Below, piece after piece: positions 1 through 64,000 of a DNA stretch of 64,000 nt. The stretch comes from Mustelus asterias (Eukaryota), in the NCBI RefSeq assembly GCF_964213995.1, contig NW_027590141.1, forward strand, positions 434,001 through 498,000, in the 5' to 3' direction. A program made the translations under genes and the position numbers. The notes under the pieces were generated by a model that worked only from the letters and a program-made list of their open reading frames with translations, had not been told where the DNA came from and made no database searches. How positions within the stretch are numbered: position 1 is the stretch's first letter; every line of letters begins with the position of its first letter.

Positions 1-506
1 TACTTTCCTAAAGACTGAGGAAATTTGGCATATCATGTACCACTCTCACCAACTTTGACAGATGCACCATAGAAAGCATTCTTTCTGGTTGTATCACAGC
101 TTGGTATGGCTTCTGCTCTGCCCAAGACAGCAAGAAACTACAAAAGGTCGAGAAGCCCAGCCCATCACGCAAATCAGCCCACTGCCTCAGCAAAGCAGCC
201 AGCATAATTAAGGGCCCCACGCACCCCGGACATTTTCTCTTCCACCTTCTTCCAACGGGATAAAGATACAAAAGTCTGAGGTCAGTAACCGACCCAAGAA
301 TAGCTTCTTGCCTGCTGCCGTCAGACTTTTGAATGGACTAACCTCTCACTAAGTTCATCTTTCTCTACACCCTAGCTTTGACTGTAACACTACATTTTGC
401 ACTGTCTCCTTTCCTTCTCTGTGAATGGTATGCTTTGTCTGGACAGCATGCAAGAAAAAATACTTTTCACTTTATACTAATACGTGACAATAAATCAAAT
501 CAAATC
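1..506 (+). mobile_element. Rex1/Babar-like LINE 3' end, degraded
   Basis: Plus-strand translation resembles ..RCTIESILSGCITAWYG..; ends in aataaatcaaatcaaatc tail; same family as 7592-8805. Confidence 0.75.
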
Positions 507-539
507 TGTTTTGGATTCTCCTGCAAATGGAAACATTTG

Positions 540-1810
540 TGCCACATCTACAAGGTCCCACATGGTACACTGGGCAACAAATAAAGATCCAAGAGCAAGC
601 TACGTTTTGGATACAAAATTGTCTCAGTTGCACAAGGCAATGAGTGACAGTTGATGTGTGTTTTTTTGTGACTGGAAGATGCTGATGCAGTGGTCATGTA
701 ATTGGACGAGTAATCCAGAGGCCCAAGCTAATGGACTGGGGACATGCATTCAAATCCCAACGTGGCAGCTGGTGGAAATTGAATTAATAAATCTGGAATT
801 GAAAACGAATCCCTGGGTGAACATGAAATCATTGGCAATTGTTGTAAAAACCCATCCTGTTCACCAGTGCCCTTAACTGATCTGGTCTCCATGTGAATCC
901 AGACCCACAGCATTGTGGTTGCCTTCCAGAACTTCCAGGGTTTCCTCCGGGTGCTCCAGTTTCCTCCCACAGTCCAAAGATGCGCAGGTTAGGTTGATTG
1001 GCCATGCTAAAATTGTTCCTTAGTGTCCTAAGATGCGTAGGTTAGAAGGATTAGCGAGTAAATATATAGGGATATGGGGTTAGGGCCTGGGTGGGATTGT
1101 GGTCAGCGCAGACCCGATGGGCCAAATGGCCTCTTTCTGCACTGTAGGGTTTCTCTGATTCTTCTATGATTCTATGAACTGCGCTCTGAAAAAGCACAGC
1201 AAGCCACTCAGCTTGAGAGCAACTAGGATTGAGCAACAATGCTGGTCTTGCCAGTGACACCCACATCCAGTAAAGAATCAAAAGGCTGTGTCCAGAGGGG
1301 GTTTCATAGGGCTCAATACTGGGTCCTTCATTCTTGGTTTATATCATTGATTTGAAATTAAATGTAGGGACATGACTAAGAAGTTTGCCGATGATCCTAA
1401 AAATGGTTGTGCACTTGATAGTGAGGCAGAAAGCTGGAGGGAAAACAAGAAAAATGATTACTGATAAATGGCAGAACTATGAGAATTGTAGAAGAACAGA
1501 GGGATGTTGGAGTGCAGAAGGTCACGGGTATAGCTTGAGAGGCAGTAGATTTAAATCTGAGATGAGGAGGAACTACTTCTCGAAGATGGTGGTTAATTTG
1601 TGAAACTCGCTGCCCTATAGTACAATGCACTCTGAATTGTTCAATGGTTTCAATGAGATAGATATATTTCTAATTTTAAAAAATGGATAAGGGAATATGG
1701 GGAACATGTGGGGAGGTGGATTTGAGACCAGGGAGAGATCAGCCATGATTTGATTGAATGGCAGAGCAGGCTCAAACGGCTGAATTTGCCTACTGCTGCT
1801 CATATGTTCC
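540..1810 (+). mobile_element. Degraded CR1 LINE (RT fragments and 3' end) carrying nested SINEs
   Basis: DWK..SRGVS.GSILGP and KFADD-like remnants; CR1-type 3' UTR near 1700-1810. Confidence 0.6.
686..1283 (+). mobile_element. SacSINE1/Deu-like SINE interrupted by the 3' part of an HE1-type SINE (about 936-1176)
   Basis: tRNA-like head, body gttgtaaaaacccatc..ttcac, tail caataaatgctgg-like; inner piece has V-core gtttctccgggtgctccagtttcctcccaca and (ttctatga)n tail. Confidence 0.65.
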
Positions 1811-1959
1811 CACAGCCACAGATCCATGAATGTAGCCAAAGAACAATGCAGCACAGGAAAGGGCCCTTTGGCACACCAAGTCTGCGTCGATACGCGGTTT
1901 CTATCACTCTGTTCGCCTCCAGGTCATGCATCTGTCAAGGAGATAATTTCATTCATGAC

Positions 1960-2175
1960 TTGTGAAAAACATCAACCTGAGTCACCCTGGCTGATCAGAC
2001 AGAATCACAGACGTTAACCTTGTGTCTGAGTGTGTGGAGATTTTCCCAGAGGATCCTCAGTCACCATCGAGACTAACTTTAAATTGCAGATCGTATTAAT
2101 TGAATGGATTTGAAGCCCTGTCCCCAGGACATTGTGTTGACTCTCTGAATTACTCATGCAGTGACATTGCCAGGA
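1960..2175 (-). mobile_element. SacSINE1/Deu-like SINE fragment
   Basis: Reverse complement resembles the head of the copies at 686 and 56750. Confidence 0.4.
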
Positions 2176-2296
2176 GGTCAGTGTGTCTCCCCTGCTCTCT
2201 TTGTTGGCGGGGAGAAGCCAGAAGCGGCGGATAGGGAGAGTGGAGAATGTTCATTGTGAACCCCGCCCTCCGGCACTGACCTCTCACCCGACACCT

Positions 2297-2800
2297 CACA
2301 ATGCCCGAGTGATTGATGGCAGCTCCGGGCCAATAGGAGGAGGGGGCGGGGCTGGAGGACCAAGCGGAACGGACTGCTCCTCCAACCAATCGGAGTGAAT
2401 GAAGAGGCGGGGCTGGACTGAGTGAAGCATGCGCAGTGTGATTAATGGCGATGGAGAAATTCTTGTTCGGGTCCAAAATCAGAAAAAGGTGAGAATTTGC
2501 TTGTCGGAGGGAGCGGTGGATCAGAGAGGCTTTGTAATCACGATCAGCTTCTGCAAAAAAAACCTACCGATATCCGGGGCTGATCCCAGCCCTTTGCACA
2601 GAGCAGTTTTCTTCCAGTTAGGATCCGGATGAACCGCCACCATTTTTATCTGGGCACACCCAATGGGGAGCATGCGCGGCCGCCATCTTTATTCGGGGCA
2701 CTCGCAGCAGGGCGCATGCGTAGCTGCCATGTTTGTTGGGGGCAATGTTTTGACATCTTCCCAGAGACAGAATGTGAACAACTTGTCCATCACGCATCAA
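2297..2800 (+). promoter_or_regulatory. ZNF promoter module with putative exon 1 (donor GTGAGA at 2489)
   Basis: Two CCAAT boxes, two GGCGGGG GC boxes, NRF1-like GCATGCGC, YY1-like GCCGCCATCTT downstream; CpG-rich; homologous to 15770, 53180 and 63370 modules. Confidence 0.7.
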
Positions 2801-3306
2801 AAGGATATTAATAAGGTTGAAAGAGTGCAGAGAAGGTTTACAAGGATGTTGCCGGGACTTGAGAAACTGAGTTACAGAGAAAGGTTGAATCGGTTGGGAC
2901 TTTATCCCCTGGAGCGTAGAAGAATAAGGGGAGATTTGATAGAGGTGTATAAAATTATGATGGGTATAGATGGAATGAATGCAAGCAGGCTTTTTCCACT
3001 GAGGCTAGGGGAGAAAATAACGAGAGGACATGGGTTAAGGGTGAAGGGGGAAAAGTTTAAAGGGAATATTGGGGGGGGGCTTCTTCACGCAGAGAGTGGT
3101 GGGAGTGTGGAATGAGCTGCCAGATGAAGTGGTGAATGCGGGCTCACTTTTAACATTTAAGAAAAACTTGGACAGGTACATGGATGAGAGGGGTGTGGAG
3201 AGATATGGTCCAGGTGCAGGTCAGTGGGACTAGGCAGAAAAATGGTTCGGCGCAGACAAGAAGGGCCAAAAGGCCTGTTTCTGTGCTGTAAGGTTCTATG
3301 GTTCTA
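2800..3306 (+). mobile_element. CR1 LINE 3' end
   Basis: ERVQRRFTRMLPGLEKLSYRERL..LERRR.RGDLIEVYKIM motif; (gttctatg)n tail. Confidence 0.9.
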
Positions 3307-3454
3307 AACCGTGTCACTCTTTCACTTCCAATTTCTTACTGATGAGGCAGAACAACAATATCAGGGCAGTGAAGATCATTTGTATTCTTATGTGTCTTTA
3401 ACAAAATAAAATAGCCTCAGAAATTTCACAAAATTGTTACAGTTCTTTGAAAAG

Positions 3455-3730
3455 GGGTAGCACAGTGGTCCGCACTGCTGCCTCACAGCTCCAAGGACCC
3501 AGGTTCAATCCAGCCTCGGGTGACTCTGCCTCCTCTTGTCTGTGTGGGGTTTCATCCGGGTGCTCCGGTTTCCTCTCACAGTCCAATGATGTGCAGGTTA
3601 GCTGGATTGGCTATGCTAAATTGCCCCTTAGTGCCCCAAAATGTGTAGGTTGGGGAGGTAATGGTATAAATATGTGGGGTACAGGGATAGGACCTGGGTG
3701 GGATTCTGGGTCAGAGATTCGGTGCAGAGT
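3455..3730 (+). mobile_element. HE1-type V-SINE
   Basis: tRNA-derived head with A/B boxes (ggttcaatcc), V-domain core. Confidence 0.8.
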
Positions 3731-4033
3731 CCAGATCAGTTGACAAATTTCCTTCCCTGAAGGACATGAGTGAATCAATTGAATCCAGCAGCTCTCATAG
3801 TCACTTTTTCCAAGTGCAGGCCCCACATATTACCAGATTCATTCAGCTCAATTTCACAACCTGCCTTTGTGTTTTTGTGGGTTCTCTCTCACTCCCTTTT
3901 TTCTGTTCTCAATTAATTTCACAGGGTTTTAGAAGGGGACGATTTGCAATTGGGAAACTGAAACCAAACATCACATCAGGGACTGATACAGTCGACCAAT
4001 TTATCGTAACCTGAATATTGTCATATTTTGAAC

Positions 4034-5071
4034 ATGGAAGGAAGAAGCTCCATTCATAGCGGAGGGAAACCATACTCGTGTTCTGTGTGTGGACAAGGAT
4101 TCAACCAGTCATCTGACCTGTCAAAACATAAATGCAGTCATGATGGGGAGAAGCCGTGGAAATGTGGGGTCTGTGGGAAGGGATTTAATTACCCATCCCA
4201 GCTGGAAACTCATCAGCGTGGTCACACCGGGGAGAGGCCGTTCACCTGCTCGGACTGCGGGAAAGGATTCACTAAGTCATCCACCCTGCTGACACACCAG
4301 CGCACACACACTGGGCAGAGGCCATTCACCTGCTCTGTGTGTGGGATCGGATTCACTCAATCATCGACACTGCTGACACACCAGCGAATTCACACTGGGG
4401 AGAGACCTTTCACCTGCACTGACTGTGGACAGGGATTCACTCACCAATCCACCCTGCTGACACACCAGCGAGTTCACACTAGGCAGAGACCGTTCACCTG
4501 CTCTGAGTGTGGGAAAGGATTTATTAATTTATCCAACCTGACGACACACCAAAGAAATCACACTGACGAGAGACCGTTTAAATGTCTGGACTGTGGGAAG
4601 TGTTATAAAACCTCTCAGGAACTGATGTACCATCAACAAGTTCACACTGACGAGAGACCGTTCAGGTGCTCTCACTGCGGAACTGGGTTCAAGCGATCAT
4701 CTCATCTCACCGTTCACCAGCGCACTCACACGGGAGATAGACCGTTCACATGCTCTGAGTGTGGGGAAGGATTCACTCAGTCATACATTCTGCTGAGACA
4801 CCAGCGAGTTCACACTGGAGAGAGACCATTCACCTGCTCCAGGTGTGGGAAGAGATTCACTCAATCATCAGCACTGCTAAGACACCAGCGAGTTCACACT
4901 GGGGAGAGGCTGTTCATCTGCAATGATTGTGGGAAGAGATTCACTCAGTCATCCAACCTGCTGACACACCAGCGAGTTCACACCGGGGAGAGACCATTCA
5001 CGTGTTCTGTGTGTGGGATGGGATTTACTCAGACATCCAACCTGCTGAGACACCAGCGAATTCACAATTAA
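4034..5071 (+). CDS. C2H2 zinc-finger protein, 12 fingers, no effector domain seen (ZNF-A)
   Basis: Open ORF from ATG 4034 with CxxC..HxxxH repeats and TGERPF linkers; acceptor ttcacag|G at 3925; AATAAA near 5148. Confidence 0.9.
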
Positions 5072-5429
5072 CTCCAGAGATTGGACTGTGTTGTCAATCA
5101 GATTGAAAACTGAGCTATGTTCATTAGGGTCTGTTTCTGCTGATGTTAATAAACTTCAGGTCAGTTATAGAGGCTAATATTCTGGACAAAAATCAAATAT
5201 GTTGTCTTTGATTTAAACATGCTGTGTCAAAACCTTTTAATATCTCTAACACAAGTTAGTTCCTTTTGAAGGACTTTCTCTTGTCTCCTCCATCTTCACC
5301 TCCAACAATAAAGTGTGAGGAGCTCATGGAGTTTTTTTGTCACTAAGATTGAGACAATCTGATCAGCTGCCTCTGCTGCTTCCCTTCCTTCCACTAGCCT
5401 CTGGGCCAGACTTTCTGCAAAGCTCCTCT

Positions 5430-5800
5430 GTATCCAAGCTCTGAACTCACATCTTTTTCCAGTTTCTCTCCTATTTCCTGTCAGTCCCTATCATTGCCCA
5501 TCTTGTCCATGAGACCCGCTTTCAACTCCCTTTACCCTTTTCCCACTAAACCACTGATAACCCAACTTCCCCGCATTACCTGATATTGTTAATGGACCTG
5601 TCTTTTCTGATACTCTCCATCTCACCTGTAATTCACCCTCAGCATCCATCCTAAGGAAAAAACCCTTAACCGCACTGTCGTTACAAACTACTGTCCCAAC
5701 TCCAACCTCCCTTTCCTCTCCAAAGTCCTTGAACTTTGTGTCCCCCAAGGATCTTTCCTTGGCCCCTCCCATTTCCCATGCTGCCACTGGGTGACATCAT
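5430..5800 (+). mobile_element. L2-like LINE RT fragments
   Basis: NYCPNSNLPFLSK and VPQGS.LGP-like remnants; similar to 45120-46600. Confidence 0.5.
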
Positions 5801-6259
5801 CCATTGTTTTGGAAGAAGATTGTAAAGTACCTTTTTGAGAGCAGAGTTTGGAAACACTCGTGTGACAATCATTTCAGGGGAAATTTGAGGTGAAATCCAC
5901 AGAGGATCGATTGAGTTGCATCTGCCACTTAACTTCAGAGTGGGGGTTATCTGATTACAGTCAACCTGTGGGTTTAAAGGGATTGTGTGTTTACTGAGAA
6001 CATTATAGCATAAGAAATTTTCTACCTGTGTTATCCTTGAAATCTGTGTACATTTGTGAAGGTAAGTGGGAGTGAAGAAGTCTTGTCTTATGATCAAACT
6101 CTTCGTATTTAATAAATATTTTATTGTTAAAATCTAATTGGCAGTCCTGTGACTCTGTTCCTCTATGTTTTCAAAGAAAATAAAAGTTATGGTCTTTTGA
6201 GCCAGGGTTCCATTCTGGGATCTTCCTGTCCAGCTATAACATCAACTGGGATTGTAACA
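5800..6259 (+). mobile_element. Possible LTR fragment
   Basis: AT-rich, AATAAA, ends in ..ctgggattgtaaCA abutting a LINE tail; no TSD found. Confidence 0.3.
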
Positions 6260-6452
6260 CTCACCATCTTGACTTTGAAATATATCGCTGTTCCTTCGCT
6301 GTCACTGGGTCAGAATCCTGGAACTCCCTCCCTGACAGCACTATGGTGTACCTACACCACAGGGATTGCAGCAGTTCTAGAAGGCAGCTCACCAACAGCT
6401 TCCCTAGGCCAATTAGAGATGGGCAATAAATGCTGGCCTAGCCGGTGACGCC
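6260..6452 (+). mobile_element. CR1/L2-group LINE 3' end
   Basis: Close match to 48720-48930. Confidence 0.6.
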
Positions 6453-6974
6453 ACGTTTTATTATTCAGGAAAGGCTGTGGGCTTTGGCCTCTGTAAATGA
6501 ATAAAAAATAAGGTAATATCTGTTTTTAGCCTATTGAATTTTAATGACAGCATTGCCTTCTCCTTTGTTCTTACGTCCTGGGCCTATTACACGGTTATGC
6601 TTGAAGGAATAGAGCCAGCCTGACTCCACTGTGTTACCTCTGACACTGTTTCAATCCCCAAGCTGCTACAGACATCTTTATTAGCTCAAACAAACACATT
6701 CTCACAGTGTGAGGCCAGTTCTCCTGCACAATTTAATTCATTTTGCAGACATTGCTAATTCCGGCAAGGCGGCGACTTGACTACATTGACCAGCATGCAC
6801 TCCATTTTGAACCCACAATGCAGTTCAGTGCAGTTCTTCAGATATCCTCGGTCTGGGTTCTTCTATCACCCTCGATGTTCCATGTTACCACCATGAGACA
6901 GTCTCCACACAGGGTCCCACCGCAACCCATCTACACTTAATATAAAAGAAATAAGCAAGTTACAACTGATTGGG

Positions 6975-7292
6975 CCAGCATGGTGGCACAGTTGTTACCA
7001 CTGCTGCCTCACAGCACCAGGGACCCGGGTTCAATTCCCGGCTTGGGTTACTGTCTGTGTGGAGTTTGCACATTCTCCCCGTGTCTGCGTGCATTTCCTC
7101 CGGGTGCTCCGGTTTCCTCCCACAGTGCAAAGGTGTGTGGATTGCATGGATTGGCTATGCTAAATTACCTCCTAGTGTCAGGGGGACTAACTATTGTAAA
7201 TGCATGGGGTCATGGGGATAGGGCCTGAGTGGGATTGTGGTCAGATTGTGGGAGACTTGATGGCCTCCTTCTGCACTGTAGGATTCTATGAT
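6975..7292 (+). mobile_element. HE1-type V-SINE, full length
   Basis: tRNA head, V core, CR1-like tail ctgcactgtaggattctatgatt. Confidence 0.85.
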
Positions 7293-7319
7293 TGCACATT
7301 TAGATAATACATTGGTTTT

Positions 7320-7588
7320 CAATAGGGCCATTCTGTTAAAAGCAGGTTGTTACGCTGAAGCTTTATAAAGCAGTGTTTAAACCATCATGCGAGTATTGTG
7401 TTCATATCCAGTCAGCACACTTCAGGAAGGATGGGATGGTCCTTGAGAAGGTGCAGAGGAGACTTATCAGAATGGTTCCAGCAATGAAGAATTTTAACTC
7501 CAAGCTCAGGTTCGAGAAGCTGAAGTTGTTCTACTTGGAACGAAGGAGGCAGAGGGGAGATCTGATAGAGGTGAACACCATTATGGCA
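7320..7588 (+). mobile_element. CR1 RT C-terminal fragment
   Basis: LEKVQRRLIRMVP..LERRRQRGDLIEV. Confidence 0.75.
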
Positions 7589-7591
7589 GGT

Positions 7592-8805
7592 TTGATTTGA
7601 TTTGATTTATTATCGTCCCATGTATTAACATAGTGAAAAGTATTGTTTCTTGCGCGCTATACAAAGCATACTGTTCATAGGGAAGGAAACGAGAGAGTGC
7701 AGAATGTAGTGTTACAGTCATAGCTAAGGTGTGGTGAAAGATCAACTTAATGCAAGGGAAGTCCATTCAAAAGACTGACAGCAGCAGGAAAGAAGCTGTT
7801 CTTGAGTCGGTTGGTACGTGATCTCAGACTTTTGTATCTTTTTCCCAAGGGAAGAAGGTGAAAGAGAGAATGATTGGGGTGCGTGGGGTCCTTAATTATG
7901 CTGGCTGCTTTGCCGAGGCAGCGGGAAGTGTAGTCAGAGTCAATGGATGGGAGACCGGTTTGCGTGATGGATTTCATGACCTTTTGCAGTTCCTTGCGGT
8001 CTTGGTTAGAGCAGGAGCCATACCAAGCTGTGATACAACCAGAAAAAATGCTTTCTGTGGTGCATCTGTAAAAGTTGGTGAGAGTCGTAGCTGACATCCC
8101 AAATTTCCTTAGTCTTCTAAGAAAGTAGAGGAATTGGTGGGCTTCCTTAACTAAGTCAATTACTCGGGGCCATAGGTTTAATGTGCGAGGGGCAAGGCTT
8201 AAAGGAGATGTACAAGGCAGATTTTTTACACAGAGAGTAGTGGGTGCCTGGAACTCGTTGCCGGGGGAGGTAGTGGAAGCAGATACGGTTGTGACTTCTA
8301 AGGGGCATCTTGACAAGTACATGAATAGGATGGGAATAGAGTGATATGGTCCCCGGAAGGGTAGAGGGTTTAGTTAAGTCGGGCAGCATGGTCGGTGCAG
8401 GCTTGAAGGGCCAAAGGGCCTGTTCGTGCACTATAATTTTCTTTGTTCTTTGTTCTATAGTGTCAGCATGGGGGTACCAGGCCAGGTCGTTGGTGAACTG
8501 GACACTTGAAGCTCTCGACCCTTTCTACTTCATCTCCATTGATGTAGACAGGGGCATGTTCTCCTCTATGCTTCCTGAAATTGATGACAATCTCCTTCAT
8601 TTTGTTGACATTGAGGGAGAGATTATTGTTGCCGCACCAGTTCACCAGATTCTCTCTCATTCCTGTACTCTGTCTCGTCATTGTTTGAGACCCGACCCAC
8701 TACGGTGTCATCAGCAAACTTGAAAATCAAGTTGGAGGGGAATTTGGCCACACAGTCATAGGTGTATAAGGAGTATAGAAGGGGGCTGAGAACACAGCCT
8801 TGTGG
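7592..8805 (-). mobile_element. Rex1/Babar-like LINE, 5' truncated, with a CR1 3' end inserted at about 8152-8455 (+)
   Basis: PQGCVLSPLLYSLYT, KFADDT, YRCTTESIFSGCITAWYG..RLKNSFFP; (gattt)n tail at left end. Confidence 0.85.
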
Positions 8806-8981
8806 GTTTAGATCAAGTGAAGAAGGAAATTGGTCAGAATCTACAGAGACTGCTGGAGGCAAGGCTGCTGATAAACGTAACCTTTAATTGCACATTCTTC
8901 GAACTATGTACAATACAAGATCGTAAGAAGTTTAACAACACCAGGTTAAAGTCCAACAGGTTTATTTGGTAGCAAAAGCCA

Positions 8982-9018
8982 CACAAGCTTTCGAGGCTCT
9001 GAGCCCCTTCTTCAGGTG
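8982..9018 (-). ncRNA. Minimal type I hammerhead ribozyme motif
   Basis: cac CTGAAGA a ggggct-cag-agcctc GAAA GC TT gtg on minus strand. Confidence 0.8.
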
Positions 9019-9300
9019 AGTGGGAATTCTGTTCACAAACAGAACTTATAAGACACAGACTCAATTTACATGAATAATGGTTGGAATGCGAATACTTACA
9101 ACTAATCCAGTCTTTAAGAAACAAAACAATGGGAGTGGAGAGAGCATCAAGACAGGCTAAAAAGATGTGTATTGTCTCCAGACAAGACAGCCAGTGAAAC
9201 TCTGCAGGTCCACGCAACTGTGGGAGTTACAAATAGTGTGACATAAATTCTGATTCTAGGATCGCATGATAAAGACTCAGGAGGAAAAAAGCAGAAATAT

Positions 9301-10841
9301 TTATGTGAAATAGTGTGACATAAACCCAATATCCCGGTTGAGGCCGTCCTTGTGTGTGCGGAACCTGGCTATCAGTTTCTGCTCCGCGACTCTGCGCTGT
9401 CGTGTGTCGCGAAGGCCGCCTTGGAGAACGCTTACCCGAATATCAGAGGCCGAATGCCCGTGACCGCTGAAGTGCTCCCCAACAGGAAGAGAACAGTCTT
9501 GCCTGGTGATTGTCGAGCGGTGTTCATTCATCCGTTGTCGCAGCGTCTGCATAGTTTCCCCAATGTACCATGCCTCGGGACATCCTTTCTTGCAGCGTAT
9601 CAGGTAGACAACGTTGGCCGAGTTGCAAGAGTATGTACCGTGTACCTGGTGGATGGTGTTCTCACGTGAGATGATGGCATCTGTGTCGATGATCCGGCAC
9701 GTCTTGCAGAGGTTGCTGTGGCAGGGTTGTGTGGTGTCTTGGTCACTGTTCTCCTGAAGGCTGGGTAGTTTGCTGCGGACAATGGTCTGTTTGAGGTTGT
9801 GCGGTTGTTTGAAGGCAAGAAGTGGGGGTGTGGGGATGGCCTTGGCGAGATGTTCGTCTTCATCAATGACATGTTGAAGGCTCCGGAGGAGATGCCGTAG
9901 CTTCTCCGCTCCGGGGAAGTACTGGACAACGAAGGGTACTCTGTCCACTGTGTCCCGTGTTTGTCTTCTGAGGAGGTCGGTGCGATTTTTCGCTGTGGCG
10001 CGTTGGAACTGTTGATCAATGAGTCTAGCGCCATATCCTGTTCTTATGAGGGCATCTTTCAGCGTCTGGAGGTGTCTGTTGCGATCCTCCTCATCCGAGC
10101 AGATCCTGTGTATACGGAGGGCTTGTCCGTAGGGGATGGCTTCTTTAACGTGTTTAGGGTGGAAGCTGGAGAAGTGGAGCATCGTGAGGTTATCCGTGGG
10201 CTTGCGGTACAGTGAGGTGCTGAGGTGACCGTCCTTAATGGAGATGCGCGTGTCCAAGAATGCAACCGATTCCGGAGAGTAGTCTATGGTGAGCCTGATG
10301 GTGGGATGGAACTTGTTGATGTCATCATAGAGTTGTTTCAGTGATTGTTCACCATGAGTCCAAAGGAAGAAAATGTCATCGATGTATCTAGTGTATAGCA
10401 CCGGTTGAAGGTCCCGTGCGGTGAAGAAGTCTTGTTCGAACCTGTGCATGAAGATGTTGGCATATTGAGGTGCAAATTTGGTCCCCATGGCTGTTCCGTG
10501 TGTCTGGATGAAGAACTGGTTGTTGAAGGTGAAGATATTGTGGTCCAGGATGAAGCGGATGAGATGTAAAATTGCATCTGGAAACTGGCAGTTGTTGGCG
10601 CTGAGCACTGAGGCCGTTGCAGCAATGCCATCGTCATGGGGGATGCTGGTGTAGAGTGCTGAGACATCCATTGTGACGAGGAGCGCTCCTGGTTCAACTG
10701 CTCCATGTGTGCCGAGTTTCTGTAGGAAGTCCGTCGTGTCGCGACAAAAGCTGGGGGTTCTTTGTACAATGGGTTTCAGGATGCCCTCGACATAGCCGGA
10801 GAGGTTCTCGCACAGGGTCCCATTGCCCGATACGATGGGAC
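9301..10841 (-). CDS. PLE reverse transcriptase-GIY-YIG endonuclease ORF (N-terminally truncated)
   Basis: RPIVS, MDVSALYTSI, GTAMG, YTRYIDD, linker PCHSNLCKTC, VVYLIRC..WYIGET..RMNEH; residues encoded upstream of 10841 come from the inverted pLTR. Confidence 0.9.
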
Positions 10842-11015
10842 GGCTGTCTTGTCTGGAGACAATACACATCTTTTTAGCCTGTCTTGATGCTCTCTCCACT
10901 CCCATTGTTTTGTTTCTTAAAGACTGGATTAGTTGTAAGTATTCGCATTCCAACCATTATTCATGTAAATTGAGTCTGTGTCTTATAAGTTCTGTTTGTG
11001 AACAGAATTCCCACT

Positions 11016-11052
11016 CACCTGAAGAAGGGGCTCAGAGCCTCGAAAGCTTGTG
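11016..11052 (+). ncRNA. Minimal type I hammerhead ribozyme motif
   Basis: Same motif in the inverted pLTR copy. Confidence 0.8.
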
Positions 11053-11819
11053 TGGCTTTTGCTACCAAATAAACCTGTTGGACTTTAACCTGGTGTTGTT
11101 AAACTTCTTACTGTGTTTACCCCAGTCCAACGCCGGCATCTCCACATCATCAATACAAGATCAGCATGAGGCTTCACAGAGAACCAACTCTCAGCACGCT
11201 CTTGTCATCTGATCATACATCACTGTGTAGAATATTTACAAATTTAACATGAACCCTTTACACTACACCAAGTCTCTAGTCAGCCCTCCTAACATCCCCT
11301 TCTTTGACTCAGTGTCAGTTAATGTTTCTGAGATTCACTTTGGGACACTCTCCTACATTGAAGGTCTGATGGAAATGAAAGTTATTTTTAAATCACATTG
11401 TAACAGACTGGGGAAGTCAAGATTAAAACAATATCTGGGTAAATGGAGTTAGGTCTCAGATCAGCCCTGACCTCAGTGAATGAGAGAACAGGCTCGAGGG
11501 GGATAAATGACCTCCTCCTGTTCCTGGTAAACTTGGACTCAGACACCAGCTGATGAATGGAAAGTGATGGGAGACCTGGGGAGAAGAGACTTCATCAGAA
11601 ACCAGCACTGGAGCAGAGTTAGAGAGTGGGAGAATCCTGGGGAGAAACTACACAGGAACTGGAGGAGGTTGTTCAGCCCTTCCAGTCTGCTCTGTCATTC
11701 AGTTAGACTCTGGCTGATCAATCAGATCATCAAGATTTATTTGATTCTATTCTGTAGATTAAGCTGCAGCTCAGATTTATGGGAAATGAAAGTCAGTAGA
11801 AACAAACTCCAACTCTCAC

Positions 11820-13105
11820 AATGTGAACATGTGAATTAGGAGCAGGAGAAGGCCACTCGGCCCCTCGAGCCTGCTCCACTATTCAATAGGATCCTGGCTG
11901 ATCTGATTGTGGTCTGAACTCCACTTTCCTTCTTACCCCTCGTACCCTTTGGCTCTCTTGTCAATCAAGAATCTATTAAATTCAGACTTCAGAATATTCA
12001 GTGAGCCAGCCTCCACCACTCTCTGTGGAAGAGAATTCCACACTGTAACAACCCTCTGAGAGAAAAGGTTTCTCCTCATCCCAGTCTTAAATGGGAGACC
12101 CCTTATTTTTAAACTGTGCCTCCAGTTCTCCTCTCTCTACAATCAACATCCACTCTGTCAGGTCCCCTCTGAATTTTATATGTTTCAATCAGATCCTCTC
12201 TCATTCTTCTAAACCCCAATAGATACAGGCCGAACATGTCCAACTTTTCCTTGTATGATAACTCCCTCATCCCACGAATCAGTCAAGTAAACCTTCTCTG
12301 AACTACTTCTCACACAAGTCCTCTCTTACGTAAGGAGACCAAAACTATACACAGTACTCTTGATGTGGTCTCACCAATACCCTGAACAAATGCAGCAAAA
12401 CATCCCTGCAATAAACAATAATTCATTTACCTTTCTAATCATTTGCTGTGTCCACACACTAACGTTTCCTGATTACAGTATCAGGACACCCAGATCCCTC
12501 TGTACCTGCAATCGCTCTCTTTAAATAATCAACTGCTTTTCCATCCTTCCTGTCCAAATGGACAAGTTCACATTATCCAAAAATCTTGTTCCAGCTGCCA
12601 ACTTCTAACCCACTCATTCACTATGTCGCTTTGCAGGCTTGTTATGGTCATTCACATCTCATTTTTCTACCTACCTTTGTGTTATCAGCAAATTTTGATC
12701 CTGTCATCCACGTCATGAAAATAGTTTGTCAATAGTTGAGGCCCCAGCACTGATCCCTGTGGCACTCCACAAGCTACATCTTGCCATCCCAAAAATTACT
12801 CCTTTCTCCCTCCTCTCTGTTTCCCATTAGCTAATCAATCCTCTATCCATGCTAATACAAAGAACCGATGTGGATGGGATGCTAATATGCCTTATGCTAC
12901 GAATTCTTATTTAGTGTGGTAAACTTTGATGTGTCAAATGCCTGCTGGGAATCTAAATACACCACATCCACAGGTTCCACTTTATCCACATTGCTTGTAA
13001 CTTCCTCAAAGAAATCCAATAAATCAATTAAAGGTGATTTCCCTTGCACAAAACCATGTTGACTCTGCCTGATTGTACAGAGATTATCTTTGTGTTCCAC
13101 CCTCC
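11820..13105 (-). mobile_element. Degraded CR1 LINE (RT to 3' end)
   Basis: QHGFVQGKSPLIDLLDFFEEVT..VDVVYLD; VPQGSVLGP remnant; CR1 3' UTR at left. Confidence 0.8.
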
Positions 13106-13135
13106 CAGCCTCCTTAATAACAGAATGAACATGAT

Positions 13136-14446
13136 TCAGTCCTGCATGGGGTTAGCAGCAACAGCAGAATCCAATCCCTGCAGTGACTTGTGAACTTGCT
13201 GGTGTCTCAGCAGATTGGCTGACCGAGCAAATCTCTTCCCACATACGGAGCAGGTGAACGATCTCTCTCCTGTGTGAACCTGCTGGTGTCTCAGCAGGTG
13301 GGATGACTGAGTGAACCTTTTCCCACACATGGAGCAGGTGAATGATCTCTCCCCAGTGTGAATTTGCTGGTGTCTCAGCAGGTCCTTCGTGCTTTTAAAA
13401 CTTTTCTCACAGTCAGAACACTTAAAAGGTCTCTGATCAGTGTGGACCAGTTGATGTGCAATGAGCTGGGGTGGCTGAGTGAATCGTTTCCCACATGTGG
13501 AGCAAGCGAAGGGTTTCTCCCCAGTGTGAATTCGCTCGTGTATCAGAAGGTGGGGCGAATCAGTGAATCCCTTCCCACACACACAGCAAATGAATGTCTT
13601 CTCCCCGGTGTGAACTCGCTGGTGTCTCAGACAGTGGGATGAATGGGTGAATCCCATCCCACACACCGAGCAGGCGAACGGTTTCTCCCCAGTGTGAACT
13701 CGCTGGTGTGTCACCAAATCCTGTTTACTTTTAAAGCTCTTCTCACAGTCAGAACACTGAAATGGTCTCTTATCAGAGTGAACTCGCTGGTGTGTTTGCA
13801 GCTGGGATAAACGTCCGAATCTCCTCTCACACACGGAGCAGGTGAATGGCTTCTCCCCAGTGTGAGTGCGCTGATGGACTTGTAAATCATATTTACTTTT
13901 AAATCTCTTCTCACAGTCAGAACATTGAAATGGTCTCTGATCAGTGTGAACAAGTTGGTGTGTCAGAAGGTGGGATGACTGAGTGAATCCCTTCCCACAC
14001 ACTGAGCAGGTGAACGGTCTCACCGCCATGTGAGTGCGCTGGTGTCTCAGGAGGTCCTTTGTGCTTTTAAAGCTTTTCTCACAATCAGAACACTGAAACA
14101 GTCTCTGATCGGAGTGAACCTGCCGGTGAATCAGGAGGCTTGATAAAGCATGACATCCCCTCCCACATTCGAGGCAGGTGAATGGCCTCTCACCAGTGTG
14201 AACACGCCGGTGTGTATACAGGCTGGATGAGTAAGCAAATCCTTTCCCACACTCAGAGCAGGTGAACGGCCTCTCTCCAGTGTGAATGCGACGATGAATA
14301 TCCAATTCGGACGGGTAATTGAATCCCCTCCCACAGTCCCCACATTTCAATGGTTTCTCTGTGGAGCGGGTGTCCTCATGTGACTCCAGGTTGGATGATG
14401 AGTTGAAGCCACGTTTACACAGAATATGTGTCGGGTCACTACTCAC
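13136..14446 (-). CDS. C2H2 zinc-finger protein, 14 fingers, start uncertain (ZNF-B)
   Basis: 436-codon open frame; first in-frame ATG only at 14029; acceptor ttttgcag|G at 14710. Confidence 0.8.
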   Translation of the reverse strand: MSSDPTHILCKRGFNSSSNLESHEDTRSTEKPLKCGDCGRGFNYPSELDIHRRIHTGERPFTCSECGKGFAYSSSLYTHRRVHTGERPFTCLECGRGCHALSSLLIHRQVHSDQRLFQCSDCEKSFKSTKDLLRHQRTHMAVRPFTCSVCGKGFTQSSHLLTHQLVHTDQRPFQCSDCEKRFKSKYDLQVHQRTHTGEKPFTCSVCERRFGRLSQLQTHQRVHSDKRPFQCSDCEKSFKSKQDLVTHQRVHTGEKPFACSVCGMGFTHSSHCLRHQRVHTGEKTFICCVCGKGFTDSPHLLIHERIHTGEKPFACSTCGKRFTQPPQLIAHQLVHTDQRPFKCSDCEKSFKSTKDLLRHQQIHTGERSFTCSMCGKRFTQSSHLLRHQQVHTGERSFTCSVCGKRFARSANLLRHQQVHKSLQGLDSAVAANPMQD

Positions 14447-14930
14447 TGAGAATGATGTGATTATTTTTCAGACTTGTTAAACCACTTTCCACATTCAGCA
14501 CATTGGAAACTCACAGGTGTGTGTGTGTGTCTAGGTGCTTTTTCAGTCACACTGATGTTTGAAATCTTTGCCCGCAGACAGAATAAACATTTCTCCTTCT
14601 GGAGACAAAGGCTGACGATATTCAGTTTCTGATTAATCAAATCACTGAAACAGATCTTGATGTGAAGTTTGGTTTGAGTTTCATATCTGTAAATCTTGCT
14701 TCATAATATCCTGCAAAAACAATTTATAAATACCATCACTGTCAGTGCAGGATAGAAATTCTGAAATTTCTCTGCAACATATTTTCCTCTCTTGTTCCCC
14801 AAATCTATAAATCCCCGTCCCACACACTCTACCTCCTCCCTGGGCTGAAATCCAAACCCATCTCAACATCTCCACCATTTATTTCCTCCACTCCATTTTC
14901 TCCCTCCCTCTCCTCTGTCTGGGTTCAGTT

Positions 14931-15217
14931 ATTGATGTGGAAATCTCACTAACTGTCCTGGCTGGAGACAATTCACATCTCTTTAACCTGTGCTTAACCC
15001 TCTCTCCACTCACATTGTCTGTACCTTTAACAATTGATTACCTGTAAAGACTCGCATTCCAACCATTATCTTGTAAATTGAGTTTGTGTCAATATATATG
15101 CCCCGTTTATGAACACAAGTCCTACTCACCTGACGAAGGAGCAGTGATCCGAAAGCGAGTGGCTTTTGCTACCAAATAAACCTGTTGGACTTTCACCTGG
15201 TGTTGTGAGACTTCTTA
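14931..15217 (+). mobile_element. Solo Penelope pLTR with hammerhead motif (15127-15160)
   Basis: Homologous to 10842-11111; cac CTGACGA a ggagc..gatcc GAAA; TSD ctgggttcagtt 14919-14930 / 15218-15229. Confidence 0.85.
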
Positions 15218-15449
15218 CTGGGTTCAGTTCTCCAGCTCCTGTCTGCAGACTGACAATAAAACCAATGGGTCTTATTGGGGGTGTTGGGGCCTCCAGCGGG
15301 TGTTTGTGAATCCTCCCCGCCCACCTCCCAGGGTTTCCTTCCTTCCCAGGGATCAGAGTCCTCATTGATTTGAGGCCAAAGTGTAACCTCTTATTTATTG
15401 TCCCCCTCCCCCAACCTCTGATGTGAACCATCCTCCAGTGGCTGAGCCA

Positions 15450-15576
15450 TAAGACCATAAGACATAGGAGCGGAAGTAAGGCCATTCGGCCCATCGAGTC
15501 CACTCCACCATTCAATCATGGTTGATTTCAACTCCATTTACCCGCTCTCTCCCCATAGCCCTTAATTCCTCGAGAA
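15450..15576 (-). mobile_element. Short CR1 3'-end insertion
   Basis: Absent from the paralogous 63700 region; TSD agcca; tail taagaccataagacata. Confidence 0.8.
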
Positions 15577-15579
15577 AGC

Positions 15580-16180
15580 CAGGATGGGGCCGTTAACCTG
15601 GGCCTGTTCCCGGGAGGGAGGGAGGGAGAAGCCCCGCAGCTGCAAACCAGGGAGCTGACAATGATTCTGAAGGGTTTGCGGATCCACAAAGTGTTTCCAA
15701 ATCCTCCCAGCCACCGCCTAACGCTGACTCCGCTTCTCCGGGACAAACAAGCGCCAAGGACAGCAATGACACTGCGCATGCTCCACATCACAATGCCCGG
15801 GGACTGATTGACGGCAGCTCGGACCAATAGGAAGAGGGGGCGGGGCTGGAGGACCGAGCGGGAGCGGCTGGTCCTCCAACCAATCGGAGTGAATGAGGGG
15901 CGGGACCTGAAGCATGCGCAGTGCGGGTAATGGCGACGGACGGACGCTTTTAACCTGGAAGCGAGATCAATACGAGGTAGAGGGCGGCGTGCGGGGAATG
16001 ATAAATGTGGCGGGTGGGTGGAGAGACTTTGTAAACATGTTGTTCAAACCCAAACCCCGGAAATGAACTTCCCGGTCCCCCCCTTTGGACCAAATGGAGC
16101 GGCAGCTTGTAGTGTTAGACCCGGGCTGACTGCCGCCATTGAGGCTGCATGTGGGAGGCCAGCAGGGATTGTGATCGGAG
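15580..16180. promoter_or_regulatory. Putative bidirectional ZNF promoter / CpG island
   Basis: Inverted NRF1-like sites ACTGCGCATGCT (15771) and AGCATGCGCAGT (15911) flank two CCAAT and two GC boxes; lies between divergent ZNF units. Confidence 0.75.
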
Positions 16181-16190
16181 AGTGAAGCCC

Positions 16191-16520
16191 TGACGTCACA
16201 ATGGAATGGGTGAGGGTGTGACATCACAATGGAATGGGTGAGAGTGTGACGTCACAATGGAACGGGTGAGAGTGTGACGTCACAATGGAATGGGTGAGGG
16301 TGTGACGTCACAATGGAATGGGTGAGGGTGTGACGTCACAATGGAATGGGTGAGACTGTGACGTCGCAATGGAATGGGTGAGGGTGTGAGGTCACAATGG
16401 AATGGGTGAGAGTGACGTTACAATGGAATGGGTGAGAGTGTGACATCACAATGGAATTGGTCGGAGTGTGACATCACAATGGAATGGGTGAGAGTGTGAC
16501 GTCACAATGGAATGGGTGAG
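16191..16520. repeat. 28-bp minisatellite, 12 units (TGACGTCACAATGGAATGGGTGAGAGTG)
   Basis: Units start at 16191, 16219, 16247, 16275, 16303, 16331, 16359, 16387, 16413, 16441, 16469, 16497. Confidence 0.97.
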
Positions 16521-16579
16521 GATTCCAGATGAGCTGACACAGGGCTGGAGTTGGGCGATGGCACTGACATGTGGCCCGG

Positions 16580-16870
16580 AGGCACAGTGGTTAGCGCAGC
16601 TGCCTAACAGCGCCAGGGATCCGGGTTCAATTCCAGCCTCGGGTCGCTGTCTGTGCAGAGTTTCTACATTCTCCCCGTGTCTGTGTGGGTTTCCTCCGGG
16701 TGTTCCGGTTTCCTTCCACAGTCCAAAGATGTGCCGGTTAGATGGATTGGCCACGATAAATTGTCACTTGGTATCAGGGGGATTAACAGGTAAATATGTG
16801 GATAGGGCCTGGATGGGATTGTTGTCGGTGCAGGCTCGATGGGCTTAATGGCCTCCTTCTACATTGTATT
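16580..16870 (+). mobile_element. HE1-type V-SINE
   Basis: tRNA head, V core, CR1-like tail. Confidence 0.85.
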
Positions 16871-17059
16871 TTATTATTCATTATTATTAATTAATTACTA
16901 TTCTGATTTACAGCTGTTTCTGAATTTTAACTGTATCCTCTATTGTGAACACCAAAGCAAAATACTTGTTCAATTCATCTCCCAGCTCCTTATTTTTCAT
17001 TATCAATTCCTGGACTCACTTTCTATTAGACAGTTAAGAAATGAGGTGGAGCAAGTGAC

Positions 17060-17750
17060 TGAAGTGTCAGTCAGGGAGCACTATTGGGAGCACCAATAGT
17101 TTCAAAATAGTTCTGGAAAAAGATAGGACAGGTCCACAGGTCAAGGCCCTAAACTGGAGCAGGGCCACTTTTGTGGGCAATGGGCAGGATCTAGCAGATG
17201 TCGATTAGGTGAATTTGTTTGAAGGGAAAGGAATGACTGGCAAAGGGGAGGTTTTAAAAGTGTGATATCAAGAGTCCAGGGGCAGTGTATTCCTGTTAAG
17301 ATGAAGGGAAAGAATGGTAAATTTAGGGATCTCTGGCAGACAAGGGACATTGAGGCTCTGGTCAGGTAAAAGAAGGAAGCATACATTGGGTTTAGGCAAT
17401 CGGGGACAAGTGAATCACTCTGATTATAAAAAGTGTAAGAAAATACTGAAGAGGGAAATCAGGGGGACAAAAAGAGGTTATGATATGGATCTGGCAGGTA
17501 AGATTAAAGAAAATTCCAAGAGGTTCTATCGCTATATTAAGAGTAAAAGGGTGGCTAGAGAGCGAATAGATCCCCTTAAAAATCAGTATGGCCATCTGTG
17601 TGTGGAGCCACAGGAGATGGGTGAGATTTTTAATGAATACTTCTCCTCTGTGTTTACTGCGGAGAGCACCATGGGTGCTAAAGAAATAAGGGAAACAAGT
17701 GGTGATGTCTTGGGCACACGCATGTTACTTGGGAGGAGGTATCGGCAGCC
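17060..17750 (+). mobile_element. CR1 ORF2 central fragment
   Basis: KREIR..KR..LAGKIKENSKRFYRYIKSKR..MGEIFNEYFSSVFT. Confidence 0.85.
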
Positions 17751-17754
17751 TTAT

Positions 17755-17940
17755 AAAAGCAAATTACTGCGGATGCTGGAATCTGAAACCAAGAGAGAAA
17801 ATGCTGGAAAATGTCAGCAGGTCTGGCAGCATTTGTAAGGAGAGAAAAGAGCTGATGTTTCTTGTCTCGATGACCCTTTGTCAAAGCTCTGGAACATCAG
17901 TTCTTTTCTCTCCATACAGATGCTGCCACACCTGCTGAGA
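17755..17940. mobile_element. Second Penelope family: pLTR fold-back remnant
   Basis: About 46-bp inverted repeat (17814-17859 / 17893-17938) around a degenerate hammerhead on minus strand. Confidence 0.65.
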
Positions 17941-18478
17941 ATGGGGAGAGAGTGTGTGGAATGGAGATTTACAGCTTTTGGGGAATGAGAGAGGAAAGAA
18001 TGTTCCATAGAAATTGTCTGTTCTGAATTTCTATCCTGTACTGACACTGATGACTTTTGGAAACTCATTTTACAGGATATTGAAAGAGGAACCACAGGCC
18101 GAAATCTCAAACGTCACGTCTCGATCAGACAGAGTCATATTCCTTGGGACCTCAATATCATTGGACTTTGAATCCAGAAGGAGAAGTGATTGTCCAGTCT
18201 GTCAATTTGAAAAGATTTGAAAGGTCAGTGTGAGTGAAAAAGCATCGACACACTGCCACACTCGAGTGAGTGTGTTCCAATGCACTGACTAAAGAACTTT
18301 AACCAGTTACACAGTCTGAATAAATATCACACCATTCACAGCGGGGAGAGACTGTAATCTTGTTCTGTGTGTGGACGAAGTTTCAACTAATTGTCCACCC
18401 AAGAGAGAGGTAAGGACACCTGCACCATGGAGAAACCATGGAAATGTGTGGACTGTAGGAAGAGATACAGATACCCGG
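17940..18478 (+). pseudogene. Truncated ZNF unit (acceptor 18076, leader, first half finger)
   Basis: Direct paralog of 19215-19295 + 20294-20740; stops after MEKPWKCVDCRKRYRYP. Confidence 0.8.
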
Positions 18479-18499
18479 TTGTGAACGTGCCCTAGTCAT

Positions 18500-18720
18500 T
18501 CTACAGGAGCCTATTGCGCAGGCGCAGTGCTGTATCTGGAGCATGCGCAGTGTCACTTTGCTCGGAGTCCTGTGAATGGGGGAGACGCTTTTTTCAGTGG
18601 GTGAGTCGGTGGGGCTGCGGGAGAAATGGAGCCGGGAGTCGGGGTAGGGAGGGAGCTCTGGCTTCACAAACACCCGCTGTCGGCCGCACAGCCCGAATAG
18701 ACCCTGCAGGTCCAGACATC
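18500..18720 (+). promoter_or_regulatory. CpG-rich promoter / exon 1 candidate for ZNF-C
   Basis: TGCGCAGGCGCA and GCATGCGCA NRF1-like sites; donor GG|GTGAGT at 18601. Confidence 0.55.
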
Positions 18721-19295
18721 TCTTCTCTCAGAGGATTTCTCTTCCACAGGGACCAGTGGAAGCTGAGGATCATTGAATATATTCCAGTTCAACAGATCTT
18801 TGACTGACAAGGGTGTCAAGGATTATGGGGAACAGACAAGAAGATGGAGCAAAAGCTAAGATGTGGGGGGATTTCTTCACTCAAGGATGTGGTAAAGCTT
18901 TGGAATTCTCAATCCCTGAGGACAGTGAAGCCTCAGTCATCAACTATTTTCAAGAGAGAGATTGATTGGTTTCTAGATATTGAAGATATCAAGGGATATG
19001 GGTTGAGTGTGGGGAGAATGATGCTGAGGTAGATGAACGAATTATCTCATTGAATAGTTTAAAAGACTCGATGGGCCAAATGGCCGACTGCAGCTCCTAT
19101 TTGTTATGGTCCCTGTGTCCAGGATAGGAAGCAGTGAGCATGGATCTGTCAATCAGCCTCAATCAGCACCTTCAGGAGAATTGGGAGGGTGAATATTAGA
19201 TACAGCAGAGTGAGAATGGAGGGAGAGTGTGTGGGATGGAGATTTACAGCTTTTGGGGACTGAAATAGGAAAGAATGTTCCATAGAAACTAGAAC

Positions 19296-20286
19296 CATAG
19301 AACCATAGAAAATTACAGCTCAGAAACAGGCCTTTTGGCCCTTCTTGTCTGTGCCGAACCATTTTATGCCTAGTCCCACTGATCTGCACTTGGACCATAT
19401 CCCTCCACACCCCTCTCATCCATGAACCCGTCCAAGTTTTTCTTAAATGTTAAAAGCATTTAACTATTTTATTTGGCAGCTCATTCCACACTCCCACCAC
19501 TCTCTGCGTGAAGAAGCCCCCCCTAATATTCCCTTTAAACTTTTCTCCTTTCACCCTTAACCCATGCCCTCTGGTTTTTTTCTCCCCGAGCCTCAGCGGA
19601 AAAAGCCTGCTTGCATTCACTCTATCTCCCCATCAACGCTCCAGGGAATAAAGTCGCAACCTATTCAATCTCTCTCTGTAACTCAGCTTCTCAAGTCCCA
19701 GCAACATCCTTGTGAACCTTCTCTGCACTCTTTCAACCTTATTAACATCCTTCCTGTAACTAGGTGAGCAAAACTGTACACAATACTCCAGATTCGGCCT
19801 CACCAATGCCTTATATAACCTTACCATAACGCTCCAACTTTTATACTCGATACTCCGATTTATGAAGGCCAATGTACCAAAGACACTCTTTACGACCCTA
19901 TCCACCTGTGACATCACTTTTAGGGAATTCTGTACCTGTATTCCCAGATCCCTCTGTTCAACTGCACTCTTCAGAGTCCTACCATTTACCCTGTACGTTC
20001 TTCTTTGGTTTGTCCTTCCAAAGTGCAATATCTCACACTTGTCTGCATTAAATTCCATTTGCCATTTTTCAGCCCATTTTTCAAGTTGGTCCAAATCCCT
20101 CTGCAAGCTTTGAAAACCTTCCTCACTGTCCACTACACCTCCAATCTTTGTATCATCAGCAAACTTGCTGATCCAATTTACCACATTATCATCCAGATCA
20201 TTGATATAGATGACAAACAACAATGGACCCAACACCGATCCCTGCGGCACACCACTAGTCACAGGCCTCCACTCAGAGAAGCAATC
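19296..20286 (-). mobile_element. CR1 LINE, 5' truncated, intronic
   Basis: SGVPQGSVLGPLLFVIYINDLD..KFADDTK ORF; TSD ctagaac 19289-19295 / 20287-20293. Confidence 0.92.
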
Positions 20287-20689
20287 CTAGAACTGTCTGT
20301 TCTGAATTTCTATCCTGTACTGACACTGATGACTTTTGTAAACCCATTTTACAGGATATTGAAAGAGGAATCACAGGCCGAAATCTCAAACGTCACGTCT
20401 AGATCTGACAGAGTCATATTCCTTGGGAGCTGAATATCATCGGACTTTGAATCCAGAAGCAGAAATGATTTGAAAAGATTTCAAACATCAGTATGACTGG
20501 AAAAGTACCAACACACTGCCACACTCGAGTGAGAGTCTACCAGTGCACGGACTAAAGAGTTTCAACCAGTTCCACAGCCTGAATAAATATCACATCATTC
20601 ACAGCGGGGAGAGACTGTACCTGTGTTGTGAGCGTGGACGAGGCTTCAACTGATTGTCCACCCAAGAAAGAGGCAAGGACACCTGCACC

Positions 20690-21364
20690 ATGGAGAAACC
20701 ATGGGAATGTGGGGACTGTGGGAAGAGATACAGTTACCCATCAGAGCTGGAAGCTCATCGGCGCAGCCACACTGGGGAGAGGCCATTCATCTGCTCGCAG
20801 TGTGGGAAGGGATTCATTCAGTCATCCAGCCTGCAGAGACACCAGCAAATTCACACTGGAGAGAGACTGTTCATCTGCTCTCAGTGTGGAAAGGGATTCA
20901 CTCGGTCATCCCACCTGCAGATACACCAGCGAGTTCACACTGGAGAGAGACCGTTCACCTGCTCTCAGTGTGGGAAGGGATTCACTCAGTTATCCAGCCT
21001 GCAGACACACCAGCGAGTTCACACTGGGGAGAAGCCATTCACCTGCTCTCAGTGTGGGGAGGGATTCACTTGTTCATCTAACCTGCAGGTGCACCAGCGA
21101 GTTCACACTGGGGAGAGGCCATTCACCTGCTCTCAGTGTGAGAAGGGATTCATTTGTTTATCCCGCCTGCGGAGGCACCAGCGAGTTCACACTGGGGAGA
21201 AACCATTCACCTGCTCTCAGTGTGGGAAGGGATTCACTGACTCATCCAGCCTGCGGATACACCAGCGAGTTCACACTGGGGAGAGGCCATTCACCTGCTC
21301 TCAGTGTGGGAAGGGATTCAGAGTTTCATCCCAGCTGCTGAGACACCAACAATTTCACGAGTGA
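20690..21364 (+). CDS. C2H2 zinc-finger protein, 8 fingers (ZNF-C)
   Basis: gcaccATGG Kozak start; homogeneous 84-bp finger repeats; acceptor ttttacag|G at 20355. Confidence 0.88.
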
Positions 21365-21594
21365 TTCCAGAGGTTGGATTCTGCTGTTATTGTTTCTGCT
21401 CTCAATTACATCCAGGACTGCATTTTGTTCATTCTCACAGTTGGTCAATGGGGAGGGTCGGGGGGTTTCTTTCTGCTGGACTGGCCGGTCTCACGACTTT
21501 GCCTCCAGTGGGCTGATTCTCTTTGAGTCTTGTTGCGAATACCTGGTTTCAGATTTCACAAGGATCACAGAGTGACAGGATGTTAGGAGGTTAT

Positions 21595-22210
21595 AGAGGT
21601 TTAGAACATGGAAACAGGCCCTTCGGCCCAACTTGTCCATGCTGCTCAGTTTTTACCACTAAGCTAGTCCCAAAAGGGGTGGCACAGTTGTTAGCACTGT
21701 TCCTTCACAGCTCCAGGGACCTGGGTTCAATTCCCGGCTTGGGTCACTGTCTGTGTGGAGTTTGCACATTCTCCTCGTGTCTGCGTGGGTTTCCTCCGGG
21801 TGCTCCGGTTTCCTCCCACAGTCCAAAGATGTGCGGGTTCGGTTGATTGGCCATGCTAAAAATTGCCCTTAGTGTCCTGAGATGCGTAGGTTAGAAGGAT
21901 TAGTGGGTAAATATGTAGGGATATGGGGGTAGGGCCTGGGTGGGATTGTGGTCGGTGCAGACTCGATGGGCCGAATGGCCTCTTTCTGTACTGTAGGGTT
22001 TCTATGTTTCTAGGTTAATTGCCCGTATTTTGCCCATATCCCTCTGTACCCATCTTACCCATGTAACTGTCTAAATGTTTTTGAAAAGACAGTATTGTAC
22101 CCGCCTCTACTACTGCCTCTGGCAACTCGTTCCAGAAACTCACCACCATCTGAGTGAAAAACTGCCCCTCTGGACCCTTTTGTATCTCTCCCCTCTCACT
22201 TTAAACCTAA
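21595..22210 (-). mobile_element. CR1 3' end interrupted by HE1-type SINE (21677-22012, +)
   Basis: Matches the 22808 CR1 tail on both sides of a full tRNA-V SINE. Confidence 0.8.
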
Positions 22211-22246
22211 AACTAAGAACAAGGAATGTATCGATAAAATGATTAG

Positions 22247-22420
22247 AGAACAGAGCCAACGTTTCGAGTCTGGATGACACTTCATAAGAGCTGTTATGAA
22301 GGGTCATCCAGTATCAAAACATTGGCTCTATTCTCTCTCCACAGATGCCGTCAGACCCGCTGAGATTTTCCAGCATTTTCTGTTTTTGTTTCAGATTCCA
22401 GCATCCGCAGTATTTTACTC
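22247..22420. mobile_element. Second Penelope family: inverted pLTR pair with degenerate hammerheads
   Basis: agagccaacgtttcgagtctggatgacacttcataa versus ttatgaagggtcatccagtatcaaaacattggctct. Confidence 0.65.
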
Positions 22421-22807
22421 TTCTGATAAAATGATTAGTTCTGATTGGAATCCCCACGACCCTCCCGCAAGACAGGGGGAGTGATGGCAAAGGGAGAAAA
22501 TGGATAAGGATGATAAAGACTGCGTTCTGATTCTCGGTGCCCATGTAGTTTTAACAAAACGAGTGAACCAGTTTATAAAGAACAGAAGTTACCCATCGCG
22601 AACAAAAACTGATCAAATTAAAATAATTAGGTCGAGGAAGAGAATAAAAGAATTAATAGATGAAGTTTAAAATCAACTTTGTTTTGCTGTTAGAGAAGTT
22701 TTTTAAAATTATGAAAAGTGATGTAACTGTGTACCAAGTGTTTTCTGTTCACTCCCCGCTTTAGGTCCTGTAGAAAAGTTAACCCTTTCAGCAGACAGTT
22801 GATTTCG

Positions 22808-25750
22808 TCATAGAGTCATAGAGGTTTACAGCATGGAAACAGGCCCTTTGGCCCAACTTGTCCATGCCGCCCCTTTTTTAACCCCTAAGTTAGTCCCAAT
22901 TGCCCGCGTTTGGCCCATATCCCTCTATACCCATCTTACCCATGTAATGGTCCAAACACTTTTTAAGATTGAACCCACCTCTACTATTATTGCTAGCACA
23001 AGGGGACATAGCTTTAAATTGAGGGGTGAGAGTTCTTTACTAGAGAGTAGTAAGGGCGTGGAATGCCCTGCCTGCAGCAGTCGTGGACTCGTCAACATTA
23101 AGAGCATTCAAATGGTTATTGGATAAACATATGGATGATATTGGAATAGTGTAGATTAGAGGGGCTTTAGATTGGTTCCACTGGTCGGCACAACATCGAG
23201 GGCCAAAGGGCCTGTACTGCGCTGTAATGTTTTATGTTCTATTACCTCTGGCAGCTTTTTCCAGACACTCATCACCCTCTGTTAGAAAGAAATGCCCCTC
23301 TGGACCCTTTTGTATCTCTCCCCTCTCTTAAACCTATGCTCTCTAGTTTTAGACTCCCCTACCTTTGGGAAAAGATGTTGACTATGTAGCTGATCTATGC
23401 TTCTCATTATTTTATAAACCTCTATAAGGTCATCCCTAAGCCTCCTACACTCCAGGGAAAAATGTCTCAGTCTATCCAGCCTCTCCTTATAACTCAAACC
23501 ATCAAGTCCTGGTAGCATCCTTGTAAATCATTTCTGCACTCTTTCTAGTTTAATAATATCCTTTCTATAATAGGGTGACCAGAACTGTACACAGTATTCC
23601 ACATGTGGTCTTCCCAATGTCTTGTACAACTTCAACAAGACATTCCAACTCCTGTATTCAATGTTCTGACCGATGAAACCAAGCATGCCGAATGCCTTCT
23701 TCACCACTCTGTCCACCTGTGACTCCACTTTCAAGGAGTTATGAACCTGTACCCCTCGATCTCTTTGTTCTTTAACTCTCCCCAACGCCCAACCATTAAC
23801 CTGCCCAGGTTCGATCGACCAAAATGCATCACCTCGCATTTATCTAAATTAAACTCCATCTGCCATTCGTCAGCCCATTGGCCCAATTGATCAAGATCCT
23901 GTTGCAATCCTAGATAACCTTCTTCACTGTCCACTATGCCACCAATCTTGGTGCCATCTGAAAAGTTACGATCCATGCCTCCTACATTGTCATCCAAATC
24001 ATTCTTATAAATGTCAAATAACAGTGGACCCAGCAGCGATCCCTGAGGCACCCCGCTGGTCACAGGCCTCTAGTTTGAAAAAAACCTTCGACAACCACCC
24101 TCTGTCTTCTGTCATCAAGCCAATTTTGTATCCATTTGGCTACCTCACCTGGATCCCATGAGATTTAACCTTATGCAACAACCTACCATGTGGTACCTTG
24201 TCAAAGGTCTTGCTAAAGTCCATGTAGACAACATCAACTGCACTGCCCTCATCTACCTTCTTGGTTACCCCTTCAAAAAACTCAACCAAATTTGTGAGAC
24301 ATGATTTTCCACTCACAAAGCCATGCTGACCGTCCCTAATCAGTCCTTGTGTCTCTAAATGCCTGTAGATCCTGTCTCTCAAAGTACCTTCTGACAACTT
24401 ACCCACTACAGATGTGAGGCTCACCGGCCTGTAGTTCCCAGGCTTTTCCCTGCAGCCCTTTTTAAACAAAGGCACAACATTTGCCACCATCCAATCTTCA
24501 GGCACCTCACCTGTGACTATCGATGATTCAAATATCTCTGCTAGGGGACTCACAATTTCCCCCCCTAGCCTCCCACAGTGTCCTGGGATACACTTCATCA
24601 GGTCCCAGGGATTTATCTACCTTGATGTGCTTTAAGACTTCCAGCACCTCCTTCTCTGTGATAAGTTCATTCCTCAAGACATCACTATTTTTTTCCCCAA
24701 GTTCCTTAACATCCATCCCTTTCTGACCAGTGAATACTGATGAGAAATATTCATTTAGGATCTCACCCATCTCTTGTGGATCCGCACATAGATGACCTTG
24801 TTGATCCTTAAGAGGTCCTACTCTCTCCCTAGTTACTCTTTTGCCCTTTATGTATTTGTAGAACCTCTTTGGATTCTCCTTTGCCTTATCTGCCAAAACA
24901 ATCTCGTGTCTTCTTTTTGCTCTCCTGATTTCTCTCTTAACTCTACTCCTACACCCCCTATACTCTTCAAGGGATACACTTGATCCCAGCTGCCTATGCA
25001 TGTCATGTGCCTCCTTCTTCTTCTTGACCAGAGCCTCAATATCCCAAGTCATTCAAGGTTCCCTACTTCTCCCAGCCTTGCTCTTCACTCTAAGAGGAAT
25101 GTGCTTACCCTGAACCCTGGTTAAAACACTTTTGAAAGCCTCCCACTTACCAGACGTCCCTTTGCCTTCCCACAGTTAACTGTCGAAAGTTCCTGCCTGA
25201 TACCATCAACATTGGCCTTGCCCTAATTTAGAATTTTTACTTTTGGGCCAGACCAATCATTTTCCATAGCTATCTTAAAACTAATGGAATTATGGTCACT
25301 GGTCCCAAAGTGATCCCTCACTAACACTTCTATCACCTGCCCTTCCTTATTTCCCAAGAGGAGATCAAGTTTTGCCCCTCTCTAGTTGGGCCATCCACAT
25401 ACTGAATGAGAAATTCCTACTGAATACACTCAACAAATTTCTCTCCATCCAACCCTCTCATACTATGGCTGTCCCAGTCAATGTTGGAAAGTTAAAATCT
25501 CCGACTATTACCACCCAATTTTTCTTGGAACTATCTGTATTCTCCTTACATATTTGCTCCTCAATTTCCCGCCGACTATTTGGGGGCCTATAGTACAACC
25601 CTATCAAAGTGATTTCCCCCTTCTTATATCGACTCAGTGGGCGAACCCTTGGATATATCCCCTCTCAGTACTGCCGTGATGTTTTCCTGAATCAAAAGTG
25701 CAACTCCCCCTCTTTTCTTTTCTCCTGTTCTGTCTTTCCTCTGGCATCTT
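22808..25750 (-). mobile_element. CR1 LINE, near-complete ORF2 (APE endonuclease + RT), frameshifted
   Basis: VIVGDFNFP and DHFGTSDHN (APE), NYRPVSLTSVVGK, QHGF, DFSKTFDKVPH, GVPQGS; (atagagtc)n tail; nested CR1 3' end about 22990-23240 (+). Confidence 0.93.
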
Positions 25751-27008
25751 GTTTTTAAATTGTTTTTAAATCGCCCGGAAACTCGTGTCTATTTTAGTTT
25801 CTAATTGTGGATTTATTGGAGCCAATTAAATGTGGAAATTTTAAGCGTAGCCTGGAAGAATTTGGAATAACTGAGAATTTTATTGTGTTGTCACCTCAAC
25901 CCAAGATAAAGAACAAAGAGTTTGCAAATGGTAACGTTTGGGATTTTAAATCAACAAAGACGAGATGTTGCCTGTAAAGTCAGGCTTTGGAAGTTGGCTT
26001 AAAAAAGGTTAAGTTATAATGAAGGATCTTGTATCTTATTTTAATCAAGGAGTTGTGAGCTTGTAGTGCTCTGTCACTTTAAGAAGCTATAGCTGCGAGA
26101 GAGAATGCTGAGGATTCATTGTTTGAAATTTACGAGCTGTGAGAATCTGTGTGTTTTGTTTGTTTTATGTGGATGTTTGTCGATGTGTTTTATCATTGTT
26201 TTGGGCTACATTTGTTAAGGTTTATCTTTCTGGGGAATTAACCTTACCATGAGTCTTTAATTAAAGGCATTTTTGGAAGTTTAAAAACAGAATTACAAGA
26301 ATGCTTAAGTAATTAATTTTGGTTATTGTTGTTGTAAAGCACATGCTAAGTTTCTCTGTTTGTGTGTGGATGATATTTGTGGATTGAACGCTTCAGGCTT
26401 TGAGTTTTTCTGTCTGTGATTTAAATCAAACATTTAAAAAAGGAAGTGTAATTCATAAAATGTTTTTTTTCAAAAGTTATGAACTTGGAGCCATATTTAC
26501 TGGACAGACATCTTTCCAGGATATTTCTCTAAACATGCAGGAATTTTAATCCGGATAAAACTCACATGTGAGAATGAGAGTTTTAATTTGTAATGGTTAT
26601 TTAAAATTTGGTACATATGAAACGACTCTGACCAATCCTGTGTTGGATTGATCTTGGGTTAAACTTCCTGTCAGGTCCAAAGATTTATTCCTGACACAAT
26701 TAACACAATGAAAAGGAAAATTCTGGAATTGGATACTGAAGAACAGAGTTTAAAAAGAGAGATTATTAAATAGAAATGTTCCCAGACCATGTGGTCATTA
26801 GATTAAAACAAAGGAAGGTTGCTGACATCCATTTGAGAACTTTTAATCCACCCCTTTTCAAACTGAGTCTATGTACAAAGAAAACGCCAAGGATGGTAGA
26901 TAAGGGGGTCTGGAAAACATCATGATGGGGGCACCTATCTGTTCATGAGATGCTCACAAAGCCCCATGATGCCCAGATACTAATTTAATTGCACCTGTAT
27001 ATAATGTA

Positions 27009-27213
27009 TGTAATCTATCACCATTCTGATTGGATTGTGTCCAGCCGGGATGGGCTGAGTAACTGGATAAGAATTGATGATTTTTTTTGTTGGGTGGAGT
27101 TGCACATGGTCAGCCCCTGTGGCTTCTCCCCACTGGCCTAACTCAATAAACTGTTTGTCGATTGAATCAGGTTTGAGTGTTGAATGATTCTTCTGAGTTC
27201 ATTCCCCCCCAAC
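27009..27213 (+). mobile_element. Possible LTR (TG..AATAAA..CA)
   Basis: tgtaatct..ctcaataaactg..ccaaca directly before an integrase fragment. Confidence 0.35.
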
Positions 27214-27219
27214 ACACTG

Positions 27220-27365
27220 GGTACATTACCACTTCATCCTCGGGAGTGGCCTGATAGGCCATGGTCCAGACTACATGTGGCCCTTGGGGGGCCTTTCATG
27301 AATCACATGTTTTTGCTTGTTGTAGATGCACATTCAAAATGCTTGGAAGCACAGATCATGAGTAA
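27220..27365 (+). mobile_element. Ty3/Gypsy integrase fragment
   Basis: PLHPREWPDRPWSRLHVALGGPFMNHMFLLVVDAHSKCLE; the first catalytic Asp is lost. Confidence 0.8.
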
Positions 27366-28034
27366 TATTACAGGGCAATTAGGACTAGCTTAGTGGTAAA
27401 AACTGTGCGGCATGGACAAGTTGGGCCGAAGGGCCTGTTTCCATGCTGTAAACCTCTATGACTCTAACTACCTTTTTTGTGGCCTGAAGTTCCCACAATT
27501 GGAAAGCAGCCAGATTAGTTAAATAGACAGCCTTAATTGTGAGACAATTAAATAATAAATGATTCATTGATACATATGTTATAAAGGCTGGAAATATAAA
27601 TTTGAACACAAGTTTATAACTTTTAGAATTATAAACACATTAAGAATGGTTAAAATGCTGTGGGAATTATCAGATGTTCCCTTCCCATGCTGACAGAATA
27701 AAAAAAGATGAAAGGACTTGTTAACCTTGACTGGAGGGAATGAATCGGCTCCTGTTCAAGATGTCTCAACATCGAATGACTGATGTGAACCAATTATCGG
27801 TCGACCCAATTATCAGGCTACCCCAAGCTAAGAGATATTGTTTGAGAGAAAGATATGTCTTAAAATTAAGACAATGTGTGCAATTAGCTAAAAACCAAAT
27901 CAATTTCATTATTGACAAGTTATGGCTAATTCCTAACAATTGGCTGAGCTGGGCTTTCTACATTTTTAAAGTATAAAAAAGGGATTCGAGAAACCAATTT
28001 GGTAAAAGTTTTTTAAAGTTAACTTTTTTTATAG

Positions 28035-28315
28035 TTTGTTTATTAGTGTCACACATAGACTTACATTAACATTGCAATGAAGTTACTCTGAAAATCCCCC
28101 AGTCGCCACACTCTGGCGCCTGTTTGGGTAAACTGAGGGAGAATTTAGCATAGCCAATGTACCCAACCAGCACGTCTTTCAGACTGTGGGAGGAAACCGG
28201 AGCACCCGGAGGAAACCTGCACAGACACGGGGAGAATGGGCGAACTCCGCACAGCCAGTGACCCAAGCCGGGACTCGAACCCTCTGCTGTGAGGCAGCAG
28301 TGCCTCACAATGTGC
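28035..28315 (-). mobile_element. HE1-like V-SINE with alternative tail
   Basis: V core followed by caggcgccagagtgtggcgact..taataaac tail. Confidence 0.8.
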
Positions 28316-29153
28316 CCTGCAAAGAGACGTTGAGAGCTGTTAGTTTTACAAGTTATCCACGTTTTCAGAGCCATCACTTCATGTCCTGGTTTGAGAAGGA
28401 TGGAGAAGTTAAAGTTCAGCTTTCCTCCTTTTGCTGTAGATCCATACTTTGCTTTTTTATCTTTCTGACTTGTTACATTTTTAATGGTTCATAAACTTTC
28501 TGAATTCACCGTTTAAAATATCCTTTCTTGCCATATGGTTAAGTCACTGGAACCTGGTGTGATTTACGATGAGGGAAGTTATTGTAAACAAGAGAACCCC
28601 CATAAATCTTAGTTCAAACAAATAAAAGTTCTAATAAATGGAATGTTATCCTTTATTCTGAGAGAAATTGAACATAGAAGTAAAGATGTTATGCTCCAGT
28701 TGTGCAGGGCGTTGCTGAGATTGCACCTTGAACACAGGGTACAATTTTGTCTCCTATTAAACAAAGGACATAAATGCATTGGAAGCAGTTCAGAGGAGGT
28801 TCACAAGATTGATTCCCAATCCAGTAATGTGAAACATTAACACTGTTTCTCTCTCCACAGATGCTGCAAGACGTGTTGTGTTTTTCCAGTTCTTTCTGTA
28901 TTTATTTTAGATCTACCTGTAGTGGTAGGAAAAACACTATTTACTATTCAGGATAAAATAAATGTCCTTTCAGTGGAAATGTGTTCTCCCAGGCTCAAAG
29001 AGCATCAGAGAACGAGAAGCAAAGTCGTGAGACCGGCCAGTCCAGCAGAAAGAAACCCTCCGACCCTCCCACTTCACCAACTGTCAGAATGAACATGATT
29101 CAGTCCTGGATGTGATTAACAGCAGCAAGAACAGCAGAATCCAACCCCTGTCA

Positions 29154-29507
<354 letters not shown>

Positions 29508-29724
29508 TGTGATCACACGGGTTGGATCCTGCTGTTATTGTTTCTGCTCTCAATTACATCCAGGATTACATTTTGTTCATTCTCACAGTTAGTCAATGAG
29601 GAGGGTCGGAGGGTTTCTTTCTGCTGGACTGGCCGGTCTCATGACTTTGCCTCCAGTGGGCTGATGCTCTTTGAGTCTTGTTGCGAATACCTGGTTTCAG
29701 ATTTCACACGGATCACAGAGTGAC
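29508..29724 (+). repeat. Orphan copy of the ZNF-C-type 3' UTR
   Basis: Close match to 21360-21576. Confidence 0.85.
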
Positions 29725-29759
29725 GGTGTGAGGAAGTTCAGAGATATTTAGTCAGCATT

Positions 29760-30070
29760 TTTGTCCAAAACCCCCCAAATGCCCATCCAATTTCCTTTGT
29801 AATTGTTTATTTTCTCCACTTCCTCCACCCTCGGAGGCAGCGAGTTCCAGGTCATTACCATTCACTGCATCAAAATATTCTTTCTCACATTCCCCCCCCC
29901 GCCCCGCATCCCTGACCCAAAACCTTAAATCTGTGATCCCCTCATCCTTGTCCAATCAGCTAATGGGAACAGCTTTTCTTTGTCCACCTTATCTAAACCT
30001 GTCAGAATCTTGTCCACCTCTATCAAATCTCCCCTCAACCTCCTTTGCTCCAAGGGGAACAATCCCAGCC
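29760..30070 (-). mobile_element. CR1 3' fragment
   Basis: Reverse strand resembles LEQRRLRGDLIEV and CR1 3' region. Confidence 0.6.
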
Positions 30071-32214
30071 TGACATCGACAATAAAGAACAAACTAACAG
30101 AATATGTTAATACCTGAAATCAAATGGGATTGTTTAATTTCTGTTTTAAAGATATTGTGAATATATTGTCCTGGACAATAAAGAAATTGGAATAACTCAC
30201 CTTGGGTGTGGTTGAATAAAATATATCAATCTGGTATCCACCTACAGTCTCGTGAAAGGCTGGAATGTGTAGCTGGGATGAATAAATTGATCACTTTCTC
30301 TGGGAGATATTTACATCTTTGTTCATGAACTTTGTTTTAAAGAAATCTACATTTGAAAGCCTGGTCACTGCATGAAACATCAGCACCATAACGGGGGGAG
30401 ATAAGAAAGACAGACACTCACTTTGATCTTTTCATCCGCGCATCTGAGAGTTAAGAATGTGTGACATGATTTTGGGATACCGGAGTGAGTGTGCAGATGT
30501 GATTTGTTACATGTGAAAAATAGCAAGCCTAAATTCATGGTGAGATGGAGTGAAGTGCGGGTCCCAAACACACACAGCTACTTGAGACACAGCAGGAGAT
30601 GAAATGGTTAATGTGGCCAGGGGATTGAGACAACATTGTGACATCATCAAGGCACTGACACTCCAGAGAGAAACTGAGTTCAAAACAATCAGGGTCCAAT
30701 TAAACACAATACACATGGACAGAAAGTGAGTGAAATTAAAGTAAAATGAATATTATAGATTGGGACAATTAACCGCTTGGGAGAAATAATACTGAATAAG
30801 AACTGTCCACAATTTGGATACGGGTAAAGAGAGAGCTAGAGAATCTTTTACATCCATGCTTGATCTGTTGCTTGAAGCATCTGTCCTTATGTACGAGTAA
30901 CCTAAAACTCACGGTGCTCCTTCAGGAGAGGACAAGATCGAGTCGATGTTACCCCAGGTGGGACCAGAAGAGAACTGGAAAATAACAGTGAAATTGAGTG
31001 AGGATCAGAGAGAGAGTTCTCCTCCCCCTTCAAGGTATGGACTGTAAGAATCCTGGGGGACCCCCAACTTTGGGTTTTCTTGCGAATTAGTGAACATTAA
31101 ATTAAATTCTATGACTGGCTGTGCATTCAGTTTGAATTTGATTGTTACACTTCTCCTGTTTTTATTCCTGTTGTGATTACGCTCGGGGTAAGGATGGTTG
31201 ACAGGTGACAGGATGGGAAATTGTGGTTTGGGTCATTGACCAAATGTTTACTGATCCGAAAGGTGTAAAAGGGGCCAAACTTCAGCAGAAATCCAGCAGA
31301 GCTGAGAACAGACAACTTGCTGTGTGGGAACAGGGAGATAAACAGCTCCCAGAGGACAGAGAAAACAGGAGGGCCTTGAGTCCTAGATGACACCTGGGTG
31401 TGAAGGCCACCATGTTTTCACTGCTTGGCATGGGAATGCTGACTCCCTGTACCAGTGGGAAGACAATTGTTTGAGAGTTTGACATGGCTTGTGCAAGTAC
31501 AGATGGTTCAATGACGGGTTTTGTAATTGGTCCGTTCAAATGTTAGCTTTGCAATGATTGGGTTAAATCAGTCTCCATAGACTTTGTGATGTAAAAAAGT
31601 ATAAGAAGGGATTCCCCGAGAACAGAGATTTGTTGAGGTTTTACATATTGCATTGACTGGTGCCATGGCATCTGGGGCAGAGCAGGGAGCATTTCCGTGG
31701 AGATGCTGCTTCTACCCAGAGTGTAATGGTAATGCTGCTGCACTTTGATACGACTGCTCAGATATTAGACTGTGTCAGCTCTTATTGATACTGAATAAAA
31801 TCTAACCACTGTCACCAATAAGGGTTATCACCGTGAATCATTTCAGAGTTTGGGAAAAGGGGAGAAAGGGTTAATTGATTCCCTGAACCCCATTTTCTAA
31901 CATCGCTGTGTCAAAAATAAAATCTCATCTCCCCCTCTGGCTCCTTTGCCAATTACCTTAGAGGGACTCACTTTCTGTTAAAGAGCCTGCCAACCCCTCT
32001 CACCCACTTTCCCTAAAGTGCATCAATCTCATCAGGAAAAGTCCAGAACAATCAAATATTTTTACTGATGAAAGTTTATCAATGAAACAGAACATGGTTA
32101 AAACAAACAGAAAGTGACTTGAGGATCAAAGACAACCAGAGTAAAAGGATGTTCACAATGTTCTGGACCCAAATGGTTTCTCTTTAATTCATCTGTAGCC
32201 TGTTCCCTGCCCTC

Positions 32215-32840
32215 TTTGTGGAACACCTCCGCTCAGTCCACAAGCATGACCCTGACCTTCCGCTTGCCATTAGAATTCACCACCTTGCTCTCACGCTCAC
32301 ATTTCTGTCCTCGGACTGCTGCAATGTTCCGGAGAAGCCCAACACAAGCTGGACAAACAGCCCCTCATCTTCCGATGAGGCACTTTACAGCCTTCTGGAC
32401 TCAACATTGAGTTCAACAACTTCACACCCTGAACTCTCTCCTACATTTTAATTTGTTTTTATTTGCTGAGTGCCAGTCTGTGTCTTGTTTTAATGTTTTT
32501 TTGCTTCCAGACAGAGCTGTCCTTTATTCTGCCATTGACACTTACTCTGGACCAATGATTTGTTTCTTTACCACAACCATTACCTCTCCCTTTGCCTTTT
32601 GTTCCGGGATATTTTTGTCATTTAATCTTCACCCACCCTCTAACCAATCCCTGACTTTCCCTTTTGTTCTACCTGCCCCTCCCCCCTTTCTCAGCAGCAT
32701 CAAACCCATCACATTTCTCCCTCTCTTTAGTTCTGAAGTAGAGTTACATTGGATATGAAACATTAACTCTGTTTCTCTCTCCACAGATGCTGCCAGAGCT
32801 GCTGTGTTTTTCCAGTTCTTTCTGTATTTATTTTTGATCT
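32215..32840 (+). mobile_element. Second Penelope family 3' end (GIY-YIG tail, 3' UTR, degenerate hammerhead near 32729-32768)
   Basis: EHLRSVHKHDPDLP; similar to 41920-42925. Confidence 0.65.
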
Positions 32841-33102
32841 ACCTGTAGTGGAGGGAATAGACTATTTACTATCCAGGATAAAATAAATGGCCTTCATCAG
32901 TTTTTGTGGATCATTTCAATGGAAATGTGCTCTCACAGGCTCAAAGAGCATCAGCCCACTGGAAGCAAAGTCATGAGAGCGGCCAGTCCAGCAGAAAGAA
33001 ACCCTCTAAACCTCCCCAGTGACCAACTTTGAGAATGAATAAATTGCAGCCCGAGATATAATTGAGAGCAGAAACAATAACAGCAGAATCCAACTCCTGG
33101 AA

Positions 33103-34113
33103 TCACTTGTGAACTCGCTGGTGTCTCTGCAGGGAGGATGAAACAGTGAATCTCTTTCCACAGACAGAGCAGATGAATGGTCTCTCCCCAGTGTGAACTC
33201 GCTGATGTCTTTGCAGGTTGGATGCTGTTCTAAATCTCTTTGTGCAGTGAGAGCAGCTGAACGGTCTCTCCTCAGTGTGAATGCGCTGGTGGATCATCAG
33301 TTCCTGAGAGCTTTTGAAGTCGCTCCCACACTCAGAGCATTTAAAGGGTCTCTCCTGGGTGTGAGTGACTGTGTGCGTCGACAGGGCAGATGACTGAGTG
33401 AATCCCTTCCCGCACACAGAGCAGGTAAATGGTTTCTTCCCAGTGTGAACTCGCTGGTGAACCTGCAAGTGTGATGATGTTCTAAACCTTTTTGTGCAGT
33501 GAGAGCAGCTGAACGGTCTCTCCCCGGTGTGAATGCGCTTGTGGACCCTCAGATCTGAAGCATGTTTGAAGGCACTCCCACACTCAGAGCATTTAAAGTG
33601 TCTCTCATTTGTGTGAGTGACTTTGTGACTTAGCAAGTGTGATAACTGAGTGAACACCATCCCACACACACAGCAGGTAAATGGCTTCTCTCCGGTGTGA
33701 ACTCGCTGGTGTGTCCGCAGGTTGGATGACGTTCTAAATCTCTTTGTGCAGTGAGAGCAGCTGAACGGTCTCTCCTCAGTGTGAATGCGCTGGTGGGACA
33801 CCAGTTCTCCAGAGCTTTTGAAACTACTCCCACAGTCAGAGCATTTAAAGGGTCTCTCATTGGTGTGAGTGAAATTGTGACTCAGCAGGTGGGATAACTG
33901 AGTGAATCCTTTCCCACAGTCAGAACAGGTAAATAGTCTCTCCCCCGTGTGAACTCGCTGGTGTCTCTGCAGATTAGGTAAGTCAGTGAATCCCTTCCCA
34001 CACACAGAGCAGGTGAACGGTTTCTCTCCAGTGTGACTGCGTCGATGAACTTCCAACCGAGATGGGACCGTGAATCCCTTCCCACAGTCCCCACATTTCC
34101 ACGGTTTCTCCAT
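33103..34113 (-). CDS. C2H2 zinc-finger protein, 12 fingers (ZNF-D)
   Basis: gcaccATGG start at 34113; open frame; acceptor ttttacag|G at 34472. Confidence 0.9.
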
Positions 34114-34779
34114 GGTGCAGGTGTCCTTGTGACTCTCCAGGTTAAACAATCAGTTAAATCTCTCACAGAACCCGGGTATAGTCTCTCCCCGCTGTGAATG
34201 CTGCGATGTATTTTCAGGCTGTGTAACTGGTTCAAGCTCTTTCCACACTCAGTGCACTGGAACACTCTCACTCTGGTGTGTGTGTGCCTTGGTGCTTTTT
34301 CAGTTGCACTGATGCTTAAAATCTCTTGAAACAGACAGCTGAGAGAAACATTTCTCCCTCTGGATTTAAAGGCCGATGATATTCAGGTCCCAATGAATTG
34401 AGTGACTCTGTCAGACGTTGATGGGACGTTTGGTTTGCGATTTCTGTCTGTAAATCCTCACCATCTGATATCCTGTAAAAAGAATTTACAAAAGTCATCA
34501 GTCAGTACAGGATAGAAATTCAGAACAGACAGTTCTAGTTTCTATGAAACATTCTTTCCTCTCTCATTCCCCAAAAGCTGTAAATCTCCATCCCACACAC
34601 TCTCCCTCCATTCTCGCTCTGCTGTATCTAATATTCACCCTCCCAATTCTCCTGAAGGTGCTGATTGAGGCTGATTGACAGATCCATGCTCACTGCTTCC
34701 TGCCCTGGACACAGAGAGCTGGAAATCTCCATGCAGGCGGCCAGACAGATATATGTCTATCTGACTGGACTAACAATGT

Positions 34780-36510
34780 GTGGAATAGACAGACTGGACT
34801 CACTTCCTTCCCTTCAGCGGCTAAGGGCGGCCAAGTCGCCAGGACCCAATGAACTGCACACGAGGCTGAAGAGATAGTGGACACTTTGGTTAAAATATTT
34901 TGTAACTCGCTAAATTCCAGGAGGATATTAGAAGATTGGAAAACAGCCAATGTGACTCCTTTGTTCAAAAAGGGAGAAAGGCAGAAGGCAGTGAACTATA
35001 GACCTGTTTACAGAATCATACAATCTACAGGAGGCCGCCATTTGGCCCATCGAGCCTGCACCAACAACAATCCCAGCCAGGTCCTATCCCTGCAACCCCA
35101 TGTATTTACCCTCCTAATCTGCCGACACTAAGGGGCAATTCACCATGGCCAATCAACCTAACCCTCACTTCTTTGGAATGAGGTAGGAAATCGGAGCACG
35201 CAGAGGAAACCCACGCAAGCACGGGGAGAACGTGTAAACTCCACAAGTCCTTGGCACTATGGGGCAGCAGTGCCAACCACTGTGCCACCAAGCCGCCCCG
35301 TGCTGCCCCAGTGAATTTAACACCTAGTCAACGTGGTTTTATGAAAGATAAATCATGCTTGACAAATTTGTTCAAATTCTTTGAGGATGCAAGGGGTCGT
35401 ATAGATCGAGAGTAATCTGTAGATGTAGTGTATTTACATAGGGTGGCACAGTGGTTAGCACTGCTGCTGCATAGCGCCAGGGACAAGGGTTCAATTCCAG
35501 CCTTGGGTGACCGTCTGTGTGGAGTCTGCACATTCTCCCCATGTCTGTGTGGGTTTCCTCCGAGTGCTCCAGTTTCTTCCCATCGTCCAAAGATGTGCAG
35601 GTTAGGTTGATTGGCCATGCTGAATTATCCCTTTGTGTCCCAATAGATTTAGATTAGGGGGACTAGTGGGGAAAAAATGTGGGCTTATGGGATGGGGCCT
35701 GGGAAAGATGTTCAAGCTGCTCGATGGGCCAAATGACCCCCTTCTGCACTCTAGGGATTCTATGATTTCCAAAAGGCATTTGTCAAGGTGCCACATAAGA
35801 GGCTGGCGCATAAAGTAAAGGCCCATGGAATTGATGGAAGTGGGTTAGCATGGATTGAAAACTGGCCGTCACACAGAAAACAGAGAGTTGGAATAAATGG
35901 GTCATTTTCAGAGTGGAAAGATGTAACTAGTGGAGTACCACAGGGATCAGTTCTTGGCCTGCAATTCATGATTCAATTAATGACCTGGAGAAGGAACAGA
36001 ATGTAAGGTTTCCAAATGATATGAATATAGGTGGAAGGACATGTTGTGATGAGGATATTTTGATTCTGCAGTGGGATATAGATAGATTGGGTGACGAAAA
36101 CCTGGCAAATGGAGTTTAATGTGGGGAAATGTGAGGTCATGTATTTCAGTCGGAAGAATCAAAAGGGAGATTATCTAAATGGAGAGGCACTGCAGGTGAT
36201 TGAAGTACAGAGGGATCGAGGTGTTTTGCACATGAATCACAAAAAGCTAGCAGACAGGTCCCACAATAGGCAAGAAGGAAAATGGAATTTTGACCTTTAT
36301 CGCAAAGGGGTTGGAGTTTAAAAACAGGGAGGTTTTGTGGCAACTGCACAGGGTGTTGGTGAGGTCTCACCTGGAATAATGAACACAGTTTTGATCCCCT
36401 TATTTAAACAAGGATATAGTAAGATTGGAGGTTCACCAGGTTAATTCCTGGGATGAGAGGGTTGTCCGATCAAGAGAGAATAAATTGTCTAGGTCTGTAT
36501 TCCTTGAAGC
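34780..36510 (+). mobile_element. Degraded CR1 RT interrupted by two HE1-type SINEs (35010-35305 -, 35441-35765 +)
   Basis: EDWKTANVTPLFKKG..NYRP; WIENW..RKQRVGING; SGVPQGSVLG. Confidence 0.85.
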
Positions 36511-36519
36511 TTGAAAGAT

Positions 36520-37570
36520 AAACATAGAACAGTACAGCACAGTACAGGCCCTTCAGCCCTCGATGTGCCGAGCTTTGTCCGAAACCAAGATCAAGCTCGC
36601 CCACTCCCTATCATCCTGGTGTGCTCCATGTGCCTATCCAATAACCGCTTGAAAGTTCCTAAAGTCTCCAACTCCACTATCACAGCAGGCAGTCCATTCC
36701 ACACCCCAACCACTCTCTGAGTAAAGAACCTACCTCGGACATCCCTCCTATATCTCCCATCATGAACCTTATAGTTATGCCCCCTCGTAACAGCTACATC
36801 CACCCGAGGAAATAGTCTCTGAATGTCCACTCTATCTATCCCCCTCATCATCTTATAAACCTCTATTAAGTCGCCTCTCATCCCCCTCCGCTCTAAAGAG
36901 AAAAGCCCCAGCTCCCTCAAGCTTTCCTCATAAGACCTACCCTCCAAACCAGGGCAGCATCCTGGTAAATCTCCTTTGCACTCTTTCCAATGCTTCCACA
37001 TCCTTCTTATAGTGAGGTGACCAGAACTGCACACAATATTCCAAACGAGTCTCACCAAGGTCCTGCACAGTTGCAGTATAAGCCCACAGCTCTTAAACTC
37101 AAACCCCCTGTTAATAAACGCTAACACACTAAAGGCCTTCTTCACAGCTCTATCCACTTGAGTGGCAACCTTCAGAGGTCTGTGGATATGAACCCCAAGA
37201 TCTCTCTGTTCCTCCACATTCCCCAGAACCCTGCCGTTGACACTGCAATCCGCATTCAAATTTGTCCGACCAAAATGAATCACCTCGCACTTATCAGGGT
37301 TAAACTCCATTTGCCATTTTTCAGCCCAGCTTTGCATCCTATCTATGTCTCTTTGCAGCCTACAACAGCCCTCCACCTCATCCACTACTCCACCAACCTT
37401 GGTGTCATCAGCAAATTTACTGATCCACCCTTCAACCCCCTCCTCCAAGTCATTGATAAAAATCACAAATAGCAGAGGACCCAGCACTGATCCCTGTGGT
37501 ACACCACTGGTAACTGGTCTCCAGTCTGAAAAATTTCCATCCACCACCACCCTCTGTCTTCTATGAGATA
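36520..37570 (-). mobile_element. CR1 LINE RT and 3' end, well preserved
   Basis: RRQRVVVDG..SGVPQGSVLGPLLFVIFINDL..KFADDTK; split by the PLE at 37571. Confidence 0.92.
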
Positions 37571-38346
37571 GTAAGAAGTTTAACAACACCAGGTTAAAGT
37601 CCAACAGGTTTCTTTGGTAGCAAAAGCCACACAAGCTTTCGGAGCCTTAAGCCCCTTCTTCAGGTGAGTGGGAATTCTGTTCACAAACAGGGCATATAAA
37701 GACACAAACGCAATTTACAGAATAATGGTTGGAATGCGAATACTTACAGCTAATCAAGTCTTTAAGATACAAACAATGTGAGTGGAGAGAGCATCAAGAC
37801 AGGCTAAAGAGATGTGTATTGTCTCCAGACAGGCCAGCCAGTGAGACTCTGCAGGTCCAGACAAGCTGTGGGGATTACAGATAGTGTGACATGAACCCAA
37901 TATCCCAGTTGAGGCCGTCCTCATGTGTGCGGAACTTGGCTATCAGTTTCTGCTCAGCGACTCTGCGCCGTCGTGTGTCGTGAAGGCCGCCTTGGAGAAC
38001 GCTTACCCGAATATCAGAGGCCGAATGCCCGTGACCGCTGAAGTGGCTGTCCTGACTGGAGACAATACACATCTCTTTAGCCTGTTTTGATGCTCTCTCC
38101 ACTCACATTGTTTGTATCTTAAAGACTTGATTAGTTGTAAGTATTCGCATTCCAACCATTATTCTGTAAATTGAGTCTATGTCTTTATATGCCCTGTTTG
38201 TGAACAGAATTCCCACTCACCAGAAGAAGGGGCTTGGGGCTCCGAAAGCTTGTGTGGCTTTTGCTACCAAATAAACCTGTTGGACTTTAACTTGGTGCTG
38301 TTAAACTTCTTACTGTGTTTACCCCAGTCCAACGCCGGCATCTCCA
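37571..38346 (-). mobile_element. Short Penelope copy: GIY-YIG C-terminus between inverted pLTRs
   Basis: HFSGHGHSASDIRVSVLQGG..GFMSHYL; TSD cttctatgagatag 37558-37571 / 38347-38360; hammerheads 37630-37666 (-) and 38218-38254 (+, core mutated to CAGAAGA). Confidence 0.93.
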
Positions 38347-38664
38347 CTTCTATGAGATAGCTAGTTACTTATCTATCAGTTATCTACATTATCTATCAGG
38401 GAAATAAAGCTGCAAAGATATGAGGATAGAGCAGAGGAATGGGACTGACTGGATTGCTGTAGACACCTTGCATGGATTCAATGGGCTGAATGGCCCTGCA
38501 CCAGAATGACACTTTCTTGTAATCTCATCTTCTAATTTAACCCTGGGAGTTCAGATATCACTCGGGTACATCTGTTCTACACTCTCTCCAGGGCTATTAT
38601 ATCCTGTTGCCCGGAACTGAGCACAGTTCTCCAGATGTGGTCTAACCAGGGTTTGTGAATCTCG

Positions 38665-38905
38665 GGGCCTTTCCAGTCACACCGAAACCCGAAATCTTCT
38701 CTCACAGACACAATCGACAAAACTGTTACCTTCCACATTCAGAGGCTGCTAATATTCAGGTTCTGATGTATTGAGTGGCTCCATCAGATCACAATGTGAT
38801 GTTTGATTTGAGTTTCCCATATGTCAATTCTCCACTTCCAGCACTCTGTAAATTTACAGAAACCATCACAGTCAGTCCAGGATAGAAATTCACAACATTC
38901 TCTCC
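38665..38905 (-). pseudogene. Orphan ZNF acceptor/leader relic
   Basis: tttctatcctggactgactgtgatgg..acag|..aactcaaatcaaacatcac..cctgaatatt; no finger array follows. Confidence 0.6.
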
Positions 38906-39179
38906 ACCGAGTTGCCAAATGTGATTAAATGTTTCCTGGAAGTTTTACCACGTCTTTTCTATTGTGCCCATCCTCCAACCATTAATCAGTCCACACATCC
39001 TTCCCCACTGCCTTCCTGGGCCAATTGGAAAGCAAAAAGACTCCTTACCTTACAGCATAATGATTGACAGTCAGGCAAACAACTTTTATCCATTTTTAAT
39101 ATTTTTATATCGGTGCAGAGAAATGTTCAAAGGAAAATGACAACAAAAGATATATTTTTAAATGTCCTGAATGTTTTAG

Positions 39180-39490
39180 AGACTGAGGTTTGAATCCCAC
39201 TACAGCAGATGGTCAAATTTGAATTCAATAAATATCTGGAATTGAAAGTCTAATGATGACCATGAAACCATTGTCGATTGTTGTAAAAAGTAACTGATTC
39301 ACTAATGTCCTTGAGCCAAGGAAATCTGCTGCCTGACCTGGTCAGGTCTATATGTGATTCCAGATCTCCAGCAATGTGGTTGGTTGACTCTTAAAATGCC
39401 CTCTGATGTGCACTCAGTTCAAGGGAAAATAAAGATGGGCAATAAATGCTGGTCCAGCCAGTGGCAGCCACATCCCCTGGATGAATTGGG
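39180..39490 (+). mobile_element. SacSINE1/Deu-like SINE
   Basis: gaccatgaaaccattgtcgattgttgtaaaa body; gatgggcaataaatgctgg tail. Confidence 0.7.
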
Positions 39491-40409
39491 AAACAAATCT
39501 CCCATCCTTATCTGATCTGGCCTAAATATGACTCCAAACCACTGAGATGCATAGGTTAGAGGGATTAGCGGGTAAATATGTAGGGATATGGGGGTAGGGC
39601 CTGGGTGGGATTGTGGTCGGTGCAGACTCGATGGGCCAAATGGCCTCTTTCTGCACTGTAGGGTTTCTATGATTTTATGTTGGGGGTTGGGGGTGGAGGA
39701 GGGGGGAGGATGGATCTCTGGTTGGGGGGGGGGAGGGGGGAGGATGGCTCTCTGGTGGGGGGGGGGTGGGAGGACGTAAACCATTCCAGGCACGTAAACC
39801 TTTCATTGTCTTTACTGTTAAAGGATAGGCATTGAAACATTTGAATGTTTTAATTCCTATCCTTTTTAACAGTAAAAAACATCTCTTTTCAAAATATTGT
39901 TACACTTTAGAAAGTTAATAAACTAATTTTTCTGCATAAACTATCATTACATTCATTTGATCTCAAATATTAAACTTCTGACACTGTTAAAGTATATCCT
40001 AAATGTTCCTGGGACTGGAAATTTCTTCTAAAGAACTGTTGCTTCAGGATGTATGCTACAAGTACTGGGTTTGTTATATATTTATTTTACAATATGTTGA
40101 TGGGGAGACGTCTCTGTGACAACAGGAATGAACAGACACTGAAAATAATATGAATGTACTTTGTTCTGTGTGGTCGAAGATTCTCAGAAATGCACATTTT
40201 ATTTTTCACTTGAGCCCTGTAAGTAGACACAATCAGCCCAAAATAACCCAAGCAGCTCACATTCATTACTGAGACAAAAGTAGACAGTTGAAATAGATGC
40301 AAGTGTAATCTTTCGACAAAAGCTTTGAGTTTAATAGCGTTATCAGATTGTTAGAACAATATTTTCTCGAACAAGAGCAGGTATAATTATTGCCAACTCT
40401 TCCATATGT

Positions 40410-40645
40410 CAGAGAGCCGCTCTCTCTGCTTTTGTTTCTTCCCCACCCGGGCGCACTGCTTCAGATTTCTTTTCGAATTGCGCATGCGCAGTTCAGAGCT
40501 CCGATCGTTCTGGCAGCGCTAAGCCCCGCCCACTGCGGATCGGACCGGAGCCGGCAAAAAGCGTATGGGCGCGCTGCAAGGAGGATTCCGGGCTCGGATC
40601 TGTATTATGCCCTTAGACTCCAAATGGTAAAATCGGGCCCATGAT
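40410..40645. promoter_or_regulatory. Small CpG-rich promoter-like element
   Basis: Perfect NRF1 palindrome TGCGCATGCGCA and GC box CCCCGCCC. Confidence 0.45.
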
Positions 40646-40869
40646 GCCTTTCTAACCTAAAGACCTTTTGGCTCTACGCGATCTGTATCCCTCAGTTCCC
40701 TGCCGATTTATGTATCTGTCAAGATACCTCTTAAACATTGCTAAAGGCTAATAAAGATCCCGTAATACAAAAGACAACAATTCTCACTGTCTCCAGGATA
40801 ACTGCACCATTCTGGTGATATCAACATTCAATCAAAACACAGGGGAAGTCATTTTAAACTGTTTCACTT

Positions 40870-41153
40870 AAAAGTTTATTTATTAGTGACATGTAGGCTT
40901 ACAGTAACACTGCAATGAAGTTACTGTGAAAATCCCCTTGTCACCACAATCTGGCGCCTGTTCGGGTACACTGAAGGAGAATTTAGCATGGCCAATGAAC
41001 CTTACCAGCATATCTTTCAGACTGTGGAAGGAAACCGGAGCACCCAGAGAAAACCCATGCAGACATGGGGAGAACATGCAGACTCCGCACAGTGACCCAA
41101 GCTGGGAATCGAATCAGGGTCCCTGGCGCTGAGAGGCAGCAGTGCTAACCACT
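40870..41153 (-). mobile_element. HE1-like V-SINE with alternative tail
   Basis: Same structure as 28035-28315. Confidence 0.8.
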
Positions 41154-41469
41154 AGTGGGAAACTAATGGGATTTGAGTGGATGCCATTTTAACCTCACCC
41201 AAACTGACTTTCCATTGAAGGTTAAAATTACACTTTGACTTAACCTTTCATTGTACTTATTGCAAGGCAATCTGCAAAAACACACTACAGCCATTGAACT
41301 TTATGAACAGGCTTATCAACAGCAAATTAAATGACTAATATTCCAGTAACAGCTGTGTGTCGCTAAGATAAACAGGATGCAGAACTTCATGACTTGAAAT
41401 GTACTGATATCACCAACTGACAACAGCAATGAACTTTCATTTCAGTGTCAAATTGGTTTCAAAAGTGCT

Positions 41470-41760
41470 TATTCACAGATTTAAAGTAATTTGCAAAAGA
41501 GGTAAATGCAATGTGAGAAGAAACATTTTCACACAGCGAGTGGTTCGGGTCTGGAATGCACTGCTTGGAAGTGTGGTGGAGGCAGGTTCATTTGAGGCAT
41601 TCAAGAGGGTATTAGATGAATACTTGAATAGAAACAATATGCAAAGATACAGAAAAAAGGCAGGAGAATGGCACCAAGTCACAATGCTTGTTTGGAGAGC
41701 CAATGCAGATATGATGGGCCAAATAGCCTACTTCTGTGCCATAACAATTCTGTGATTCTC
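41470..41760 (+). mobile_element. CR1 3' end
   Basis: FTQRVVRVWNAL..VVEAGS..FKR.LD; (ttctgtga)n tail. Confidence 0.8.
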
Positions 41761-41919
41761 GCCTCCAAGTAGGAGACAGGCCATGTGAATGTATTTAGTG
41801 GACTGTAACCAGAAATGCAACTACCAATCTTAGACTAGTATCTGCAGCATGAATATATTCTTAAAAAGCATCTGACTGAATCAAACCCCAATTAAACTGA
41901 ACAAATAGACATCATACTT

Positions 41920-42925
41920 CCCACGACATCTGTCCATGCGATCGCAGAACATCTGCCCCTTTAGCTCCTCCCTCCTCAATACTGAAGGACCCAAACACTC
42001 TTTTCAGGTGATGCAACATTTCCCTTGTACCTCCTCCAATTTATTCTACTGTATTCGATGCTCCCAATGCGTTCTCCTCTACGCTGGGGAGACTAAATGC
42101 AGACTGAATGACTGTTTTGCAGAATACCTTCGCTCTGTCTGCATGCATGGCAACAATCTCTGGTCGCATGCCATTTCAACTCAGCACCTGGATTTCATGC
42201 CGGCAGGTTTATCCTCGGCCTGTTGGAATGCTCCAGTGAAGCCCAACGCAAGCTGGAAGAACAACATCTCAGGGTGAATTTTCCCATTGCACCCACCATG
42301 GGAATCATAATGGGTTAGGGCGGGCCATGGAAAGGTCGGTTGACCTCAGGCCGAATTTTCCGGTTTCAGGGAGGGGGCGGCCGGAAAACCCCTCCCCCTC
42401 ATTTTCCAAATTGTCAGATTACAGCCTTCTTGGACTCAACACTGAGTTCAACAAATTTAGACTCTGAATTTTCCCCTCCATCTTGACTTTTTTTTCTGTT
42501 ATTCAGTTCCACTGGCTTGTTCCAATACTACCCCATCCCTTTCCTACATGTGACCACTGTCTGTTGTTGTTCAGTTTTGTTCCCATTGAGCACTGACCTC
42601 TTCTCCTACTAACACATTTTGTTATTCTACCTTTGCAACTATTAACTCTCTTCAGTCCCCAATGGCACCATCAATAATCCCTTTGTCTCATGCCCGTGAC
42701 AAATTTGTCAACCTCTCCTTAACTCTGACCTATTACTAACTTTCCATTCTGCCCCAGGCTCCTCTCCAAGTACATAATTCACCACACTTCTATTCCTCTT
42801 CGGTTCTGTGAAAGGGTCACATGGGCTCGAAATGTTAACTGTGTTTCTCTCTCCACAGATCCTGCCAGATCTGCTGAGTTTATCTGGTTTTATTTTACAT
42901 TTCCAGCATCCGCATTTCGCTTTTA
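41920..42925 (+). mobile_element. Second Penelope family 3' end (GIY-YIG, 3' UTR, degenerate hammerhead near 42803-42839)
   Basis: FPCTSSNLFYCIRCSQCVLLYAGETKCRLNDCFAEYLRSV. Confidence 0.8.
42272..42398. mobile_element. Small MITE, possibly PIF/Harbinger-like
   Basis: Imperfect TIRs gggtgaattttcc / ggaaaacccctccc; (c)tca duplication; interrupts the PLE sequence. Confidence 0.5.
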
Positions 42926-43319
42926 TTAGATTTAATACTATTTTGTTTCATAACTAATATAAAACTTTCTACTTTTCAAAAATTTTCTGATGTGGGATCT
43001 GTTGCTCTGCAATACTTCATTATTATTGGATTATTATTATTTATAATAATTATTATTGCCTCTAGTGTCAGGGGATTAGCAGGGTAAATATGTAGGGATA
43101 TGGGAATAGGGTCTGGGTGGGATTGTGGTCGGTGCAGACTCGATGGGCCGAATGGCCTCCTTCTGCACTGTAGGGATTCTATGATTATGTGGTTGACACT
43201 TAAAATTCCCTGTGAGATGGTCTAGCAAGCCACTCAGTTGAAGGACAATTAGGGATGGGCAATATATACTGGTCCAGCCAGCGACTCCAACATTCCCTGA
43301 ATGAATAAAAAAATTCCTG

Positions 43320-43700
43320 GAGACTCCAGTCCAACCCGGGAGAGTTGGTGACTGGTCCAGGCTCACAGCGCATGCGCCCTTCTGTACATTGTTCCTGTCA
43401 CGATGGCGGCCGCTAACCCGGGCCTGGAGCCGCTCAGCTCCGACTCTATTCAGTACCAACTGAAGCGGGACCGGGAACATTTTATTCTGGATTGAAGCCT
43501 CTAGGGGATATTTATGAAGCCTCCCAGCCCACTCCGCTGCTTCTATCCCTCCCCGGTCACCCAGCGGCCCCATTACTGAACCTCACTCCATTGTTACTTT
43601 CCGGCTCCTCGCAGCTCCAGATACAGTCCGGACTGCGCATGCTCCAGTCAGAGCCAGGTACCGCGTTTGCGCAAGGCGGTGCTGTAATGTGGATAGGGCA
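43320..43700 (-). promoter_or_regulatory. CpG-rich promoter / exon 1 candidate
   Basis: GCGCATGCGC, GATGGCGGC (YY1-like), CTGCGCATGCTCCAG shared with 18500 and 53500 modules. Confidence 0.5.
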
Positions 43701-43869
43701 CATTCTCACCCGCAGAGAATGTTGGGTAATCACCCCGCCATTCACACTGGTTTTGTTAAATAGAAAATATGCTTTGCGATCTGAATATGATTGGTACCAT
43801 TGGGCCACAATAACAAATGTATTAAATCTATTCATGTGGAACTAAGGAGTAATATAGTAACTAAGGACT

Positions 43870-44165
43870 GGGATGGCACAGTTGCAAGCACAGCTGTCTC
43901 ACAGCGCCAGGGAACCAAGTTCAATTCCGGCCTCGGGTCACTGTCTCTGTGGACTTTGCATGTTCTCCCCGTGTCTGTGTGGGTTTCCTCCCACAGTCCA
44001 AAGATGCGCAGGTTAGGTTAATTGGCTATGCTAAAGTGCCCCTTAGTGTCAGGGGGATTAGCAGGGTGAATAGTTGGAGTTATGGGGATAGTGCATGGGT
44101 AGGATTGATGTCAGCAGAGACTTAATGGGCTGAATGGCCTCCTGTAGGAATTCTCTGAATCTATG
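43870..44165 (+). mobile_element. HE1-type V-SINE
   Basis: tRNA head, V core, tail. Confidence 0.8.
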
Positions 44166-44784
44166 AGCATAGGCTCTCCACCACAGTTCGGTCCTGGGTC
44201 TGATTGACAACAGAACAAACATCTACAGTTAGAAGTGAATGCATTGGGGTCTCAGCACGTTTTCCCCATAGACACAACAGTTAAATTGCCCCTTGTCAAT
44301 AAGAATGCTGGCATTGGAGCAAATGCTTTGAGCTCTTAAAACCAGAGTGTTAGCCACTGAGGAAAACTAAGGAAATCCCTTTGTACATGTGAAGTGTCTG
44401 AGTGTTGGCCCCCTAGTCTAACTGTGCTGTTCTATCAGTAAATGAGATGACTGAGTGAATCCATGTGAAGGACAGTGTGTGTCAGAGTGCAGCAGTCCCT
44501 CAATGTCAGACTGGAGTGTCAGCCGAGATAATGTGCTCAGCTTGATGAGTATTTCCTGTTGTTATTGATGTGGATCATTCAGAAACAATGGACTCTGATG
44601 AGGTCACCCAGTCCTGCTGAAATGATGTCATAGAGACTATTACATCACAGCGGAACCTTATTGCTGAAAACAGTTTTGTTCCAGACGGCAGCAAGTCCAT
44701 TACTGATAGATCTAAAATGAAAATAGTGGGGATGGAAGCACCCCAAGTTATTTCAGAGAAGTTTCATAGTGAAAAAATTAGCAT

Positions 44785-45120
44785 TCGTGGTTTGCATTGT
44801 TTCCTCACAGCACCAGGGCCCTGGTTTCAATTTTGGCCTCGGGTGACTATCTGTCTGGAGTTTGCACGTTATCCCCATGTCTGCATGGGTTTCCTCCGGG
44901 TGCTCCGATCTACTCCCACAGTCTGAAGATGTGCAGGTTAGGTGGATTGGTCACGCTAAATTGACCCTTAGTGTCCCAAGTTGTGCAGGTTAGATGGATT
45001 AGAAATGGTAAATGTGTTACAGGTATAAGTGGGGGAGAGGGCCTGGGTAAGATTCTCTGTCAGAATGTCGGTACAGACTCTTTAGGACAAATGGCCTCTT
45101 CTGCACTGTAGGGATTCTGA
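44785..45120 (+). mobile_element. HE1-type V-SINE
   Basis: tRNA head, V core, tail. Confidence 0.8.
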
Positions 45121-46600
45121 GTGACAGAGCATAATATTAGGATAGATGGGAAAAGCCTGATTGGAGAGGCAGATCTTGAATCAGGAGAGATGGACAATTT
45201 AGTGAGAGAATTTCACAGTTTCACACCCAGGCCCTGCCACTAATGATGGAGTATTAAAATCAGGGATGCTCAAGAGGCCAGAATGAGAAGAGTGCAGATA
45301 TCTCAGAGAATAGTGAAACTGGAGATTACTGAGATTGGGAGGTATAAGGTCATGGAAGAATTTGAAATCAAGGATGCGAATTTAAAATTGATGCATTACT
45401 TGACTTGAAGGTGAGGTAGGTCAGTGAGCTCAGGGGGAATGGGTGAATCTTTCGTTTCTGTGTGGGGGTGGGATGAATGTGACGGGCTGGTCAGAAATGT
45501 ATTGGAATTGTCAAGTCTAAAGGTAACACGGGCATGGATGAGGGTTTCAGCAGCAGATGAGCTGGGGTGGGTGAAGACAGGTGACATTATGGAGATTGAA
45601 ATATCTGGTATTGGTGATGGGGTGGATATGTGATCAGAAACTCATCTTGGGGTCAAATCTGACACTGAGACTGTGAAGTGTGTGGTTCAGCCTCAGACAG
45701 TTCCCAGGGAGAGAGATGGACTGTAAGACGTAGGAGCAGAAGGAGGCCATTTGACCCATCAAGTTTGCTCTGCCATTCAATGAAATCATGACTGATCGCT
45801 TGTGATTATCCACAACTCCACTTTCTTGCCTTATCCCCATAACCCTTGATTCCCTTACTGATTAAGAAAAAAAAAATCGATCTCAGCCTTGAACATACTT
45901 AGTGAGCCAACCTGTACAGCCCTCTGTGGTAAATAATTCTACAGATTCACTACCTTCTGAGAAGAAATTCCTCATCACTGTCTTAATTGGATGACCCGTT
46001 ACTCTGAGTAGTGAGGGAACAGAATTTTTAGTGATGGCTGAAGACAGTGGCTTTGGTCTTTCCAATTTTTAACTGGAGGAAACTTCTACTCATCCAGAAC
46101 TGAATGTGGGATGAACAGTTTGATAATTTAGTAACGGTGGAGGAATGGAGAGGGATGGGGGTGAGGTGGGAAATAGGAGGGGCCAAGGACAGATCCTCGG
46201 GGGACACCGAGTTCAGGGGTTTTGGAAAGGAAAAGGAGGTTGGAGATGGGGCAGTAATTTGCAAAGATAGTGGGGTTTAGTGTTTTTTTTAGGATGGGTG
46301 ATGACGGTACATTTAAAGTGAGAGAAACAGTAAGAAATGGGAGAGAATTGTGAACAGTGTCAGCTAACATGGGGAAGTTGGATGGACAGCAGTTTTGTGA
46401 GAATGGAGTCCAGGGAGTTGAAGGCAGGTCTCATGGACAAGATGAGCTCAGAGGAAGATAGAAGATAGGAGAAAAACTGGAGAAAGATAGAGCTCAGACA
46501 AGGAGGAACTTCACAGACACTTTGGTCCGGTGGTCTGTGGAAGGGAAGGAAGCAGCAAAGGCAGCTGATTGGATTGGCTCAATCTTAGTCACAAGGAACC
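45120..46600 (-). mobile_element. Old L2-like LINE with nested CR1 3' end (about 45720-46010)
   Basis: AETLIHA..FRLDNSN, WMSRSFLQLKIGKTK, NYCPISNLLFLSK, GVPRGSVLGP. Confidence 0.7.
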
Positions 46601-46940
46601 ATCGAATCTGCACAGTGCAGAAAGAGGCCTTTTGGCCCATCGAGTCTGCACTGACTCTGAAAAAGCATCCCACCCAAGCCTTCCCCTCCACGCCATCCCT
46701 GTAACCCCACATATTTACCATGGCTAATCCACCCAAACTACACATCTTTGGACACTTGGGTGCAATTTAGCATGGCTAATTCACCTAACCTGCACGTCTT
46801 CGGAATGTGGGAGGAAACTCAAGAACCCGGAGGAAACCCACGCAAACACAGGGAGAACGTGCAACCTCCACATGGTCACACAAGGCCAGAATCAAAGCTG
46901 GGTCCCTGGCACTGAGGGAGTAGTGCTAAATACTGTGCCG
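46600..46940 (-). mobile_element. HE1-type V-SINE
   Basis: Reverse-strand V core and tail. Confidence 0.8.
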
Positions 46941-48169
46941 CCTTATATGCCATGCGTTCCTCACACTTGTTGGAGGTGAGGATGGAGGTCCCTTTAAAAG
47001 GAAATAATTTGTGATAGAGATATTTAAAAAGACTTGATACACTTTGTTTAATACAAAGCTGATTTATTTGACTTTTATCTCGAATATTAACTCCTATAAC
47101 TGAGCTGGAGTTTATTTAATGTTAAGGGCACGGTTTATGCTCAATGTTGTGCTGTCTATGGTTGGAGGGGATGTAGAGATCGGGACAATTCAAGAGGTCC
47201 ACACAAGATTGAATAAAAACAGCATTGAGGCTGGTTTATTTTTAGGTGTGCATTTGACAGGCTTCAATTCCCCAACTACTGGCAGCCTGCAGAGACCCGA
47301 TGATGTCACAGAGTGATCACGTGACCATGCCACACACAACAATATCCCAAATACACAACAACAAATCTGAGTTTACAATGTGTATTGTATGAGGAGAGGT
47401 TGTGAAATCTGGAAATGTCCCAACTTCTTATGATGGTTTTATAGCAATCTAAATATTAATTAAGAAATAGGGGGAAAAAAAACACAAAATGAAATAGAAT
47501 TACACTTAAAATAATACAATGGCTTCACACAATGTCAATACTTTAAACAGTTCCAAACAATCTCAATTTAACTACCTTCACCAATCTGTCCAGCAACGCC
47601 GTTAGATTTTAAGATCTATAAAAATCCAGTAACTTTTTATTTTAACCTCTCAGTGCCTTTACTCCTGTTGGTGTTGCTTCTGAGGTTAACCAGCAGTTGT
47701 CTTTTCCAATCCGGCCTCCTTCACACTGCTTTCTGGGAGTTAACCAACTATTACTGCTGTTGACCGAGACCTGAAACAACTCCCTTCATAGGTTTCAGTT
47801 TCCCATTAACTCTGTTCTTTCCTTTCATCTCTCTATTCGCACCCAATTTCCTCACAACTAATCTCTCCCAGAATTGATCAACATCATCTCTTTATTTTAA
47901 TATCGATAATTTAAAAGGAAAGTAAACTCACTTTAATCATACTTTACTCGTGACAACTTTGTGGCACAGCATGCATCGATTATTCTTTGATCACTAACAG
48001 CCCATTCAGATCTATTTCTGTTCTGTACCCACCCCTACTAAACTGTTTTGGGTAAGCACCTGTTTGAGGTCTTGCTGGGCTCATTAACACATCAAACTCT
48101 CAGTTTAAATTCACACGGCCACTCTGTCTCCTGCTGTAATTACCACTCTCACACTCCATCAGTTTTTAA

Positions 48170-48932
48170 AAAATGAGCAAATGCCAGGCAATGACCATCA
48201 CCAATAAGAGACACTCTAACCACCGCCCCTTGACTTTCAATGGTGGAACCATCACTGAATCCCCCACTGTCAACATTCTTGGGGTTACCATTGACCAGAA
48301 ACTCAACTGGATTCACCACATTAACACAGTGGCTGCAAGAGCAGGTCAGAAGCTCGGAATACTGCGGCAAGTAACTCACCTCCTGACTCCCCAGAACCTA
48401 CCCACCATCTACAAGGAACAAGTCAGGAGTGTGGTGGAATACTCCCCTCCCCACTTGCCTGGATGGGTGCAGCTCCAACAACACTCAAGAAGCTTGACAC
48501 CATCCAGGGCAAAGCAGCCACTTGGTTGGCATCACATCCACAAACATTCACTCCGTCCACCACCGACGCTCAGTAGCAGCAGTGTGTACTATCTACAAGA
48601 TGCACTGCAGCAATTCACCAAAGATCCTTAGACAGCACCTTCCAAACACACGACCACTTCCATCTAGAAGGGCAGCAGATAAATGGGAACACAAACACAT
48701 GCAAGTTCCCCTCCAAGCCACTCACCATCCTGACTTGGAGATTTATCGCCGTTCCTTCACAGTCACTGGGTCAAAATCCTGGAATTCCCTCCCTAACGGC
48801 ATTGTGGGTCAAGCTATAGAACATGAACTGCAGCGATTCAAGAGGCAGCTCACCACCACCTTCTCAAGGGCAACTAGGGATGGGCAATAAATGCCGGCCA
48901 GCCAGCGACGCCCATGTCCCAGGAATGAATAA
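48170..48932 (+). mobile_element. CR1/L2-group LINE 3' end
   Basis: KCQAMTI..ILGVTIDQKLNW..IYKEQVRSVVEYS; tail gatgggcaataaatgc shared with the SacSINE-like copies. Confidence 0.75.
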
Positions 48933-49128
48933 ATTTGGAGACAGTTTTATCCGGTGAGCTCGAGGAAGGGAGAGAAGCAGCAGCTGATTAGATTGTCTCA
49001 ATCTTAGTGACAAAGAAACTCCATGAGCTCCTCACACCTTATAACTGGGTTGGAGTTTATGAACATCAGCAGCAACAGACCTCAATGAAGCTGGTTCAGT
49101 CCAGGATGTGACGAACAGCAACATCCAA

Positions 49129-49923
49129 TCACTGAGATTTCTTGTGAATTTGCTGGTGCATTAGCAGGTTGGATAACTGAGTGAATCCCTTTCCACACAC
49201 GGAGCAGGGGAATGGCTTCTCCCCAGTGTGAATTCGCAGGTGTACACTAAGGTCAAATGATCGTCTGAACCCAGTCCCACACTGAGAGCACCTGAACGGT
49301 CTCACGTCAGTGTGAACACGTTGATGGGACAGTAGTTCCCCAGAACTTTTATAGCACTTCCCACAGTCTGGGCAGTTAAAAGGTCTCTCACCAGTGTGAA
49401 CTCGTTGGTGTACAGTGAGGTCAGATGATCGTCTGAATCCAGTCCCACAATGAGAACACCTAAAGGGTCTCTCATCAGTGTGAATGCGTTGATGGGATAT
49501 CAGTTCCCCAGAACTTTTATAACACTTCTTGCAGTCTGAACATTGGAATGGTCTCTCCCCAGTGTGAACTCGCTGGTGTCTCAGCAGATTGGAGGAGTGA
49601 GCAAATCCCTTCCCACACTGGGAGCAAGTGAACGGCCTCTCACCTGTGTGAATGTGTTGGTGTGTCTGCAAGTGGTATGAGTGTGTGAATCCCTTCCCAC
49701 ACTGGGAGCAGGTGAACGGTCTCTCCCCAGTGTGAGTTCGTTGATGAATTTCCAACTTGGATGGGTAATCGAACCCTTTCCCACAGTCCCCACATTTCCA
49801 TGGTTTCTCCCCATTGCGACGGCATTTATGTTCTGACAGGCCAGATGATCGACTGAAGCCTCATCCACACACAGAACATGTGTACGGTTTCTCCCCAGTG
49901 TGAACAGTGTTTTCTCCTTCCAT
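49129..49923 (-). pseudogene. ZNF gene with one in-frame TGA (49861-49863) and 8 intact fingers downstream (ZNF-E), paralog of ZNF-A
   Basis: [26 protein letters not shown]..; acceptor ttcacag|G at 50030. Confidence 0.75.
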
Positions 49924-50229
49924 CTTCAAAATCTGATGATATTCCATTTACGATAAAATCTGTCTGTCTTAGATCCTGATGCGATGTTTGGTTTCAATTT
50001 CCCAACTCCAAATCCTCTCCTTCTAACATCCTGTGAAATAGATTTAAAACAGCAAAATGGGAGTGAGAGAGAACCCACAAAAACACAAAGGCAGATTGTG
50101 AAATTGAGCGGAATGAATCAATCTGAGGTTGATTGGCCATTTGTGGGGCCGGAACGAGGAAAAGGTGACCATGGGAAACTGCTGGATTGTCATAAAAACC
50201 CAACTGGTTCACCTTTATGGGAGGAGCAA

Positions 50230-51080
50230 AGAGGGAGGGAGAGAGTTTGTGTTTGAGGGAGAGCGCGTGTGTGAGAGGGAGAGTGCGCATGCGAGGGGGA
50301 GAGTGCATGTGAGAGAGCGGGAGAGTGCGTGTGAGACAGCGGGAAAGTGCATGTGAGAGAGGGGGAGAGTGCGTGTGAGAGAGGGGGAGAGTGTGTGTGA
50401 GAGAGAGGGGGAGAGTGCGTGTGAGAGAGGGGGGAGTGCGTGTGAGAGAGCGGGAAAGTGCGTGTGAGAGAGCGGGAAAGTGCGTGTGAGAGAGCGGGAA
50501 AGTGCGTGTGAGAGAGCGGGAAAGTGCGTGTGAGAGAGCGGGAAAGTGCGTGTGAGAGAGCGGGAAAGTGCGTGTGAGAGAGGGGGAGAGTGCGTGTGAG
50601 AGAGGGGGAGAGTGCGTGTGAGAGAGGGGGAGAGTGCGTGTGAGAGAGGGGGAAGTGCGTGTGAGAAAGGGAGAGAGTGCGTATGAGAGAGGGGGAGAGT
50701 GCGTGTGAGAGAGGGGGAGAGTGCGTGTGAGAGAGGGGGAGAGTGCATGTGAGAGAGGGGGAGAGTGCGTGTGAGAGAGGGGGAGAGTGCGTGTGAGAGA
50801 GGGGGAGAGTGCGTGTGAGAGAGGGGGAGAGTGCGTGTGAGAGAGAGAGTGTGCGTGTGTGAGAGAGAGTGTGTATGTGAGGGGGAGAGTGTGTGCACGA
50901 GAGGGAAGGTGTGTGTGTGAGGGAAGGTGTGTGTGAGAGGGAAGGTGTGAGAGAGAGGGAATGTGTGTGAGAGAGGGAAGGTGTATGTGAGAGGGAAGGT
51001 ATGTGTGAGAGTGTGTGATAATGTTTGTGTGAGGGAGAGAGAGTGTGAGAGGGAGAGAGTGGGTGTGTGTGAGAGACAGA
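50230..51080. repeat. Purine-rich 22-bp minisatellite (GAGAGAGGGGGAGAGTGCGTGT / GAGAGAGCGGGAAAGTGCGTGT)
   Basis: Visible tandem units decaying into GA/GT-rich flanks. Confidence 0.95.
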
Positions 51081-51359
51081 CAATAGATAGGCGGCGATAG
51101 AAAGGGATTGAATACATGCACAGCTGGGGTTTTCGCCCCTCCCCCATGGACATTTTGCATTGATCGCTGGCCGTGCTGCTGGGAAACTGCCTCGGGCGGT
51201 CACCATCAGCTGGAATGGAAGATCCCACTGGTGGAAGGGCTGCAAATACAGTCCCGCAACTAAACCACAACTTTAACAGAATCTCCCAACAGACAGAGAA
51301 AAATCTCCTCGTTGAGGAAATCCCCAGAGAGCGGGGATGATGTCACCACACAATGTGAG

Positions 51360-52530
51360 CATGGTACTGTGGTTAGCATTGCTATCTTACAGTGCCAGGG
51401 ACCCGGGTTCGATTCTGGCCTTGGGTGGCAGTCTGTGCGGAATTTGCACATTGTCACCAAGTCTGCCTGGGTTTCCTCCAGGTGCTCTGGTTTCATCCCA
51501 CAGTCCAAAGATGTGCAGGTTAGGGAGATTGGCCATGCTAAACTGACCCTTAGTTTCCAAAGATGTGTAGGTTAGGTGGAGTGGCCATGGTAAAATTGTC
51601 CCCATGTCCCAAGATCTGCAGGTTAGGCAGATTAGCGGGGTAAATATGTGCAGTTCAGAGGGTTGCGCCTGGGGAAGATGCTCTGTCAGAGAGTCAGTGC
51701 AGACTTGATGGGCCGAATGGCCTCCTACTGCACAGACAGGAACACAGAACATCTGGATCTGTGCAAAGCAGTGATCACCACACATTATGGAGAATGTGAG
51801 GCTCCTCGGCAGGGTGCAGAGGAGATTTACCAGAATGGTTCCAGGGATGAGGGATTATAGTTACGATGTTAGGCTGGAGAAACTGGGGTTATTGTCCTTG
51901 GAGCAAAAGAGACTGATAGACCAATCATAAACTTGTACAGCTCTAAGAGAAGGTAGCTAAAGAAAAGCTGTTCCTATCAGCTGATTTGGGTGGCACGGTG
52001 GTACAAGTAAAGTGAAGTTTATTTATTATTCACAAGTAAGGCTTACATTAACAATGCAGTGAAGTTACAGTTAAATTCCCCTAGTCACCACACTCCGGCA
52101 CCTGTTCAGGTCAATGCACCTAACCAGCACGTCTTTCAGACTGTGGGAGGAAACCGGAGCACCCGGGTCCCTGGCGCTGCGAGGTAATAGTGCTAACCAC
52201 TGTGCCACCGTGCCACTAACAGTGGTTAGCACTGCTGCTTCACAGCTCCAGGGACCGGGGTTCGATTCCCGGCTTGGGTCACTGTCTGTGTGGAGTTTGC
52301 ACATTCTCCTTGTGTCTGCATGGGTTTCCTCCGGGTGCTCTGGTTTCCTCCCACAGTCCAAAGATGTGTGGGTTAAGTTGATTGGCCCTTGGTGTCCCCG
52401 GATGCGTAGGTTAGAGGGATTAGCAGGGTAAATAGGTGGGGTTGCAAGGATGGGGCCTGGGTGGAATTGTTGTCGGTGCAGACTCAATGGGCCGAATGTA
52501 CTCCTTCTGCACTGGAGGATTTCTGTGATT
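51360..52530. mobile_element. Cluster of HE1-type SINEs (51360-51735 +, about 52005-52216 -, 52220-52530 +) with a CR1 fragment
   Basis: V cores on both strands; the minus copy splits the head of a plus copy. Confidence 0.75.
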
Positions 52531-52629
52531 GCAAAAGAATTAAGGGGCACAGATTTAAGATTTTGAGCAAAATCTACAGGGCAATATGAGGAAGAAATTT
52601 TACACCATGAGGGGTAATGACTTGGAACT

Positions 52630-52800
52630 CAATGCTTACGTTCAAATGATGACTACATCCAGGTCGTGATGAGTTGAGTAACAATGTCAGTTTTTGATGT
52701 GACGTTTCATTTGAGATTTGTGTCTGCAAATCCTCTTCTAATACCTGAAAATGAAATGTACAAAAGGCATCACTGTCAGTCGAAAAATGAAATTCAATAA
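52630..52800 (-). pseudogene. Orphan ZNF acceptor/leader relic
   Basis: ttttcag|GTATTAGAAGAGGATTTGCAG.. translating VLEEDLQTQISNETSHQKLT. Confidence 0.65.
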
Positions 52801-53174
52801 GAAGTTGTCCAGGACAACTACTCAGGCTCCCTGCTGCACTTTTCCCTTTGTCATTGTCAGCAGTCCCTCGATTCGACGACGATGTCTCCTCAGGGTCGCG
52901 AGTTTCTGCCATGGATCTTCATGTGACTGAACTGAGCCCACAGATCTTCGGGCCAATGGGAAAGACATCCCATGATATTGTGGGATCTGGAAAGCAGAAT
53001 GTATTTTCCTTTCCAAAAGAGGAAATGCTGGAAAATCTCTGCAGGTCTGGCAGCATCTGTAAGGAGAGAAAAGAGCTGACGTTGAGTCCAGATGACCCTT
53101 TGTCAAAGCTATTTCCCTTTCTTTCCTTCTCTGCCACCGCTCTGCCTCATCAATAAGTCATTGGGACTCAGAGG

Positions 53175-53660
53175 GTTGATGCAGTTTGATGGACAAGTTG
53201 TCTCCATTCTGAACAATGGGGAACAAGCCCCTCCCACTCATTGACATCTTTGCCCCCTAAAACGATGGCGGCTGCACATGCATACAGCCCCCAATAAAGA
53301 TGGCGGCCGTGAACGTGGCCCGAACTTGAGGAGCTGCAGGGCCGCTCGGTGCAAGCTGGGTCCGTGAAGCTCTTTACCGAGGTTCGCGGCTGACACAACC
53401 TGCTTACGCAGCGTTTCCGTCCACCCGCGAGATCCCTCGCCCCCTCCGTACCGTCAATCACCTCTGACTTATTTCCGAGCCGGAAAAACAGCCCTTCTCC
53501 GTCGCCATTACCCACACTGCGCATGCTCCAGTCAAAGCGGGCCCCGCCCTCATTCGCTCCTATTGGTTGGAGGACCAGCCTCCCCGCTCGGACCTCCAAC
53601 CCCGCCCCTCCTTTTCCCATTGGTCCGCGCTGCAGTCAATCAGCCGGGCATTGTGACAGT
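53175..53660 (-). promoter_or_regulatory. ZNF promoter module with putative exon 1 (donor at 53461)
   Basis: Inverted homolog of 2297-2800, including CCAAT, GC, NRF1-like and YY1-like sites. Confidence 0.7.
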
Positions 53661-53700
53661 AACTTGCTGCTTGAGCAATGATCACAGTGACAAGAGTCTC

Positions 53701-53868
53701 AGTGTAACAATGAGACACACAGGCTCCAATACAATCAGAGTGGGGATGGAGCACAGAGACAACACAGCAAAGCACTGACTTACTCTGAGTGCAACAATGA
53801 CACACACAGGCTCCAATACAATCAGAGTGGGGATGGAGCACAGAGACAACACAGCAAAGCACTGACTT
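53701..53868. repeat. 87-bp tandem duplication
   Basis: 53701-53781 repeated at 53788-53868. Confidence 0.9.
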
Positions 53869-53928
53869 CAAAACAGAAAATGCTGCAAAACCTCAGCAGG
53901 TCTGACAAGCAACTGTGGAGAGAGATTC

Positions 53929-54748
53929 CATGATGTGGAGATGCTGGCGTTCGACTGGGGTAAGCCCAGTAAGAAGTCTCACAACACCAGGTTAAAGTCC
54001 AACAGGTTTATTTGGTAGCACAAGCCATAAGCTTTCGGAGCGCTGCCCCTTCATCAGGTGAGTGGGAGTTCTGTTCACAAACAGGGCATATAAAGATACA
54101 AACCCAATTTACAAAATAATGGTTGGAATGCAAGTCTTTACAGGTAATCAAGTCTTAAAGGTACAGACAACGTGAGTGGAGGGAGCATTAAGCACAGGTC
54201 AAAGAGATGTGTATTGTCTCCAGCCAGGACAGTAAGTGAGATTTTGCAAGTCCAGGCAAGTTGTGGGGGTTACAGATAGTGTGACATGAACCCAAGATCC
54301 CGGTTGAGGCCGTCCTCATGTGTGCGGAACTTGGCTATCAGTCTCTGTTCAACGACTCTGCGTTGTTGTGTGTCGTGAAGGCCGCCTTGGAGAACGCTTA
54401 CCCGAAGATCAGAGGCCGAATGCCTGTGACCGTTGAAGTGTTCCCCAACAGGGAGAGAACACTCTTGCCTGGTGATTGTCGAGCGCTGTTCATTCATCCG
54501 TGGTCGTCTCGTCTGCATAGTCTCCCCAATGTACCGTGCCTCAGGACATCCTTTCCTGCAACGTATCAGGCAGACAACGTTGGCTGAGTTGCAAGTGTAT
54601 GTACCGTGTACCTGGTAGATGGTGTTCTCACGTGAGATGATGGCATCCGTGTTGATGATCCGGCATGTCTTGCAGAGGTTGCTGTGGCAGGGTTGTGTGG
54701 TGTCGTGGTCACTGTTCTCCTGAAGGGTGGGGAGTTTGTGAGACTTAC
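53929..54748 (-). mobile_element. Penelope (Neptune) 3' fragment with hammerhead (about 54026-54060), inserted into a second-family pLTR
   Basis: PCHSNLCKTC..YIGET ORF; cac CTGATGA a ggggc agc gctcc GAAA GC TT; TSD agagagattc 53919-53928 / 54749-54758. Confidence 0.92.
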
Positions 54749-54914
54749 AGAGAGATTCTAGCCAACATTTCGAGTCTGGATGACCCTTCGTCATGGATTG
54801 GCTTGATTTACTTACTCTGGATGTAACAAACAGTGTTTATTCCAAATATAAGTCAGGCTGCAGTGTGTTAGTGAACACAGTATTGGATCCAATGTAATGA
54901 TAGGACAGACGGTA

Positions 54915-55210
54915 TAGAATCCCTACAGTGCAGAAGGAGGTCACTGAGCCTATACCGACAACGATCTCACCCCCAGCCCTATCCCTGTAACCCATGTAGT
55001 TATCCTGCTTATCCCCGACACTAAGGGCCAATTTAGCATGGCCAATCTATCTAATCTGCACAGTTTTGGAGTGTGAGAGGAAACAAGAGCACCCGGAGGA
55101 AACCCACACAGACACAGGGAGAATGTGCAGACTCCACACAGTCAGCTGAGGCATGAATTGAACCCGGGTTCCTGGCACTGTGAGGCAGCAATGTTAACCA
55201 CTGTGCTGCC
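54915..55210 (-). mobile_element. HE1-type V-SINE
   Basis: Reverse-strand tRNA head and V core. Confidence 0.8.
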
Positions 55211-56749
55211 AGGCTGCCTGTGTTTTGAGAAATCTCATTAAAATCTGGAACTCAGATGGGGATATGGGTTGGTGTTTGGTGGCAGTCAGATTTACAGAAT
55301 TTCAGAATGGATTCCTGTAATAGCAGCAATCCAATTGCTATATGTTGGTAAGACTGAGGGAAGTATTTAAAGTGGAGACCATCGGTGTGTTCAAGGGTAA
55401 GGATGGAATTTATGAACTGAGAAAATATTGAGAGCAAAGAAATCAATCTCGAAAATTGTAGTCACTTCACGTTGTTCCAGGAGAAGTGGCGTCTGGTTGT
55501 GGAGATGTCAGGTTTTACACAGCACATGGTCATTCTGAATGGAGAATCTCTGAGTTGTACAATTCACATCATTCAGGAGCCAGATTGTCTGCTCAGAAAG
55601 AGGAAGGTTTCTGTGACACCAATGAAAAGCAACAGACACACTCACAGACACCCTCACACACAGAGTCTCACACCCTGCAAATTATCTCCTGTCACTTTAT
55701 TGTTTTTAGTCGTTTTGAAATAAATCCTGAATGAACTATAAAATCATTCATAAGTACTTGTTGAGATTCCCCTGAAAGACATCTGTACTGTTAATTTCAC
55801 TCCCTGTAGTTGTGATTTCCATATTCTCGCCACTCTTTGTGTAGAGAAATTTATCCTGGATTTCCTATTGGATTTCTTAGTGACTGTTTCATATTGATTG
55901 TCTCCAGTTTCCCAGTAACTTCATTGCAGTGTTAATCTAAGCCTACTTGTGACTAATAAATAAACTTTACTTTTTGCTTTTCCCCTCAAGAGGAAACACT
56001 ATTTCTGTATCTAAATCCTTTATAATTTTGAGGACCTCTGCTCAGGTTACCCCTCAGCCTTCATTTCTCAAGAAAGAAGAACTAGCCTGTCAATCCTTTC
56101 CTGATAAAAAAACACACATTTTGAAAATCATTTATGGGATGTGGGCATTGCTGGCTTGGCCAGCATTTATGGCTAATCCCTGATTGCCCTTGAGAAGGTG
56201 GTGGTGAGCTGCCTTCTACATTAAAATCTCATCATTAAAATCTTCTCTGCGCCCTCTCCAGTGCCTGGATATTTTTTAATAATACGGTGACTAGAATGGT
56301 ATGCAGTGGTCAGTAAGATTCTTGATCAGAGAGTCACAGATTTTCCAAAAGTGGTTTGAGTTTATCCATGGTTTTAAATTAGATTCTTAGGAAGCAACAA
56401 TTTAAAAATGATGTATAATAAACAAGGGAAAAAAAACAAGACCCATGGCAGGTGAGTAACCGAGGCCCCAGCACTGATCCTGCGTTACCCAAATAGTCAC
56501 TGCCTGCCAGTTGGAAAAAGACCCGTTTAATCCTACTCTTTGTCTCCTGTCTGCCAATCAGTTTTCTACCCATCTCAGTACAACAGCCCCAATCCCATGT
56601 GCTTTACTTTTTGTGAAGAAGTTGCCGAGTTGGCGGATGATGGGAATCGGGTTCACATTATCTATCTCAGGGCATAATCATCAACAACTTGTGTTTACAC
56701 AGAGTGTTGTGGGGCTGGAGGAGGTTACTGAGATACTGAGGAACTTTTT

Positions 56750-57100
56750 TAAGTTCATTTTTACGGAATGTAGGCGTCACTGGCTGGGCCAGCATTTCTT
56801 TCCCATCCCTATCTGCCCTCCATTTCAGAGGGCATTTGAGAGTCAACCACATTGCTGGTCTGGAGTCACATGTAGGCCAGACCAAGTAAGGACGGCAGGT
56901 TTCCTTTTCCAAAGGACGTTACTGAATCAAATGGGTTTTTACGACAATTGATTAAAGGTTGAGGTTTGTCATTAGACTTTTAATTGAAGATTTTAATTGA
57001 ATACAAATTTCACCATCGACTGTGGTGGGATTCGAACCTGGGTCCCCAGAGCCTTACCCTGAGTCCAGTGATAATTCCACTGTGCCGCTGCCTCCCCTAT
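56750..57100 (-). mobile_element. SacSINE1/Deu-like SINE, near full length
   Basis: ggggaggcagcggcacagtgg head, ggttcgaatcc B box, shared tail. Confidence 0.75.
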
Positions 57101-57159
57101 TCATCCAATTGTTATTGTTTATCTCAGGGCGCAGAAACAACAGAATCCAACGTTGCCGG

Positions 57160-58365
57160 TCACACATGAAGTCGTCTATGTTTCAGCAGGCTGTAATACT
57201 GATTAAATCCCTTCCCACACATGGAGCAGTTGAAAGGTTTTGCCCCAGTGTGAACTCGCTGGTGTCTCTGCAGGCGGGATGGATCAGTGAATCCCTTCCC
57301 ACACAGGGAGCAGGTGAACGGTTCTGTCGCAGTGTGAGCTCGCTGGTGTTTCAGCATATAGGATGAATCAGTGAATCCCTTCCCACACACAGAGCAGGTG
57401 AACGGCTTCTCCCCAGTGTGAATGCGTTGGTGTCTCAGCAGGCCAGACGACTGAGCGAATCCCTTTCCACACACAGAGCACAGGAACGGCCTCTCCCCGG
57501 TGTGAATGCGTTTGTGTTTCAGCAGATCATCACTTCTTTTAAAGGTCTTATTGCATTCTGAGCATTGAAAAGGTCTCTTATCAGAGTGAATGTGTTGGTG
57601 TTGATTGCAGTAGGAAAACTGAGCAAATCTTTTGCCGCAAATGGAGCAGGAGAACGGCTTCTCCCCTGTGTGAATGCGGCGGTGTCTCCGGAGGCTGGAT
57701 GACTCCATGAAAGCCTTCCCACACACGGAGCAGATGAATGCCTTCTCCCCGGTGTGAATAGGCCGGTGACTCAGCAGATGCTGCAAACAAGTAAATGTTT
57801 TCCCACAAACAGGGCAAACGTATGGCCTCTCCCCAGTGTGAGTGCCCTGGTGTCTCAGCAGACTAATCCTTCTTTTGAAGGTCTTCTCACATTTAAAGCA
57901 TTTAAAATGTCTCTTCTGAAAATGAACCTGTTGGTGAACGGTGCAGTGGGAGGACTGAGTGAATCTCTTCCCACACTGGGAGCAGCTGAATGGCCTGTCC
58001 TTGGTGTGAACTTGTTGGTGCTCAGTGAGATGCACTGAGTCGCTGAACGACTCTCCACACTGAGTGCAGCTGAACGGTCTCTCGTGTGTGTGAAGGAGCT
58101 GGTGCTCTGCAAGGCGGGAGGACTGGCTGAACCTCTTCCCGCAGTGGGAGCAGCTGAACGGTCTCTCGTCAGTGTGAAGGAGCTGGTGTTGGGCCAGTTC
58201 CTCAGAGGTTTCAATGCTTTCCCCAGAGTCAGAGCTTTGAAGAGGCTTCTGAATAATGTGATCGAGTTGGTGAGCCAGCAGGTTGGACGAACACATGAAT
58301 TTCTTCCCACACATGGAGCAGGTGAACGGACTCTCACTGTTGCGAGTTCGCTGTCGTGTCAGCAT
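57160..58365 (-). CDS. C2H2 zinc-finger protein, 13 intact fingers plus degenerate N-terminal fingers (ZNF-F)
   Basis: Open frame 58431-57160; first ATG at 58365; acceptor ttttgcag|G at 58548. Confidence 0.85.
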   Translation of the reverse strand: MLTRQRTRNSESPFTCSMCGKKFMCSSNLLAHQLDHIIQKPLQSSDSGESIETSEELAQHQLLHTDERPFSCSHCGKRFSQSSRLAEHQLLHTHERPFSCTQCGESFSDSVHLTEHQQVHTKDRPFSCSQCGKRFTQSSHCTVHQQVHFQKRHFKCFKCEKTFKRRISLLRHQGTHTGERPYVCPVCGKTFTCLQHLLSHRPIHTGEKAFICSVCGKAFMESSSLRRHRRIHTGEKPFSCSICGKRFAQFSYCNQHQHIHSDKRPFQCSECNKTFKRSDDLLKHKRIHTGERPFLCSVCGKGFAQSSGLLRHQRIHTGEKPFTCSVCGKGFTDSSYMLKHQRAHTATEPFTCSLCGKGFTDPSRLQRHQRVHTGAKPFNCSMCGKGFNQYYSLLKHRRLHV

Positions 58366-58582
58366 GTTTTCCAGCTGTATCAATCCCTCCCCACAGGAGG
58401 AGCAAGGAAACAGATTCTCACCAGTTTCCAACTGAGATGGTCAATTAAATCCCTTCAGATGCACAAATCTTCACATCCCAATGAATTGATTGACTCTGTC
58501 TGACATGAGATTTGATTGTCCAGACTGCAAATCCTCCTCTTCTATTTCCTGCAAAATAAGTTTACAAAGAATTACGTCGCTA

Positions 58583-59010
58583 GCACGGTGGCACAGTGGT
58601 TATTACTCCTGCCTCACAGCGCCAGGGACCTGGGTTCGATTCCGGCCTTGGTTACCTGTCTGTGTGGAGTTTACACAGTAAGGAGTCTAACAACACCAGG
58701 TTAAAGTCCAACAGGTTTATTTGGTAGCAAACGCCACTTGCTTTCGGAGCGCTGCTGTGTGGAGTTTGCACATTCTCTACTTGTCTGCGTGGGTTTCCTC
58801 CGGGTGCTCCAGTTTTCTCCCACAGTCCAAAGATATTCAGGTTAGGTGGATTTCATGCTAAATTATCCATTTTTCCCCCAGGATGTGTAGGTTAGGGAGA
58901 TTAGTGGGGTAAATAAGTTGGGTTATGTTGTTGGGGCCTTGGTGGGATGCTCTGTCAGAGAGTTGACTTGATGGGCCAAATAGCCTCCTTCCGAACTGTG
59001 GAATTCTATG
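58583..59010 (+). mobile_element. HE1-type V-SINE containing a 77-bp Penelope pLTR fragment (58678-58754)
   Basis: TSD ctgtgtggagttt(a/g)caca 58660-58677 / 58755-58772. Confidence 0.85.
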
Positions 59011-59014
59011 AATA

Positions 59015-59197
59015 TATCTGTCCTGGACTGACAGTGATGACTTTTGTAAACTCCCTTTGCAGGATAATGGAAAGGAGGATTTACAGCAAGAAAACACAAA
59101 CCAAACATCACGTTGAGATCTGACAGTCACTCGGATCATTAGGAGCTGATTGTTATTGTCTTTGAACAGGGAAGGAGAATTGTTTGTTCTGTCTGTG
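59015..59197 (+). pseudogene. Orphan ZNF acceptor/leader relic
   Basis: ctgacagtgatgacttttgtaaactccctttgcag|GATAATGGAAAGGAGGATTTACAG. Confidence 0.7.
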
Positions 59198-59956
59198 ACA
59201 ATACACAAACAGGCCATTCGGTTTATCGAGTCTGTACTGGAGTTTATCCTCCACATGAGTCTCCTCTCATTCTGATCACCACATCTCAGCTTTTCAGTTG
59301 ATTTTTCCAATCCCTTTTCTCTCATAAGCTCATATATTTTCCTTTTGAAAGCATCTAAAGTATTTGTGTCAACCACTTCCAGTCGCAGTGAGTTCCATAT
59401 TCTAACAACTGTCTGAAGAAAGAAACATCTCCTATTTTCCTGTTTGATTTATTTGTTGTCTGTTCATGGTTCCCAGTAATGGAAAAACCAACAAGTGGAA
59501 ACATTCCATTCACATCTACCTACTTATCCCATTCAGAAAGCCCGTATCAGAAGAGACAACATTTTTCTCTTGGTTTGAGCTTGTTGTGTGTAAATCCTCA
59601 ATTTCTAACCCTCTGTAACAAAAAATATCCAAAATCCATCACGATCGAAAATCTAGGTACAAGTAATTCAGAAAGCTATTATTTGTTATGAGGGGAATGG
59701 AGTAAAAGCAGGGAAGTTATGTTTCAGTTGCACACGGTGAGTCTGTATCTGGAGCAATGTCTACATTATCGATTTCCTTATTTAAGGAAAAATATAAATG
59801 CATTAGAAGTTCATAGAAGGTTTAGTCGACTAACACCTGGAATAGGTGGATAGTCTGATGAGGAGCAGTGAGACAGTCTCTGCTCGAGTTTAAAAGAGTA
59901 AGAGGCAACTTAATTTAAACCTTTCAGATCCTGAAAGGTCTTGGATGTGGAGAGGA

Positions 59957-61290
59957 GTCATCGAGGTTTATAGCATGGAAACAGGCCTTCAGCCCAACTT
60001 GTCCATGCTGCCCCTTTTTTAACCCCAAAACTAGTCCCAATTGCCCGCATTTGGCCCATATCCCTCTATACCCATCATACCCATGTAACTATCTAAATGC
60101 TTTTCAAAAGACAAAATTGTACCCGCCTCTACTACTACCTCTGGCAGTTTGCTCAAGACACTCCCCACCCTCTGTATGAAAATATTGCCCCTCTGGACCC
60201 TTTGTATCTCTCTCTTCTCACCTGAAATCTATGCCCTCTAGTTTTAGACTCCCCTACCTTTGCAAAAAGATATTGACTATCTAGCTGATCTATGCCCCTA
60301 TTATTTTATAGACTGCTATAAGATCACCCCTATGCCTCCTGCGCTCCAGAAAAAAAATTCCCAGTCTATCCAGTCTCTCCTTATAACCATCAAATCCCAG
60401 TAGCATCCTCGTAAATCTTTTCCGCACTCTTTCTTGTTTAATAACAACCTTTCTATAATAGGGTGACCAGAACTGCACACAGTATTCCAAGTGTGGCCTT
60501 ACACAAGTCTTGTACAACTTCAACAAGACGTCCCAACTCCTGTATTTAATGTTCTGACCAATGAAACCAAGCATGCCGAATGCCTTCTTCACCACTCTAC
60601 CTATGAACCTGTACCCCGAGATCTCCTTGTTCTGTAACTCTCCCCAATGCCCTACCATTAACTGAGTAAGTCCTGTCCTGGTTCAATCTACCAAAATGCA
60701 TCACCTCGCATTTATCAAAATTAAACTCCATCTGCCATTCACCAGCCCACTGGCCCAATTGATCAAGATCCCGATGCAATCCTAGGTAACCTTCTTCACT
60801 GTCCACTATGCCACCAATCCTGGTGTCATCTGCAAAGTTACTAACCATACTGCAAACTTACTAACCATGCCTACTAAATTCTCATCCACATCATGAATAT
60901 AAATGACAAATAACAGTGGACCCAACACCGATCCCTGAGGCACACGGCTGGTCACGGGCCTCCAGTTTGAAAAACAACCATCTACAACCACCCTCTGTCT
61001 TCTGTCATCAAGCCAGTTTTGTACCTATTTGGCTACCTCATCCTGGATCCCGTGAGATTACCCTTATGCAACAACTTACCATTTGATACCTTGTCAAAGG
61101 CCTTGCTAAAGTCCATGTAAAGAACATTAACTGCACTGCCCTCATCTAACTTCTTGGTTACCCATTCAAAAAACTCAATCAAATTTGTGAGACATGATTT
61201 TCCACTCCAAAGCCATGCTGACTGTTTCTAATCAGTCCTTGCCTCTCTGCATGCCTGTAGATCCTGTCTCTCAAAATACCTTCCAACAAC
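59957..61290 (-). mobile_element. CR1 LINE RT and 3' end
   Basis: VPQGSVLGPLLFVIYI, NFADDT, RPHLEYCVQFWSP. Confidence 0.9.
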
Positions 61291-61815
61291 TTGTTGGAAG
61301 TGTTGTTTACTCTTATGGGAGAATCTCGGGGTCACTGTTTAAACAAGTGTTGCGCATAGAGACAGCGAATCTTTGGATCTCCATTCCTCAAAAGTAGATA
61401 TATATCTCTTGGGGCTAAAGGGATATTATGGGGGGATGGGTGGGACAAGGGTATTGAATTTGAGGATCAGCCATGACCATAATGAATGGCAGGGAACATT
61501 CAAAGGGCTGAATGGTCTACTTCCGCTTCTATTTTCTATGCATGTTTCTATGTAAACATGAGGAGCTTGGGGCTGAAGTGTAACCAAAAGGCCATACGAC
61601 ATAGGAGCAGAATTAGGTGACTCGGCCCATCGAGGCTGCTTCACCATTCAGTCATGGGCTGATATTTTTCTCATCCCCATTCTCCTACCTTTTCCCCATA
61701 ACCCCTGATCCACTTATTAATCAAGAACCTATCTATCTCTGTCTTAAAGACACTCAATGACCTGGCCTCCACAGCCTTCTGTGGCAAAGAGTTCCACAGA
61801 TTCACCACTCTCTGG

Positions 61816-62630
61816 TGGGCCAGTGGGCTGACGAATGGCAGATGGAGTATAATTTCGACAAATGCGAAGTGATGCATTTTGGTAGATTGAACCAGGACAG
61901 GACTTACTCAGTTAATGGTAGGGCGTTGGGGAGAGTTACAGAACAAAGAGATCTAGGGGTACATATTCATAGCTCCTTGAAAGTGGAGTCACAGGTGGAC
62001 AGAGTGGTGAAGAAGGCACTCAGCATGCTTGGTTTCATCGGTTAGAACATTGAATACAGGAGTTGGAATGTCTTGTTGAAGTTGTACAAGACATTGGTAA
62101 GGCCACACTTGGAATACTGTGTGCAATTCTGGTCACCCTATTATAGAAAGGATAGTATTAAACTAAAAAGAGTGCAGAAAAGATTTAGTAGGATGCTACC
62201 GGGACTTGATGGATTGAGTATAAGGAGAGGCTGAATGGACTGGAACTTTTTTCTCTGGAGCGTAGGAGGCTGAGGGGTGATCTTATAGAAGACTATAAAA
62301 TAATGAGGGGCATAGACAAGGTAGATAGTCAATATCTTTTCCCAAAGGTAGGGGAGTCTAAAACAAGAGGGCACAGGTTTAAGGTGAGAGATACAAAAGT
62401 GTCCAGAGGGGCAATTTGTTCACACAGAGGGTGGTGAGTGTCTGGAACAAGCTGTGGGTACAATTGTATCTTTTAAAAAGCATTTAGATAGTTACATGGG
62501 TACGATGGGAATAGAGGGATATGGGCCAAATGTAGGCAATTGGGATTCGCTTCAGGGGTTTTAAAAAAAAGGGCGGCATGGACAAGTTGGGCCGAAGGGC
62601 CTGTTTCCATGCTGTAAACCTCAATGACTC
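61816..62630 (+). mobile_element. CR1 3' portion nested in another CR1 3' end (61595-61815 and 62631-62815, -)
   Basis: WADEWQMEYNFDKCEVMHFG; ctctgg repeated at both junctions. Confidence 0.88.
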
Positions 62631-62989
62631 TGGCTGAAGAAATTCTTCCTCATCTCTGTTTTAAAGGATCATCCCTTTAGTCTGAGGTTGTGCCCTCTGG
62701 TTCTAGTTTTTCCTACTAGTGGAAACATCCTCTCCACGTCCACTCTGTCCAGGCCTCGCCGTATCCTGTAAGTTTCAATAAATTCCTCCTCAACCTTCTA
62801 AACTCCAACAAGTACAAAAGCCGTGTAACCGCTTCAGGTAAGTATTCCGGGATGCAACCTCTCATACTGAATATGTACATGACCCATTAACTTCTCTCGG
62901 CTGCAAACGTGAGGTGCAGCCTGGGAGTGGGTGAAGCTGTTTGAAAATCTGATGCTCAAATTTAGTCATTTTTCCGAGCACTAGGACCC

Positions 62990-63791
62990 GGTGGGAGCAG
63001 AAACACAAAGACCCGCCCCCTCACGGTTGCGTCACCAAGACACCAGCGCATGCGCTCTGCTCCCTGCTCAATCAAGATGGCAGCTGTTAACCTGAGCTTC
63101 GTCTCGGGAAAAAGACCCGAAACTGCAAACACGGGACCTACGGGCTCATATTCGATGCTTGAGGCCTTTAACAGGTATTTAGAAACCGTCTACGTCCATC
63201 CGCCGGTTCGATTGCTCCCTCTATGTTTCTGCATCCTTACCGGCTGCTGATGAGACACAGGAACTTCTCTCCAGTCGCTGTCACCCGCACTGCGCGTGCT
63301 GCAAACGCCTTTGCTTACTGCGCATGCGCACTTCCTCCCATGCGTGGAACAGGAAACTCTTCCGATTGGTCCGGAGCTGCGCATGTTTCAGGTCCCGCCC
63401 CTCATTCACTCCGATTGGTTAGAGGACCAGCCGCTCCCGCTCGGTCCTCCAGTCCCGCCCCCTCTTCCTATTGGTCCGGAGCTGCCGTCAATCAGCTCCC
63501 ATTGTGATGTGGAGCATGCGCAGTGTCATTGCTGGCCTTGGCGCTTGTTTGTCCCGGAGAAGCGGAGTCAGCGTTAGGCGGTGGCTGGGAGGATTTGGAA
63601 ACACTTTGTGGATCCGCAAACCCTTCAGAATCATTGTCAGCTCCCTGGTTTGCAGCTGCGGGGCTTCTCCCTCCCTCCCTCCCTCCCGGGAACAGGCCCA
63701 GGTTAACGGCCCCATCCTGGCTCAGCCACTGGAGGATGGTTCACATCAGAGGATGGGGGAGGGGGACAATAAATAAGAGGTTACACTTTGG
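62990..63791. promoter_or_regulatory. Putative bidirectional ZNF promoter / CpG island
   Basis: 63370-63791 is an inverted near-copy of 15375-15920; extra GCGCATGCGC and CAAGATGGC sites at 63047-63080 and 63320. Confidence 0.75.
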
Positions 63792-63834
63792 CAGATGGAA
63801 TCCACGTGTACTGTGTATGAGGCTTGAACTGATC

Positions 63835-64000
63835 AACCAACCTGGAGAGAAACAAGGATACCAGCACCACAGAGAAACCGTGTAAATGTGGGGATTGTGG
63901 AAAGGGATTCAAGTATCCATCTCGGCTGGAAATTGATCCACGCAGTCACACTGGAGAGAAACCATTCACCCGCTCTGTATGTGGGAAGGGATTCACTCAG
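63835..64000 (+). pseudogene. Start of a degenerate ZNF array, runs off the window
   Basis: [54 protein letters not shown]; zinc ligands H>D and C>R. Confidence 0.7.

What the first reader, a model, noticed from the sequence alone, without database searches (positions are those of the whole stretch)
2297..64000. Modular, effector-less C2H2 ZNF cassette amplified across the window
Seen: six long finger arrays and several relics share the same parts. These are a ~150-bp promoter core (2297, 15770, 53500, 63370), an acceptor plus leader in ten copies (exon starts 3925, 14710, 18076, 20355, 34472, 38845, 50030, 52744, 58548, 59063), a [23 protein letters not shown] lead finger in most arrays, and a common 3' UTR. 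No KRAB/SCAN/BTB-like sequence is visible in the coding exons. Known: tetrapod KRAB-ZNF clusters evolve by birth and death and repress retroelements. Inference: this may be a chondrichthyan counterpart made of finger-only proteins, sitting among the retroelements it could target.
Basis: partly seen in the sequence, partly recalled or inferred. Interest (0 to 1): 0.75.

Follow-up and report, generated by a model that had tools for sequence, protein, structure and literature searches.

The report
Finger-only zinc-finger genes of sharks
This stretch of shark-like DNA holds six members of a family with over a thousand copies whose reading frames are almost nothing but DNA-reading zinc fingers, with no attached silencing domain; they likely bind repetitive DNA, but their targets and expression are untested.

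Summary
The observation largely holds: six long C2H2 arrays, ten acceptors at the stated bases, four promoter-core copies, a W-lead finger in five of six arrays. The 3' UTR is shared only in part. Finger-only status is now tested: all 66 sampled arrays with a scored acceptor (of 88) carry an in-frame stop between acceptor and first finger. The leader is a neutrally decaying fossil of a spacer plus dead fingers. Zinc-binding residues are under strong purifying selection in four subfamilies (omega 0.05-0.21). The arms-race reading is only partly backed: contact residues are conserved or neutral within young clades (0.15-0.82) and exceed 1 only among older paralogs of one subfamily (1.82, with alignment caveats). 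No binding evidence exists. Corrections: promoters are used in both orientations and come in at least two types; recent growth is by multi-gene segmental duplication; one array is a nonsense-bearing copy. Extras: a near-invariant 150-200-nt intronic element (1,341 exact 35-mer copies), and a 14-finger subfamily kept intact without an upstream AUG. Shark ZNF counts are already in a published supplement. The scan reported this family and the element before on other DNA.

The parts
2292..2454 (+). Promoter core type 1 (two CCAAT boxes, GC boxes, GCATGCGCA; factor names NF-Y/SP1/NRF1 recalled, not tested), upstream of gene G1
   Evidence: 1,510 unscored first-look candidates in the genome
3925..5071 (+). 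G1 coding exon: leader with two in-frame stops, ATG 4034, 345 aa, 12 fingers (MEG-type start)
   Evidence: 10 of 26 unique close paralogs intact at full length
13136..14710 (-). G2 coding exon: 14 fingers, no in-frame AUG until 14029 (after finger 4); candidate CUG start at 14389 (inferred)
   Evidence: 21 of 21 unique paralogs intact
15784..15939 (.). Promoter core type 1 in a CpG-rich patch; read leftwards towards G2, rightwards towards the 18076 relic
14785..14849 (-). Partial (3' core) copy of the conserved intronic element E2 in G2
17935..18477 (+). Relic: partial E2, acceptor 18076, leader, dead fingers, stub of lead finger
18500..18607 (+).
19082..19270 (+). E2 conserved intronic element of G3, cut off from its acceptor by a CR1-like insertion (about 19296-20286)
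20355..21364 (+). G3 coding exon: leader, dead fingers, ATG 20690, 224 aa, 8 fingers (MEKPW-type start)
28827..29751 (.). Relic of 4 fingers with a stop plus 3' UTR (minus strand), abutting an inverted 3' UTR copy (29509-29751 +)
33103..34472 (-). G4 coding exon: leader (fossil frame open for 51 codons), dead fingers, in-frame stop, ATG 34113, 336 aa, 12 fingers
   Evidence: 27 of 28 unique paralogs intact
34557..34749 (-). E2 near-invariant non-coding element; homolog of the RNA-supported donor lies at 34774 (read by eye)
38725..38861 (-). Leader relic (acceptor 38845), no array
49129..50030 (-). G5: ATG 49923, premature TGA at codon 21 private to this copy, then 8 fingers; probable dead copy
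   Evidence: 8 of 8 closest full-length paralogs have an open 264-aa frame
52638..52768 (-). Leader relic (acceptor 52744), no array
53499..53657 (-). Promoter core type 1 facing the 52744 relic and G5
57160..58548 (-). G6 coding exon: diverged leader, ATG 58365, 401 aa, 13 fingers, no W-lead finger
   Evidence: 25 of 25 paralogs intact
59039..59182 (+). Leader relic (acceptor 59063), no array
63377..64000 (+). Promoter core (63377-63510) with a G2-type downstream segment, joined by an apparent deletion to a degenerate lead finger; runs off the window

Best explanation
These are members of an elasmobranch tandem C2H2 zinc-finger family whose finger reading frame lies in one exon behind an in-frame stop, so they are predicted to make finger-only proteins that likely bind repetitive DNA and, if they silence it, would recruit partners through the fingers themselves. 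Shown: the architecture, a neutrally evolving leader, purifying selection on the zinc ligands, dead copies, and co-duplication of neighbouring genes. Inferred: (a) a bidirectional promoter drives short non-coding upstream exon(s) that splice to the conserved acceptor; (b) the leader is the fossil of a longer ancestral N-terminus; (c) specificities diversified between older lineages and are then held while each type is amplified to tens of copies; (d) the targets are repeats or transposons, by analogy with KRAB- and FiNZ-ZNFs only; (e) the invariant face of the W-lead finger is a protein-docking surface. Odds: finger-only architecture about 0.85, repeat or TE control as the main role about 0.4.
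For: In-frame stop between acceptor and first finger in 66 of 66 arrays with a scored acceptor; 57 have an ATG after it, 56 of them with 45 or fewer residues before the first finger. Leader in its fossil frame: normalised N/S 1.02, 15 stop variants, 66 of 84 gap runs not multiples of 3, in 31 genes; open over 120 nt in 14 of 93 copies. No effector Pfam hit. KRAB: 0 hits in 76 of 76 scored genomic candidates. None of the 18 elasmobranch proteins among 120 listed carries KRAB or SCAN. Structural omega 0.08, 0.21, 0.08, 0.05 in G1, G2, G4, G6. Contact omega 1.82 among 13 older G4 relatives (p 3e-5) against 0.15 within the 11-member young clade. G1-G2 pair co-duplicated at 13 of 35 listed G1 loci; G6-G4 at 4 of 14. 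Lead finger: P(+1) in 69, S(+2) in 68, E(+5) in 65 of 73, while -1, 3 and 6 vary. One contig of a presumed RNA run of another organism joins a donor about 305 nt upstream to the acceptor; two others stop aligning at it. The TE-ZNF correlation is reported as independent of accessory domains (PMC10547256, section 10).
Against: No binding, expression or silencing data for this organism. Contact residues are not diversifying in G1 (0.63), G2 (0.82), G6 (0.30, p 0.001 below 1) or young G4 (0.15); the sites with posterior above 0.9 under M2a were all non-contact (0 of 1 in G4, 0 of 3 in G1). The 1.82 value compares arrays with visible finger-register shifts, and recombination is not modelled. Within contact codons alone the G4 test was not significant (p 0.14). 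22 of 88 arrays had no scored acceptor and were not tested; two of them have frames running upstream over a partial leader hit. Two skate gene models carry a leader-like peptide in frame (P0153, P0154). The KRAB search rang in none of its control genomes, so it does not prove absence. The loci were chosen by the lead-finger pattern, which fixes the first ten residues of that finger by construction.
Confidence: 0.6

Rival explanations
1. The proteins are real finger-only factors but have little to do with transposons. The family grows because it lies in unstable, segmentally duplicating chromatin, and members act as ordinary gene regulators, RNA binders or regulators of each other.
For: Contact residues conserved or neutral in all four young clades; amplification by multi-gene blocks; many dead copies. 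PMC10547256 section 10 says TE silencing as primary function is still open and lists other targets.
Against: Contact codons diverge faster than the backbone between older paralogs (with the caveats stated there); purifying selection on contact residues inside young clades argues against pure hitch-hiking.
Confidence: 0.3
2. An ongoing arms race with the CR1, Penelope and SINE elements next to the genes.
For: Contact omega above 1 in the older G4 set; at contact codons raw pN exceeds pS in internal-finger pairs (0.32-0.44 against 0.25-0.37); an open 551-aa Penelope-like ORF lies in the window.
Against: No such signal in three of four subfamilies. The SINE and CR1 pieces laid are very high-copy, so adjacency is expected. 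No target prediction could be run.
Confidence: 0.2
3. A short, unrecognised N-terminal effector (FiNZ-like) is supplied by an upstream exon through an alternative acceptor downstream of the in-frame stop, or by a downstream exon.
For: FiNZ is only 28 aa with no similarity to known domains (PMC10547256 section 4), so Pfam would miss a counterpart. The leader was once coding. E2 holds an exon-like stretch with an ATG. The AUG-less G2 family is still constrained. An earlier scan note (e1-8795615, unchecked) reports a spliced C-terminal tail in one subfamily.
Against: The E2 ORF shows N/S 1.13 with stops and frameshifts and no codon periodicity. Only 8-12 codons usually separate stop and ATG, with no pyrimidine tract seen there. 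The 28 viewed of 30 predicted proteins that carry the leader peptide have unrelated N-termini.
Confidence: 0.12
4. The high copy number is largely assembly artefact (haplotigs and duplicated unplaced scaffolds).
For: Many near-identical copies lie on unplaced contigs of about 1 Mb or less; five leader copies are 100% identical.
Against: Up to 40 listed copies per gene at 94-99% identity on 13-26 contigs exceed two haplotypes; clusters also lie on 74-111 Mb contigs; published counts for other sharks and rays are 703-3,586 ORFs.
Confidence: 0.07

Closest known systems
KRAB zinc-finger genes (KZFPs) of sarcopterygians (features from PMC11603059 passages, and PMC10547256 sections 4 and 10)
   Same: Clustered tandem C2H2 arrays with TGEKP-type linkers in one large 3' exon; birth and death; segmental duplication; variable contact residues between lineages.
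   Different: No KRAB; no upstream coding exon can be in frame through the conserved acceptor; TE binding and corepressor unknown.
FiNZ-ZNFs of cyprinid fish (PMC10547256)
   Same: Lineage-specific expansion to hundreds of genes in a fish lacking KZFPs; positive selection seen only in some clades (4 of 7 there; contact enrichment in 2).
   Different: FiNZ is encoded by a coding exon upstream of the array; here the acidic leader lies in the array exon and is non-coding. TE derepression was shown by knock-down in zebrafish; nothing comparable exists here.
Cephalopod C2H2 expansions (PMC12513265, passages)
   Same: Large lineage-specific C2H2 expansions whose link to transposons is called an open question.
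   Different: Unrelated lineage; the passages seen describe no shared leader, lead finger or intronic element.
RefSeq 'zinc finger protein NNN-like' models of Heterodontus, Amblyraja, Rhinoraja and others
   Same: Same MEKPWKC and MEG/MK starts, same lead finger, same leader peptide in some models: the family is already annotated gene by gene.
   Different: Names are by similarity only; no family description or function is attached.

Membership tests
KRAB-ZNF | N-terminal KRAB domain on an upstream coding exon | tested here: not met
   no Pfam hit; 0 of 76, control silent; in-frame stop in 66 of 66
KRAB-ZNF | Tandem C2H2 array with conserved linkers in a single exon | tested here: met
KRAB-ZNF | Clustered, birth-and-death evolution | tested here: met
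KRAB-ZNF | Positive selection on contact residues -1, 2, 3, 6 | tested here: inconclusive
   omega 0.15-0.82 in young clades, 1.82 in older G4 set
KRAB-ZNF | Binds TEs and recruits TRIM28/H3K9me3 | not testable with these tools
   no binding predictor or chromatin data
FiNZ-ZNF | 28-aa acidic FiNZ domain on a coding exon upstream of the array | tested here: not met
   no in-frame path through the acceptor; E2 and leader non-coding. A FiNZ profile itself was not available.
FiNZ-ZNF | Expression at zygotic genome activation and TE derepression on knock-down | not testable with these tools
   no run on record as RNA held the stretch
SCAN-ZNF | SCAN domain upstream of the fingers | tested here: not met
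   none in the window; 146 genomic SCAN-like hits of 150 scored (604 candidates), none on C71 or C109 or in the C12 and C23 cluster intervals sampled
Dimerising single C2H2 domains (CGx-Phi type, PMC12774644 abstract) | Atypical N-terminal finger that self-associates | not tested

The most novel reading that the evidence does not exclude
Sharks and rays run a repeat-control system of finger-only proteins in which the old N-terminus decayed into a 5' UTR, the invariant face of the W-lead finger took over cofactor recruitment, a near-invariant intronic element coordinates more than a thousand genes, and some subfamilies start translation at CUG.
Probability: 0.15. Interest if true: 0.78.

Novelty: new variant of a known kind. 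Interest (0 to 1): 0.5.

Why it matters
Cartilaginous fishes are reported to lack KRAB families (PMC8455134 passage), yet carry 475-3,586 tandem ZNF ORFs (PMC10547256 supplement). How such proteins could act without an effector is open. The shared acceptor, start context and E2 element make the family testable in bulk, as was done by knock-down for FiNZ-ZNFs. If the lead finger recruits a cofactor, this would be another route to ZNF-based silencing in vertebrates besides KRAB and FiNZ. If not, it is an ordinary lineage expansion with one unexplained conserved element.

Tried and rejected
RNA: no run on record as RNA held the stretch. Contigs of guessed-RNA runs from other organisms were laid twice; depth profiles were not used as evidence. 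Unspliced contigs across the acceptor were also present, so intron retention or DNA cannot be separated. In one search one contig had 392 upstream letters that did not align, which paralog divergence could also explain. E2 as a coding exon: rejected. E2 as a structured RNA: no Rfam hit beyond one chance-level match; single-sequence folding z from -1.6 to +1.7 in 6 genes. A 9-bp hairpin over the 3' splice site paired in 21-30 of 31 genes per position with almost no two-sided changes: inconclusive. E2 selection against gene conversion: unresolved; E2 divergence is unrelated to leader divergence (rho 0.08) and not significantly higher in broken copies (0.035 against 0.018, p 0.13). A protein search with an E2 translation found nothing. 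Leader as a living coding exon: rejected; the first leader test used the wrong frame and was redone. IQ-TREE per-class omega values were not parsed, so my own codon model was used. Nine literature searches listed no paper describing this cassette; most subscription papers are outside the library, and supplement files 3-5 of PMC10547256 were not searched.
Full report
Observation. The window is G000:C109:434001-498000 of a 3.68-Gb genome. Six-frame scanning found six long C2H2 arrays of 12, 14, 8, 12, 8 and 13 fingers (G1-G6), a 4-finger relic with a stop, and a degenerate array start at the right end. The four promoter cores are real and 82-96% identical over aligned bases. The lead finger is present in five of six arrays. 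The 3' UTR is shared only over its first about 35-110 nt in five arrays and has no blastn match in G6.

Scale and mode of growth. An exact lead-finger pattern has 1,139 hits, reversed control 0. Leader and promoter queries gave 1,520 and 1,510 unscored first-look candidates; other queries gave over 6,000, so these numbers are not a cap. G2 and G6 each have at least 40 listed paralogs at 94-99% identity, G4 has 14 at 97% or more, and G5 has 9 full-length ones. The convergent G1-G2 pair recurs at 13 of 35 listed G1 loci and the G6-G4 spacing at 4 of 14 G4 loci. Recent growth is therefore by multi-gene segmental duplication, while the genes within the window are old paralogs (mostly about 65-85% identical).

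Gene anatomy. I fetched 80 loci of 10 kb: 78 chosen from the first 100 listed lead-finger hits and the two flanks of the window. This sample is biased to W-finger genes on the larger contigs. With the window it holds 88 arrays of four or more fingers. Two start classes appear: MEKPW about 390 nt behind the acceptor, and MEG about 110 nt behind it. The type-1 promoter core scored only 21 times, four of them in the window. A second, related promoter with a short exon and a GTGAGT donor dominates the MEKPW class and often occurs as head-to-head pairs. The type-1 core is read in both directions. G4 has neither type upstream inside the window, and G3 probably uses a separate promoter near 18500-18600 (inferred).

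Is there an effector? Of the 88 arrays, 66 had a scored acceptor 100-800 nt upstream. All 66 have an in-frame stop between acceptor and first finger, so no upstream exon spliced there can be fused in frame; 57 have an ATG after the stop and 9 have none. The other 22 were not testable, and two of them have frames running upstream over a partial leader hit. The leader reads as an acidic spacer followed by dead fingers in its best-preserved copies, but it evolves neutrally: N/S 1.02, 15 stop variants, 66 of 84 gap runs out of frame. It is best read as a fossil N-terminus now in the 5' UTR. A profile of six natural copies hit 30 of 1.84 billion representatives. The 28 viewed have unrelated N-termini, the 8 scanned have only finger domains or none, and named ones include Pristiophorus, Heterodontus and Scyliorhinus. 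No KRAB, SCAN or BTB hit was found in the arrays or in 150 of 153 upstream ORFs. Genome-wide, KRAB gave 0 of 76 scored candidates with a silent control. SCAN-like hits exist but none listed lies on C71, C109 or the sampled cluster intervals. None of the 18 elasmobranch proteins among the 120 listed carries KRAB or SCAN. Two skate models keep a leader-like peptide in frame, so exceptions may exist.

Transcription. Evidence is thin. Only guessed-RNA contigs of other organisms were available. On locus L131 one X1 contig joins position 3723 to the first 29 letters of the leader exon, removing about 305 nt between a site where paralogs have GT and the conserved AG (read by eye). Two X2 contigs stop aligning at the acceptor with 31 and 62 further letters. 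Unspliced contigs are present too, and 28 joints were not shown.

Are the proteins functional, and is there an arms race? I fitted my own GY94-type model with shared dS on fixed nucleotide trees, after dropping broken, identical and non-colinear copies (9, 21, 24 and 25 sequences). Structural residues give omega 0.08 (G1), 0.21 (G2), 0.08 (G4) and 0.05 (G6), consistent with parsimony counts: the arrays are under selection as proteins. Contact residues give 0.63, 0.82, 1.46 and 0.30. G4 splits into a young clade at 0.15 (p 2e-5 below 1) and an older set at 1.82 (p 3e-5 above 1), but the older set shows finger-register shifts and recombination is not modelled. M2a beat M1a in G4 and G1 (p 0.003, 0.0005), yet none of the 4 sites with posterior above 0.9 was a contact position. 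The picture is old diversification followed by conservation during amplification, not a sweep in progress. Dead copies are common in the G1 family (10 of 26 unique intact at full length), and the window's G5 carries a private nonsense codon absent from its 8 closest paralogs.

Three unexplained features. (1) The lead finger keeps P(+1), S(+2) and E(+5) in 65-69 of 73 genes while -2, -1, 3 and 6 vary; position 5 is variable in 621 internal fingers. The same finger occurs in Heterodontus, Amblyraja and Rhinoraja models. A docking role is inference only. (2) E2, an element of 150-200 nt ending about 85 nt before the acceptor, has median divergence 0.034 from the majority against 0.132 for the leader, lower in 29 of 31 genes (p 3e-7); these 31 were selected for a full E2 hit, and 28 of 46 MEKPW-type genes have one. 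The gap persists outside CpG-type contexts (0.052 against 0.122). On one tree its length is 1.94 against 4.98 for the leader and 3.07 for the lead finger. A 35-mer has 1,341 exact copies, control 0, with none listed on C1-C11, and one X1 contig matches 129 nt without a difference. It is non-coding and shows no folding signal. Selection and gene conversion were not separated. (3) G2 has no in-frame AUG before finger 5, yet 21 of 21 unique paralogs are intact and fingers 1-4 are constrained (omega 0.57, p 0.045; structural 0.09). A CUG with A at -3 and G at +4 lies nine codons upstream of the lost start. That codon is CTG in 44 of 61 genes and ATG in 2, one of which lacks the usual ATG; a Heterodontus model shows the same swap (P0155). 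A non-AUG start is the simplest reading; alternative splicing is not excluded.

Comparison with what is known. It works like a KRAB- or FiNZ-type tandem ZNF family but is a member of neither. Wells et al. (PMC10547256; passages, sections 4 and 10, supplement rows seen) list 475-3,586 ZNF ORFs for the eight chondrichthyan rows returned but never mention sharks in the main text, and say dozens of such families are uncharacterised. PMC8455134 (passages) notes loss of KRAB families in cartilaginous fishes. PMC11603059, PMC12513265 and PMC11075544 were seen as passages; PMC11620358 and PMC12774644 as abstracts only. Nine searches listed no description of this cassette. Promoter factor names and the Kozak reading are from my own knowledge. 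The scan's earlier notes report the same family at least four times and E2 once on other DNA; I had reached both readings before seeing them, and they are not independent support.

Verdict. A real, large, finger-only ZNF family of sharks and rays: a new variant of a known kind. The architecture is well supported; TE targeting is plausible by analogy but untested, and the selection evidence is mixed. Interest 0.5.

Noticed in passing
window 34557-34749 (-), 19082-19270 (+): Near-invariant non-coding intronic element E2, more conserved than the coding lead finger; 1,341 exact 35-mer copies; function unknown.
   Followed up: yes
window 13136-14467 (-): 14-finger subfamily kept intact and under purifying selection without an in-frame AUG before finger 5; candidate CUG start at 14389.
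   Followed up: partly
window 9301-10956 (-), flanked by 8923-9192 and 10842-11111: Open 551-aa Penelope-like reverse-transcriptase ORF with a 270-bp inverted repeat that is 100% identical, so a young insertion.
   Followed up: no
window 14941-15222: Penelope-end insertion in the G2 upstream region flanked by a 12-bp direct repeat, absent from paralog L052.
   Followed up: no
window 15449-15577: Short CR1-like 3' end inserted just downstream of the G2 promoter, absent from L052 and from the 63370 copy; earlier scan notes report retroelements targeting exon 1 of these genes.
   Followed up: no
proteins P0153, P0154 (skate gene models): A leader-like peptide is in frame with the fingers, suggesting the leader may still be coding in some batoid members.
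   Followed up: no
window 34472-34520 (-) and paralogs: A 9-base stretch about 40 nt upstream of the acceptor is the reverse complement of the 3' splice site in the family majority; almost no compensatory changes.
   Followed up: partly
window 50235-51067 and 16191-16520: 22-bp CpG-rich minisatellite upstream of G5 and a 28-bp minisatellite beside the G2 promoter.
   Followed up: no
G000, many large contigs (L276-L278): 146 dispersed SCAN-like matches, probably retroelement capsid genes (recalled origin of SCAN), away from the sampled ZNF clusters.
   Followed up: no
L228-L246: Several G2 paralogs have one or two tandem duplications of a 60-70-bp part of the promoter core.
   Followed up: no
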